Source of the DNA: Kudoa neothunni
Taxonomy: Eukaryota > Animalia > Cnidaria
Direction: 5' to 3'
Assembly: GCA_964304625.1 (NCBI GenBank)
Contig: OZ199840.1
Coordinates: 841,284-905,283, forward strand
Length of the DNA stretch: 64,000 nucleotides
The translations under genes and the position numbers were made by a program. Below, in pieces: positions 1 to 64,000 of the stretch (position 1 is the stretch's first letter; every line of letters starts with the position of its first letter). The notes beneath the pieces were generated by a model. The model did not search any database. It was not told where the DNA came from and saw only the letters and a list, made by a program, of their open reading frames with translations.

Positions 1-2
1 TA

Positions 3-977
3 CAATCATATACGACATGGATTGAATTAATTAGCGAAAAAGACCAAAAATATTTTGATACAAAAATTAGTATCATCAAAAATATACTGACAGATTCAAA
101 TAATATGTATCTGAACGTTGAAAAAGAAATAAAAACAATCAAAAATTTGATTACCAAAATATCTCCAGACATTCATCGCTTTTCTCCTGAAGTTAGTACT
201 TTGATTAAAAATACTATTTCTTCCCTTGAAAATCAGCTAGAGAAACATAAAACCATACGTGAAACGTTCGAAGGTTTGAAAACAACCATAGAATTATTTG
301 AATCTTCCTCGAGGGAAAAAATAGTAAAATATGCCGAATTAATTAATAACGCAAATGATGCGAAGGAGGGTTTTGAATTAGTCAAGAGTCTTCTATTGGC
401 GCTTGAAGATATTAAACAAAATAAATTCCTAAGAAATACAGAAATATCAACCAAACTCGCCAAATTCACTCAGAGTCAAAAAACGTTTACGATGGATGCT
501 GATACATCCATCATTTCAAATTATGTTGAATCTCTTAATGATATGGAAACGATTATTAATAATTTTCCAAATAAAAATCAGGCTGTTTACTCAGGACTCG
601 CTGAATATTTGAGAAATTTAATTAATGAAAAGGAATTATTGATGAAACAATTCAATTCTCAAAAACCAACAGAAATCCACCCTATTAATGAAGAAGAGTT
701 TTCTCAACACTATCAAATAAATGATCAAAATGCTGATATTACAAAAAAAGACAACAACCAAAAAACATCTACAACATCTAAACCTTCAGTTGAAAAAATA
801 CAAAGCTCTTCGGATAATACAGTTTATTCGGTACCTACAGCACCAGAGAGAAATACTGCTGGAAAAAAAAGTGTCGCCATAATTGCTACCATCATGATTT
901 TTGTCGCAATATTATTTATAGGTATTGGTGCTTTCATTCATCATAGAAGAAATAGAATCCCAGATGGATATGAATAG
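3..977 (+). CDS. 3' part of a coiled-coil, single-pass type I membrane protein (5' end outside window)
   Basis: Frame of ORF 105..977 is open back to nt 3. Helical K/E/L-rich region, S/T-rich stalk, TM VAIIATIMIFVAILFIGIGAFI, basic stop-transfer HHRRNR and short tail to TAG. Confidence 0.75.
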   Translation, partial: QSYTTWIELISEKDQKYFDTKISIIKNILTDSNNMYLNVEKEIKTIKNLITKISPDIHRFSPEVSTLIKNTISSLENQLEKHKTIRETFEGLKTTIELFESSSREKIVKYAELINNANDAKEGFELVKSLLLALEDIKQNKFLRNTEISTKLAKFTQSQKTFTMDADTSIISNYVESLNDMETIINNFPNKNQAVYSGLAEYLRNLINEKELLMKQFNSQKPTEIHPINEEEFSQHYQINDQNADITKKDNNQKTSTTSKPSVEKIQSSSDNTVYSVPTAPERNTAGKKSVAIIATIMIFVAILFIGIGAFIHHRRNRIPDGYE

Positions 978-1360
978 TTTATAACTACATATATTAATTA
1001 TATCAATATTTATTTGGTTTGAATTTTGTTTCCATTTTCTTCCAAATATTTTGAAATGTTATTTTTTTCTTAATTGAAATATTGTAATTGTCAATCAAAT
1101 TATATTGAATTTTATAATATCCATTAACTTAGTCATCACAATACATTTTGTTTTTTGATAAATATTATCTTTTTTGCGTATCAATTTTTATTTTATTTTT
1201 AAGTGTTATCTGTTATTTTTACAAACTTATTCAATAGTTAAGTAAGCTTTTGAATGATTATTTGATATTTATTCCAGAATTAAGAACTTATGTTAAATTT
1301 AAGGTTAATTTATATTTAACTCTAATTTATAGACTATAGAATAACACACAATATAGTCAA

Positions 1361-3141
1361 CTACTATATATATATAAAGTTCTTAGGTCTGTCAATGTGT
1401 GTTTGCAGCAGTATTCATATGCCATGGTGTAACTTTTTTTATATACAACTTTTAGTTTGCATTTGAATAGATGATACCATCAATAAAAATCGTTCAATCA
1501 CTTAAAAATATAAATATAATCAATACCCCAGTCAGAATGAAGGAATCTTCTGGTTGTTTACATCAATTACCAGATCAAAAGATACCTGCATAACATTGAT
1601 GTTTGTTTACTTCAGCGTGATACTCAATATTAATGAATTTTTACTCGCGATATACTAAGAAAATCTTTTAATTTTGGTATAGAATGTTTTAAAAATGTTA
1701 CATATGCCTTTTTGAAGTAATAATAAGGCAGATAATGTCATTAGAGTCATATTCACAAGATATATAGCATTTACCTTAAAATTCGTAGCATAACCAAATT
1801 ATTTAGGCTGCATTTTCATGTTTCAAGCTTTATGAATATAGTTAAGCAAAAACGATTCTGATAGTTCTAACTAAAGTACATAATTCGAGATTAATGTTGT
1901 TGCCATTTTGGAATAATTTGGGTCCCTATAAGCATTCTAAATCGATGCAAGATGTGTGTTGAGTCTTCAAATAATTAAATTTTTGCGAAAATTACTTTTT
2001 ATCGAATAAATTGATTGAGATTGAAACTATATACGTGTTTTCGATAAGTTTTTACTCATTATTTAATTTTCCTAAACTTTCTTGCAAAACAGCCAACATA
2101 AGTAATACGATAAGTTTCTATATATGATGAGATAATTTTTTAAATAATGTTTAAGTTCTTAGTAGCCTAATTATTGCTTACTCCTAGTCCTTAAGGTTAA
2201 TACTCAAATCAATATATAATTTTCTTTACGCTATAAATAATTTATTATAATTTAAACGCTGTATGAAAATATGCGACACCTCATTCTACACGTAGTTAGA
2301 GAATTTATATTCACGATTATTTTTGCATAAAATACCTTCCACTCTCAATACGTGCCATGTAAGTTAATAAGAAATTATTGGTTTATTCGATTTAACCGAT
2401 ATTTTCATAATGTTTTCGTTAATCTAAGAATAGTTCAATACAAAGAAACTTTTTAGGACAATCAATCAATACGTTTATTTTTAAAAGGGTGCATTCCTTC
2501 AAGAAAACCAATTGATGTTTAAGCATTACTGTAATTTTTCAAACCAATATCATCTTTACACTTTAGATTTAATTGTATTTATTTAATTATATTTGTACAT
2601 TTTTGTTAAAAAGAAAGATTTCATTTATTTGAAAATCGGTAAAATATGTTAATATAACGAATGTATAATTTGTCGCCCATAGATAAATAAAACCTGACTA
2701 ACATCCTTCATAAAATTAAAAAAGGAATAAAAATGAATGTTTTTATTTTTGACGCACTTTGGGTCGATTTAATTTTTTCTTATTGTTTGTAGACTAATAA
2801 TAAATTTTATAACTAGAAGGATTAATATTTATCGTAAGCTTTTTAAAAGAACTGAATGTCCTACTAAGTTATTTAATGATTTTGTTTAATAAATGAAATT
2901 TAATCGTTAGTTAAATTTCTCATAAAATTAAGGTCATTAATTTCCCTCAATACCTCTATTTATATTGGAATGCAAAGTGCTCGCATAATTTTGTTTATCC
3001 AAATCATCACATTGCAAAAATAACGACAAACTATAAAATTTATGAATTAAAATAGAAAATGAAAATTTACAGGGTTAATCGTGCTAATTAGATTAAATTT
3101 TCCGTCTCATAATACCATGTAAAGCTGGGCATTATCGCTAG
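1361..3141 (+). mobile_element. Non-autonomous Helitron-like element, copy A
   Basis: 5' TATATATAAA..GTCTGTCAATGTGTGTTTGCAGC; 3' imperfect hairpin then CTAG|T at 3138-3142. Homologous along its length to the inverted copies at 11.4-12.9 kb and 18.9-20.9 kb. 5' edge approximate. Confidence 0.7.
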
Positions 3142-4913
3142 TATATAATATTTATAAGTAAAAATAATTAAAAATAGATTAGAATATTATTTTTCTTTGT
3201 AAATTGTTGCATAATTATTAATTAAATAGATTACCCATTTATAAATTTTTTTTATTAAAAAAACGAGATATTCCCAATTATTTAATAAATCAATTGGCTA
3301 GTTTATTTTGGACTATTAAAAAAAGATAAAATTTTTTAATTTAATATGGCAGTAAATCTATTATTGATCGATCACAATAGAATACAATATGACAACATCT
3401 ATAAAATAGAAACCTTAATTTTCTTTTTATATAACAAATAATGTCTAGAACATTATATAAATAAATATCACTTGGAAAAATAAACTATTCATTACTTAAC
3501 AATTATGCATCAACTTACATTGTTTTAATTAATAAGGAAATAGATAACCATTAAAAATTTATAATTCATTGTTTTACAAGGTTAGAAAAGTTTAACATTC
3601 CTCTGGGTGGCTCAAGGTTTAAACAAGAATGATAAAACAAAAAGTAAAACATTTTAACAAAAGCATTCTTCAAGAGTTAATGATGAACGTGATAATTGGT
3701 AGTTATGTTTAATTATCATCATTTTATTGTATATTTATCATGATTTTCGAAGTTTATACGAAAATATTCAGAAGGTGCGGCATATTCTTTATTTTTATAT
3801 TCAAAACATAAACTCATTTTAAAATCATTTAACTATTTTGATTTAATCCATAAATGTAAATGATTTTTTATTAAAAGAATGATAGATTTAAAATTGTAGG
3901 AGGAAATTTATCCAATTCTTACTAATTATATCATGTTTAATAAATTTCGAAAAATATAAGAATAAATAATTAATGCTATTTTTTACAGTACAATTATCAA
4001 TGGATTGGTGATAGAAATTAATTAGCATTAATCGAGGTGAATTTTTTAATTTCTTTGATTTATAAAGTATTTTTAAAGGAATATATCTCTATTAAAAATA
4101 GGAAGAACAACATTAAATGTATTATCTATTATTGTTAATAATTCTAAATTTAAGCGATTAATATAATTCATATTAATAAAATTAATATTGTCTAGTATTG
4201 TTAACTAAAATTATGTATGAAAATATTATTAAATATCTTTAATTGGATATCCCATGTTAATATTTTTAATTTTGCAATTTTTACATATACACATTTTTTT
4301 CTTAATAATTTTTTTTGATAACTAAATAAAAATAAAGCATTTATTATTTTAATCGATTAATCATATTCGAATTCATCTAACTGGTAGAATGTTATCTAAA
4401 ATACGGTAACGTCACGATTTGTATATTGAATCGTATTTTTTTAGTCGCTCAAAAAAACATTTCAATTTAAATCATTCGCATTGACGTCTTTAATAGCAAC
4501 ACATAAACTATTTCCCATCAGCAATGCTAGTTTGTTATAATTTAATTATTCAGAGTAAAATAAAAGGAAAATTAATTTTTTATCCTCCACATTTTGATTA
4601 TTAGAGTTTATAATGCTCAAATATAATAAAACAAACTCATTCATTATTATACCACAATGCGCGAACACTAAACAAATCTCCCATATAAATATATCATTAA
4701 TCAGAATTGTTGCATTAAAAATTAAAATTATCTTAAAAATCACATCAGCAAGTAGTACATATTTATTATAATAATAAATTAATTCGTAATTGACAAACAA
4801 TGAAACAATTAAATGGTTGATTTCACACAAACAATAATAACCAGCCATGCGATTAAATTATATTAATAAATAATTAAAATAATATTGTTTGTAAAAAATA
4901 TAAAAGATATGTA

Positions 4914-6039
4914 TTATAATGAATAAAAAATTATGTATAAAAATATAATTAAACCAATTACATATACCATGAATATTTCTAAAAATAAATAAAATAATGA
5001 AAGAATGCATTTGTTATACTTTTCAGTTTTGAGGGGCCACTTTGATAGTTGATAAGAAGTGGTTCAAAGGGGTCGTTAACAAAGTTACAAATTGAATGGA
5101 AAATTATACACAACAATAGGTTGGCTAAAATATTTAATAATAGCGCAGTTTCTCTAGATAATTACTTGTTCGGTAATAAATGAAACCACTGAATGAACCC
5201 AATATAAAAGAAAAAATTACGTTGATACCTAATATGGCCATATTGAATCCACCTAACAACAGCCAAACCATACATGATAGCTGAAGTATTTTAAACCACT
5301 GTGGAAAATCTGAAGTATCAAGTCTATCAAAACCAATCACTAAATGACCTACAAAAAAAACAAAATATATACATTGTACAAGAAACAACTTACATAAACT
5401 GAAAATCAAAGAACTCGTCAAAACGTACACAACTGCACCCATGTCATTTAACCTAACAATATTCGTATACATAATTGCTCTATATACAACTTCTTCTATA
5501 ACGGGAGCCTAAATAAATTTAAAAAATATAGTAGTTGTTAAATTAAAATATACAATGAAAAAATCTCGAATTATCTCCAATTTATCAAATGATAAAGCAT
5601 TATTTGTTCCATCATCAGAAATTTCCTTCGCACGATACCACAATGGCACGCAAAACAAGCACTACATTCCAATTAGAGAAATAATATGAAAAAAAATTCG
5701 ACGTCAAAAAAATACCCCAATCGCCAGAATACCCGTCATCGTTTGAGCTAACATAGTTGATGACCATTTTTTTAATCCTAACATATCGAGAAAACCCCAT
5801 ACAGTAAAGGAAGGGGATTGATGCGAATAATGACCCATCTCGTATACAACCATAAAAAGAGTCAAAATCGTTGCAATAATAGAGCGTAAAATAGAATCTT
5901 CACATTTTATGACACTTTTCACTCTAAACGAGAAATTAATAAATATCAAAAATTGTAATTACATGTATTGATTAGATATTAGTCTAACGACTACAGGAAA
6001 TCCAAACCCAACACAGCTCATATACAAAAAGACGTTCAT
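4914..6039 (-). CDS. RCE1: CAAX prenyl protease 2 (RCE1/Abi-CPBP family), about 7 exons
   Basis: Manual splicing across short GT-AG introns gives IIRDFFI|APVIEEVVYRA (EExxxR), IFSLCH (FxxxH) and IIFHSICN (HxxxN), with several TM segments. ATG 6039, TAA 4914. Confidence 0.85.
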
Positions 6040-9000
6040 AATAATTTATAAAACAATTAAGTTATTTGACGGAATTATGATCAATACGATGCAAGGTATT
6101 AAAAAAATGATACACGCATGCGCAAACTATATTATGTACATAATGTGCAAGTGTTTTCTCACATTTTTATACATGTAATAAATTAACTTTGAAAGAATTA
6201 AATTATTCAAACTACGATTTAACAATTTGATCGCATTTCTCAAAAATTTAAAGAATAGTTTATTTATTCCTTATTTATAAAAATACAATTTCGTTATTTT
6301 AATGATAAAATCAGAGAATTTAATTATTTTTATCAAATTTAACATTAGGTTATAATATTGTAGGGGATAAAATATTAAAAATATTAGGATGTCATTACAC
6401 ATTAAGAAATAAATAAAAAAATTATATGCAGTGAAATAAATGATTTATGTTTCTAAACATTAATTTTTATTAATAATCATATACTACTATTTCGTTGTAT
6501 AAACTGATGAAAACTTGAATTTAGATGTAATTTCTATTAATAATTCTTAAATAGTATAATTTATTAATGAATATTAAATTAAATTTGTTTGTAAAACTCG
6601 TTTTTTGTAAAAATTATTATTATTTTAAAATATAATAAAGTTGAAACCTTTTTTTAAAGCCAATTGAATTCTCGGCTTTATTTTCAAAACACTCCAAGGG
6701 GCCTATCTAGGCAATAATCAATACCTAACACTTAACACATCGAGGTAAAACATCTGATCACGTGATAAACACCCTTCGTTAGTTATAGCTGTAAGCTGTT
6801 AGCTATTAGCTACTTTGTTTTTACGAAGAAAAAAATAGTTTAAAATTAATAAATATTGTTGTTGCGTTATATATATTTTGTATTCATAATAAAAATTTTA
6901 TTCGCCTATTTGAAGCTTTATATTTCGAATTTTAAATCCATGTTCCATTTTATGTATTACCATGTAATCAATTTACTAAAACAAGATAAAAAAGAATATA
7001 AAGATGTATTTTTTATGCTTAAAATAATAAATTCGTCAATTAATCATAAATTCTTATTACATAATATTCATAAAGGTTAAATTTTTTGGACCTATATCCG
7101 AATATCTTAGATTTCCAAATTGTTCCTTCTCAATAGAATTCTCCACCATATTTATAGGAAGACTTTTGATTGTGTAAGATGTCGAATAAAATATATTTTA
7201 GTACCATCCATAGAAATATGCATCACTTTATACTTTCAGGTTTGTTGACTAAGTGTTAAATAGTGAAAAAAACTAATAATCAATACATAATACTACAATT
7301 AATAACTATTTAATAGTGAATAAACATAATCAGGTAATTTGAAAAAATGTTATTTAAATAATAAAATATCATTTTTTATTTTAATATTAATTTAATCTAA
7401 AAATAAATTCAAAAATTTATTATTATTTATTATAATGTTAAGATCAATAAGTGTTTTTAGATCAAACAATAAATATTCAACAACATTAAATAAATTGTGG
7501 ATTTATAAAATGATAATTTTATTGTTGGTCTAATTTTCCATAGCAATATTCATTTTAATAAACGCATAACCTATTTATTTATATCTTTTATCTATTACCG
7601 GTTTTTAAATAAATTATTTAAAAGTTTTTAATTTAAAATATAATCAAAATTATATTTAAAAAATTCAACGAATAATAAAAAGCTCAAATTTTAATTTATA
7701 TAACTCTTTCCTTACATATTTTATGTATAAAAAAGTGGGTTGAACCGATACCACTATTTTCGAGCCAGTAAAAACCTCTCCATATTTTTTCATTTCGTCA
7801 AATAATATGGTTAGATAATAATTTTAATATCTAATTATAGATGGAAATTATTAAATACTGTTTTGTTAATTTTAAATATAACCAGATACTAGTAAAACAA
7901 TTTATTAGTCATCTAAAATAACTTATAAATTTCATTCAAAAAAAGGAATCATAAATTTAGAAGATATTGTTCGATAAAAGTGTTTTTTTTAATTTTATAG
8001 TTAAACCAGTGTCATATATATTATTAAATATGGTAAATTATAATTTTAACTTGACTGAATAAAAAAATTAAATTTGAGCCTAAAAATACGTTTTTTGAGG
8101 AAATGGCTATTGGCGCAGTAAATAACAATCGGATGATATTAGTTTGAACTATATTTAGTTAATTCCAACTCATTTTGATGCTCTTAATGATCATAAATAA
8201 TTAAATATGACATATTATAAAATATTAAATCGAATAATAGCTTGTAAGTGAGAGTTTCTGGGATTTAAAATTTCCAGTGCGCAAGCGTCATGTCAATTAA
8301 GATTAAATTTTAACGTGCCAATTGCCTCTGCATTTTTTATTTTCGGTAACATGCATTTTGAACGAAAAATATATTATTATTCAGTAAATTAATATTATTA
8401 AATATTTATAATTAATAAAGCTAAATTTGATTACTATCACACAAATAGAATAATATTTCTCAACTAAATAGTTTCGATATTTAACAGCTTTAAATTATAT
8501 ATATATACTTTATATATTTTCGACATTCATTTTAAATTATATTTAGTTTTACTTACTAGAAAGTAGAAAACTATTCGTTAATTTCATATATTTTAATTTT
8601 AAGGTATGATTTACTATATTAATTTATTCCAGACTATGTTTACCAATAGAAAATGTCTTTAACAAAATTCTTATACAGATATTTTGTCTGAGAAACTATT
8701 TTAACTAAACATAGTTATGCTTTGGATTATTAAGATTTATAATAAAAGTAATTATTTTATATTTAAAATCAAAAATTGATTCAAACAAATCATTTCGCGA
8801 ATAAAGTTTAATAATTTTTATTTAAATTTTATACACTTACTTATGGATTTTGATCTCCTCTATTTTTTCCGCGAACTACATAGGTCACTGTATACTAATT
8901 TGCCATTTAAAATCACATTAGTTTTTTTCCTACATCTATATATTGTGTTTTCCCTCAAATATCGTCATTCTTAAATCTCAATAATATATTTTAATAAGAA

Positions 9001-9345
9001 GATTATTAATGAATTTGTTTATAATAAATAAGTTAAATTTGAAGGATTTATATCAATAACAAAGAAATATTAAATTGTACACATAATTTCAAATATTCAA
9101 CAACTCATTAAGTTCAAAAATACCTAATTAGCTTTATCAATTTTATTAGACTTAACGTTTTATTAATTTTATTTAAAATTTAATAGCAGAACTCATGTAC
9201 ACACCAAACAACAAAAGTAATGAATAAAAAAGAGAATAATATGTATTTTAGTGAAATGAAAAAAACACTAATAGTGAATAACAATAATATTTATGAGAAT
9301 TCCAGTGCAATACATAATAAATGTGATGATATATTATGAGCGTGG

Positions 9346-10438
9346 TTATTCTCTGGAAGCATGCTTTTTCTGTTGTCTTTTTTTGCGTTCGCGAATGTCA
9401 CTCTTCGAGCTTTTTTCATTTCTCGAATGGGAATTTTCAACCTCACCTTCACCGCTGGTGTCAGTGTCATCTTCATCAGTTGAAGATGGAACAACAGCTT
9501 GTTTTTGTTGTTGTTTCTTTGCGGGGGGTTCACCAAAGTCACTTGGTTGTTTTGGTAGGAAAAAGTTGATTATTGGAATGAGGGACTAAAAAGAAAAAAA
9601 TATTTTCCACTGATATCAAATGAATGTGTCTTACAAGAGCACAAACGAATGAAATCAATATCAGTATCATTGAGGCTATTGAGTAGGAAATTAATGCAGC
9701 CACTTTCATGCTAAATCCATGCTTTTCTACTAAATTATTTTGGAATTCCTGCAAAAAATATAGTACACAACTAAAACAATTAAACTCACCAAAAAATATT
9801 CATATGCATTGACAAACTTCAGCAACATAAAAATCCTATAAAAAATCACCGTAGAAACCATCAAATACGAAGATTCACATACACCGCACCATTTGGATCG
9901 TTGTACCAAGAGAGTGATTTCGCTTGGAGGTATTTTTTGTTGTTAATAAAATCTTCAATTTCTGCAACCTCCCGTTCACCCTCATAGAGTCTTACTACGC
10001 CATCTTTAATACTATTATCGAATAAATTAAAGTAGACTGAGAGAATTAATAGATAAACTAATTGGAAATCTATGGATTACTGATATACAGTCGGCAGATA
10101 TCTAACAGAATATTTCACCGAGAGATGAGGTTCACGTTCAATGTTCACCTCTCCAAACCGAATACCGGAATCCTGATAGTCCATAATTGATAGTTGATCC
10201 CAAATAGGGGCAAATTGTTGGCACGCATTGCACCAATCAGCATAACTAATATTAAAAAAAATCACAAATAGAATCATAATCCGAATAGCAAATTGACCAA
10301 TTAGTCTTGAGCTTACAATTTAACTAACCATTCACCGTTTGATATTTTTTCGTGGTTCTTTAGAGTTATTTTTTCTCCGGATAAACAACTCAAATTCAAA
10401 AAAATTAAAAACACTAAGCACTTCAAAACACAAGTCAT
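9346..10438 (-). CDS. TMX1: Thioredoxin-related transmembrane protein (TMX1/TMX4-like), multi-exon
   Basis: Signal peptide MTCVLKCLVFLIFLNLSCLS; spliced EWLVKFYADWCNACQQFAPIW (CxxC active site) and LSVKYSVRYLPTVY; TM ALISYSIASMILILISFVCAL; acidic then basic tail DEDDTD...IRERKKR. Confidence 0.85.
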
Positions 10439-11404
10439 CGCAATCGATTCCAAATAACCGACGAATTGCGACAAACAACGAAATTATTGTTTTTTGGTAT
10501 GAACCGCATCAAATCTAGTCCGAATGTTTTTCTAAGTTATAATTAACTTTTTAGTCTATTTTAGTGTAGATAAAATAGTTGTTGGTGACGAATATTTTAT
10601 TATTTATACAATGTTAATCCGGTTTTGTTTGTACGTTTGTTTGAAGGATTAGTTCGATAGTTTTGAAATAGTGATTCAATTTTTGTTACAGTCTACATTA
10701 TTATTTGGGGTGTTGACACATATTCTAACCCTCTTTATGATTGGTGGGTATTGGTTTCGGCGAACATCGAGAAATTAATGAATAACACCTCGGAAGCTCG
10801 TGTTTACTTAATCTAAAATTTCGCGTGAAATCTTTAGTTTAAATTACTTTTCTGTTTATTCATTTTTACAAACGATACATCTCAATATTTTATATTATTG
10901 CCATAGATAATGTTGTAGATTAGGGGATTTTAATTGTTTATGTGATTTGAGGCTGTTATAGAGGAAAATTATAAACAAAAAAATATCTCTCCATTGAAAA
11001 TAGTGACGAATTATTTAAAAAAACTGAGACAAACTTCATTACGTTTGATGGTATCTTATGCATTGTCTCTTCTTTGTGTTAAATAATAAAGTCTATTTAG
11101 TTTCATACCATATAAGAAATACACTTTATTCAATATGGGTAGGAGGTGGTATGCTTTATTTATTTTAATTCTATATTAATGTTTGCGCATTTTAAGCTCG
11201 TGAAATAATCTAAAACAACGGTGAGCACAACTCGTAGGGGTGCGGCCATATTAGCGCATTACAGATGCTTGGAGGGTCGCATTATTGACTGCGAGTATTT
11301 TTGAGAATTTAAATACCTGTTGGTAGTTTTCTAACATTTTTAGTACGATAAAAAAAGTTACTCTATAAAATAATTTAAAAAGCTTCCAATTAGTAATATT
11401 TAAT

Positions 11405-12883
11405 AAGGAAATTAATGAGAAATTTTACGTTTATTTTACAAATTATTGACCAAAAATTAAATTACCTTAATTTTTGAGAAATTTAATTAACAATTAAAGT
11501 TCATTTATTTATTTATTAAATAAAATCATCAATAACTTAAATAGGACTTTCAATTCTTTTCCAAATCTTACGATAAAATTTAATCCTTCTAGTTATGAAA
11601 TTTATTATTAGACTGCAAACGATAAAAAAATTAAAATCGACCTAAGATGTGACAGAAATAAAAATATTACTTTTTACTCTTTTTTCAAATTTTATAAAGG
11701 GAGTTAATGAGGTTTTAATTATCTGTAGGCGGAAAATTTTACATTCATTATTTTAACATACTTTATCGATTTTTAAATAATGGAATCTTTCGTTTTAACA
11801 AAAATACACATATTTAATTAACCAAGCACGATTAAATCTAAAATGTAAAGATGTTTTGGATTTGAATAATTACAGTAATGCTAAAATACTTAAATATCAA
11901 TTAATTTTATCGAAGGAGTGCACCCTTTAAAAATAAACGTACTGTCTGATTGACTTAAAAATTTCTTCTGTATTGAATTATTCTTAAATTAAGAAAAACT
12001 TTGTGAAAATATTAGTTTGATCAAATAGACCAATAATTTCTTATTATTAATTTACATGCCACGCATTGAGATTGAGAGGGGAATGTATTTAATGCAAAAG
12101 TAATCGTGAATATAAATTCTTAAACTACGTATAGAATGTGGTGACGCATACTTTCATGCAACGTTTATATCATAATGAATTATTTTTAGGGAAAAGAAAG
12201 TTATACATTGATTTGAATATTAACCTTAAGGTTTCGGGGTAAGGAATAATCAAGTTACTAAGAACTTAAATATTATTTAAAAATTATCTCATCAAATACA
12301 GAAACTTAGCGAATTATTTATGCCAGCTGTTTAGCAAGAAAGTTTAGGAAAACAAAAAATGAGTAAAAACTTATCGAAGAGACGAATATGGTTTAAATCT
12401 CAATCTATTTATTTGATAAAAAGTGATTTTAGAAAAAATTTAATTATTTGAAAACTCTACACACATCTTGTATCGTTTTTAGAATTCGTATAGAGACAAA
12501 ATTATTCCAATGTGGCAAAAACATTAATCTAAAATTATGTGTTTTATTTAAAATGATCAGAATCTTTTTCGCGTAACTATATTCATAAATCTTGAAAAAT
12601 GAAAAACATCCAAAATGAGTATCACTGAAGAAAAGAAACATCAATATTATGCAGGTACCTATTAATCTGGTAATCGATGTTAACAATAAGAAAATTCCTG
12701 ACTTCTGACTGCGGTATCGATTATATTTATATTTTTATTTAAAAGAACGATTTTTATTGATGGTATCATCTATTCAAATGCAAACTAAAAGCTGTATTTT
12801 TAAAAAGTTTCCCCGTGGCACATGTACACAGCTGCAAACACACACACACCCTGATAGACAAGAATTTTATATATAAAGATAGA
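11405..12883 (-). mobile_element. Non-autonomous Helitron-like element, copy B (3'-truncated)
   Basis: Minus strand begins A|TCTATCTTTATATATAAAA followed by (GT)n. Body aligns to copies A and C; CTAG end is missing. Confidence 0.7.
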
Positions 12884-14889
12884 TTAAGCATTCTTTTTTC
12901 GATCGAGTAAATGGTATGACCTGTGGAAATAATTACGAGGGATCAACAATTATTTATATGATAGATTACAACAACTATTGTTGATAACTAATACAGTGCC
13001 GAAAATACACTACATGTGATGAAACAATGATAAATACAACAAATTGAAATAATTAACGGGTTCGATTTTTATCATGGTCGCTGATTTGGATTACGATCAC
13101 TATTCTACATTCTAACCTTTTTCGCGTATACCATAGGTGTATATTAAGCTTATAAATAATTTCATAAACATCGACAAAGTTTGTATTAAGGTAAATTTTC
13201 GCTATAAAAACTCAATCTACATTACTTTTGAGATAGTTATATAACAGCACAATTCTTTTGATTACGTCAGATATTAATGAAATACTTCGAAAACAAAATC
13301 TAGTAGCTATTTATTGTGTATAATTAATATAAGATCGGATCTTATATTCCAGGAAACGAGGTAGTAATCTGAGCCCGCTATTCTGCACGATGCTCCTTAC
13401 ATCGTTAATTTTAAGAAATGCCACATTGTCCACAATTAATAAATACTTTTTTCTGTCTGAAGTCGAATGTCAACGTTATATTCAACACAAGTCGAAATCT
13501 TGCATTTCAGCTTGTGTGAGAAAAAAATAAATAAACAATCATATTTCTCAATTATTTCTTTTAATTTTAATCAGTTTTATATTTTCCTTCACTTTTATTT
13601 AACATGATTGCATCTTGATTGGGCATAAATGCTACATGTGCAGACAGTTTGCATCTTTACCATGAAATACTGTATGACCGGAAGAGCCCATTATTGATGG
13701 TGGGGGAAATTTTTTTACTTCGGAGTCGTGCGTTAAATCTAAGCTAGATAATTATAATATTTCTTTCTTTGAAGCCATGAATATTTACATTTAATAATAT
13801 GGATAAAATTATCTAATTAGTCTATCTACGTTTTTTTATGTAACTAATTAACCTCTTATTTTTATTATTAGTATTTAATGTAGGGCGAAATAATAAAACT
13901 AAAAAAAGTACACACCTGAATTCGCCTGATTATTTCAAAAAATATTGAAAGTAATTGGGTTTTTGATAATTTCCATTATGATGAATTAGAAATTTTACCA
14001 TCGTCCTCTATACAACAAACATACGACATAATCTTCATTTTGAAGAATATTGTTGCCAACGAAAAGATAATTTCATCTATATAATTTAATCTTTTAAAAT
14101 CGAAAGAATTACTTACATTCAAATGTATTTTCCTGCATCTAATAATTTCAAAGACATTGTATATGAGATTTTCTTTGTAATAAAACTAAAGAATGTTTAA
14201 TATGAGAAGAGAATTCTTTATAATGGATAAGATTCAATGAAAATATAGGTATAACTACTTTTCTACGAAAAAAAATTGACACAACAAAATTTTTAAACAG
14301 GAGAAACTATCAACACTTTCATGAGTCTAATTTAGAGGTTTAAAATAGTTGTGCATATAAACAAATAAAATGTATTTATATAATTCTCGAAAAATTTATT
14401 TTTAAGTAATTTCAATTTAATTATAACCTTTATATCAAGGAAAAATTTCTATTAATGTTTAAGAATAATTTTTTTATTCAACACCGTAGATAAAATTGAA
14501 AGCATTTAGAGTTATTGTGTCTCGTTAATAATTGCATATGTATAGGACAATGTACTACGAGGAATTTTTAATATTTATAGGTTATTTGTTTTTGCTGAAT
14601 CTTTTAATTCTATATTTAACTATTAAGTTGCAAATTAAAAAAATTAGTTCAAGTTGGTGAAATTGGAGTACCATACATCATTTCAATACCTATATATTTC
14701 CATTAGAAAACGATTTATCTGATGGAAATTCAAGATTTGAACGTAATAATGAGTTCAGGGACTAGGAATTATATTATTTCCTCGCGTTTAAAACTCAGAT
14801 ATTGTAGTTCATATTATGTATGTACGGTGGAGAGTCGCAGTTTGCCGACCTCTGTACTAAGCAATAACCCTGAACTATTGTGCTTTTTT

Positions 14890-15330
14890 AAGTCATCTAT
14901 TCTAATCCAACGTTGTTCAAATCTCTCAATTTTCTAGTAATTATTTGTAAATTAAATAATCATACATAACTTTTTATTGTCAAAAAAATTAATGAACGCC
15001 AAAAATGGAATATCGAAATTTATATTGTTATTTTTTCCGTCGATATTATATTAGAAAATATTCTCAGCGTCAGTCTATCTTCGAGTGGGGTTGGTTGTTC
15101 AGACAATTTTTCTCCATCCTTTTATGCCATTGTGTGAAAACTTCCCTGGGAAGGTCCTTTTAAGATATGAATCACATTAATCCTATGCGAGGTTCGAAAT
15201 TATGAATCAGTTTTTTCAAAATAGTAGTCGTATTAAAAGATTTAAGTATCAATAGTTCCACGCTTATGGGGAAAAAAGACAATATCTACTTATTTTCTAC
15301 TCATTGATTTAAACAGTTTATAAATTATCT
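14890..15330 (-). pseudogene. Degenerate piggyBac-like transposase remnant
   Basis: Broken translation KDGEKLSEQP...RIFSNII...PFLAFINFFDNKKLCMII*FTN resembles the PGBD N-terminus. Paralogous to the 44.4-44.8 kb region. Confidence 0.4.
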
Positions 15331-15750
15331 ATAATAATATAAATCTTTTATTACATTTATTCCCCATGTATAAAATAATCTTAGAATTTTCCCAAAAAGT
15401 CGAGAATCATAATGACCCTAGTTGGTTTCTCGCGTAACTTTTTTGGTTGGTTCTACGTAAATTCATTGTCTTTATGTCAATAATTTTTATTAGGTAGATG
15501 TTAATTAAATAAAAAACATTCATTTTATATATGAAATTTTGATAGTTATTTTTCTAAAAACCTCGCATTTAATAACAATAAGGAAGCGTATATATTCTTA
15601 ATTAAAAATATATCTAATAATCCTTCTACTAAAGATCATAATGATAATAATTAAAATTTAATAGTATGAATATGAATATAATATGTTTTAATTAAATAAA
15701 TATCAAAGTAAAGTGTTATATTTTTAATAATCCTCATCATCGAAATGAAT

Positions 15751-18732
15751 CTAATTTCTGTTCCTCCAGTATCCAAAATAGAATCCTGCTCCAATAACAA
15801 CAAGAGCCATTGGAACTACAGTAGCAATAATTCTAAAAATCAAAATTAAACAAGACACTTCTACTTATTATACATTGTATTGGTTGATCTAAATAAATTT
15901 AAAACTAATATTTACATATTTACACATCGAAGTTACGTAGATTTGTTTGAGGTTTCACCTATTATTTAATTCAAAATTGTTATAAGTAATCTTATTTTAC
16001 CTTTATTAATTTTTTCACTTCCAAATACATTACTTTGGACACTATGGTATACTACCAACTGATAATTACTCGTGTCTTCAACATCGGAAATAACGAATTC
16101 CCTGCAAGGAGGAAACACATCGCAACCCTCACCAACTATCATGCATTTCTTAACTATTTGGTTGGATGGGTCGTCCAAATTTATTAATTTCCATTTACAC
16201 AAAGAATTTTGGTCTACATCATTCGGTAAAGTCGTTTTCACATTTATAGTTGTATCTTCACGGGTAATTACAATTGTTATTTTTTTCGTGGGGTTCACAT
16301 GTGGTGTAGCTGATGGATCTAAAATTAAATATTAATTATTGAATTTAAATATAATTTTTAATTATAGTTTTATTAATATTTAATTAAATTTTTGAGGTTA
16401 ATATATAATAAATTTTACTTTTGGGTATGTCTATTGTAGTTTCAGTAGATCTTCCAACAGCTGTCACTAAAACTCTGTACTCTTTGTCTGCTTCGTATCC
16501 TTCACTAAATATGATACTACTACATGAGGGTGGTACTTCACAAGATGGGATTGTAAGCTTATTAGTCGGCGTGACGTTTGTTGATGGTTGACCTGTAGAT
16601 CTAGCAACTCCAGATTGTGAGAGAGTTGATTTCATATCAGATTTTGCAGTATTTCCTGTCAATTGTGGTGCTGGACATTCATACAACATATCATACGTTT
16701 CGCCTTTCTTTACTTCTACTTTGTAGTGGCATACAGCATCGGCATAAGGTGAAGATAATGTGCCTACTACTTTAAAACCTTTTTCCAAAAATTGATTTTC
16801 TACTTTGAGAGTTGACATTTCTTAACAATCATAATTTAAAGTTAAATATACGATTAAGTTTTATACCTGTCCTTATTTGATAAACTTTGGAACCGTAATC
16901 TTTGTGTGCTACAACCTTGAGATCGTAATCTGTTCCCGGAGTCAATCCCATAATATTTTGAGTGTCTCTACAGAATCCTCTGCATGGATAACTATCCACA
17001 CACATTGCACAAACGTATACATCCTTTCCACGGGGGCTGAGATAGTAAGCACATGTAAAATCACTCTTGTCTACTTCTTTGTCAACTTCGAGAGCTTTAA
17101 TGGAAAGATGTGTATCCCCTATGGTTGTTGTTGCATCGGGGAAAACATTTTCGGCGGTTGCATCTGTATATTATATTATATAAATATCATTTGATTTTTA
17201 ATATACTTGTTCTGAAGAATATATGCTCTTTGAAATTAGCTGGAACACCAGTGATAGCTGTTGAAGCTGCTTTAATCACAAGAATATAAGGTTTTCCACT
17301 GACAAGCGTGGTTATCGCTAACGCTGAACCACAATCAGTGTTACATCCGCCACTGCCACCTCCACAGTTAGCACTTGTACCTTCCGCATCAGCCAAAGAT
17401 GGTTCATCGGCAGCATAATAACTTACAGTACACGAAGAAAATTGTGGGGTACCAGTTGGTTTGAATAAGCGTGTATCTAGTGTAACACCCGTGGCAAAGT
17501 ATGCCGATAGTAGTTTAGTGGGATTTCCCTCAGCATCTTTTTCATCAATAACTATATAAATCTTATTTGAAATATTTAACTTTCTTATAAACCAAATTTT
17601 TTTTGTATGTATCCAAAGTATGTAGTTCCACTTTTTTTTATTTGAAAATGTCTGGTCTGTATCAATATTTCGACAACTGCTTTTGACGTTTCAAAAGTAA
17701 GCTCCACATTATCACATGGTGCGTAGCAACCTTTATCTTCGCCTCCACCACAATTTGATTTATACTCACTTGAAGCACCATCTTCGATGGTAGTAGGTTC
17801 TTGTCTTATACCAAATCGGCAGATTTCAAATGGAAATTTATTAGTGAACTTAATCAAGTATTTATTTTTCTCGTTATGATTATACTTCACATAATATTGT
17901 GGTATGTAAACGTCAGTGTTCATCAAAGTATAAATATTTTGAAGTTTATAAAAGAATGATGGATAACCCACGCATTTCATTTCATAATGTGGGATCATCA
18001 AATCAAAATCTACTTCATTATTATTATCATTTCCTGTAACACAATCGGCTCCAGCGGTTCCGTCAGCGTATTTTACACCCTTATAGGAAATGGGGCATGC
18101 AACATTTGCACAAGTTATTGTTTTCAATTTCAGTTTACGTTGACTCGTTGATATTGTCACTTGTGGGTTTACTAGCAAACCTACAAAAAAATAAATAAAT
18201 GTAATTTCCACATTAATTACGTATGTCTAGTCCAAAAATTTTTGGGTTTGTATTTTTTTGAGAAGCAATTTCAGCCCCATTCGCCACAAAAACTTTGATA
18301 TATTTTGTCCTTGGGGAAAATTTATCATACGCAAGTGAATTAGTGCTTCCTGTGCAAACGATAACGCATTTATCATTGACTAGTACATTCCCATTTTCAG
18401 GACACTGATTAATATCTTGATAAGTAACCTCAACCTCGTTGAATTTTTTAATGTAACAATGGGTCGACTCGGAAAATTCACCTCCACTTAATGCAAAATG
18501 AACTTTCATATTGCTGTTATCTTTCAAAATCTTGTATGTGATGGATTCTTTTTCAGCTGGTTGAGGTTGTGGTTGTTGTAGCGGTTGCTGCTGTTGGGTC
18601 TGCTGAGATTGATTTGGTGATACATCTTCTAGTGTAGTTTTCGCTATATTATATTGAAATATTTTCTCAATAATAGAAATATTTACAAATAATAATAAAA
18701 ACTATGCCTAATAAACAGAGAAATCTTTTCAT
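15751..18732 (-). CDS. Cys-rich FN3-like repeat type I surface protein, array copy 1 (845 aa, 10 exons)
   Basis: Exons 18732-18687, 18643-18221, 18180-17593, 17551-17207, 17163-16867, 16820-16419, 16318-16001, 15958-15937, 15888-15874, 15832-15751, all GT-AG, sum 2538 nt in frame. Signal peptide MKRFLCLLGIVFIIIS; FN3-like GLTPGTDYDLKVVA; TM IIIATVVPMALVVIGAGFYFGYW; tail RNRN. Confidence 0.88.
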
Positions 18733-18835
18733 TTTGATTTAAATAATCAAACGGGGATATTAACGTTATATTCATAGAGAACATACAATGAATGTATTGA
18801 AATTTAATAATACTTTCGTACCTATTAATAATATA
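18733..18835 (-). promoter_or_regulatory. Conserved 5'UTR/proximal promoter block of the array genes (copy 1 instance)
   Basis: About 100 bp conserved upstream of all six ATGs, including + strand TTTTGATTTAAATAATCAAA and AATACTTTCGTACCTATTAAT. Confidence 0.5.
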
Positions 18836-18941
18836 GTTCTAGTAAATTGGTATCCTACGAATACAATTCTTATTAAAGTTAAATTTTCGAAACATTTTAT
18901 AGTGCTTCAGTTAGCACATCTTTCCTTGTTATTAATAATAA

Positions 18942-20893
18942 CTAGCGCTAATACCCAACTTTGGCTGGTACTGTGTGATGGAAAATTTTAACTTTTAGTT
19001 TCTTTTCTGAATGGACAAATTCTACGGAAGATTTAATCTAATTGGCACGTTAAACCCTGTAAATTTTATTTCTCCATTTTTATTTATGAATTTTTTAACT
19101 TGACATTATTTTTTCAGTGTGGTGATTTATATACACCAAATTATGCACGCACTCTCCATTCAAATATAAAAAGATGCATTGAGAGAAATTAATGAGTATT
19201 TTTAAGTTTATTTTACAAATTATTGACCAAATCTATAATGAACTTGATTTTATGAGAAATTTAATAAACGATTAAAGTTCAATTATTTATTAAACAATAT
19301 CATCAAATAACTTAAATAGGACTTTCAGTTCTTTTCAAAATTTAGCGATATAAATTAATCCTTCTAGTTATAAAATTTATTATTAGTCTACAAATGATAA
19401 AAAAAATAAAATCAACCCATGAAGACTCCGAAATATAAATATTAATTGTTACTCTCTTTTCCGCAATTTTATAATGATGTCAATGATGTTTTAAAAAGCT
19501 GTGAGCGGTAACTTAAGTATTCATTATTGTAACAAAATTCCCCCATTTATAAAATAATCCAACCTTTCTTTTTATCAAAAATACTTACTGGTTCGAAAAT
19601 ATACACATTTAATTATCAAAATACGATAAAATCATAAATGTAAAGGTGTTTTTGGTTTGAAAAACTACAGTAATGCTTAAACATCAACTGGTTTTCTTGA
19701 AGGAATGCACCTCTTTAAAAATTAGCGTGCTGTTTGATTGTACTAAACTAATTTCTTCGTATTGAACTATTCTTAAATTAACGGAAACTTTGTGAAAATA
19801 TTGGTTAGATCGAATAGACCAATAATTTCTTGTTAACTTACATGGCATGTATTGAGAAGGGACTGTATTTTGTGTAAAAGTAGTCGTGAATATAAATTCT
19901 TAAATTACGTATGGAATGCGGCGTCGCATATTTTCATGAAACTTTATATCATAATGAATTAGTTTCAGCGAAAAGAAAATTATCAATTGATTTGGATATT
20001 AACATTAACATCTCGGGGTATGGAATAATTAGATTCCTAAGAACTTAAATATTGTTTAAATAATTATCTCATCAAATATAGTAACTTATCAAATTAGTTA
20101 TGCCAGCTGTTTTGCAAGAAAGTTGAGGAAAACTAAAAAATGAGTAAGAACATATCGAAAAGACTAATATAGCCTCAATCTAAATCGATATATTTGATAA
20201 AAAGAAATTTTCACATCTCAGTAATTTCAATGGAGCATAATTTACATTTAAGAAGTTATAACAAAAATTTAATTATTTGAAAATAGTACATACATCTTAC
20301 GTCGTTTTTAGAATGCGTATAGAGACCCAAATTATTCCAACATGGCAGAAACTTTAATCTCGAATTATGTGTTATATTTAAAATGATCATAATCCTTTTC
20401 GCTTAACTATATCCATAACGCTTGAAAAGTGAAAATAAATCCTAAATAATTTTGTTATGTTCCAAATTTTAAGGGAAATGCAACACCTCTTGTAAATGTA
20501 ACGTTAATAGGTTTATTTATCTTCAAATTGCTCCAAACGACATATATACCATTTTGAACACATTCTATATAATAATTAAAAGATTCTCTTTGTACATAAT
20601 GAGTGAAAGTTCATTTTAATTGGCAATCAATCAGAAGTAAACAAATATCAATATCATTCAGGTATTTTTAATCTGCTATTTGTAAAGACAACCAGAAAAT
20701 TCCTTACTTCGGAATGTGTTATTGACTATATTTATACTTATAAGTAAACTATCGATTTTTATTAGTGGTTTTATCTATTCAAATAAAAACTTACAGCTAT
20801 ATTTAAAGAAAGTTCCTCCATGGCACATGCATACTGTTGCAAACTGTCACACACACGGACACTACAACCTTCTATATTAGGATATAGAATAGA
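18942..20893 (-). mobile_element. Non-autonomous Helitron-like element, copy C (full length)
   Basis: Minus strand A|TCTATTCTATATCC..GTCCGTGTGTGTG at the 5' end; TACCAGCCAAAGTTGGGTA hairpin plus GCGCTAG|T at the 3' end. Inserted in an AT dinucleotide with no TSD. Confidence 0.8.
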
Positions 20894-20984
20894 TGTAATA
20901 GCTTTAATTCGAATATCATAATTTTTAAAATAAATATCAAAATAAAGATCCATAATTCTGAATAAACATTTCATCGAACTTAAT

Positions 20985-23974
20985 CTAATTTCTGTTCCTC
21001 CAGTATCCAAAATAGAATCCTGCTCCAATAACAACAAGAGCCATTGGAACTACAGTAGCAATAATTCTAAAAATCAAAATTAAACAAGACACTTCTACTT
21101 ATTATACATTGTATTGGTTGATCTAAATAAATTTAAAACTAATATTTACATATTTACACATCGAAGTTACGTAGATTTGTTGGAGGTTTCACCTATTATT
21201 TAATTTAAAAATTGATATAAGTAATCTAATTTTACCTTTATTAATTTTTTCACTTCCAAATACATTACTTTGGACACTATGGTATACTTCCAACTGATAA
21301 TTACTCGTGTCTTCAACATCGGAAATAACGAATTCCCTGCAAGAAGGAAATACATCGCAACCCTCACCAACTACCATGCATTTCTTAACAATTTGGTTGA
21401 CGGGGTCGTCCAAATTTATTAATTTCCATTTACACAAAGAATTTTGGTCTACATCATTCGGTAAAGTCGTTTTCACATTTATAGTTGTATCTTCACGGGT
21501 AATAACAATTGTTATTTTTTTCGTGGGGTTCACATGTGGTGTAGCCGATGGATCTGAAATTAAATATTAATTATTGAATTTAAATATAATTTTTAATCAT
21601 AGTTTTATTAATATTTAATTAAATTTTTGAGGTTAATATATAATAAATTTTACTTTTGGGTATGTGTATTGTAGTTTCAGTAGATCTTCCAACGGCTGTC
21701 ACTAAAACTCTGTACTCTTTGTCTGCTTCGTATCCTTCACTAAATATGATACTACTACATGAGGGTGGTACTTCACAAGATGGGATTGTAAGCTTATTAA
21801 TCGGCGGCGTTACTTTTTTTGATGGTTGACCTGTTGATCTAGCAACTCCAGATTGCGAGAGAGTTGATTTCATATCAGATTCGGCAGTATTTCCTGCCGT
21901 TTGTGGTGCTGGGCATTCATACAACATATCATATGTTTCCCCATTCTTTACTTTTACTTTGTAGTGGCATACAGCATCGGCATAAGGTGAAGATAATGTG
22001 CCTACTACTTTAAAACCTTTTTCCAAAAATTGATTTTCTACTTTGAGAGTTGACATTTCTTAACAATCATAATTTAAAGTTAGGTGAAAAATGGGAAATT
22101 TAATACCTGTTCTTATTCGATGGACTTTGGATCCGTAATCTTTGTGTGCTACAACCTTGAGATCGTAATCTGTTCCGGGATTAAGTCCCACAATATTTTG
22201 AGTGTCTCTACAGAATCCTCTGCATGGATAACTATCCACACACATTGCACAAACATATACATCCTTCTCGCGGGGACTGATGTAGTAAGCACATGTGATA
22301 TCTGTATTCGCAGCATCTGTGTCAACTTCGAGAGCTTTAATGGAAAGATGGGTATCCCCTATGGTTGTTGTTGCACCGGGGAAAACATTTTCAGCGGTTG
22401 CATCTATATATTATATATTTATTATTGGATTTTTAAATTACTTGTTCTGAAGAATATATGCTCTTTAAAATTGTTTGGAACACCATTAGTAGCTGCGTTT
22501 GCAGGTGCTTTTATTACAATGATATATGGTTTTCCATTGTCAAGTGAGGATATTGTTAACGTTGAACCACACGTAGTGTCACATCCGCCACGTTCGGCTC
22601 CACAATTAGCCCCTGTACCTTCTCCACCATCCAAAGATGGTTTATCGGCAGCATAATAACTTACGGTACATGAGGAGAATTTTGTGGTATCAGATGGATT
22701 AAATAAGCTTGCATCTAGTGTAACACCTGTGGCAGTGTATGCCGATAATAATTCAGCATAAGTACCATCAACTTTTTTATCGTTAATAACTAAATACATA
22801 TTATTTGAAATACTTAACTTCAATAAAAACCAAATTTCTTTTGTTTATATCCAAAATACGTAGTGTCACTTTTTTCTATTTGAAAATGTCTGGTTTGTAT
22901 TAATATTTCAACAACTGCTTTTGACGCACCGAAGGTAAGTTCTACATTATTACATGGTGCATAGCAATCTTTATCTTCGTTTCCACCACATTTTGATGTA
23001 TAATCTTTTGTATCTCCAGTTTGAATTTGAGTGGATACGTCCTTTATCCCAAATCGACAGATTTCAAACGGAAATTTATTTGTAAACTTAAGTAAATATT
23101 TAGTCTTCAGGTCATCATTATTATATTTCACATAATATTGTGGTATGTAAACGTCGGTGTTCATCAATGTATAATTATTTTGAAGTTTATAATAGAATGG
23201 TGGATAACCCACGCATTTCATTTCATAATGAGGAATCATCAAATCAAATTCTACTTCATTATCATTTTCATTTCCTCTAACACAATCGGATCCAGCGGTT
23301 CCGTCAGCATATTTTACACCCTTATAGGAAATTGGGCATGCAACATTTGCACAAGTTATTGTTTTCAATTTCAGTTTACTTTCATTTGTTGATATTGTAA
23401 CTTGTGGGTTTACCAACAAACCTATAAACATATATTAGAAAATTAATATACGCATTAATTACGGATCTCTAGTCCAAAAATTGTTCCTCCTGTATTTTTA
23501 TTAGAAGCGGCGCCAGCTCCATTCCCAACAAATACTACAATATATTTTGCCCTTGGGGAGAATTTATCATACGTGAGTTTATTATCATTTTTAATGCAGA
23601 GGATAACGCACTTTCCACTGACTTGTTCACTGTCAGTTTGGGGACATGGGCTCATATCTTGATAGTTGTCGCCGGCATCGTTGGACTTCTTGATATAGCA
23701 ATGATTCGAAGCCGTAAACTCACCGCCACTCAATACTAAATGAACTTTCATATTGCTGTTATCCTTCACAATCTTGTATGTGAGAGATTCTTTTTCAGCT
23801 ATTCGAGTTTCAGGTTGTTGTTGTTGTTGTTGTTGTTGATTATTTTGGGGTTGAGTTTGTGATACATCTTGAAGAGAAGATTTTGCTATATTCGATTTAA
23901 ATATTTACCAATTAATAGAAATAATTACAAATAATTGTAATAATTATTCCTAATAAAAAGAGAAACCTATTCAT
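20985..23974 (-). CDS. Cys-rich FN3-like repeat surface protein, array copy 2 (appears intact)
   Basis: Same 10-exon layout; MNRFLFLLGIIITIIS signal peptide; (CAA)8 poly-Q linker; TM and RNRN tail. Confidence 0.87.
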
Positions 23975-24185
23975 TTTGATTTAAATTATCAAAAACGGGT
24001 ATTAACGCTTTATTTATAAAGAACAATTCAATGAATGTATCGAAATTTAATAATACTATCGTACCTATTAATAGTATAATTCTACTATATTCTTTATTCT
24101 AGGATTATTTTTGTTAATAAGGTTAAAAAATATATATATTTTATCAATATCTATTAACCAAAAATATATGAATACTAATGTAAAA

Positions 24186-24858
24186 CAGTGTTCCCATCTT
24201 TTTTTCTATCGCATCCCACTTTTTCTTGAGAATAATTCCGTTCTCCATCTTTTTCAAAAGTATTGATTATTTCAACTTGAACTGTTTATAACATTGAAAA
24301 AAAGCTCGCTATCACATTAAATTTTGGAAGCAGTTAATATATACTTTTTTTCTTTAAAACATATTCGATTAGACCTAACATAATTTATCGATGGAACTTA
24401 AAAATTAACAACTCAGTTCTTCATTCCATCAACAACAGCGTTAAATAAAACTCGTGATAATCCAACCTTCATTAGGAAAGAATTTCATGTAAATGGAATT
24501 AATAAATGGAAGATAACGAGTATAAATACAATATTAATCAACATTACATAAGGTTTAGTCAAAAAAGGATTAATCGATTCTAAATGAGACAAGAATAAGA
24601 TCAAACCATTCTGATTCTATTCGAATAAAGGACACGTTAAATACTATTATTAATTTTTATATAATGAGGCATTTCTTGTTGTAGTTTTAAGTTGTCAATC
24701 GTCACTTATGAATAATTGAAATTGACTTAAAAGTGCATCATAATGCCAAATTATCCCATCACTATCCGTTCCATAACAATTCTCAGGATTTCGGACGTAC
24801 CACCAAAGCGGTCCATTAATCGTCTAAAAATTCCCGTGCCCCACGCTGAGAAACGTTG
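24186..24858. mobile_element. Non-autonomous hAT-type element (MITE)
   Basis: Termini CAGTGTTCCCA... and ...TGAGAAACGTTG, flanked by a perfect 8-bp TSD ATGTAAAA. Confidence 0.75.
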
Positions 24859-25499
24859 ATGTAAAACATACATTAAAAATCATAATTCAAAAATTTTTAA
24901 GCGAAAATAATTTGATTTTCAAAAGTGTCTGTCGTATTTCATTATAAATGCCTAACATTATTTTAATGTATACCTTGTATCTTAAATTATTATAAAGTTC
25001 AATTAAATTAAAATACCAATTACATTTGTCCTATTTATTTTCATACATAATTCAATCATAGTTATTTGATTTTTATGTCAAATATTTTCATCATTTTATA
25101 TTATTTCATCAACTCCATTTATTCGTACCTTACGTTGTCTTCATACTTTTGTTCATCACATATAATTTTAAAAAAATTTTTTATATATATTCCTGAAATA
25201 TTCCCAAAATAATTTTATTCGGTAATAAAGCTACACATTGTCGCTTTTTTAAACTTATTAAACATTATAAAATCATTTTAATCTTATAAATCTATCACCT
25301 TGTTAAATTTATATAAATGAAATTAATAGGGTTTCTCGATCTAACTCGACACTTTTGCAATCAAACATTATAATTTTGTGGTTAAAAAATCAATCCTAAT
25401 TATTTCTTATCACATAATTATTTAAAATAAGAAATTGTCTCAAATTTTTTATCCATAAAACTATGGTAGACGAAAATACGTGTGTAACAAAGAATGGCG

Positions 25500-25832
25500 C
25501 CTTCTTTTTTTTCTTGTTTACAAGATAATACCCCTGGCGCAACTTGTTAGGTTATGGAAATTTGGTTTGTCATACCTCTTTCATTAACGCTTTAGGCACC
25601 GCAGGACGTAACATTAAACTCCGCTCTCTATCTATATGCGGTGGTTGGACTTTAACCCACTAAACATCCTCGTCTCAAGACGATCACTACCCCAAACCCT
25701 ATCCTTTTAAGGACGCTGGCTCTATGAGAGTGCAAATTATTTGCCTTTCGATGGGTTCCAGAGATTCAAACTCTTATTCACGTTCAACATGGTTCTGAGT
25801 CCGAGTGTCACATCGTTGTGCTATTTGCCCTT
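25500..25832 (-). mobile_element. Possible tRNA-derived SINE
   Basis: GC-richer island. Minus strand starts GGGCAAATAGCACAACG (A-box-like) ... GAGTTTGAATCTC (B-box-like) and ends in an A-rich tract. Confidence 0.4.
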
Positions 25833-26017
25833 CGCCTATTATGATTTGGTGTGATCTAGTCCATCTAAAGTAAAGAGCGATGAGCGCCCTAGAGGTTCTA
25901 CATTAGCAGTTGTTGATATTTCTATAATGAGAAAAGAAATAAAAATTAATTATATGCGTGAAATAATGATTCTCAGTGGAAATAAAAAATTTCGTTTGTG
26001 TTATTAATAGCCAAATG

Positions 26018-28514
26018 CAGTAGATGACGGCTCGTGCGCACCTGCCTTGATTTAATGACTTACACAATACTGTTACTAATTAAAATGAATCGAATAAAAG
26101 CATAGCAATGATAATAAATTATTAAAACCTTAGTTTTCGTTTTAATGCGTTATACATAATAGTTAGCTGAAATTTACGACTTGTAGGCACTAAGCTTAAG
26201 AATAAAGTTGCCCAAATGATGGGTCGTGGGCACTTGAAGAAAATCAAGAAGTTATGTTCTTTGAAAGATAAAGTGGATATAATGCCATATTATAAAAGAA
26301 TATCGAATGGGGAAAACAGATAAACTAAAATTCTCAAATATTTTAACTTAGAATATCTATCCTCTTTAAATAGGATTTTCGGTAATAATGATTCCATTAT
26401 GAAGAAATCTCATAATGGAATGGAAATTACAAATAATCACAAAAAATTTAATATTTCTATGAATGATGCTCCAATCTATTTGAGAAAAATTTACAAATTT
26501 TTCAGAAAACGAAATTATCGAATGTTATCTACGGTCATAGATCTAAAATGACGATTTACAGTCCAAGAAGTCAGAGCTTTACCAGTAAAATATTAATAAC
26601 TTATTCAAAGAAAAATCCAACTAATAAGTATGATAAAAACTTTTATTTATATTTTTTTGAGTATATTTATTAATTTTATGAAATTTATGCGTATCAATAA
26701 ATATTAAATTTATCGTGATTACCAACTCTTATTACTACTTCTCTGGAATACAGAAAACAATTTATTTGTTACGCAACGCTTTCTTAATACAGTGTTTCAA
26801 GTTCAAGATGCATCGATGTCTGATCAAGATGCATTATTTGAAAAAAATAGGTAATTACTAAATATCGAAACAATAAATTAGTTTTCAATAACTTAGTTAT
26901 TTAAGCATCGTGGGAAATAACTCTCCGCATGATTGCAATAGTTTTGACATTGTGCAAACGTCACATCATTAGGACTAGATTTTATCGCCTCTATGAGTTC
27001 AGTTTTTGTTTGTTGGATTCTTATGTCTTACTATTATTTTTAACTGGTTGAAAAGTTCCTCGATCGGGTTAAGGAACGGGGAATATGGCGGTAGAAACAG
27101 AATCGAGTGATTTGTTTCTGCCACAAGATCCATGATGTAATCAGTTTTGTGAAATCTTACATTGTCCATTATGAGCAATGCGTTTGGTATACCGTCCCAA
27201 TTGTAGCTCCATGAAAAGTTGGATTAAATATTCTGAAAATATACTTTCATTTACTGAGCCCCTCGTGTACTTTGGTTGACCATACTTTTTGGGAGCTCAT
27301 TGCGGCTCTTAATGTAATTTTTTTTAAGCGGACGGTTCTCACGGTTAAATTTGCTCTACATCCAACAGGGGACCTTCCAAAAAAGCGTCTCATTGATAAA
27401 GAGAATCCTACTTCATCAATATAGAGAACAAGGGAATAGTTTGGCTTTTGTTGAAGATAATTTATGACATAACTAATTTAGATTTCATTTTAATTTATTA
27501 TATATAATTTACTTTTTTTCTTTTCTCTATATTCTCGGGTAGATTTCTGCCAACAGGAACTATGGAAATTTTTTTTTAATGAATAGTGAAATCCTTGAAG
27601 AACAATAGCAATCGTTTGCCTGGATACACTGATGTTATATTGTGAATTTAGCATTTCCCCTAAAGATGTTAACGTTATAGTGCAATCGTCGTCAACAAGT
27701 TGTTTTAGGAATTTTTTGTGTTCGTCGTATAATAATTGACGTCGGTTGCCTCCCATTTTTTTCTTTTCCACACTTCCCGTAGAATCCTTCAATTTAAGAA
27801 TTCTTGTGACAGTAGTTGGATGAACTCCAACATACTTGGCGATTTGTTTAGTTGGGACTTTTTCCTTAAAGTCATATAGCTAATTAATTAAAAATAACGA
27901 ACTTCTGATAAATCTAGAATTAAATCTCGTGAAGTCATATTTGTTTTGTTATATTTTCTTTTTTTTCACGGTTGAATTAATTATTACATCAGCTGAACCT
28001 ATAAGATTTGCTTCATGATCGGATGTGAATGCATCTTGATCGGACATTGATGCATCTTGAACTTGAAACACTGTATATAATAATTCAGTAAGAAGTTTTC
28101 TTCATGATTATATTTAAAATCGTCCAAACCTTATGATTAAAATAAAAAGTGTTTATTGTAATAAAATTGTATGTTTGAATTGCATTTATTATTTTTTTCC
28201 ATGTTTGTTGACAGAAATCATTGGTATTATCATCCACGTCGTCTAAATGTTTTGTTTCTACAAATTAAAGTCAAGGATCGACTTGATTAATCGCATTTAA
28301 TCTTTACATGATTGCTATAAGAAAATTTTATTTTATTAATATGCTTTTGAATATAGATACAAATATAGTGATATATAGGAGAGACTGAATTGCAAGAGCC
28401 AATATTAAGATTTTGCTTTGTTCGCATGCGTCATGACGGCTCGAGGACACTTGACGGGTCGCGGGCACCTCGAACCCAATTCCCATTTTAGTGCCCACGA
28501 TCCGTCACCTACTG
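26018..28514. mobile_element. Degenerate Tc1/pogo-type TIR element hosting a nested insertion
   Basis: 24-bp TIR CAGTAG(A/G)TGACGG(C/A)TCGTG(C/G)GCAC at a TA site. Empty site CCAAA-TA-AATAGCAG is seen in paralogous spacers at ~35160 and ~57727. Confidence 0.75.
26790..28073 (-). mobile_element. Tc1/IS630-like transposon with frameshifted transposase, nested
   Basis: ~46-bp TIR CAGTGTTTCAAGTTCAAGATGCATC..., TA TSD. Minus-strand remnants: HTH region (27490-27792), YIDEVGFS, MDNVRFHK, FLPPYSPFLNPIEELF. Confidence 0.88.
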
Positions 28515-29089
28515 TAAATAGCAGTTTGATAAAAATAATATATCGTTATATAGCGAAAAGATAGGTTATTTAATATGTAGAATATTAGACTCGCAAAAAT
28601 AAAAATATAACATTTTAGGGGATATGTAAAGAGTGCATTATTTATCATCTTAGGATTTATAGCATTGCTTGAATCATGTGCACACCAGTAAATTTACATT
28701 AGTAATTTTGATATTTCACTCTACGGTATGCATATTATGCAGAATTAGTACAAATACAATTACATATATAATTTAAACATTGCTAATGAAGGATTTAAAA
28801 ATAACTTTAACCACTGAATTCATTACCATAAAATAAGAAAATTTGTTGCCTTGGATTTTTTTAATAGTATATCTTTTTAGCGAAAAAATTATTTATAATG
28901 AAAATGTAGTTGAAATTTTTATAAACGTATTAGTTTAGGAGTAATTTTCTCCCGTTGGAATAACCACTGCCCAAAATATCATATTTTTAGTAATAGATAA
29001 TAGCTTGGATTTGAATATAATATATTTTAATTAAATAAATATCAAAGTAAAGTGTTATATTTTTAATAATCCTCATCATCGAAATGAAT

Positions 29090-32000
29090 CTAATTTCTAT
29101 TCTTCCGGTATCCAAAATAGAATCCTGCTCCAATAACAACAAGAGCCATTGGAACTACAGTAGCAATAATTCTAAAAATCAAAATTAAACAAGACACTTC
29201 TACTTATTATACATTGTATTGGTTGATCTAAATAAATTTAAAACTAATATTTACATATTTACACATCGAAGTTACGTAGATTTGTTGGAGGTTTCACCTA
29301 TTATTTAATTTAAAAATTGATATAAGTAATCTAATTTTACCTTTATTAATTTTTTCACGCCCAAATACATTACTTTTGACACTATGGAATACTACCAACT
29401 GATAATTACTCGTGTCTTCAACATCAGAAATGGAGAATCCCCTGCAAGGAGGAAACACATCGCAACCCTCACCAACTATCATGCATTTCTTAACTATTTG
29501 GTTGGATGGGTCGTCGAAATTTATTAATTTCCATTTACACAAAGAATTTTGATCCACATCTTTCGGTAAAGTCGTTTTCACATTTATGGTTGTATCTTCA
29601 CGGGTAATTACAATTGTTATTTTCTTCGTGGGGTCCACGCGTGGTGTAGCTGATGGATCTAATATTAAATATTAATTATTGAATTAAAATATAATTTTTA
29701 ATTATAGTTTTATTAATATTTAATTAAATTTTTGAGGTTAATATATAATAAATTTTACTTTTGGGTATGTGTATTGTAGTTTCAGTAGATCTTCCAACGG
29801 CTGTCACTAAAACTCTGTACTCTTTGTCTGCTTCGTATCCTTCACTAAATATGATACTACTACATGAGGGTGGTACTTCACAAGATGGGATTGTAAGCTT
29901 ATTAATCGGCGGCGTTACTTTTTTTGATGGTTGACCTGTTGATCTAGCAACTCCAGATTGCGAGAGAGTTGTTTTCATATCAGATTCGGCAGTATTTCCT
30001 GTCAATTGTGGTGTTGGGCAGTCATACAACATGTCATACGTTTTCGCCTTTCTTTACTTTTACTTTGTAATGGCATACAGCTTCGGCATAAGGTGAAGAC
30101 AACGTGCCTACCACTTTAAAACCTTTTTCCAAAAATTTATTTTCTAGTTTGAGAGTTGACATTCCTTAACAATCATAATTTAAAGTTAGGTGAAACATGG
30201 GAAATTTAATACCTGTTCTTATTCGATGGACTTTGGATCCGTAATCTTTGTGTGCGACAACCTTTAGATCGTATTCTGTTCCGGGATTAAGTCCCACAAT
30301 ATTTTGAGGTTCTCTGCAGTATCCTCTGCATGGATAACTATCCACGCACATTGCACAAACATATACATCCTTTCCGCGGAGGCTGATATAGTAAGCACAT
30401 GTGATATCTTTGTTGGCATCCTCTGAGGTTAATTCGAGTGCTTTAATAGAAAGATGGGTATCCCCTATGGTTGTTGTTGCACCGGGGAATACATTTTCAG
30501 CGGTTGCATCTATATATTATGTATATATTATATATATATTAATGTATTTTTAAAATACTTGTTCTGAAGAATATATGTTCTTTAAAATTTTCTGGAACAC
30601 CATGGCTACCAGCTGCTGAAGCTGCTTTAATTACGAGAATATAAGGTTTCCCACCGGAAAGTTTGGATACAGCTAACGCCGAAGTACAGTCCGTGTCACA
30701 GTTGTTTGTGCCTTCTCCACATTTAGCTTTTGTACCTTCCGCTCCAGCCAAAGTAGGTTTATCGGCGACATAATAACTTACAGTACATGAAGAGAATTTC
30801 GGGGAATCGGTTGGATTAAATAAGCTTGCATTCAGCGTCACGCCCGTAGCTGTATAAGCCGATAATAGTTCAGCATACGTATTATCTTCCTTTTTATCAT
30901 TAATAAACTACATAAATATTATTTCAAACGCTTAACTTCAATAAAAACCAAATTTCTTTCGTTTATATCCAAAATACGTAGTCCCACTATTTTCTATTTG
31001 GAAATGTCTGGTCTGTATCAGTATTTCGACAACTGCTTTTGATGTTTCGAAATTAAGTTCCACATTATCACATGGTGCGTAGCATTCTTTATCTGTGCCC
31101 CCACCACAATTTGATTTATACTCATTAGACGCATCAACAACAACTGTAGTAGATTCTTCCTTTATACCAAATCGGCAGATTTCAAAAGGAAATTTATTAG
31201 TAAATTTAAGTAAGTATTTATCTTTCCCTTCCTTATTGTATTTCACATAATATTGTGGTATGTAAACGTCGGTGTTCATCAAAGTATAATTATTTTGAAG
31301 TTTATAAAAGAATGATGGATAACCCACGCATTTCATTTCATAATGCGGAATCAACAAATCAAATTCTACTTCACTATCATTTGCTGTGACACAATTAGTT
31401 CCCGGCGGTTCCATCAGCGTATTTTACACCCTTATAAAAAATGGGGCAATCAACTTTCTTACATGTTGTCGTACTCAGCTTCAATTTACCTTGACTCGTT
31501 GTTATTGTAACTTGTGGGTTTACTAGCAAACCTATAAAAATATATATAAAATGTGATATTCACATTATTTACGTATGTCTAGCCCAAAAAATTTTTGGGT
31601 TTGTAGTTTTTTGAGAAGCAGCTTCAGCCCCCTGGGTTACAAAAATTTCAATATATTTTGTCCTTGGGGAGAATTTATCATACGCAAGTTTATTAATGCT
31701 TCCTGTGCAAATGATGACGCATTTACCACTAACTAGTGCGGCACCAGTTTCAGGACATTCATTAATATCTTGATAAATAGCATCATCGTCATTGAATTTT
31801 TTAATGTAACAATGGCTAGAGTCGGTAAATTCACCGCCTTTTAATATCAAATGGACTTTCATATTGCTACCATCCTTATCAATCTTATATGTGAGGGATT
31901 CTTCTACAACTGTCTGAGATTGAGATTGATCTTGAGATTGTTGCTGTTGTGGCTGTTGAGGTGTAGTTAGTTGCTCAGTTTGAGTTAGAGTTGGGGTTGC

Positions 32001-32109
32001 TTCTTGTAGAGTGGTTTTCGCTATGTTATATTGAAATATTTGTTATGAAATAAAAATAATTACAAATAAGTGTAAAAAGTATTCCTAATAAACAGAGGAA
32101 TCCTTTCAT
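29090..32109 (-). pseudogene. Array copy 3, with three +1 homopolymer frameshifts (pseudogene or sequencing error)
   Basis: Full 10-exon structure, tail YRKNRN. Extra bases near 31590 (T-run), 31402 (G-run) and 30042 (A-run); no in-frame nonsense codons noticed otherwise. Confidence 0.75.
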
Positions 32110-35100
32110 TTTGATTTAAATAATCAAAAACGAAAATTAACGTTCTATTCATAAAGAACATTAAATAGAATCTATAAACTTTTTATAATACTTTCGTACC
32201 TATTAATACTACAATTCTGCTAAATTATTATCCTATAAATACGTTTCTTATAAACATTAAATAAATATCGTTGAACAAAAACTATTTACAACAAAAGAAT
32301 GTATCGATATTGTTACAAAACTTTACAATATTACTATTTAAAAACCCTTTAAAAAATTCAATTTCAATAATTTCTCTATCGTATTTTAAAAAATTCTTAA
32401 CATAGACTTTAACAATTTCTTTATAATTCAAGCGGATTATGAATTTAAATTTAATTTTTGTCTTTATGTTTCAACTCATCAACCCAGATTATAATGATTT
32501 TAATGTCTATTCATATTGTTTCAGAGACTTCATTACTTTCCCTAATTGATGTTGTTATCTTACTTTTTCTCATAATATTTATTTATAAATTTTTTACTTA
32601 TATTCCCTACGAAAATTCAAAATATAATTTTATTATTAAATTAGATAAAATATCTTCGCTATATCTCAAATTTATTTTTTAATTTTATTAAATACAATTT
32701 TTAATAACAACAAAAATTAATATAGATTTTAAAATTAATTTATAAAAATTTAACATTTGCAGAGCATTTTCAAATTATTGGATTAACCTCCTAAGTAAAT
32801 GAAAAATTTACACCTTCCAAATAAAAATGTGATATAAATTTACCTCATTTTTTTATCTTATAAAATTGTCCCAAATAAAATTATACATTGAGTAACAAAA
32901 TATGAGGAAAATTCATCGAGTAAAATTTGAATAAATGACCAATTATTAAAATTATATTCAATATGCGCCGCGCATGCATTAATGTAGTTACGTTTCATTG
33001 GAGAATGATTGTACGAAGTGGCTATTTGCATGGATCCATTTAATCCCCTCTCGGGATTGGCTCTATGTATGGATGGGAATATCTCCTAGAATATGTGAGA
33101 CGTTGAAAATTTGATATCATTTTTACAATAGGCCATATTTTTCCTACAAAATTTTTTAAAATATTTTTAATAATTTTAATTGTAGAATTCGTTCATTAAA
33201 GTCATACTTTAACCATCTTTCATGTGGCAACATCGTACTTATCTTGAGTTACTGACAGTATTTAAAGGTTATTTACGGTATTCAGTACAATTAATTCAAG
33301 TTATTTACCCAATCGTACGTTACGAACTCGATTACGGCGTGCGTACGAGACAATTTTTCACACTTAATTCCGATGGCTAATAATATTAGAAAAAAATGAG
33401 GTTGCCGAAATACCTCTTATATTTTTAATGGAACGTTCTTTTTACCGGTCGGTTGTTATTATCATTAATGCTTTAATTATATGCTCTCAAGGTTGAAAAT
33501 AATTTTATCGATTTCTTAAAATACTACTTTATTAAATTTATTGAGAGACAAATTTGTTAAATCAAAAATAAATCAAAATTTTATTTTCTACAAATTTAAT
33601 TCAATTCTTCTTGATAATTTTGTAGAGAGCCCAATAGCAGACGCTCTACTCATTTTCCTCCTCCTTATAATTTTTATTTTGGAGACTTCCTCCATAATAA
33701 TATTAGATCAGTTAAGTGCCAGGCGAGTATAATATCGCTGGAAAGTTTCGTTGTTACTTATATAATATCATATGACTGTTAATATGTGGTAACCATTACA
33801 CGTTTTCTTGCAATTCTGATGGATTTCAGGTAACAGAATAACGATATGAAGAATTATCACAGAGTTGATAATTTTTTAACAACGTTTTCGATCTTTCATT
33901 TGTCGATCCCAATCTATCGTTTCTGCAGTTTTTAAAATAATTTTCAGCATAACTTAGCAAACGATCTATTCACTAACGATTAGTTTCTATCATTTATCAA
34001 AATAAAAATCGAAATTGTAAAATTCGTACTCATATAATTATTCACATATGCGAACAACTTGATCGTTGCTAATACACAAACTGTTACATCTAAATTATTC
34101 ATAATATATCTCCATTTTTCTGAATTTATTCCATATTTTCCTATTTAATTTTCGCGTTTGAATATTTGACAGAAATGAAACTTACATATCAAAAGGGAGT
34201 AGATTCAAACGTCATCTTAAGGCACTTTCTGAGGCATTGTTATTTATCTGTTCTTATCTGCTCTTATTGTTCATATTTTTGTTTTTAGCCAAGGGGAAAC
34301 ATCGACTAATTATTTTAATAGCCATTTGATCGAATCTTCAGATTCATCATACGATACATGCACTTGTTATCAGTCATGCTAAACGAATCTTGTAATGTTG
34401 TTATGAATAAAGATGCGCTAGACATAAATATAGATGCATCTAGCATATTTAATTTAAATGAAACGTGAGTTAAATAGTACAGTTTTCAAAAAGGGTATTC
34501 GCGGAGATTCTCATTTTAAATTCACCGCATAGTTACAACTTAACCGAATGGTTTAGCTTATAAAATTATTTCGCATAAGGAAATCTATGAATTTTACGAT
34601 ACAACTTAGATCAAACGAGAATTAATGCTCAGTGCAAGACAATTACTAAAACAGTGAGATAACGCGAGGCCTGCGACCAATGCTCTGTGTGTGCAACATC
34701 TAGCATGACATTAATCAATTTTATTGCACGCAATACAACTTAATTCGTTAATATATTGTGTATAAGCATTTAATAATGTTATCGAATCAAGAAAAGTACG
34801 ATTTTGGTACATATGAGATGGTTAAAATATGGTTTTAATGGGAAAATTCTCCATTTAAAATTATTAAAAACAATTTATAAAATTTGATAGGAAAAATATA
34901 GCAAATTTGAAATTTGAAATCAAATTTTTAATATCTCACATATTCTAGGAGATATTCCCATCCATGCAATTAGCCATTTCCAATTTATTATGATTTGGTG
35001 TTATCTTGTCCATCTAGAGTAAAGAGCGCTGAGCGCCCTAGAGGGTCTCCATTCACAGTTGTTAGTATTTCTATAAAGAGAAAAATAATAAAAATTAATT

Positions 35101-35740
35101 ATATATGTGAAATAACGATTTTCAGCGGAAATAAAAAATTTCCTTTGTGTTATTAATAGCCAAATAAATAGCAGTATGATAAAAATAATATATTGTTATA
35201 TAGCGAAAAGTTAGGTTATTTAATATGTAGAATATTAGACTCGCAAAAATAAAAATATAACATTTTAGGGGTTATGTAAAGAATGCATTATTCATCATCT
35301 TAGGATTTATAGCGTTGCTTGAATCATGCGCTCCCCAGTAAATTTACATTAATAATTTTTGACATTTCACTCTGCGTTATGCATATTACTCAGGATTAGG
35401 AAAAAGATAATTACATTTATAAATTAAACATTGCTAATAAACGATCTAAAAATAATTTTAACCATTAAATTATTACCATAAAATAAGAAAACTTGTTGTC
35501 TTGGGTCTCTTTTAGGATACTTTAACTTTTTAGAAAAAAAGTCATTTATTAAGAAAATGTAGTTGAAATTTTTATAAACATGTTAGTTTAGGAGTAATTT
35601 CCTCCCGTTGTAATAACCACTGCCCAAAATATCATATTTATAGTAATAGATAATAGCTTGGATTTGAATATAATATTTTTTAAATTAAATAAATATCAAA
35701 GTAAAGTGTTATATATTGAATTATCCTCTTCAAAATGAAT
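32110..35740. repeat. Segmental duplication: copy3-copy4 spacer is homologous to the copy5-copy6 spacer (48192-58309 minus its TE insertions)
   Basis: Collinear similarity of 32110-32450 with 48192-48584, 32455-32795 with 53045-53388, and 32797-35740 with 55418-58309. Confidence 0.85.
33014..34981. mobile_element. Non-autonomous long-TIR element (Merlin-like GG..CC ends), copy 1
   Basis: Imperfect TIRs over 200 bp: (G)GAAGTGGCTATTTGCATGG..GGGAATATCTCCTAGAATATGTGAGA and the complement ending CATGCAATTAGCCATTTCC. Duplicated at 55632-57548. Confidence 0.65.
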
Positions 35741-38713
35741 CTAATTTCTGTTCCTCCAGTATCCAAAATAGAATCCTGCTCCAATAACAATAAGAGCTAC
35801 TGGAACTACAGTAGCAATAATTCTAAATATCTAAATTAAACAGGACATTGTTACTTATTATACATTGTATTGGTTGATCTAAATAAATTTAAAGTGAGCA
35901 CTTACATATAGAAGTTACGTAGATTTGTTTGAGGTTTCACCTATTCTTTAATTCAAAATTGTTATAAGTAATCTTATTTTACCTTTATTAATTTTTTCAC
36001 TTCCAAATACATTACTTTGGACACTATGGTATACTACCAACTGATAATTACTCGTGTCTTCAACATCGGAAATAACGAATTCCCTACAGGGAGGAAATAC
36101 ATCACAACCTTCACCGACTATCATGCATTTCTTAACTATTTGGTTGGATGGGTCGTCCAAATTTATTAATTTCCATTTACACAAAGAATTTTGGTCTACA
36201 TCATTCGGTAAAGTCGTTTTCACATTTATAGTTGTATCTTCACGGGTAATAACAATTGTTATTTTCTTTGTGGGGTCCACACGTGGTGTAGCTGATGGAT
36301 CTGAAATTAAATATAATTTTTAATTATAGTTTTATTAATATTTAATTAAATTTTTGAGGTTAATATATAATAAATTTTACTTTTGGGTATGTCTATTGTA
36401 GTTTCGGAAGATCTTCCAACAGCTGTCACTAAAACTCTGTACTCTTTGTCTGCTTCGTATCCTTCAGTAAATATGATACTACTACAGGAAGGTGGTCCTT
36501 CACAAGATGGGATTGTAAGTTTATTAGTTGGTATTACTTTTTTTGATGGTTGACCTCTAGATCTAGACACCATAGGTTGTGAGAGAGTTGATTTCATATC
36601 AGATTCGGCAGTATTTCCTGTCGATTGTGGTGCTGGACATTCATACAACATATCATACGTTTCGCCTTTCTTTACTTCTACTTTGTAGTGGCATACAGCT
36701 TCGGCATAAGGTGAAGACAACGTGCCTACTATTTTAAAACCTTTTTCCAAAAATAGATTTTCTAGTTTGAGAGTTGACATTTCTTATCAATCATAATTTA
36801 AAGTTAAATATACGATTAAGTTTTATACCTGTCCTTATTTGAAAGACTTTAGAACCGTGCTCTTTGTGCGTGACAACCTTTAGATCGTATTCTGTTCCGG
36901 GAGTAAGTCCCACAATATTTTGAGTGTCTCTACAGAATCCTCTGCATGGATAACTATCCACACACATTGCACACACGTATACATTCTTTCCGCGGGGGCT
37001 GAGGTAGTAAGCACATGTGATATCTGTATTCGCAGCAACTGTGTTAACTTCGAGAGCTTTAATGGAAAGATGGGTATCCTTTATAGTTGTCTTTGCATCG
37101 GAGAATACATTTCCGGCGGTTGCATCTATATATTATGTTATATATAGACATTATTCTATTTTCAATAAACTCGTTCTGAAGAATATATGTTCTTTAAAAT
37201 TGGCTGGAACAAGATTGTTAGCTGTTGCAGCTGATTTAATTACAAGGATATAAGGTTTTCCACTGGCAAGTTGGGATACTGTTAATGTTGAAGTACACTG
37301 AGTGTCACAGTTGGTACCACCATTTCCACATTTCGCTTCTGTACCATCCACATTTTTCAAAGAGGGTTTATCAGCAGCATAATAACCTACAGTACATGAA
37401 GAGAATTTCGGGGAATCGGTCGGATTAAATAAGCTTGCATCCAGCGTCACACCTGTAGCTGTGTATGCCGATAGTAGTTTAGCATAAGTGTCACCTTCCT
37501 TTTTATCATTAATAACTAAATACATATTATTTGAAATACTTAACTTCAATGAAAACCAAATTTTTTTTGTATGTATCCAAAGTATGTAGTTTCACTTTTT
37601 TTTATTTGAAAATGTCTGGTTTGTATTAATATTTCGACAACTGCTTTGGACGTTTCAAAAGTAAGTTCCACATTATCACATGGTGCGTAGCAATCTTTAT
37701 CTTTACCACCACAATTTGATTTATACTCACTAGTAGCACCAGCTTGAATTGGAGTGGCTTCATCCTTTATACCAAATCGGCAGATTTCATAAGGAAATTT
37801 ATTAGTGAACTTAAGTAAGTATTTATTTTTCTCGCCATGATTATACTTCACATAATATTGTGGTATGTAAACATCGGTGTTCATCAATGTATAATTATTT
37901 TGAAGTTTATAAAAGAAGCTTGGATATCCCACGCATTTCATTTCATAATGTGGAATCATCAAATCAAATTCTACCTCACTTTCATTTCCTGAGACACAAT
38001 CGTTTCCAGTGATTCCCTCAGCGTATTGTACTCCCTTATAGAAAATTGGGCATGCAACTTTGTGACAAGTTATTGTGCTAAATTTCAGTTTACTTTGAAT
38101 TGTTGATATTTTTACTTGTGGATTTACCAACAAGCCTATAAAAATATATACAGGAAGACTAATATGCTTATTAATTACGAATCTCTAACCCAAAAATTGT
38201 TCCTCCTGTAGTTTTTCTAGAAGCAGCGTCAGCCCCATCCCCAAAAAACACTCCAATATATTTTGTTCTTGGGGATAATTTATCATAGGTGATTTTATTA
38301 TCATTTTTTGTACAGGTAATGACGCACTTACCATTGACAAGTGCGCTGCCAGTTCCGGGGCACTGATTAATATCTTGATAAGTAACCCCATCGTCATTGG
38401 ATTTTTGAATATAGCAATGATTCGAGTCGATAAAGTCACCGCCGCTCAATATTAAATGAACCTTCATATTGCTCTCATCTTCCACAATTTTATATGAAAG
38501 GGATTTTGGCGCAGCCGGCGGAGGTTGAAGTTGTTGTTGAGTTTGAGTTTGAGCTTGAGTATGAGGTATAGGTTGTGTCTCAGTTTGAATCGCAGGCACT
38601 AATGCATCTTGTAAAGTTGTTGTCACTATAATTGATTGAAAGATGCATTCAGTAATAGAAATGTTACAAATAAGTGTAAAAATTATTCCTAATAAAAAGA
38701 CAAACCCTTTCAT
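35741..38713 (-). CDS. Cys-rich FN3-like repeat surface protein, array copy 4 (appears intact)
   Basis: MKGFVFLLGIIFTLI signal peptide. Intron 1 is 42 nt and stop-free, so the ORF track reads through it. Same exons, TM and RNRN tail. Confidence 0.87.
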
Positions 38714-39143
38714 TTTGAATTAAATTATCAAAAAGGGATATTAACGTTATATTTATAAAGAACAATAAAATGAATGTATTGAAATTTAATAATACTTTCG
38801 TAGGTATTAATAGTATAATTTTACTAACTTATTAGCTTACGAAAGCGTTTCTTATTAACGTCGAATAAATGTCGCTGACAAATAATAATTACTAAAAATA
38901 AAAAATGCATCGTTATTATTTCAAAACATAAATTAAACATAGCATTAATTTGAAACCAACATCCGATTTAAATTTTGTATAAAAATAAGAACCTTATAAA
39001 AATATTTAATAAATAATTTTATTTTCAAAAATTCCTCGAAAGTAATTCATTATAAATGCCTCAAATATAATTTTGATGTTTTCCCTGTAATTTAAATGAT
39101 TATAACATTCAATTCAATTAAAATACCAATTACATTCGTTTTA

Positions 39144-40962
39144 CAGTAAGGTCTCGATATTGCGTGGCTCGATATAGCGTAGTTTTCAATTTGTAATCTT
39201 TATTTAAATCATACTGTACAATTAATTGTCTGAAATGTTGTTATATGGTTAATAGAATATGTTTTCATATTTATATATATATATATATATATTTTTCCCC
39301 ATAAAATAATCCGATTAATCCACTTTTTGTACCGTTACAGAAGTTGAAATGGTTAGATGTCAGAGAAGCATTAAGGATAAACGAGAAATAATATTGTATT
39401 AGAAATCATTAGGATCGATTCCTAAGGCCAAAGTTTTAACAATAAAGAATTTTAACCTGTCTAGTAAGCATCAATTTCTAATCATTATTAAATAAACATA
39501 GGCTATTCTTCGTTGGATAGACTGTTGTCTAAGGAAAGCGAAATCATCGATTCAAATTATTCTGATAGCCGTATTAGAATAAAAAACGGGAATTATGATG
39601 AGCTTGAAAGTCTACTATTCAACCGGTTTGTTCTCCAAAGAGAAAAGGAGAATATTCCGGGATTTATTATTTGCCAAAAGGCTGCAAAAATAACTGAATA
39701 TCTCAAAATTTATGATTTTAATTGTAGTAAAGACTGGTTCTCTAATTTCAAGACAAGATATTGTTTGACGAATATCAGATTACATGGAGAGGCTGGAATT
39801 GTTGATGTAAGTGCGGTCCCTGAATGGATTAACAATAATTCAAATATTCTTGGTAAGTATAAACAAGAAGATATTATAAATATGGATGAAGTCGCCCCTT
39901 TTTTTAAGAACAATTACCTCAACAAACTTATGTCACCAAGCACGAGTCTGGTTTAAGAGGGATAAAACAGTCTAAAAAAGAGTAACAATATTGGTTATTG
40001 CTTCAAGTACCGGCGAGAAATATCCACTTTACGTGATTGGAAAGCCCCGTTGTTTTAATTGGGTCAAAAATCTCCCAGTAAACTATAAGTCTCAAAAGAA
40101 TGGTTGGATGTCCGCGGCCCTATTCTTAGAAATCTTAAAAAATTTAAATAACAAGTTCAGTCAAGAAATTACAAAAGTCCTTATCCTCCTTGATCAATGC
40201 TCGCCTCATCCCAATTTAACGAATCACTTTAATAACAATGAATTGTTGTTCCTACCTAAAAACACCACCAGTGTCCTCCAGCCAATGGATCTCAACATCA
40301 TTCATAGTTTGAAGGCAAACCACCGCAAATCGTTGGTCAGAAAGTTTCTGTCTGACGAGGATATTTCAACACCCTTCAAATACACGATTATAGAATGTTA
40401 TCACACGTTGAATGAAGCATGGGACATGGTAGAGAGAAAAGCTATTGAAAAATGTTTCAAGAAATCTCAGATATTTAAAATTCGTAGGATTAACTAATAA
40501 ATTAACATTAATATAAAATAAAGAGGATATTAATGTAGACGTCGACTCCACATCTGAAACAATAATTGTTGGTAAATATGCATTTCAGGTAAGTTTTTTT
40601 CAAATAAATTCCTAGAAGACTTTGATGATGTAAGTAAATTGGAGGGAGCTGAAACCGTAAGTGAGGACGCATCATATCAAATCGATAAGGATATTTCTAT
40701 TGTTTCAAAATACGATAAATATTATCAGAAAACCTTTTATGCGAGAGAATTCTGCTGATTTAATCTATACTCATCCAATAATGGACGAAATATACAAAAT
40801 TATTAAAAATAGAGATAAGTTTAAAAAAATACATGACTTTTTTGTTAAAAATTAATATTTTTCGTTGTTTTTGTATGTGCCGGCCTCGGTATTGCGTGGG
40901 GTCTTGCTATTGCATGGAAAATTCCTATTCCTCAAAAAACACGCAATATCGAGTCCTTACTA
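39144..40962 (+). mobile_element. pogo/Tigger transposon with disrupted transposase
   Basis: 23-bp TIR CAGTAAGG(T/A)CTCGATATTGCGTG, TA TSD. ORFs 39513-39956 (CENP-B HTH, IINMDE) and 39991-40497 (ILLDQC, LPKNTTSVLQPMD). Empty site at ~25030. Confidence 0.9.
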
Positions 40963-41263
40963 TATTAATTTTTATACACAATTCAAACATAATTATTGAT
41001 TTTTAAGTCAAATATATTTATATATTTATATTATTTCATCAACTTCATAATTTTTTGTATCTTATGTTGCATTCATACTTTTTAATCATCAAATATAATT
41101 AAACATTTATGTATATATTTCCTTAAATACTTCCAAGATTACTCTGTTCGATTTTTGGGGGATAAATCTACATAATTTCGCTTTATTTTAATCTCTTTAC
41201 ACACAATAATATCATTGTTTTTCTCATGACTCTACCACAATAAAATTATTTTAATGAAATATT

Positions 41264-43619
41264 GGTAATGGTAAAGGAGACGGCTACTTGATTTTTACCT
41301 ATAAATTTCATTTATTTTCACCGATTCTTGCACGATAATTTTTTTCACAATTCTAAATATTGGGCAAGGTTATTCAATTCTCAACAAATTTAATTATAAA
41401 TTTTAAGAAATCTTCGGATTAATCTCCCAGTTGTATTATTTAAGCCGGTATTTTATTATGATTTAAATTGTTACTTCCTATTTGTATCACGTATACTTCA
41501 TAGTTATACACTTTTAATTGTCCATAATGAATCAAATATTTTTACCCAATGATCAGGTGGAATAATTCGCGTCAATCGTAGAAAATATCAGAGGTAATAA
41601 CGTAGGATGTGGCATCTCCAAAACAACCTTTTGCGCGTTGTTTTTTTGTCGATTCTTTGATGATTATTTATAATAATATAAATGAATACCGAGAGGAAGA
41701 ATTCAGCTAATTATGGTAACATCTAATTTTAGTGTAAATCCTATATACAACACCGTCGACACGCATGAAATCTTCGTTAAGTTTCTAATAACCAATGAAA
41801 AACATACTTTCATGTTCACATATTAACTTTTACATTTATAACACGCCTTAATAACATTTTTTGGATGGGTCGTTCCATAATTATACGACTCAGACCTTTA
41901 ATTAAACCTTACACATCTTATTATAAATATCTTCTCAATCATAATTGGTATTCCGAATAAGGACCTTTTAAAGAAACGTTACAATAAATTATCGCTTTTT
42001 GTAGTTTTTTATATTTTTTCGGTTAATTTATTTGAATTATAAAAAAAGTTATAATCATTTTATCATACAAATTTTGTCGTGAAATTTTTTATAGCGACAA
42101 TATAACGAACCTTCAATCGTCATTGTATTCGATATTTGTTAAAAAAAAATCTTTTAATAATAAATTTTTAAAAAAATACTCTTAACGAAAATTAATTATA
42201 CAAAACAAAAGAAGAAGCGTAAATGGAAATTTAGAAATAACATATTAAGTATATTTTACTCCTAACTGCATTTTTTAGATATATACGGTCTTTTAATTAG
42301 ATGCGCAATCTTTTTTCATATTTGTTAAACTAACAATTATATGTTGAGCCTTTAATGCTATAATGTTCTTAATTTTTGGGGGAAATTTGTAAATAATGAT
42401 GTTTTTTATGTCTAAGGTGTTTTACTATTTTACCGGTTGGTTTAATATTATATTATATAAAATTTAACATTAATTCTATATTAAATTCTTTACTTTGAGC
42501 TGTCTTCCGAAAATCTCCCTTTAAATATCGGCCCCGATTATTTTTGCGCTTCCTGCGAAGAAGCGACTCATCAATCTAAATAACATACCCTTTGCCACCA
42601 GATGGTTTTTGCAGAAGAAAATTAGAAGCGCGAATATTTCTTATTTTATTAAACCATACCCTCGCTGTTTTTGTAATCAAATTAATATTTTTGGATGCAG
42701 ATAAAATAGTTTTATCCATGCTCCAATTGTAAGTAAGTTTATATATTTCATTCACCGTTATGTTTGGGGTGAGATGAAACAAATTCAAACCTGAAAAAGA
42801 AAGTTTCACTTTGTGGAGATACCCTAGTTTTACATCTTCGGATTTCGAGACTAGTATTTAGGTACAAAATAATTACTTTTTAAAATAATAACTGAATGAA
42901 TAATCCACATCATTATTTTCATGAGATTTAATTTTAGGTATTGGCCCTTGGACGTTCAAATTCCTTTTGGTGAGGGAAAAACAATTGAATTTGTAACATT
43001 TGTTACAGTTAAATGAAGAGGAAGCAGACATTATCTCTCTACAAGTATATTGAACAATTTAATGAGAATATTAATCAATAAGAAAATCGCCGTCGTTATT
43101 AAGACTACCAGAACTCATTTTCTCTAACGCGCAAAATATTGATAAACTACTCGCTTAGATATTTTATATTTTGTTATTTAGATCAAACAATTCATCCCAA
43201 AAAATGCTATTTAAACGTATAATAAATGTAGAAGTTAATGTATACAAAATAAAGTGTGTTTTTGAGGTGCCACATCCTACGTTATTACCTCTGATATTTT
43301 CTACTATTAACGCGAATTATTCCACCTGATCATTGGGTAAAAATATTTGATTCATTATGGACAATGAAAAGTGTATAACTATGAAGTATACGCGATACAA
43401 ATAGGAAGTAACAATTTAAATCATAATAAAATACCGGCTTAAATAATACAACTGGGGGATTAATCCGAAGATTTCTTAAAATTTATAATTAAATTTTTTG
43501 AGAATTGAACGATTTTGACTAGCATGTAAAATTGTAAAAAAAATTATCATGCAAGAATCGGTGAAAATAAATGAAAATTTATAGGTAAAAATCAAGTAGC
43601 CGTCTCCTTTACCATTACC
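41264..43619 (-). mobile_element. Merlin (IS1016/IS1595-like) element with ~360-bp TIRs and decayed transposase
   Basis: TIR GGTAATGGTAAAGGAGACGGCTAC..., perfect 8-bp TSD GAAATATT. Remnant GGKGYVI*IDESLLRRKRKNNRGRY at ~42520-42810. Confidence 0.88.
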
Positions 43620-44099
43620 GAAATATTCATAACCCCCCTACTCAAAAATGGGGTTATTTTCACGATCAGTGTATTTAATCTATGTTTTTCTGTGATCACA
43701 TCAAAATGAATCAAGAAAAGTTTATCTAAAATTTATTTTTAAAACTACTTTATTTTAATAAATAATTAAAATTTGTAATATGTTATTTTATATCCACTTT
43801 ATTTCTCGTAACATTGAAAATCACTATCCCCATGTGGAAACCATTTCAACTCCCATTTTTTTTTAAACTATAAATAGTATTTAAGTCATTTACATCATGT
43901 GATAAAAAAGAATCTTGAATTATAATAAAGACTATTATTGCTAAAATATACTTAAAAAATATGGATAAAATATTTTTTATTCAAATAATTTATTTCAATT
44001 GTGAATCACTTAAAATATGCTTCTTTAGAAAGAGAAGAATTTATGAATACTTATTTTAAATAATATTATAATCAGACGTGGTTTACAAATATTTTAAAA

Positions 44100-44800
44100 T
44101 TTAAATTACGACTAGACTATTATCACATAGATGGTGTGATCGACTCTAGCAATAAGGTGAATTACACAGTTGCACCACGAGATGTTTTAAAATTTAGCTC
44201 ATTAAAGATGGACTGATTTAGATGTCATGTTTAAAAATTATATACGTACCTATAAATTCACTTAATTCGAACTTTCAAAACATCAATAATTTCATATATC
44301 CACATTTTTTCCCACAAAAAATAACAATCAATATAATTCCTTATGTTGTCTTTTGTAAACGATTTATGTTCTTCTCGCTCATTTCTCATGCATTGATTGT
44401 GAAATACATATATAAAATCTAACATCTCATTGTCAAGTAAGTTTAAGAGAGCCAAAACTAGAGTGTGGCAATTTTTAATGTGTTATTTGTGCCGACGGTG
44501 TTATATTTGAAAATACTTTCCTTCAGTTTGTCTTCGAGTGCATTTTGGTTCCTCAGGCAATTTTTTCTCCATCCTTTGATACCATCGTGTGAATATTTTC
44601 CATGCGATGATCAATTTTATTATCGAAATCATAATACTCCGACATGAGGTTTTCAATTGTACAGTCACTAATTTAGGAATCAAATTATTCAAAACGGTAA
44701 TCGTATTCAGTGAATTCACAATCCATTGAACAACGTTTATCACTAAAATGGACAGCATTATCTACATATTTTTATCCGTTAATTTAAACAGTTTACAAAT
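44100..44800 (-). pseudogene. Degenerate piggyBac-like transposase remnant (paralog of the 14.9-15.3 kb remnant)
   Basis: Fragments SKDGEK, LNLLDNEMLDFIYVFHNQ and FTKDNIRNYI; DNA similar to 15.0-15.3 kb. Confidence 0.35.
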
Positions 44801-45207
44801 TGTCTATAATAATGAAATTTTTTTTTACTATATCTATAATCCATGTATACAATAAACAATGAGTTATTCCAAAAAAACAAGAGACAATGATCATGTAAAT
44901 TTCTTTTGGTCGGTCCTGCGTGAATTAACGGTACTAATATCAAGAATTTTTAAAGATGCACATTTATTAAATAAAAAACAAACATTTTATATATGAAATT
45001 TTGAAAGTTATGTTTCTAAAAACTTTAGCATTTAGTAGCAATAAAGAAAGGTATACATTCTTAATTAAAAATATATCTAATAATCTTCCTGCAAACAATC
45101 AATCGATAATACTTAAAAATTATAGTTTGGAATTGAATATAATATTTTTTAAATTAAATAAATATCAAAGTGTTATATTTTTAATTAACCTCATCATCGA
45201 AATGAAT

Positions 45208-48191
45208 CTAATTTCTATTCTTCCGGTATCCAAAATAGAATCCTGCTCCAATAACAACAAGAGCTATTGGAACTACAGTAGCAATAATTCTAAATATCAA
45301 AGTAAAACAAGACATATCTACTTATTATACATTGTATTGGTTGATCTAAACAAATTTAAAAGTAGTATTTACATATAAAAATTACGTAGATTTGTTGGAG
45401 GTTTCACCTATTATTTAATTTAAAAATTGATATAAGTAATCTAATTTTACCTTTATTAATTTTTTCACGCCCAAATACATTACTTTGGACACTATGGTAT
45501 ACTTCCAACTGATAATTACTCGTGTCTTCAACATCGGAAATAACGAATTCCCTGCAAGAAGGAAATACATCGCAACCCTCACCAACTACCATGCATTTCT
45601 TAACAATTTGGTTGACGGGGTCGTCCAAATTTATTAATTTCCATTTACACAAAGAATTTTGGTCTACATCATTCGGTAAAGTCGTTTTCACATTTATAGT
45701 TGTATCTTCACGGGTAATAACAATTGTTATTTTTTTCGTGGGGTTCACATGTGGTGTAGCCGATGGATCTGAAATTAAATATTAATTATTGAATTTAAAT
45801 ATAATTTTTAATCATAGTTTTATTAATATTTAATTAAATTTTTGAGGTTAATATATAATAAATTTTACTTTTGGGTATGTGTATTGTAGTTTCAGTAGAT
45901 CTTCCAACGGCTGTCACTAAAACTCTGTACTCTTTGTCTGCTTCGTATCCTTCACTAAATATGATACTACTACATGAGGGTGGTACTTCACAAGATGGGA
46001 TTGTAAGCTTATTAGTCGGCGTGACGTTTGTTGATGGTTGACCTGTAGATCTAGCAACTCCAGATTGTGAGAGAGTTGATTTCATATCAGATTTTGCAGT
46101 ATTTCCTGTCAATTGTGGTGCTGGGACATTCATACAACATATCATACGTTTCGCCTTTCTTTACTTCTACTTTGTAGTGGCATACAGCTTCGGCATAAGG
46201 TGAAGATAATGTGCCTACTACTTTAAAACCTTTTTCCAAAAATTGATTTTCTAGTTTGAGAATTGACATTTCTTAACAATCATAATTTAAAGTTAAATAT
46301 ACGATTAAGTTTTATACCTGTCCTTATTTGAAAGACTTTAGAACCGTGCTCTTTGTGCGCGACAACCTTTAGATCGTATTCTGTTCCGGGAGTAAGTCCC
46401 ACAATATTTTGAATGTCTCTACAGAATCCTCTGCATGGATAACTATCCATACACATTGCACAAACGTATACATCCTTTCCACGGGGGCTGAGATAGTAAG
46501 CACATGTGATATCTGTGTTGGTGGGGGTCTGTTTTAACATCGATTGCTTTAATAGAAAGATGTGTATCCTTGACGGTTGTTGTTGAGTCGATAAATACTG
46601 GGTTAGCGGTTGCATCTATATAATATGTATATATTATATATATATATATATAAATGGATTTTTTAAATACTTGTTCTGAAGAATATATGTTCTTTAAAAT
46701 TGGCTGGAACAAGATTGTTAGCTGTTGCATCTGCTTTAATTACAAGAATATAAGGTTTTCCACTGGCAAGTGAGGATATTGTTAATGCTGAACCACACAC
46801 AGCGCCACATCCGCTACTGCCGGTTCCACAATTAGCCCCTGTACCTTCCGCATCAGCCAAAGAAGGTTTATTGGCAGCATAATAATTAACGGTACATGAA
46901 GAGAATTTTGTGGTACCAGATGGATTAAATAAGCTTGCATTTAGTGTAACACCCGGTGGATGTGTACGCTGATAGTAATTCATCATAAGTACCATCAACC
47001 TTTTTATCGTTAATAACTAAATACATATTATTTGAAATACTTAACTTCAATAAAAACCAAATTTCTTTTGTTTATATCCAAAATACGTAGTGTCACTTTT
47101 TTTCTATTTGAAAATGTCTGGTTTGTATCAATATTTCAACAACTGCTTTTGATGCACCGAAGGTAAGTTCTACATTATTACACGGTGCGTAGCAATCTTT
47201 ATCTTTACCACCACAATTTGATGTGTAATCTTTAGTAGTTCCAGCTACAACTGCAGTGGATTCTTGCTTTATACCAAATCGGCAGATTTCAAAAGGAAAT
47301 TTATTAGTAAATTTAAGTAAGTATTTATCTTTCCCTTCCTTATTGTATTTCACATAATATTGTGGTATGTAAACGTCGGTGTTCATCAAAGTATAATTAT
47401 TTTGAAGTTTATAAAAGAATGATGGATAACCCACGCATTTCATTTCATAATGCGGAATCAACAAATCAAATTCTACTTCACTATCATTTGCTGTGACACA
47501 ATTAGTTCCGGCGGTTCCTGCAACATATTGTACTCCCTTATAGGTAATAGGACAATCAACTTTCTTACATGTTGTCGTACTCAACTTCAATTTACTTCCA
47601 CTTGTTGTTATTGTAACTTGTGGGTTTACCAACAAACCTATAAATATATATACTGGAAGACTAATATACTTATTAATTACGAGTTTCTAGCCCAAAAATT
47701 GATTTGGCTCTAGTTTCTGTAGATGCAGCCTGTGCCTCACTCGCCATAAAAATACCAATATATTTTGTCCTCGGGGAGAATATATCATACGTGAGTTTAT
47801 TATCATTTCTTGTGCAGGTGATGACGCACTTGCCGCCACCATATATATTATCAGTTCCAGTGCACTCATTAATATCTTGATAAACAACCTCATCGTCATT
47901 TAATTTTTTAATGTAACAATGGTTCAAGTCGGTAAAATCACCGCCTTTTAATACCAAATGGACTTTCATATTGCTACCATCCTTAACAATCCTATATGTG
48001 AGGGATTCTCTTTCAGCTGTCTGAGATTGAGGTTGATCTTGAGGTTTTTGCCGTTGTGGCTGTTGAGGTTCAGACCCCCTTGTATCTTGTAGAGTAGATC
48101 TCGCTATATTCGAATTTTATAATGTTCAATAGTAGAAATAGTTACAAATAACTGAAAAAATTATTCCTATTAAATAGAGAAATCCTTTCAT
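45208..48191 (-). pseudogene. Array copy 5, with four +1 homopolymer frameshifts (pseudogene or sequencing error)
   Basis: Full exon set. Extra bases near 47100, 46954, 46525 and 46124, all in mononucleotide runs. Confidence 0.75.
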
Positions 48192-49168
48192 TTTGATTTA
48201 AATAATCAAAAACGATAATTAACGTTCTATTCATGAAGAACATTAAATAGAATCTATGAACACTTAATAATACTTTCGTACCTATTAATACTATAATTCT
48301 GCAAAATTATTACCCTATGAATACGTTTATTATTAAGTTTAAATAAATATCGTTTATCAAAAACTATTAACAACAAAAATGTATTGATATTATTACAAAA
48401 CTTAAAAATCTTATGAATTAAAAAAGTTGTAAATGTATTTAACTTTAAATTAATTAAAATCCTTATCAAAAAATAAACAAATAATTTTAATTTTAATAAT
48501 TTCTATATCGTATTTAAAAAAATTCTTAACATAGACTTAAATAGCTTCTTTATAATTAAACAGATTATTTATTACAATTTTAATGGTAATCTGGAAGTAT
48601 GTGACAGTAAAATTTAAGGTGGTTGCGCATGCTTTAGATACCCGATTTATATACAGTTTAATTTTATACATTTTTCAAATATTGAGTGGGAAAGAAATTA
48701 CCCTAAAAATTATTAAACAAAAAATCAATATTTTACGAATCGTGAACAATCGTTGGCGGCGAAATCATTATCGGTGTTTGTCGTTTCAGTTTATTATTGA
48801 CTTTATAAGCGTTAGAACAACTCTATTCTTACATAATAATTTTTCGTTTTTAGTTTGAAATTTAATGAAACAATCATTACAGTTTCATATAATTTCTCGA
48901 TTAATATTTTTGAGATTCAAAAATTTACTCTAAAATCCCCCAAATCGTCGCTCTGATTGTCATCGCTACAATACAATGGTCATATGTAAGAGGAAAAGGC
49001 GAAAGGTGAATATGAGTTCATCAACATTAAGGAATGGAGATGAAGATATTCATTTATCATATAGATGCAAAAAGTATACAAAATATAAGTCTCGCATTAA
49101 ATATTCTTAGAAATGATTGCAAAACCTAATTTTCCGCAAGAAACTCTACATTTTTTGGATTAAAAGGA

Positions 49169-50014
49169 ATGGATGGTCACAACGTTTCCAAACTTACGAT
49201 TAGGGATATTTTCGAGCTGATTTACATGTGGTCAGTAGAAGTCAATCATACTTCTACAGTTTCTTTGACTGGAATTAGCGAGAAAGCGGTAACGTTTCGG
49301 TTTGACCGCTTCAAAGAAATTTGCAACAATCTTTTTCAAAGTCGCTCTAAACTAGGAAAAGAAGGGACCATCATTGAGATCGATGAGACGCTTTTAAGAG
49401 GCAGAAGAAAAAATAATCGTGGTCGCTATTTATCATTAGACCAGTGGCGTACTGATCCAGATGCATCCTACGAATTTGATATTGGTGAAGAAGAACAAGA
49501 TGATTCGAGCACCAGCACCAGCATCAACCGAGAGAAATATAACAACAGAATTGATGGACCTTGGGTTTTAGGAATATGCGAATGTTCGGTCGATAACAAT
49601 CAAAAAAGAAGCTTAATAGAATCTCGTTTCTTTATTGTAGAAAAGAGAAATATAGAAACACTTATCCCAATCATTTTAAATGAAGTTGAGACGGACGCTT
49701 CTATTTATACAGATGAATGGTTGGCTTATCGGCCCTTGTCCACATATGGCTATCGTCATCATACGATCAACCATACATTGGAATACGTTTCCGAAGATGG
49801 CTCACACACAAATACTGTTGAGGTGGTGTGGCACCATTTAAAAATTAAGATTATTCGCAATATGTGTGGAGTGCCGCGTGCTAAACTATACTCATATCTA
49901 TTGGAGGAGTGGTTTAGATCCAAGTATGATGATAGATGGAAATTTTTCGAAGATTTTCTCTCCCATATTGCGACCTTGTATCCAATTATTTGTACCAACA
50001 GCACCATTAATTAG
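49169..50014 (+). CDS. Merlin/ISXO2-like DDE transposase (catalytic part; upstream N-terminus disrupted)
   Basis: IIEIDET..RRKNNRGR, GPWVLG, IYTDEWLAY and HTNTVEVVWHHLK motifs. Confidence 0.85.
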   Translation: MDGHNVSKLTIRDIFELIYMWSVEVNHTSTVSLTGISEKAVTFRFDRFKEICNNLFQSRSKLGKEGTIIEIDETLLRGRRKNNRGRYLSLDQWRTDPDASYEFDIGEEEQDDSSTSTSINREKYNNRIDGPWVLGICECSVDNNQKRSLIESRFFIVEKRNIETLIPIILNEVETDASIYTDEWLAYRPLSTYGYRHHTINHTLEYVSEDGSHTNTVEVVWHHLKIKIIRNMCGVPRAKLYSYLLEEWFRSKYDDRWKFFEDFLSHIATLYPIICTNSTIN

Positions 50015-50209
50015 TTATTCCAATGGATTTTAACTTCGTTTTAAATTTTTCTCCCCGTATAAATGCAATTAAATTCAATTTTATACGATAGTATTATTTA
50101 TAAGTTTTTTCGATAAGTATTCAAAGATAAAATGATAATAATTATGAAACAAGTTCTATATTTCGCATATGAATAAATGTCATATTTAGTATATGACATT
50201 TAAAATAGT

Positions 50210-51834
50210 GGTAATGGTAAAGGAAACGGCTACTAAATTTTAACCGCTAAACTTCATTTCTTTTCACCGAGTTTTTCACAATAATTTTTTTTACAATTTT
50301 ACATGCTAGTCAAAATCGTTCAATTCTCTAAAATTTAATCATAAATTTTAATAAATCTCCGGATTAATCTCCCAGTTGTGTTATTTAAGTCTGTATTATA
50401 TTAGGATTTGAATCGTTATTTTCCCTATTTGTATCATGTATACTTCATAGTTATGCACTTTTTATTGTCCGTAATGAATCAGATATTTTTACCCAATGAT
50501 CAGGTGGAATAATTCGCATTAATAGTAGTTAGATTCACAATTCGATGTTGTAAAACTAAGGTAATTCCTCGAACTGGAACTTTTTTCGAGTTGGGATTTG
50601 TTTCATCATCCCCAAAACATAACGGTGAAGAAGATATGTATGATTATTTACAACTGGAGCATGGATGAAACTATTCTATGCGCCTTCGAAAATACTAATG
50701 TAACCACAAGAACATCGGGCTATTGTTAAAAAATTAGGAATATTCGTGCGTTTAATGTTCATAAGCGTAAACCTTTTGATGGTAAAAAGCATTTAATTGA
50801 AAATGAAAAAATAATCCTCACGGAATGCTGAAAAATTGTTGGGCCGTTGGCCGATACCTTAAATGAAATTTTTTGAAAACTATGGCGTGCCAATTATTTA
50901 TCATTTTATCAAATTATATGTCGCAGTAACTGCCTCATTAGAATAATTTTTATAACAATTTATCGTGAGTAAAGAATTAATGTTAAGTTATAATATAATG
51001 TTAAACTAACTGGTAAATAATAAAATATTATAGAAATAGAGAAAACTCACAATTATCTGGAAATTTTAACAGCAGATTTAAAATAAAACAATTAGTTTTA
51101 AAAATGTAAGAAAAGATTTAACATAAAACTTTGAGACCATATGTATCCAAAAAAACCTTGTGACACATGTAATATATGTTGTGACAATATATTATTAAAT
51201 TCAGATTCATATTACTCATTTTATTTTGTGTAAATAGTTTTTTAAAAAAATGATTTTTCAAAAATTAATTGTTACAATATTTTTTTTTAGAATTATTATA
51301 TATAATGAAGTTTGACGATTGCTTATATTGTCACTATAAAATTTCATCATAAAATTTTGATGATATAACGATCATAGCTTTTTTTATAACTCAGATAAAT
51401 TAACTAAAAAAATACATAAACTAAGATAAACGATAATTGATCGTATTGTCATTTGGAATGATTCAAAGTCAATGTACAAAAAAAATAGACTAGATAATTT
51501 GAAGTAAGATGTCTAAAGCTTAATTAAACGACTGAGTCGTATAATTTTGGAATGATGCATTACTATAAATCTAATTAAGACATATAATAAATTTAGAAGT
51601 TAGTGTATACAAAATAAGGTGGTTTTTCATTGGTCATTGGAAATTTAACAAAGATTTTACGTGTGCCGATAACATTCTTTTCGGAATTTTGTACCAAAAT
51701 TAGATGTTACCATAACTGGCCGAATACCATCTCTCTGCATTATTTTATTTTGATATGAAAAATCGTGAAAGAATGGGCGAAAATAAATGAAATTCAGCGG
51801 TTGAAATTTAGTAGCCGTTTCCTGTAACATTACC
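50210..51834. mobile_element. Nested non-autonomous Merlin element, same family as 41264-43619
   Basis: Ends GGTAATGGTAAAGGAAACGGCTAC and GTAGCCGTTTCCTGTAACATTACC; first ~310 bp match the 41264 TIR; degenerate 8-bp TSD. Confidence 0.75.
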
Positions 51835-53388
51835 AAATTTGTTTTCTCCTAATAGTAACTTTTTATCTGAAAATTATTGATCTATTATTGAATTTTAAAT
51901 GATAGCTAATATATAAACGGAGATAACCAATTTAGTAATAATTAGTAATCCTGCATTTTCAATCAAAAATCTAGAATTGGGTTTCTTAATACAATGAATT
52001 TTAAGTAATTATCATAGCACAAATTTGAAGAATTTAAATTATATTAGATGATAATCACAAAAATTATTTAATTCGTTTAACTCTCTTTACGACATACAGA
52101 ATTCCAAATCTTTTATAAAAACGTAAAGCATGACCTTTTACTTCTATAAAATTTTAGAATTTTTTAAGTTCCTTGTGTATATAGTTTTTTTTATCCTCAT
52201 TATAAAATTTTAACGTTTTAAAAAGCTTTTACGCGGATTCCACATAATCATTTATTTTTTTTCTCTCATTGTGGTGCAGTTACTATTTAAAATAAATATA
52301 CTAAAAAAATGTGATTTATTCAAATTCATACTTTATAATTAATTAAGAATTTTTTTAAAATTATCTTGATATAATTTCCTTTTTTAATTCCATATGGATA
52401 ATTATTTATCATCTAGAGTAAACCTTACTCTAGATGATTCGTAGTATAATATTATTATATTAATGGTGAAAGTTCAATTATGCTAACTATTACGCTTGAT
52501 CGAACAAAAACATTCCGGTTATCCTGAGCTAATTATCCGATTTATAAAATTTAAATAAAATCGTGGTTTTAGTGAAAATAAATGATATTTTATTGATTCA
52601 AACCTAATATATCGAATTTTACGTCGGAGGGTTAAATTTCTTACGTGAATATATACATATATGAAAACATTTTCGCCATATGTGTACAGATGAGCACGCA
52701 TGCAAACATGAGAAGACAAACATGGTGTTCTGTATTTATATGTATGATAATATATGAGCTTTTATGTTAAATAAATGAATTTGTTGACGATTCCATAGCA
52801 TCGAATTGAACATTAACAATATAGCCGAGTAGGCAAGAATAGTATTAGTATGTATAATAATGCCAACGATTGTTCACGATTCGTAAAATGTCTATTTTTT
52901 TTGTTTAATAATTTTTAGGGTAATTTCTTTACCACTCAATATTTGAAAAATGTATAAAATTAAACTGTATATAAATCGGGTATCTAGAGCATGCGCAACC
53001 ACGTTAAATTTTACTGTCACATACTCCCAGATTACCCAATGTAATTATTGTCTTCATGTTTCAACCCATCAACCCAGATTATAATGATTTTTATGTCTAT
53101 TCATAATATTTCAACGATTCCATTACTTTCCCCAATTGATGTTGTTATCTTCCTTATTGTCATAATAATTAATTATAAATTTTATACAAATATTCCCTAT
53201 AAAAATTCAAAATAAATTTTTAATTATTAAATTAGATAAACTATGTTCGTTAAATTTCAAATTTATTTTTTAATTTTGCTAAATACAATTTTTAATAACA
53301 ACAAAAATTAATATAGATTTTCAAATTAATTTTAAAAACTTTAATATTTTCAGGGCATTATCAAATCGTTGGATTAACTTACTAAATA

Positions 53389-55415
53389 CAGTCGAGATTG
53401 GATATTGCGTGGGTTTCTGGGACCAACAAAAACCCACGCAATAACAAATTTTTACGCAATATCCAGACCTTTGCGTGCGCAGTGTACTATAAAATATGAT
53501 TTTTTCGTGTTTACGTCCGATGCCAATTAGTGAAAATCAAATTTTTATATATAAATATATTATTTAATTAAATGAAATGTGATTTATCAAATTTTGTCGA
53601 AAAAGCTTGTAATTTTAGTTTGTCGGAATCTTTCTCTTGATATTTTTAAAACTCGGTCCATTATGGGATGTAAATCAAACAATCCCCTCGGATCCTCTTT
53701 AATAAAAGCTTCCCTCAGAACGTTCACTGCATTTTTCATTTGATTAATTGAAACTTTGATGTCTTCAATGATTGATTCGCTATCGTCAGATTCGTCACTT
53801 ATGGGCAATAAGTCCTCATTATTTTCTTCCTCGCATGTTGCTTCATAATCGTCATCAAACATATTTTCTGAATCTTCGATTTCATCTAGAAAAAATTAAT
53901 TACGTATACGTTAAATATTACCTTGAGAACAGTTGCTGATTTGAGGTATCTCACTCACATCTTCTTGGTCTATAAACTGATAATAACTTTATTGTCGTAA
54001 TTTTATTTAATACCTCCAAATATTTTTGATTTTTTAAAGCAATTAATAATAATTTGCGGCGGAATACTTTCCCAACATTTAGTTAATGTTATCATTGAGT
54101 CAAGCAATGTATATTTTTTTATGATAGAATCTTCGCATAAAACCATTCGCTCGGTCATTGAACTTTTGTACCTGCTTTTAAGGCAGCGAATGATGCCTAA
54201 ATCAAAGGGTTGTAAAATACTAGTTGTATTTTTAGGTAAGAACAAAAATTTGATATTTTCAAAGCAATCAATATTTTTTGGATGGCCTGGACATTGGTCC
54301 AACAAAATTAAGACTTTTCTATTCTGATTTATCATCCTTCGGTTAAACTTTTTCATTATTTCGATAAATATACTAGAAATCATCCATGCACTTTTTTGTG
54401 CATAATATTCACATGGGAGGTGTTTGACTCTTTTAAAACATCTAGGATTTTGAAATTTCCCGATAACAACTAATGGGAACTTATCCCCATTTAAAGCTGA
54501 GGACAGTAAAACAGTCACCCTTTTTTTGGATAATTTTTTCCCCTTAATCCCGACTTCCTCCTTTAAAACGTAACTACTATTTTGTAACTGCTCATAATAA
54601 AGAGCAGTTTCGTCGATGTTAATAACGTCTTTTGGATTATATGCTCTAATCAAATCAATGTTCTCAATAATCCATGAGTCGACAGATGCAACATCTGCAC
54701 TCGCAGCCTCGCCATGGAACTTTTTGAAAACTATCCCATATCTTGACTTGAACCCTGCAAGCCATCCCTTGCTGGCTTTAAAATTGGAAACTTTGTTTTC
54801 ATTTGCAATATAAGAAGCTTTTTTGATAATGGCATCTCCTGACAGAACGTTACCATTCGACCGTTGTTTAACAAACCAATCATACACTTCATCGTCTATA
54901 TTTTTGAATCTGCCTGCCGAATGTCTCTTCCTTTTACTTTCAATATCTGTATTTTTGAATTTATCTTCGTGCGAAAGAATTCTATCAAGTGTTGAATGAC
55001 CTTAAATGTGATTTTACAATAGTATTCAATAGAAGACTACAATACCACTCAATTTAAACTTGGAAATTGTCATTGATATCGCACCCTTCAACGTTTTTAT
55101 TGAATTGTAGTAATGGATGATTTCCATTTTCTCTGAAATATTGCGTTGTTCACGGGACATAATGAAAAAACACTATCTGAATTAAACCAATTGACCACAA
55201 AAAACCACTCAATAACGAGTCACGCTGCGCCTAACAACCACGCAATAACGAGACTTTTTGTATTAATAAATTTTTTTAAATTTTTTGTTAACAAATATTT
55301 TTACATTACAATAAGATAATAACAATTTGAAAAAACTATGTTTCTCTCTTTAAAGGATAACTTTGAAAATCTCTAATTACGCAATATCCAGTCACGCAAT
55401 ATCCAATCTCGACTG
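53389..55415 (-). mobile_element. pogo/Tigger transposon, apparently intact
   Basis: Perfect 23-bp TIR CAGTCGAGATTGGATATTGCGTG, TA TSD, subterminal ACGCAATA repeats. Empty site at ~32795. Confidence 0.93.
53587..55160 (-). CDS. pogo/Tigger transposase, 4 exons
   Basis: ATG 55160 MSREQRNISEKMEII; CENP-B HTH; INIDET, ILLDQC and LPKNTTSILQPFD catalytic motifs; acidic tail and terminal PIP box QTKITSFF. Three short phase-1 introns restore a single frame. Confidence 0.85.
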
Positions 55416-55631
55416 TAGCTGAAAAATTTACACCCACCAAATAAAAATGGGATATAAATTTACCTCACTTTTTTTATTTAACAAAATTGCCTCAAATAAA
55501 ATTCTGCATTGGTTTACAAAATATGAGTAAAATTCATTGAGTAAACTTTGAATAAATGACCAATTATTAATGTTATATTCTTTATGTGCGCGTGCGTTAA
55601 TGTTGTTACGTTCCGTTGGAGAATGATTGTG

Positions 55632-57548
55632 GGAAGTGGCTATTTGCATGGAAGGGAATATCACCTAGAATATGTGAGATATTAAAAGTTTGATTTCACA
55701 TTTACAATAGGCTATATTTTTCCTACAAAATTTTATAAAATATTTTTAATAATTTTAAATTGAGAATTGGTTCATTAAAATCATATTTTAATCATCTTTC
55801 ATGTACCAAAACCGTACCTTTCTTGAGTTAATAACAGTATTCAAAGATTATTTACGGTATTCACTACAATTAATTCAAATTATTTACCCAATTGTACGTT
55901 ACAAACTCGAATGATGCATGCGTACGAGACAAATTTTCACACTTAATTCCGGTGGCTGCAAATATTTTATAAAAATGTGGTTGTCGAAATACCTCTTATA
56001 TTTTTAATGGAACGATCTTTTTACCGGTCGGTTGTTATTATCTTTTTAATGTTTTAATTATATGCTCTCAAGGTTGAAAATAATTTTATCGATTTCTTAA
56101 AATACTACTTTATTGAATTTATTGAGAGACAAATTTGTTAAATCAAAATTTTATTTTCTACAAATTTAATTCAATTCTTGATAATTTTGTAGAGAGCCCA
56201 ATAGCAGACGCTCTACTCATTTTCCTCCTCCTTATAATTTTTATTTTGGAGACTTCCTCCATAATAATATTAGATCAGTTAAGTGCCAGGCGAGTATAAA
56301 TTGATGGAAAGTTTCGTTGTTACTTAGAGTATCATATGACTGTAAATATGTGGTAACCATTACACGTTTTCTTTCAATTCTGATGGATTTCAGGTAACAG
56401 AAGAACGATATGAAGAATTCTTGCAGAGTTGAAAATTTTTCGACAATATTTTCGATCTCTCATTTGTCGATTCCAATCTATTATTTGTGAAATTTTTAAA
56501 ATAATTTTCAGCATTACTTAGTAAACGATCCATTCACTAACGATAGATTTCTACCTTTAATCAAAATAAATATCGAAATTGTAAATTCCATACCCATATA
56601 ATTATTCACATATGCGAACAACTTGATCGTTGCTAATACACAAACTGTTACATCTAAATTATTCATAATAGATCTCCACTTGTCTGAATTTATTCCATAT
56701 TTTCCTATTTAATTTTCGCGTTTGAATATTTGACAGAAATGAAACCTACATATCAAAAGGGAGAATATTCAAACGTCATCTTAAGGCACTTTCTGAGGCA
56801 TTGTTATTTATCTGTTCTTATCTGCTCTTATTGTTCATATTTTTGTTTTTAGCCAAGGGGAAACATCGACTAATTATTTTAATAGCCATTTGATCGAATC
56901 TTCAGATTCATCATACGATACATGCACTTGTTATCAGTCATGCTAAACGAATCTTGTAATGTTGTTATGAATAAAGATGCGCTAGACATAAATATAGATG
57001 CATCTAGCATATTTAATTTAAATGAAACGTGAGTTAAATAGTACAGTTTTCAAAAAGGGTATTCGCGGAGATTCACATTTTAAATTCCCCGCATAGACTC
57101 AACGTAACCAAATAGTTTAGCTTATAAAATTATTTTGCATAATAAGGAAATCTATGAATTTTACGATACAACTTAGATCAAACGAGAATTAATGCTCAAT
57201 GTAAGACAATTATTAAAATTGTGAGATAATGCGAGGCATGCAGCCAATGCTCAGTTTGCACAACGTCTAACTTGACGATAATCAATTTTATTGCAGGCAA
57301 TACAACTTAATTCGTTAATATATTGTGTAGAAGAAATTAATAATGTTACCAAATCAAGAAAAGTACGATTATGGTACATAAAATATGGTTAAAATATGGT
57401 TTTAATGGGAAAATTCTCCATTTAAAATTATTAAAAACAATTTATAAAATTTGATAGGAAAAATATAGCAAATTGTAAATTTGAAATCAAATTTTTAATA
57501 TCTCACATATTCTAGGAGATATTCCCATCCATGCAATTAGCCATTTCC
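55632..57548. mobile_element. Non-autonomous long-TIR (Merlin-like) element, copy 2
   Basis: GGAAGTGGCTATTTGCATGG ... CCATGCAATTAGCCATTTCC; same flanks as 33014-34981, so duplicated together with the segment. Confidence 0.65.
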
Positions 57549-58309
57549 AATTTATTATGATTTGGTGTTATCTTGTCCATCTAAAGTAAATAGCGATGAG
57601 CGCCCTAGAGGGTCTACATTAACAGTTGTTGGTATTTCTATAAAGAGAAAAAAAATAAAAATTAATTATATATGTGAAATAACGATTCTCAGTGGAAATA
57701 AAAAATTTCCTCTGTGTTATTAATAGCCAAATAAATAGCAGCATGATAAAAATAATATATTGTTATATAGCGAAAAGATAGGTTATTTAATATGTAGAAT
57801 ATTAGACTCGCAAAAATAAAAATATAACATTTTAGGGGTTATGTGAAGAATGCATTATTCATCATCTTAGGATTTATAGCGTTGCTTGAATCATGCGCTC
57901 CCCAGTAAATTTACATTAATAATTTTTGACATTTCACTCTGCGTTATGCATATTACTCATAATTAGGAAAAAGATAATTACATTTATAAATTAAACATTG
58001 CTAATAAACGATCTAAAAATAATTTTAACCATTAAATTATTACCATAAAATAAGAAAACTTGTTGCCATGGGTCTCTTTTAGGATACTTTAACTTTTTAG
58101 AAAGAAAGTCATTTATTAAGAAAATGTAGTTGAAATTTTTATAAACATGTTAGTTTAGGAGTAATTTCCTCCCGTTGCAATAACCACTGCCAAAAATATT
58201 ATAAAATAGATAATATGTATTAGCTTGAATTTGAATATAATATGTTTTAATTAAATAAATATCAAAGTAACGTGTTATATTTTTAATAATCCTCATCATC
58301 GAAATGAAT

Positions 58310-61295
58310 CTAATTTCTATTCTTCCAGTAACCAAAATAGAATCCTGCTCCAATAACAACAAGAGCTATTGGAACTACAGTAGCAATAATTCTAAATATC
58401 AAAGTTAAACAAAACATATCTACTTATTATACATTGTATTGGTTGATCTAAACAAATTTAAAACTAATATTTACACATCGAAGTTACGTAGATTTGTTGG
58501 AGGTTTCACCTATTATTTAATTTAAAAATTGATATAAGTAATCTTATTTTACCTTTATTAATTTTTTCAAGCCCAAATACATTACTTTGGACACTATGGT
58601 ATACTACCAACTGATAATTACTCGTGTCTTCAACATCGGAAATAACGAATTCCCTACAGGGAGGAAATACATCACAACCTTCACCGACTATCATGCATTT
58701 CTTAACTATTTGGTTGGATGGGTCGTCCAAATTTATTAATTTCCATTTACACAAAGAATTTTGGTCTACATCATTCGGTAAAGTCGTTTTCACATTTATA
58801 GTTGTATCTTCACGGGTAATTACAATTGTTATTTTCTTTGTGGGGTTCACATGTGGTGTAGCTGATGGATCTGAAATTAAATATTCATTATTGAATTAAA
58901 ATATAATTTTTAATTATAGTTTTATTAATATTTAATTAAATTTTTGAGGTTAATATATAATAAATTTTACTTTTGGGTATGTCTATTGTAGTTTCGGAAG
59001 ATCTTCCAACAGCTGTCACTAAAACTCTGTACTCTTTGTCTGCTTCGTATCCTTCAGTAAATATGATACTACTACAGGAAGGTGGTCCTTCACAAGATGG
59101 GATTGTAAGTTTATTAGTTGGTATTACTTTTTTTGATGGTTGACCTCTAGATCTAGACACCATAGGTTGTGAGAGAGTTGATTTCATATCAGATTCGGCA
59201 GTATTTCCTGTCGATTGTGGTGCTGGGCATTCATACAACATATCATATGTTTCCCCATTCTTTACTTTTACTTTGTAGTGGCATACAGCTTCGGCATAAG
59301 GTGAAGATAATGTGCCTACTACTTTAAAACCTTTTTCCAAAAATTGATTTTCTAATTTGAGAGTTGACATTTCTTAACAATTATAATTTAAAGTTAAATC
59401 AAAAATGGGAAATTTAGTACTCGTCCTTATTTGATGGACTTTAGAACCGTGCTCTTTGTGCGCAACAACCTTGAGATCGTAATCTGTTCCAGGAGCCAAT
59501 CCCACAATATTTTGAGTGTCTCTACAGAATCCTCTGCATGGATAACTATCCACACACATTGCACACACGTATACATTCTTTCCGCGGGGGCTGAGGTAGT
59601 AAGCACATGTTATATCTGATATGCCAACCGCCGTGTTAACTTCGAGAGCTTTAATGGAAAGATGGGTATCCCCTATAGTTGTTATTGCATCGGGGAAAAC
59701 ATTTTCAGTGGTTTCATCTATATATTATGTTATATATAGACATTATTCTATTTTCAATAAACTTGTTCTGAAGAATATATGTTCTTTAAAATTGGCTGGA
59801 ACAAGATTGTTAGCTGTTGCAGCTGATTTAATTACAAGGATATAAGGTTTTCCACTGGCAAGTTGGGATACTGTTAATGTTGAAGTACACTGAGTGTTAC
59901 AGTCGTCAGCCCCTGTTCCACATTTAGCCCCTGTACCTTCCCCACCAACCAAAGAAGGTTTATCGGCAGCATAATAACTTACAGTACACGAAGAAAATTG
60001 TGGGGTAGTAGATGGTTTGAATAAGCGTGTATCTAATGTAACACCTGAGGCAGTGTACGACGATAATAATTCGGCGGGAGTTTCATCAGTAAGTTTTTCT
60101 GTAATAACTAAATAAATATTATTTGAAATATTTAACTTTCTTATAAACCAAATTTTTTTTGTATGTATCCAAAGTATGTAGTTCCACTTTTTTTTATTTG
60201 AAAATGTCTAGATTGTATCAGTATTTCGACAATTGCTATTGACCTTTCGAACGTAAGCTCCACATTATCACATGGTGCGTAACATTCTTTATGTTCGCCC
60301 CCACCACAATTTGATATGTAATCATTAGTATTTCCAGCTACAACTGTAGAAGATTCGTCTTTTATACCAAATCGACAGATTTCAAATGGAAATTTATTAG
60401 TAAACTTAAGTAGATATTTAGTTTTATTTTCATCATATTTCACATAATATTGTGGTATGTAAACGGCGGTATTCATCAAAGTATAATTATTTTGCAGTTT
60501 ATAAAAGAATGATGGATAACCCACGCATTTCATTTCATAATGTGGGATCATCAAATCAAAATCTACTTCATTATTATTATCATTTCCTGTAACACAATCG
60601 GCTCCAGCGGTTCCGTCAGCGTATTTTACACCCTTATAGGAAATGGGGCATGCAACTTTTGGACAAGTTTTTGTTTTCAATTTCAGTTTGCTTCCATTTG
60701 TTGATATTGTAACTTGTGGGTTTACCAACAAACCTATAAATATATAGATGTGTAATATACACATTAACTACGTATGGCTAGACCAAAAATAGTTCCGCCT
60801 TTAATTTGTTGAGAAGCAGTTTGGGCTCCCACCGCCACAAAAACTCCAATATATTTTGTTCTTGGGGAAAATTTATCATACGTGAGTTTATTATCATTTG
60901 TATTACAGAGGACAACGCACTTTCCATTGACTTGTTCACCGCCAGTTTCGTGACATGGATTCATATCTAGATAGTTGTCCCCAGCGTCGTTGGACTTCTT
61001 GATATAGCAGTGGTTCGACTGAATAAATCTACCCCCACTCAATACTAAATGAACTTTCATATTGTCGCCATCCTTCACAATCTTATATGTAAGGGATTCT
61101 GGTTCAGCTGGCTGAGCTTGACCTTGGATTTTTGGTTGTGGTTGTGGTTGTTGTTCCTGTTGCTGCTGAGGTGGAGTGGGTGCTGTATCTTGGAGATTAG
61201 TTTTCGCTACATTAGATCGGTTTATTTGTTTGCTAGTAAAAATAGTTACCAATAACTGAAAAAATAATTCCTAATAAATAGAGAAATCCCTTCAT
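58310..61295 (-). CDS. Cys-rich FN3-like repeat surface protein, array copy 6 (appears intact)
   Basis: MKGFLYLLGIIFSVIA signal peptide; Q/P linker; same exon set; TM and WKNRN tail. Confidence 0.87.
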
Positions 61296-61855
61296 TTTGA
61301 TTTAAATAATCAAAAACGGATGTTGCCGTTATATTCATGGAGAACAATACAATGAATATATAGAAATTTAATAATACTCTCGTACCTATTATTAATATTA
61401 TTCTACAAAATTGTTTATCCTAACATTACATTTCCTATTTATGTTAACTAAGTATAGTTATCAAAAATTATTAACAAAAATAAAATGATTTATCTATGTT
61501 AGTATAAAAGTCGCTTCAAATATTATATTAATTTAAAAAATGACAAATGAATTAATTTAGAATCAATCAAATATCTATTTAAAATATTAAATAAATATTT
61601 TTATTTTCAATATGTCCTCTAACTTATTCAAAAAATTATTGCAATATTATTTTATTGTTTTCTTTATAATCATTCAAATTATAAAGTTCGCTTAAATTAA
61701 TACTCCCAATAAATTCGTTTCATCCATTTTTATACTCATTTTAAATAAAATTATTGATTTTTCTTAAATATGTTTTTTTCTTTTCATATTTAATCATCGA
61801 ATTCAATTATTTGTTGTAATTTATGTTTTTTTATTCTTTTTGTTCATCATAAATA

Positions 61856-63632
61856 CAGTAGGGAATCGATTTTTCCGTAATCCCCTTGGGACCACGGAAA
61901 AGTTACTGACAATATGTCAGCGACGTATTCAGTAAGTGCGCGCGCAGCTAAATAAAAAATTTACTTTTTTAAAAGAAATTAATCCCATTTATACGATCGT
62001 CTACCGATACTGAAACAATATATTAATTTATGTTATTTTAAATTTTATTTTTAAATGTGCATATCAATTTTATGATGTTAACTCATTATTTCATCAAGAT
62101 AAGTAATTCCTCTCTGTCGTATATTTCTCCCGCATGTTTAAATATTTAAATGAATCTTTTGATGATATAAATTCTACCACTTGTTCATCTTCAGTTTCAA
62201 AATTAGCAGATTCAACAATTAAAGGAGTTAGCTCGTCAAAGTGTTTTGATGTAAGCACAATGACTTTCTCTTGAATAATCTCGGTATTTCCAGCTGAGAA
62301 CACTTTCTTGCAAAAATTAACATTTGATGAACGCTCGAATACATCAGCTGTAGGAAACCCCCGTTTTCTAAAATAATTAAACTCAACTTCTTTTGAAATA
62401 TCACCGTCCAGAATTTTTTAATTAGGAACAATTTTTAAAGCGAATCTTTGGAGGATGTGTTCATATCACTACTAACTGCATCAATATGGCTTTTTATTAA
62501 ATTATTTTTGTAATTTTATTTGAATCAGTACATTATTCCATGGTCTAATGGTTGCAAAACCTTAATTGATTTTTTTGTGAGGAACATAAGAGAGATATTA
62601 GATAAATGAATTTATGCGACATGTGGCATTATTAAATAGTGGCGAAACTTTCTTGTACTTCGTTTTGAATACATTGTCAACGTTAGAAAGATATTTATTA
62701 AATGTTTCCCTAATCATCCATTCTTGTCTGTTTAATTTGTATTTTACTAGAAATGTTTTAGAATTTTTAAAATAACGTGGTTTTTATGATTTCTAATCAC
62801 AAGAGATTCAATGCAACCTCTAGGCGTAGATGCACGTAACAAAACAGTAACTATTTTTGGATTTGTTTCTCTCGACAAAACAGCATTAAAAATAATGAAC
62901 TACTTTGTTTCTACTAAAATAATGCAGTTTCGTCATGGTTATAAATACAGTCATCGTTGTTACCTTTGATTTAGTCATTCGAATTAGATTACAAATTTTC
63001 TACAAAACTTAAATCAACACAAGCAGCGTCACCATGGGAAGTGATAATTTTAAATTAAATCATGGGTCATTACTACGTTTAGGTTTAATTCTTTTGTCAA
63101 TTGGTTTCTTTCATGTATGATATCATGAGTAGACAGTTCAATTTTTTATCTCAAATAATTCATCCAGTCATATACTAATGTATCGATTTCGTGATTTGTA
63201 CATTGTTTAAAATTTTTTCTCTCTGAAGAACCCAAGTCAGTTTAAGATAAAACTATATCTTTCTTCCTAATCAAGATGGTATCTGGAATAGTAATAGAAG
63301 GAGTTGAAATTTACTAAAAGTAATATGTTTGCACTCTTGTTTAGTATACATTAAAAAAATCAATAAATTTATATTTTAGTTTTATTATTTCCTCATTTTT
63401 AAGTTTTCCAGACATTATAAATGTAGAAAAAGGAATACCACTAAATCCGCCTAGAGTTGAAAAGTTACGGAAAATCGGTTAAGCGCTAATAATGTGAAAA
63501 CCCCCTAATAAATGTTTAATTTTTAAAATTTTCATTGAAATGTAAAAATAAAATCAAATAAATGATTTGAAATATTAAAACAATATTCTAATGGAAGAAA
63601 CTCCGAAGTTACCGAAAATCGGTTACATACTG
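61856..63632 (-). mobile_element. Old pogo/Tigger element with decayed transposase
   Basis: Degenerate TIRs CAGTAGGGAATCGATTTTTCCGTAA and CAGTATGTAACCGATTTTCGGTAA. Minus-strand remnants HGDAACVD, QEWMIRETF and LQPLDHGI with many stops. Confidence 0.75.
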
Positions 63633-64000
63633 TGTCATGTTTCATTATAATAAAAATACTTTGAGAATTTAAAAAAATATACCTTGATGACGTACGATTT
63701 TTTTAGTTTAAATTTTTTTTTTAAATTTTTTATTAGAAATTAAGAAATTATTCAATTTTTATTATTAAAATTCAGGAGCTTAATTTTTAAAAATGATTAT
63801 ATTAATTTTGTTTACATTGAAGTATGTGTAAAACATTGAAAAAAAAATTAAAACTATATTAATATTATTTTATAAATATTTTTATATGCAAAAATTTTCT
63901 AACAAACAAATCAGCAAAATATTCAACTAATTGTGAATATTTCAGAATGTAAACATGATATGTTAATTAAGGTTATTACATTGATCGGTACATATATAAT

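What the first reader, a model, noticed from the sequence alone, without database searches (positions are those of the whole stretch)
15751..61295. Six-gene tandem array of an unrecognised variant surface-protein family (candidate antigenic-variation or receptor-diversity locus)
Seen: six same-strand ~3-kb genes with identical 10-exon architecture, encoding a signal peptide, Q/P linker, ~7 Cys-rich domains, TM and a 4-aa tail. The ORF track breaks each into 5-8 unrelated-looking ORFs, so automated annotation would easily miss it. Divergence is graded: exons 2-4 (membrane-distal) differ extensively, while exon 7, the micro-exons and TM/tail are almost invariant. Established: a variable Cys-rich ectodomain on a conserved TM with a tiny tail is the design of parasite variant coats such as Giardia VSP. 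Inference: a host-exposed coat or adhesin family under diversifying selection, or alternatively an allorecognition/immune receptor cluster.
Basis: partly seen in the sequence, partly recalled or inferred. Interest (0 to 1): 0.92.

Follow-up and report, generated by a model that had tools for sequence, protein, structure and literature searches.

The report
Myxozoan fibronectin-like variable surface protein family
These six genes belong to a family of at least 218 related cell-surface proteins, for which I found no description, in a fish parasite that descends from jellyfish-like animals; the genes swap segments with one another and may form a changeable outer coat or a set of host-binding proteins.

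Summary
The six 10-exon genes are real. They are part of a 10-copy array and of a genome-wide family of at least 218 loci in a 40.2-Mb myxozoan genome that matches Kudoa neothunni (5,316 annotated genes). Each encodes an ~845-aa type I membrane protein: signal peptide, Gln/Pro linker, seven four-cysteine domains, TM and 4-aa tail. The three domains I modelled are fibronectin-III/Ig-like sandwiches; two more have weak Fn3 hits. They are not Giardia-type VSPs (3.5% Cys, one CxxC). Copies 3 and 5 each carry four one-base homopolymer frameshifts, probably read errors; no read check was possible. The divergence gradient also shows in synonymous sites and introns and vanishes family-wide, so it reflects segmental gene conversion. 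Whole-exon dN/dS is 0.19-0.54; variable loops evolve near neutrally, with a few positively selected sites in domains 1 and 4. A CG-N8-CG element sits about 34 nt before the ATG in 27 of 30 dispersed copies. No named homologue or paper was found; unnamed relatives occur in five other samples. The scan's first readers noted this family in other windows, several as Fn3-like. A host-facing variable coat or adhesin repertoire is likeliest; antigenic switching is untested.

The parts
15751..18732 (-). Copy g1, 10 exons, 845 aa, intact
18687..18732 (-). g1 exon 1: signal-peptide-like hydrophobic N-terminus (46 nt, same length in all copies)
   Evidence: by inspection
18221..18643 (-). g1 exon 2: Gln/Pro linker plus domain 1 (Fn3-like sandwich, 4 Cys). 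Most divergent part; candidate selected sites in the loops after strands B and F
   Evidence: model pLDDT 83; top structural matches are cytokine-receptor Fn3 domains, Z 6.7, rmsd 2.9, 85 aligned
17593..18180 (-). g1 exon 3: domains 2 and 3, two tandem Ig/Fn3-like sandwiches; with exon 5 the most conserved part family-wide
   Evidence: model pLDDT 87; Z 7.7 for residues 1-79, Z 6.8 for residues 84-195
17207..17551 (-). g1 exon 4: domain 4 with a hypervariable loop between invariant Cys; best signal of positive selection
   Evidence: Pfam fn3 in 18 of 48 members, below cut-off; M8 vs M8a P 0.0002
16867..17163 (-). g1 exon 5: domain 5, clearest Fn3 sequence signature
   Evidence: Pfam fn3 in 38 of 46 members, best E 8e-5, below cut-off; profile hits titin and fibronectin Fn3
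16419..16820 (-). g1 exon 6: domain 6 (4 Cys); fold inferred, not modelled
   Evidence: HHalign to domain 1 E 3.5e-4; cross-hits
16001..16318 (-). g1 exon 7: domain 7 (4 Cys); fold inferred, not modelled
   Evidence: HHalign to domain 6 E 4e-3; cross-hits
15751..15958 (-). g1 exons 8-10: two micro-exons (22 and 15 nt, Ser/Thr stalk), then TM with a GxxxG motif and a 4-aa basic tail
20985..23974 (-). Copy g2, intact, 848 aa
29090..32109 (-). Copy g3; four one-base homopolymer frameshifts (near 31590, 31400, 30907, 30042), no nonsense codon, splice sites intact; probably read errors
35741..38713 (-). Copy g4, intact, 850 aa
45208..48191 (-). Copy g5; four one-base homopolymer frameshifts (near 47105, 46957, 46529, 46122), no nonsense codon; probably read errors
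58310..61295 (-). Copy g6, intact, 848 aa
23996..24007 (-). Upstream CG-N8-CG element of g2, about 33 nt before the ATG
32131..32142 (-). Upstream CG-N8-CG element of g3
48213..48224 (-). Upstream CG-N8-CG element of g5
61317..61328 (-). Upstream CG-N8-CG element of g6
18754..18765 (-). Degenerate upstream element of g1 (second CG altered; likewise g4 at 38735-38746)

Best explanation
A large lineage-specific family of type I surface glycoproteins of a Kudoa myxozoan that forms a host-facing variable coat. Shown: gene structure, at least 218 loci, Fn3/Ig-like models for domains 1-3, a scaffold under strong purifying selection (dN/dS 0.08 at conserved sites), tolerant loops (0.84), segment exchange between copies, and a shared upstream element. 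Inferred: each protein is a rod of seven disulfide-stapled sandwiches on a short stalk with no signalling tail of its own. Duplication and segmental gene conversion shuffle loop cassettes and homogenise the membrane-proximal half within a cluster. The shared element puts the family under one regulator, so subsets are expressed by stage or cell. Loop diversity then blunts fish antibody or cell recognition while keeping a generic coat or attachment role. Whether expression is mutually exclusive is unknown.
For: Parasite identity: contigs of 17.15, 12.04 and 11.05 Mb plus a small COX1 contig against 40.2 Mb, N50 12.0 Mb, three chromosomes (PMC12239612). Family size at least 218 loci in about 100 clusters, 308-438 loose candidates, against 5,316 annotated genes. 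Most copies are open: 6 of 35 dispersed loci show one frame split and none a stop in the matched exons. Mosaicism: PHI P<=0.002, identical tracts of about 120-450 nt, also in exons 3-4. Site models: exon 4 within the array omega 3.2 at 6% of sites, P 0.0002; exon 2 across dispersed loci P 0.003-0.004. Upstream element in 27 of 30 (shuffle mean 0.3, max 3); 22 of 25 genome-wide exact-pattern sites lie just upstream of a listed family gene, 12 of them outside the training set (against 14, 98). Stage-changing antigens are reported for Kudoa thyrsites with mechanism unknown (PMC8481699).
Against: Whole-exon dN/dS is below 1 everywhere, and variable sites in exons 2-4 average 0.84 (CI 0.67-1.06), which relaxed constraint explains equally well. 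Site tests are my own implementation on fixed trees, and recombination inflates them. Structural Z-scores are below 8, and Pfam fn3 hits are below cut-off. A shared promoter element fits co-expression as well as switching. Kudoa spends its sporogonic phase inside muscle cells, partly hidden from antibody.
Confidence: 0.45

Rival explanations
1. A repertoire of adhesins or host-receptor-binding proteins: copies are co-expressed and differ in ligand (tissue, fish species, annelid host), using Fn3 loops the way cytokine receptors and monobodies do.
For: Fn3/Ig rods are an animal adhesion scaffold (established knowledge). The flagged sites in domain 1 fall in the loops after strands B and F, which lie at one pole of an Fn3 domain (inference from topology). 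Scaffold conservation is strong, and one shared upstream element fits co-expression.
Against: At least 218 copies with frequent loop shuffling is far more than the number of plausible ligands. Variable patches lie along the whole rod, not only at the tip. The tail is too short for a cytoskeletal link.
Confidence: 0.25
2. Self or cell-cell recognition among parasite cells (homophilic binding), working like the Hydractinia Alr proteins, in cell-within-cell development or mating.
For: Cnidarian precedent: Alr proteins are clustered single-pass proteins with divergent Ig domains and a disulfide-bearing Fn3-like domain (PMC9546547).
Against: Alr genes sit in one complex and several carry ITAM/ITIM tails; this family is spread over three chromosomes with 4-5 aa tails. 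Alr Fn3-like domains lack the EF-loop Leu and strand-F Tyr, which domains 4 and 5 here keep. No named sequence was hit.
Confidence: 0.12
3. Largely non-adaptive expansion: a structural surface protein amplified in transposon-rich DNA, with loops drifting under relaxed constraint and concerted evolution inside clusters.
For: Copies are interleaved with Tc1, pogo and ISXO2-type remnants. Variable-site dN/dS is not above 1. The gradient is present at silent sites.
Against: Hundreds of mostly open copies with dS above 1 between them, a kept promoter element and the same domain order in other organisms are hard to explain by drift in a genome that has lost most of its genes.
Confidence: 0.1
4. Structural coat of the spore valve or polar filament, or decoys for host cytokines.
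For: Disulfide-rich rods suit a tough coat. The top structural matches of domains 1-3 include interferon and interleukin receptor Fn3 domains and a poxvirus IFN-gamma-binding protein.
Against: These matches are 6-18% identical with Z below 8, tied with many unrelated Fn3 domains, so they show a shared fold only. A structural coat needs little loop variety.
Confidence: 0.08

Closest known systems
Giardia/diplomonad variant-specific surface proteins (VSP, PF03302) and the 18 VSP-like genes of the myxozoan Sphaerospora molnari (10.64898/2026.02.11.705288)
   Same: Signal peptide, large ectodomain, single TM, very short conserved basic tail, multigene family in a parasite.
   Different: 3.5% Cys against more than 10%; one CxxC against more than five CXC/CXXC; Fn3/Ig-like sandwiches; at least 218 copies; tail does not fit the S. 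molnari motif; no PF03302 hit.
Fibronectin type III tandem arrays (fibronectin, titin, Dscam/contactin, cytokine receptors)
   Same: Seven-strand sandwich models for domains 1-3; EF-loop/strand-F signature in domains 4 and 5; symmetric phase-1 exons of about one domain.
   Different: Identity 2-18% in structural matches, Pfam hits below cut-off, four Cys with a hypervariable insert per domain, no cytoplasmic domain, hundreds of paralogs.
Hydractinia Alr allorecognition proteins (PMC9546547)
   Same: Cnidarian clustered family of single-pass proteins with divergent Ig-like and disulfide-bearing Fn3-like domains.
   Different: Alr has up to three V/I-set domains plus one Fn3-like domain, one genomic complex and signalling tails in several; no sequence link found, and Alr sequences were not on hand for a direct test.
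Parasite variant-antigen families diversified by segmental gene conversion (trypanosome VSG, Pneumocystis MSG, Babesia VESA; own knowledge, titles seen)
   Same: Large repertoire, conserved membrane-proximal part within clusters, mosaic copies.
   Different: Animal parasite and animal fold; clusters along all chromosomes, not mainly subtelomeric; each copy has its own upstream element; no expression site or switching shown.

Membership tests
VSP (diplomonad / S. molnari definition) | More than 10% cysteine | tested here: not met
   3.4-3.6%
VSP (diplomonad / S. molnari definition) | More than five CXC or CXXC motifs | tested here: not met
   one CxxC, no CxC
VSP (diplomonad / S. molnari definition) | Signal peptide, one TM, short conserved tail | tested here: met
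   (signal peptide by inspection)
VSP (diplomonad / S. molnari definition) | Match to Pfam VSP PF03302 | tested here: not met
   no hit for any exon or alignment member; the genome-wide search was blank but had no positive control
VSP / antigenic variation systems | One gene expressed at a time, with switching | not testable with these tools
Fibronectin type III domain | Seven-strand sandwich with Fn3/Ig-like topology | tested here: met
   domains 1 and 3 best match Fn3 (Z 6.7, 6.8), domain 2 an Ig-like domain (Z 7.7); Z below 8, so fold only; domains 4-7 not modelled
Fibronectin type III domain | Pfam PF00041 above the gathering score | tested here: inconclusive
   weak hits in 38 of 46 (exon 5) and 18 of 48 (exon 4) members, best E 8e-5; scores seen for window copies 15-16 bits against a cut-off of 25; none for exons 3, 6, 7
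Hydractinia Alr | N-terminal V-set/I-set Ig domains followed by one Fn3-like domain | tested here: not met
   domain 1 best matches Fn3; seven domains in all
Hydractinia Alr | Cytoplasmic tail with room for ITAM/ITIM; one genomic complex | tested here: not met
   4-5 aa tails; about 100 clusters on three chromosomes
Hydractinia Alr | Direct sequence or profile homology to Alr | not testable with these tools
   no Alr sequence was returned by any tool; database searches gave no named hit
Variant surface multigene family (works-like test) | Large repertoire with mosaic copies | tested here: met
   at least 218 loci; PHI P<=0.002 and conversion tracts
Variant surface multigene family (works-like test) | Positive selection on exposed variable regions | tested here: inconclusive
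   significant for a few sites in exons 2 and 4 only; recombination not modelled; variable-site mean 0.84

The most novel reading that the evidence does not exclude
True antigenic variation in an animal parasite: Kudoa switches among several hundred Fn3-scaffold coat genes, each driven by a shared CG-N8-CG element, and refreshes the repertoire by segmental gene conversion. This would supply the missing molecular basis for the stage-changing antigens and persistence of myxozoans.
Probability: 0.22. Interest if true: 0.92.

Novelty: new variant of a known kind. Interest (0 to 1): 0.72.

Why it matters
Myxozoans cause losses in fisheries and aquaculture, have no vaccine or treatment, and are known to change their antigens by an unknown mechanism (PMC8481699). 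A genome that has lost about two thirds of its ancestral genes yet keeps at least 218 copies of one surface protein (4% or more of the annotated gene count) points to a central host-interface function. The genome paper does not mention the family, and its annotation ran on repeat-masked sequence with homology hints only, so the family may have been missed; I could not inspect the annotation. The gene models, the conserved domains 2-3 and 5, and the shared upstream element make antigenic variation in an animal parasite directly testable.

Tried and rejected
I then left copy g3 out of all search queries; the second degenerate promoter pattern was widened to cover the window's copies and also matches the g3 site. 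Exons were joined only inside scripts, for counts and recombination statistics, with X at each frame break. Two-exon alignments A2 and A3 misaligned and were dropped. ESM Atlas searches gave nothing usable. Named homologues: none; the one named hit, a shark TFIIIB repeat region at E 1e-5, was rejected as spurious. The organisms behind the foreign contigs could not be identified. An RNA-hairpin reading of the upstream element is weak: outer pairs are often broken and only two of 30 show a change on both sides. A cytokine-decoy reading was set aside as fold-only. Mis-assembled alleles and VSP membership were rejected.
Full report
Observation. Self-comparison of the window shows six minus-strand units of about 3.2 kb, 82-87% identical. 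I built the gene model by hand for g1 and projected it onto the rest. All six have 10 exons and GT..AG introns of 38-55 nt, with intron 6 at 80-100 nt. g1, g2, g4 and g6 give open frames of 845-850 aa: hydrophobic N-terminus, Gln/Pro linker, seven domains of about four Cys, Ser/Thr stalk, TM and a 4-aa basic tail. The domain exons are phase 1 at both ends. g3 and g5 each have four private one-base insertions in homopolymer runs, with no nonsense codon and intact splice sites. Three neighbouring copies beyond the window show the same kind of break. One-base homopolymer indels alone are the signature of long-read error, and the likely source assembly had k-mer cover near seven.

Organism. The assembly has 40,260,978 bases in contigs of 17.15, 12.04 and 11.05 Mb plus a small contig carrying COX1. 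The 18S fragment looked myxozoan to me from memory. Weber et al. 2025 (PMC12239612) report Kudoa neothunni from yellowfin tuna at 40.2 Mb, N50 12.0 Mb, three chromosomes, a circular mitochondrion and 5,316 genes predicted on repeat-masked DNA without transcript evidence. The identification rests on this match, not on a label. The paper has no occurrence of 'surface', and searches found no description of this family.

Family. Their union is at least 218 distinct loci in about 100 clusters on all three chromosomes; this array has 10 copies. Thirty-five dispersed loci keep the same exon order, 6 show one frame split and none a stop in the matched exons. They end in a TM and a 4-5 aa basic tail. 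Outside this genome, exon 3 found 13 credible relatives among 1.8 billion representatives at 29-56% identity; the nine looked up are unnamed. The ten traced come from five samples, several with more than one paralog, and longer contigs keep the domain order. Their organisms are unidentified; one record name suggests a codfish gut data set, which I could not confirm.

Fold. The domain 1 model (pLDDT 83) best matches Fn3 domains of cytokine receptors (Z 6.7, rmsd 2.9, 85 aligned). The exon 3 model (pLDDT 87) holds two sandwiches, one Ig-like (Z 7.7) and one Fn3-like (Z 6.8). Exons 4 and 5 give weak Pfam fn3 hits in 18 of 48 and 38 of 46 members and hit titin and fibronectin Fn3 repeats. Profile comparisons link domains 4-5 (E 2e-5), 1-6, 1-4 and 6-7, against a best reversed control of E 0.013. 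Domains 6 and 7 are assigned by inference only. All Z-scores are below 8, so they show a fold and no function. The VSP criteria fail: 3.5% Cys and one CxxC.

Evolution. Among the six copies dN/dS is 0.36, 0.32, 0.28, 0.54, 0.40, 0.39 and 0.19 for domains 1-7. dS falls from 0.64 to 0.12-0.15, and intron divergence from 0.30 (intron 1) to 0.03-0.11 (introns 6-9), so the gradient is in gene history and not just in protein. Among dispersed loci dS is a flat 1.1-1.4 and there is no gradient. The copies are mosaics: PHI P<=0.002, with identical tracts such as g3/g5 246 nt in exon 3, g4/g6 119 nt in exon 4 and g2/g5 419 nt in exons 6-7; the nearest partner changes along each gene. With site classes defined on outside loci only, variable sites in exons 2-4 give dN/dS 0.84 (0.67-1.06) and conserved sites 0.08. 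My own codon site models flag a small class above 1 in exon 4 within the array (omega 3.2, 6% of sites, P 0.0002, mostly in the Cys-bounded loop) and in exon 2 across 20 dispersed loci (P 0.003-0.004); the other exons show little. Recombination inflates such tests, so this is suggestive only.

Upstream element. Twenty-seven of 30 dispersed copies carry CG-N8-CG with the first CG 32-37 nt before the ATG; other spacings give 0-1 and shuffles at most 3. An exact consensus pattern hit 25 sites in the genome (control 3 matches), 22 of them just upstream of a listed family gene and 12 outside the training set. A looser pattern gave 115 matches against 54 for the control. It is intact in g2, g3, g5 and g6 and altered in g1 and g4. 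A site for a dimeric DNA-binding factor is the simplest reading; no function is shown.

How it most likely works. The gene structure, family size, fold of domains 1-3, purifying selection on the scaffold, loop tolerance, conversion and shared element are shown. The rest is inferred: a rod-like surface protein without its own signalling tail, whose loop cassettes are reshuffled among hundreds of copies under one regulator, serving as a variable host-facing coat (0.45). Rivals are an adhesin repertoire (0.25), parasite self-recognition like Hydractinia Alr (0.12), largely neutral expansion (0.10) and a structural or decoy role (0.08). Stage-changing antigens are reported in Kudoa thyrsites with no known genes behind them, which makes the best reading plausible but does not test it.

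Verdict. It works like a parasite variant-surface multigene family but is not a member of VSP or Alr. I found no description of the family, and its build, an Fn3-like scaffold in an animal parasite, is unusual: a new variant of a known kind, interest 0.72. The joined spliced protein was not searched or folded, and no read or expression evidence could be obtained.

Noticed in passing
window 105-977 (+): C-terminal part of another orphan type I membrane protein (helical stalk, TM, short tail); no Pfam family.
   Followed up: no
window about 9290-10280 (-): Spliced thioredoxin-like gene (CxxC, PF00085 E 4e-10), probably a TMX-type membrane thioredoxin.
   Followed up: partly
window 26787-28076, 39513-40497, 54003-54887, 48585-53036, 41259-43624: DNA transposon remnants between the array copies: Tc1-type with 49-nt inverted ends, two pogo/Tc5 DDE_1 pieces, an ISXO2-like transposase inside 140-nt inverted ends, and a non-coding element with long inverted ends.
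   Followed up: partly
window 1396-3105, 11408-12849, 19024-20856: Three copies of a ~1.7-kb repeat without a long ORF (78-85% identical), probably a non-autonomous element.
   Followed up: no
L031 (G000:C2:5424779-5428248): 3' part of an 18S rRNA gene with ITS1 and a 5.8S-like stretch, whose upstream 18S part is replaced by AT-rich DNA with a zinc-finger-like reading frame; possibly an rDNA-inserting retroelement.
   Followed up: no
L046, L051, L052, L057, L061, L065, L072 last exon: A subfamily has a different TM and ends in a dilysine-like tail directly after the TM; possibly an ER-retrieval motif, more likely plain stop-transfer charges.
   Followed up: no
G000:C2:7957073 and several sites: The CG-N8-CG element occurs in inverted orientation before some family genes, which favours a DNA-level palindromic site over an RNA signal.
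   Followed up: partly
L035:67-1068: In a foreign relative the domain 1 and exon 3 parts form one open frame with no intron between them.
   Followed up: partly

What the first reader, a model, noticed from the sequence alone, without database searches (positions are those of the whole stretch)
15751..61295. Copies are patchwork mosaics: segmental gene conversion or unequal crossover shuffles sub-exon blocks
Seen: the closest relative switches along each gene. In copy 6, exon 3 GVKYADGTAGADCVTGNDNNNEVDFDLMIPHY equals copy 1; exon 4 5' part (GVTLDTRLFKP..PQFSSC) resembles copy 1, while its 3' part (QCTSTLTVSQLASGKPYILVIKSAATANNLVP plus intron) equals copy 4; exon 6 VKVKNGETYD equals copy 2, then QPMVSRSRGQPSKKVIPT equals copy 4. 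In copy 5, exon 3 TNCVTANDSEVEFDLLIP..YNKEGKDKY equals copy 3, NCGGKDKDC equals copy 4 and CNNVELTFGASK equals copy 2; exon 6 AKSDMK..STNVTPT equals copy 1; exon 7 PVNQ..MVV..PSC..LEVY equals copy 2, then GREK equals copy 3. Shared tracts include silent sites and introns. Inference: combinatorial generation of new variants, as in VSG, vlsE or msp2 mosaics.
Basis: partly seen in the sequence, partly recalled or inferred. Interest (0 to 1): 0.88.

Follow-up and report, generated by a model that had tools for sequence, protein, structure and literature searches.

The report
Mosaic surface-gene array in myxozoan parasite
Six neighbouring genes for a fibronectin-like membrane surface protein, in what is most likely the fish parasite Kudoa neothunni, really are patchworks of one another made by DNA-level exchange between copies, but nothing shows a programmed antigen-switching machine like that of trypanosomes or Lyme spirochaetes.

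Summary
At nucleotide level each claimed partner differs by 0-1 bases, against 4-29 for the other in-window copies, and one whole intron is identical.

Formal tests agree:
- The pairwise homoplasy test gives z = -26.6 for 6 copies and -69.8 for 11.
- 70 identical tracts of 41-557 bp pass Bonferroni correction, and 41 of them include non-coding columns.
- Each of eight segments rejects every other segment's tree.
- A single-tree simulation with the same site rates yields 0.25 such tracts.

The genes have nine exons and lie on the minus strand. Each encodes a signal peptide, FN3-like disulfide-bearing domains, one membrane helix and a five-residue tail. The array has at least 11 members. The family has at least 150 copies on all three chromosomes and is almost absent from public protein sets. 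A second cluster is equally mosaic.

Best reading: short-tract ectopic gene conversion plus unequal crossover during evolution. This homogenises the 3' half and shuffles the variable 5' half.

A VSG/vlsE/msp2-type system is not shown: all copies are full length, and no expression site is visible. The apparent frameshifts are homopolymer consensus errors. Other first-stage notes flag similar mosaics elsewhere in this genome.

The parts
15751..18732 (-). Copy 1 (c1), ATG to stop. Nine exons: 18732-18687, 18643-18221, 18180-17593, 17551-17207, 17163-16867, 16820-16419, 16318-16001, micro-exon 15958-15937, 15832-15751.
   Evidence: Read from the sequence. The model is open, with AG|GT at every border.
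20985..23974 (-). Copy 2 (c2), intact nine-exon gene
29090..32109 (-). Copy 3 (c3). Same structure, but the assembly has single-base homopolymer insertions at 31603, 31403 and 30044. These were not tested against reads.
35741..38713 (-). Copy 4 (c4), intact nine-exon gene
45208..48191 (-). Copy 5 (c5). Same structure. The assembly has four single-base homopolymer insertions near 47103, 46956, 46527 and 46126. Read-derived contigs lack one letter at 47097, 46952 and 46123. The site at 46527 is not covered.
58310..61295 (-). Copy 6 (c6), intact nine-exon gene
60505..60652 (-). Tract in c6 exon 3 identical to c1 17952-18099 (36 consecutive polymorphic sites)
59782..59897 (-). Tract in the 3' part of c6 exon 4 identical to c4 37190-37305 (46 polymorphic sites). 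It carries the hypervariable loop region.
59718..59762 (-). Intron 4 of c6: no differences from c4 (nor from c8 and c9 outside the window), against 11-21 differences from the other copies
58863..59223 (-). Tract in c6 from exon 6 through intron 6 into exon 7, identical to c4 36293-36633 (36 polymorphic sites)
47267..47514 (-). Tract in c5 exon 3 identical to c3 31160-31408 (55 polymorphic sites). c3 carries an uncorrected extra G at 31403 inside it.
47001..47123 (-). Tract in c5 from exon 3 through intron 3 into exon 4, identical to c2 22774-22895 (32 polymorphic sites)
45955..46121 (-). Tract in c5 exon 6 identical to c1 16505-16671 (28 polymorphic sites)
45487..46008 (-). Tract in c5 from exon 6 through intron 6 into exon 7, identical to c2 21272-21793 (526 alignment columns, 44 polymorphic sites)
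29111..29358 (-). Tract in c3 from exon 7 to exon 9, introns included, identical to c2 21006-21253 (31 polymorphic sites)
39513..40497 (+). Spacer content: remnant of a pogo/Tc5-type DNA transposase (HTH_Tnp_Tc5 and DDE_1) between c4 and c5
49169..50014 (+). Spacer content: open reading frame for an IS1595/ISXO2-like DDE transposase between c5 and c6
54003..54887 (-). Spacer content: second pogo/Tc5-type transposase open reading frame between c5 and c6

Best explanation
The window holds six members of a tandem array of at least 11 genes. The array is one sub-family of a lineage-restricted family with at least 150 copies.

The genes encode type I membrane proteins: a signal peptide, a Q/P-rich spacer, a chain of FN3-like beta-sandwich domains each with about four cysteines, a Ser/Thr-rich linker, one membrane helix and a five-residue tail.

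The copies are mosaics because homologous recombination between paralogs has repeatedly copied short stretches (41-557 bp) from one copy into another. This is non-allelic (ectopic) gene conversion. On top of it come unit duplications and unequal crossovers, which leave the upstream and downstream flanks with different relatives.

Exchange is commonest or most recent in the 3' half, which is homogenised at silent and intron sites too (concerted evolution). In the 5' half, which encodes the variable outer domains, exchange moves whole variable blocks between otherwise diverged copies, so every copy is a unique combination.

Shown here: the mosaic structure, its DNA-level nature, the gene structure, the fold class, the family size and the same pattern in a second cluster. 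Inferred: the organism (Kudoa neothunni), surface exposure, the recombination pathway, and the idea that the shuffling is useful to the parasite rather than a by-product of tandem arrangement.
For: Repeat structure and array extent.

Recombination statistics:
- PHI z = -26.6 and -69.8.
- 20 significant fragments among 15 pairs in the window.
- 70 fragments among 55 pairs across the array, median 135 bp, 41 of them including non-coding columns.
- All eight segment trees are mutually rejected by AU.
- A single-tree simulation with the same ordered site rates gives 0.25 fragments against 82 observed.

The flanks pair with different partners upstream and downstream. c6 and c8 have flanks 93-100% identical but exons 2-4 only 77-84% identical, with introns 2-3 at 76-83%.

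Silent divergence falls from 0.43 (exon 2) to 0.12 (exon 6), and intron divergence from 0.27 to 0.08.

Gene model: six copies are open with zero displacement, and every border is AG|GT except the exon 4 acceptor of c3 and c10 as mapped. All 11 start with ATG.

Fold: AF2 pLDDT 85.6. The best matches are tandem FN3 pairs at Z 7.1, and single FN3 domains at rmsd 2.6-3.1 A over about 81 residues. Pfam fn3 hits are weak.

Family size and rarity: at least 150 scored matches from 348 candidates in the own genome, and 15 short hits in 1.84 billion representatives. A second cluster on another chromosome gives PHI z = -75.7 and 82 fragments.

Against an artefact:
- The genome's published description is a HiFi meta-assembly with no short-read polishing step (PMC12239612).
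- Uncorrected homopolymer errors sit inside shared tracts in one partner only.
- k-mer depth in shared tracts is 3-8 times that of the single-copy flank.
Against: No single long read spanning a whole mosaic copy could be inspected. The read evidence is short contigs from what is probably the same sample as the assembly, so it is independent of the assembler but not of the specimen.

Some copy-5-specific letters were not seen in those contigs. The tool warns that contigs drop rare variants.

Conversion and double crossover cannot be told apart from sequence alone, and no direction or date can be given for any event.

There is no GC rise in the homogenised half, so GC-biased conversion has left no signature. 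This does not argue against conversion, but it removes one possible support.
Confidence: 0.87

Rival explanations
1. This is a programmed antigenic-variation system of the VSG, vlsE or msp2 type. One expressed copy would be rewritten during infection by one-way segmental conversion from the other copies, which act as a silent archive.
For: The outcome (mosaic genes with short tracts that carry variable blocks) looks the same. The family is very large, clustered and predicted to be on the surface. Antigenic change during development has been reported in some myxozoans with no known mechanism (bioRxiv 10.64898/2026.02.11.705288).
Against: No copy stands out as an expression site, and none is a truncated cassette. 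All 11 have an ATG, a signal-peptide exon, nine exons, a membrane helix and a stop. The apparent frameshifts are homopolymer consensus errors where they could be tested. Every copy takes part in exchanges, 5-23 fragments each, with no visible asymmetry. dN/dS is 0.23-0.44, so all copies look constrained as working genes. No expression or within-host data exist here.
Confidence: 0.07
2. The mosaics are assembly, consensus or polishing chimeras and not real DNA.
For: The assembly is imperfect. It was built from about 7x HiFi coverage (PMC12239612). It has single-base homopolymer errors: read contigs disagree at four places within 4 kb around copy 5.
Against: The tracts are 41-557 bp, far shorter than HiFi reads, and each read would span one to three whole copies plus unique transposon-bearing spacers. 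Reads from copies only about 83% identical overall would not overlap in an assembler.

The published method describes no short-read polishing. Uncorrected errors occur in one partner of an identical tract and not the other: c3 at 31403 and c5 at 47103. Each copy was therefore called from its own reads.

k-mer depth in shared tracts is several times the single-copy depth, as expected if the tract really exists in several copies. The same pattern is seen in all 11 copies and in a second cluster on another chromosome.
Confidence: 0.03
3. There has been no exchange. One duplication tree, uneven mutation rates along the gene and convergent selection on the protein would together give the look of a patchwork.
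For: Rates do vary strongly along the gene (gamma shape 0.33). The 3' half is far more conserved than the 5' half.
Against: Simulation on the best single tree, with the estimated site rates kept in order, yields 0.25 significant tracts against 82 observed. Every segment rejects every other segment's tree. Identical tracts include introns, flanks and synonymous sites, where selection on the protein cannot act.
Confidence: 0.01
4. About half of the array (c3, c5, c7, c8, c10) consists of pseudogenes that serve only as sequence donors.
For: In the assembly these five copies have three to five frame-breaking single-base indels each, while the other six have none. That is a non-random split.
Against: Every break is a one-base change in the length of a homopolymer run. 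I saw no larger out-of-frame indels; nonsense substitutions were not checked separately. In c5, contigs built from reads lack the extra letter at three of the four sites, and the fourth is not covered. Codon distances that include c3, c5 and c7 still give dN/dS of 0.36 overall.
Confidence: 0.08

Closest known systems
Plasmodium falciparum var, rif and stevor families; Pneumocystis msg (multigene surface families diversified by ectopic recombination among full-length genes)
   Same: Large clustered families of full-length surface-protein genes. The paralogs are mosaics made by recombination between non-allelic copies. Conserved ends flank variable ectodomain blocks. (Characterisation of these families is from my own knowledge.)
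   Different: Different fold (FN3-like chain) and a different host organism (a metazoan parasite). The clusters here are chromosome-internal tandem arrays, not shown to be subtelomeric. Mutually exclusive expression is untested.
Trypanosoma brucei mosaic VSGs, Borrelia vlsE, Anaplasma msp2 and Babesia ves1 segmental gene conversion
   Same: Short conversion tracts assemble new combinations of variable blocks (PMC3708902, PMC9159922 and PMC7485966, listed).
   Different: Those systems have a dedicated expression site and silent, often truncated donors, with conversion running one way during infection. Here no such asymmetry exists, and only evolutionary footprints are seen.
Hydractinia allorecognition complex (Alr) genes
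   Same: A cnidarian clustered family of single-pass membrane proteins. Beta-sandwich domains are encoded one per exon and carry invariant cysteines. It includes an Fn3-like domain and chimeric alleles attributed to recombination (PMC9546547; PMC3342096).
   Different: [quoted passage not shown] The proteins here are FN3-like throughout as far as tested, have a five-residue tail and number at least 150 on three chromosomes.
Giardia-type VSPs and the VSP-like genes reported in Sphaerospora molnari
   Same: Signal peptide, cysteine-bearing ectodomain, one membrane helix and a very short conserved basic tail. They have been proposed as myxozoan variant antigens (bioRxiv 10.64898/2026.02.11.705288).
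   Different: VSPs are defined there by more than 10% cysteine and repeated CXXC or CXC motifs. Exon 3 here has 8 cysteines in 195 residues (about 4%) and no CXXC motif, though single CXC triplets occur, far below that definition. The fold is a beta-sandwich.
Concerted evolution of tandem gene arrays (for example MHC and other immune-receptor clusters)
   Same: Non-allelic gene conversion and unequal crossover homogenise parts of tandem paralogs while other parts stay diverse. (From my own knowledge.)
   Different: Nothing in principle. This is the general process to which the finding belongs.

Membership tests
Tandem multigene family shaped by non-allelic gene conversion or unequal crossover | Phylogenetic incongruence along the alignment that one tree cannot explain | tested here: met
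   AU tests reject in all 56 cross-comparisons. PHI gives z = -26.6 and -69.8. Simulation null: 0.25 fragments against 82 observed.
Tandem multigene family shaped by non-allelic gene conversion or unequal crossover | Shared tracts are DNA-level, including silent sites and introns, and lie inside the genes between diverged sequence | tested here: met
   41 of 70 tracts include non-coding columns. Intron 4 of c6 is identical to that of c4. Tracts are 41-557 bp within copies about 83% identical overall.
Expression-site plus silent-cassette antigenic variation (VSG, vlsE, msp2 type) | One distinct expression locus, with the other copies being promoter-less, truncated or pseudogene donors | tested here: not met
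   All 11 copies have an ATG, a signal-peptide exon, nine exons and a stop. The breaks are homopolymer consensus errors where tested.
Expression-site plus silent-cassette antigenic variation (VSG, vlsE, msp2 type) | New mosaics arise during a single infection, and only one variant is expressed per cell | not testable with these tools
   No RNA reads and no reads from a second sample were laid on the locus.
Fibronectin type III fold (Pfam PF00041 and relatives) | Sequence match above the Pfam gathering threshold | tested here: not met
   Best fn3 hit is 16.6 bits against a cut-off of 25. FN3_DSCAM gives 20.7 bits against 39.
Fibronectin type III fold (Pfam PF00041 and relatives) | Seven-strand beta-sandwich that superposes on solved FN3 domains | tested here: met
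   The exon 3 model (pLDDT 85.6) matches tandem FN3 pairs at Z 7.1, and single FN3 domains at rmsd 2.6-3.1 A over about 81 residues. Foldseek's best matches are two-domain cytokine receptors and basigin, E = 5.5e-4. Z below 8 is only moderate support.
Hydractinia Alr family | [quoted passage not shown] | tested here: inconclusive
   Roughly one domain per exon and the membrane helix are met, though exon 3 holds two domains. The domains tested are FN3-like, not V-set or I-set. The tail is only five residues. No Alr sequence was available for comparison.
Giardia-type VSP as defined in the S. molnari preprint | More than 10% cysteine with five or more CXXC or CXC motifs | tested here: not met
   Exon 3 has 8 cysteines in 195 residues and no CXXC motif; isolated CXC triplets occur but fall far short of the definition.

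The most novel reading that the evidence does not exclude
This FN3-like family, with at least 150 members, would be the variant surface-antigen or host-interaction repertoire of a myxozoan, that is, of an animal parasite. Continuing segmental conversion among full-length tandem copies would keep producing new ectodomain combinations that let the parasite escape fish antibody responses or match different host tissues. It would be the first conversion-driven variant-antigen repertoire described in a metazoan parasite.
Probability: 0.22. Interest if true: 0.85.

Novelty: new member of a known kind. Interest (0 to 1): 0.57.

Why it matters
Myxozoans are economically important fish parasites. A recent preprint states that the molecular basis of their reported antigenic change is unknown.

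This work documents a very large, undescribed family that is predicted to be surface-exposed. Its variable outer domains are demonstrably shuffled between copies. That gives a concrete candidate and a direct test: which copies are expressed, and do new mosaics appear between isolates or within one infection?

The genome paper that best matches this assembly does not mention the family. In the searchable papers I found no description of such a family in myxozoans.

There is also a practical point. Homopolymer consensus errors make about half of the array look like pseudogenes. That would mislead annotation and any archive-of-pseudogenes interpretation.

Tried and rejected
- **Nematode origin.** I searched the genome for spliced leader SL1, allowing two mismatches, and found none. 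The contig ends showed no telomere repeats.
- **Organism identity.** This rests only on the match between the genome's statistics (40.26 Mb, three large contigs, an 18.2 kb mitochondrial contig whose COX1 contains TGA codons, no tRNA in its first 10 kb) and the published Kudoa neothunni assembly. No sequence comparison was possible.
- **Pseudogene-donor idea.** Raised, then largely withdrawn.
- **Expression and independent samples.** One RNA run and one DNA run under the same species label laid no reads on copy 5, so they are no test.
- **GC-biased conversion.** GC3 and intron GC show no rise in the homogenised half.
- **Distance dependence.** The number of fragments per pair shows no clear trend with rank distance in the array.
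- **Strong diversifying selection.** Not found by Nei-Gojobori windows. Recombination makes site models unreliable, so none was run.
- **Homologs elsewhere.** Only short fragments turned up in two other public samples, which was not informative.
- **Joined proteins.** Exons were searched separately, by reference. Exons were concatenated only inside scripts, to count stops and codon distances, and nothing joined was printed.

Full report
**What is there**

The window is AT-rich (about 28% GC). It holds six copies of a ~3.2 kb unit with irregular spacing of 5.2-13.1 kb. The window is G000:C3:841284-905283. The same chromosome carries five more copies at 78-90% identity: four just beyond the window's end and one 65 kb before its start. 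Dozens of relatives at 65-70% identity lie on all three large contigs.

I read copy 1 on the minus strand and built a nine-exon model:
- an ATG and signal peptide;
- a Q/P-rich spacer;
- six large phase-1 exons;
- a 22-nt micro-exon;
- a last exon encoding one membrane helix and a five-residue basic tail.

Projected through the alignment, this model is open from ATG to stop in six of the 11 copies with no adjustment. Every border is AG|GT, except the exon 4 acceptor of c3 and c10 as mapped. All 11 begin with ATG. The finding's limits, 15751 and 61295, are the stop of copy 1 and the ATG of copy 6.

**Checking the observation**

Fifteen occur in exactly the two copies named. The two shortest, MVV and PSC, also occur in other copies.

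At nucleotide level the claimed partner differs by 0-1 bases over each stretch, while the other in-window copies differ by 4-29. Intron 4 of copy 6 is identical to that of copy 4. A sliding-window nearest-neighbour table shows the closest relative of every copy changing many times, with stretches of 98-100% identity set in copies that are 82-87% identical overall.

**Is it more than chance?**

- The pairwise homoplasy index is far below its permutation distribution: z = -26.6 for six copies and -69.8 for 11, with no permutation reaching it.
- A GENECONV-style test counts runs of identical polymorphic sites against site permutations. It gives 20 Bonferroni-significant fragments among the 15 in-window pairs and 70 among the 55 pairs of the whole array.
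- Minimal tract lengths are 41-557 bp, median 135 bp. Forty-one of the 70 fragments include intron or flank columns. Every copy takes part.
- I built ML trees for eight consecutive segments. Each segment rejects the tree of every other segment in the AU test (p <= 0.022, mostly below 1e-4).
- Site permutation ignores the strong 5'-to-3' gradient in rates. I therefore simulated 91 alignments on the best single tree, with the estimated site rates kept in their real order. They gave 0.25 significant fragments on average (maximum 3), against 82 observed under the same settings.

**Artefact?**

The genome's statistics are 40.26 Mb in contigs of 17.15, 12.04 and 11.05 Mb, plus an 18.2 kb mitochondrial contig. 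Its COX1 is read with TGA as sense, and no tRNA is found in its first 10 kb.

These figures fit the published Kudoa neothunni assembly: 40.2 Mb, three chromosome scaffolds and a circular mitogenome. That assembly was built with hifiasm-meta from about 7x HiFi reads of an infected yellowfin tuna, and no short-read polishing is described (PMC12239612). The identification is an inference, not a sequence match.

Five copies (c3, c5, c7, c8, c10) have three to five frame-breaking single-base indels each, and all are changes in the length of a homopolymer run. I laid contigs from two runs of the probable source sample on copy 5. They lack one letter at 46123, 46952 and 47097, which are three of its four break sites. 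The fourth site is not covered. These breaks are therefore consensus errors, and copy 5 is probably intact.

The same errors argue against chimeras. c3 has an uncorrected extra G at 31403 inside the tract it otherwise shares perfectly with c5. c5 has an extra A at about 47103 inside the tract it shares with c2. Each copy was therefore called from its own reads.

k-mer depth is 12 and 7.7 in the unique flank and 30-90 in the shared tracts, as expected if those tracts truly exist in several copies. Tracts of a few hundred bases are far shorter than HiFi reads, which would span whole copies and their unique spacers.

I could not inspect single long reads, and the contigs come from the same specimen. 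A small residual doubt remains.

**What the genes encode**

Pfam gives only sub-threshold fn3-type hits. An AlphaFold model of exon 3, built on 38 family sequences, has pLDDT 85.6 and is all-beta.

Its best structural matches are pairs of fibronectin type III domains (Z 7.1) and single FN3 domains (rmsd 2.6-3.1 A over about 81 residues). By Foldseek the best matches are two-domain cytokine receptors and basigin (E = 5.5e-4).

Exon 3 therefore encodes two FN3-like sandwiches. Exons 2 and 5 show the L-x-P-x-T-x-Y F-strand motif typical of FN3 (recognising the motif is from my own knowledge).

The family is huge in this genome. A profile of exon 3 finds at least 150 scored matches out of 348 candidates, nearly all open, in many clusters on all three chromosomes. 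It is nearly absent elsewhere: 15 short hits among 1.84 billion representative proteins and two in the word-indexed search.

**How the array evolves**

Synonymous divergence falls from 0.43 in exon 2 to 0.12 in exon 6. Intron divergence falls from 0.27 to 0.08. The 3' half is therefore homogenised at sites that selection on the protein cannot see.

The flanks are discordant too. Upstream, c6 pairs with c8 and c3 with c7. Downstream, c4, c6 and c8 group together, c7 pairs with c9 and c5 with c10. This calls for unit duplications and crossovers inside genes as well as short conversion.

The pair c6-c8 is telling. Its flanks are 93-100% identical, yet exons 2-4 are only 77-84% identical and the introns between them 76-83%. 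The outer-domain region has been replaced from other copies.

Conversion reaches at least as far as the copy 65 kb upstream of the window (c0-c3 tract, 333 bp). There is no clear dependence on rank distance in the array. Overall identity to other clusters is only 65-70%, so I saw no sign of recent exchange with them; no tract-level test was run.

A second cluster of ten copies on another chromosome shows the same identity profile and an even stronger signal: PHI z = -75.7, with 82 fragments among 45 pairs. Other first-stage notes report mosaics in further clusters of this genome; I have not checked those.

dN/dS is 0.23-0.44 per exon. Only three 15-codon windows barely exceed 1. One of them lies in the loop region of exon 4 that another first-stage note flagged. 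There is no GC enrichment in the homogenised half.

**Interpretation**

The best-supported mechanism is ordinary homologous recombination between non-allelic copies: short-tract gene conversion, plus unequal crossover and unit duplication. It acts over evolutionary time on a tandem family of surface proteins. Its net effect is concerted evolution of the membrane-proximal half and reshuffling of variable blocks in the distal half.

The analogy with VSG, vlsE or msp2 is fair for the product but not for the machinery. There is no expression site, no truncated donors and no visible one-way flow. Closer analogues are full-length mosaic families such as var, rif or msg. Within Cnidaria, the clustered one-domain-per-exon Alr genes of Hydractinia are also comparable.

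Whether the shuffling serves immune evasion, and whether it also happens during an infection, cannot be decided here. No RNA reads and no second isolate could be laid on the locus.

**Novelty**

The process is well known. The family and its setting in a myxozoan are, as far as the searchable papers go, undescribed.

Exons were searched separately, by reference, and were concatenated only inside scripts to count stops and codon distances.

Noticed in passing
window 31603, 31403, 30044 (c3); 47103, 46956, 46527, 46126 (c5); also c7, c8 and c10 beyond the window: The assembly carries single-base homopolymer length errors that break the reading frame of five of the 11 copies. Read-derived contigs contradict three of the four in c5, plus one in the non-coding flank at 44818. 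Automatic annotation would wrongly call these copies pseudogenes.
   Followed up: partly
window 15937-15958 (c1), and the same position in all copies: A conserved 22-nt micro-exon with AG|GT borders is needed to join exon 7 (phase 1) to the membrane-helix exon (phase 2). Without it the frame closes after five codons. There is no RNA evidence.
   Followed up: partly
window 39513-40497, 49169-50014, 54003-54887; inverted-repeat pairs 33053/34981, 41303/43579, 55632/57548, 48585/53036, 50209/51835: The spacers between copies hold DNA-transposon debris: pogo/Tc5-type and IS1595/ISXO2-like DDE transposase open reading frames. There are also several ~2 kb units bounded by 90-330 nt inverted arms. 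These insertions explain the unequal spacing of the array.
   Followed up: partly
whole genome G000 (for example C2:9.79-9.87 Mb, C1:16.44-16.56 Mb, C2:7.95-8.17 Mb, C3:8.69-8.75 Mb): The exon 3 profile finds at least 150 scored matches out of 348 candidates, nearly all open, in many tandem clusters on all three chromosomes. At about 3.2 kb per gene this could be one to three per cent of the genome.
   Followed up: partly
c6 (window 58259-61447) against c8 (L009): The flanks are 93-100% identical, but exons 2-4 are only 77-84% identical and introns 2-3 only 76-83%. The region encoding the outer domains has diverged or been replaced far faster than its surroundings.
   Followed up: yes
last exon of every copy (c1 15751-15832): The membrane helix is followed by a conserved five-residue basic tail (W-R-N-R-N). 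This recalls the short invariant tails of Giardia VSPs and the basic C-terminal motif reported for VSP-like genes of Sphaerospora molnari. The ectodomain is not VSP-like.
   Followed up: no
G000:C4 (18,219 bp; L017, L018): This is the mitochondrial contig. COX1 has eight in-frame TGA codons, and ARAGORN finds no tRNA gene in the first 10 kb. That fits a cnidarian or myxozoan mitogenome.
   Followed up: partly
window 105-977 (+): A 290-aa open reading frame with no Pfam match lies at the window's start. Another first-stage note describes orphan surface-protein genes there.
   Followed up: no
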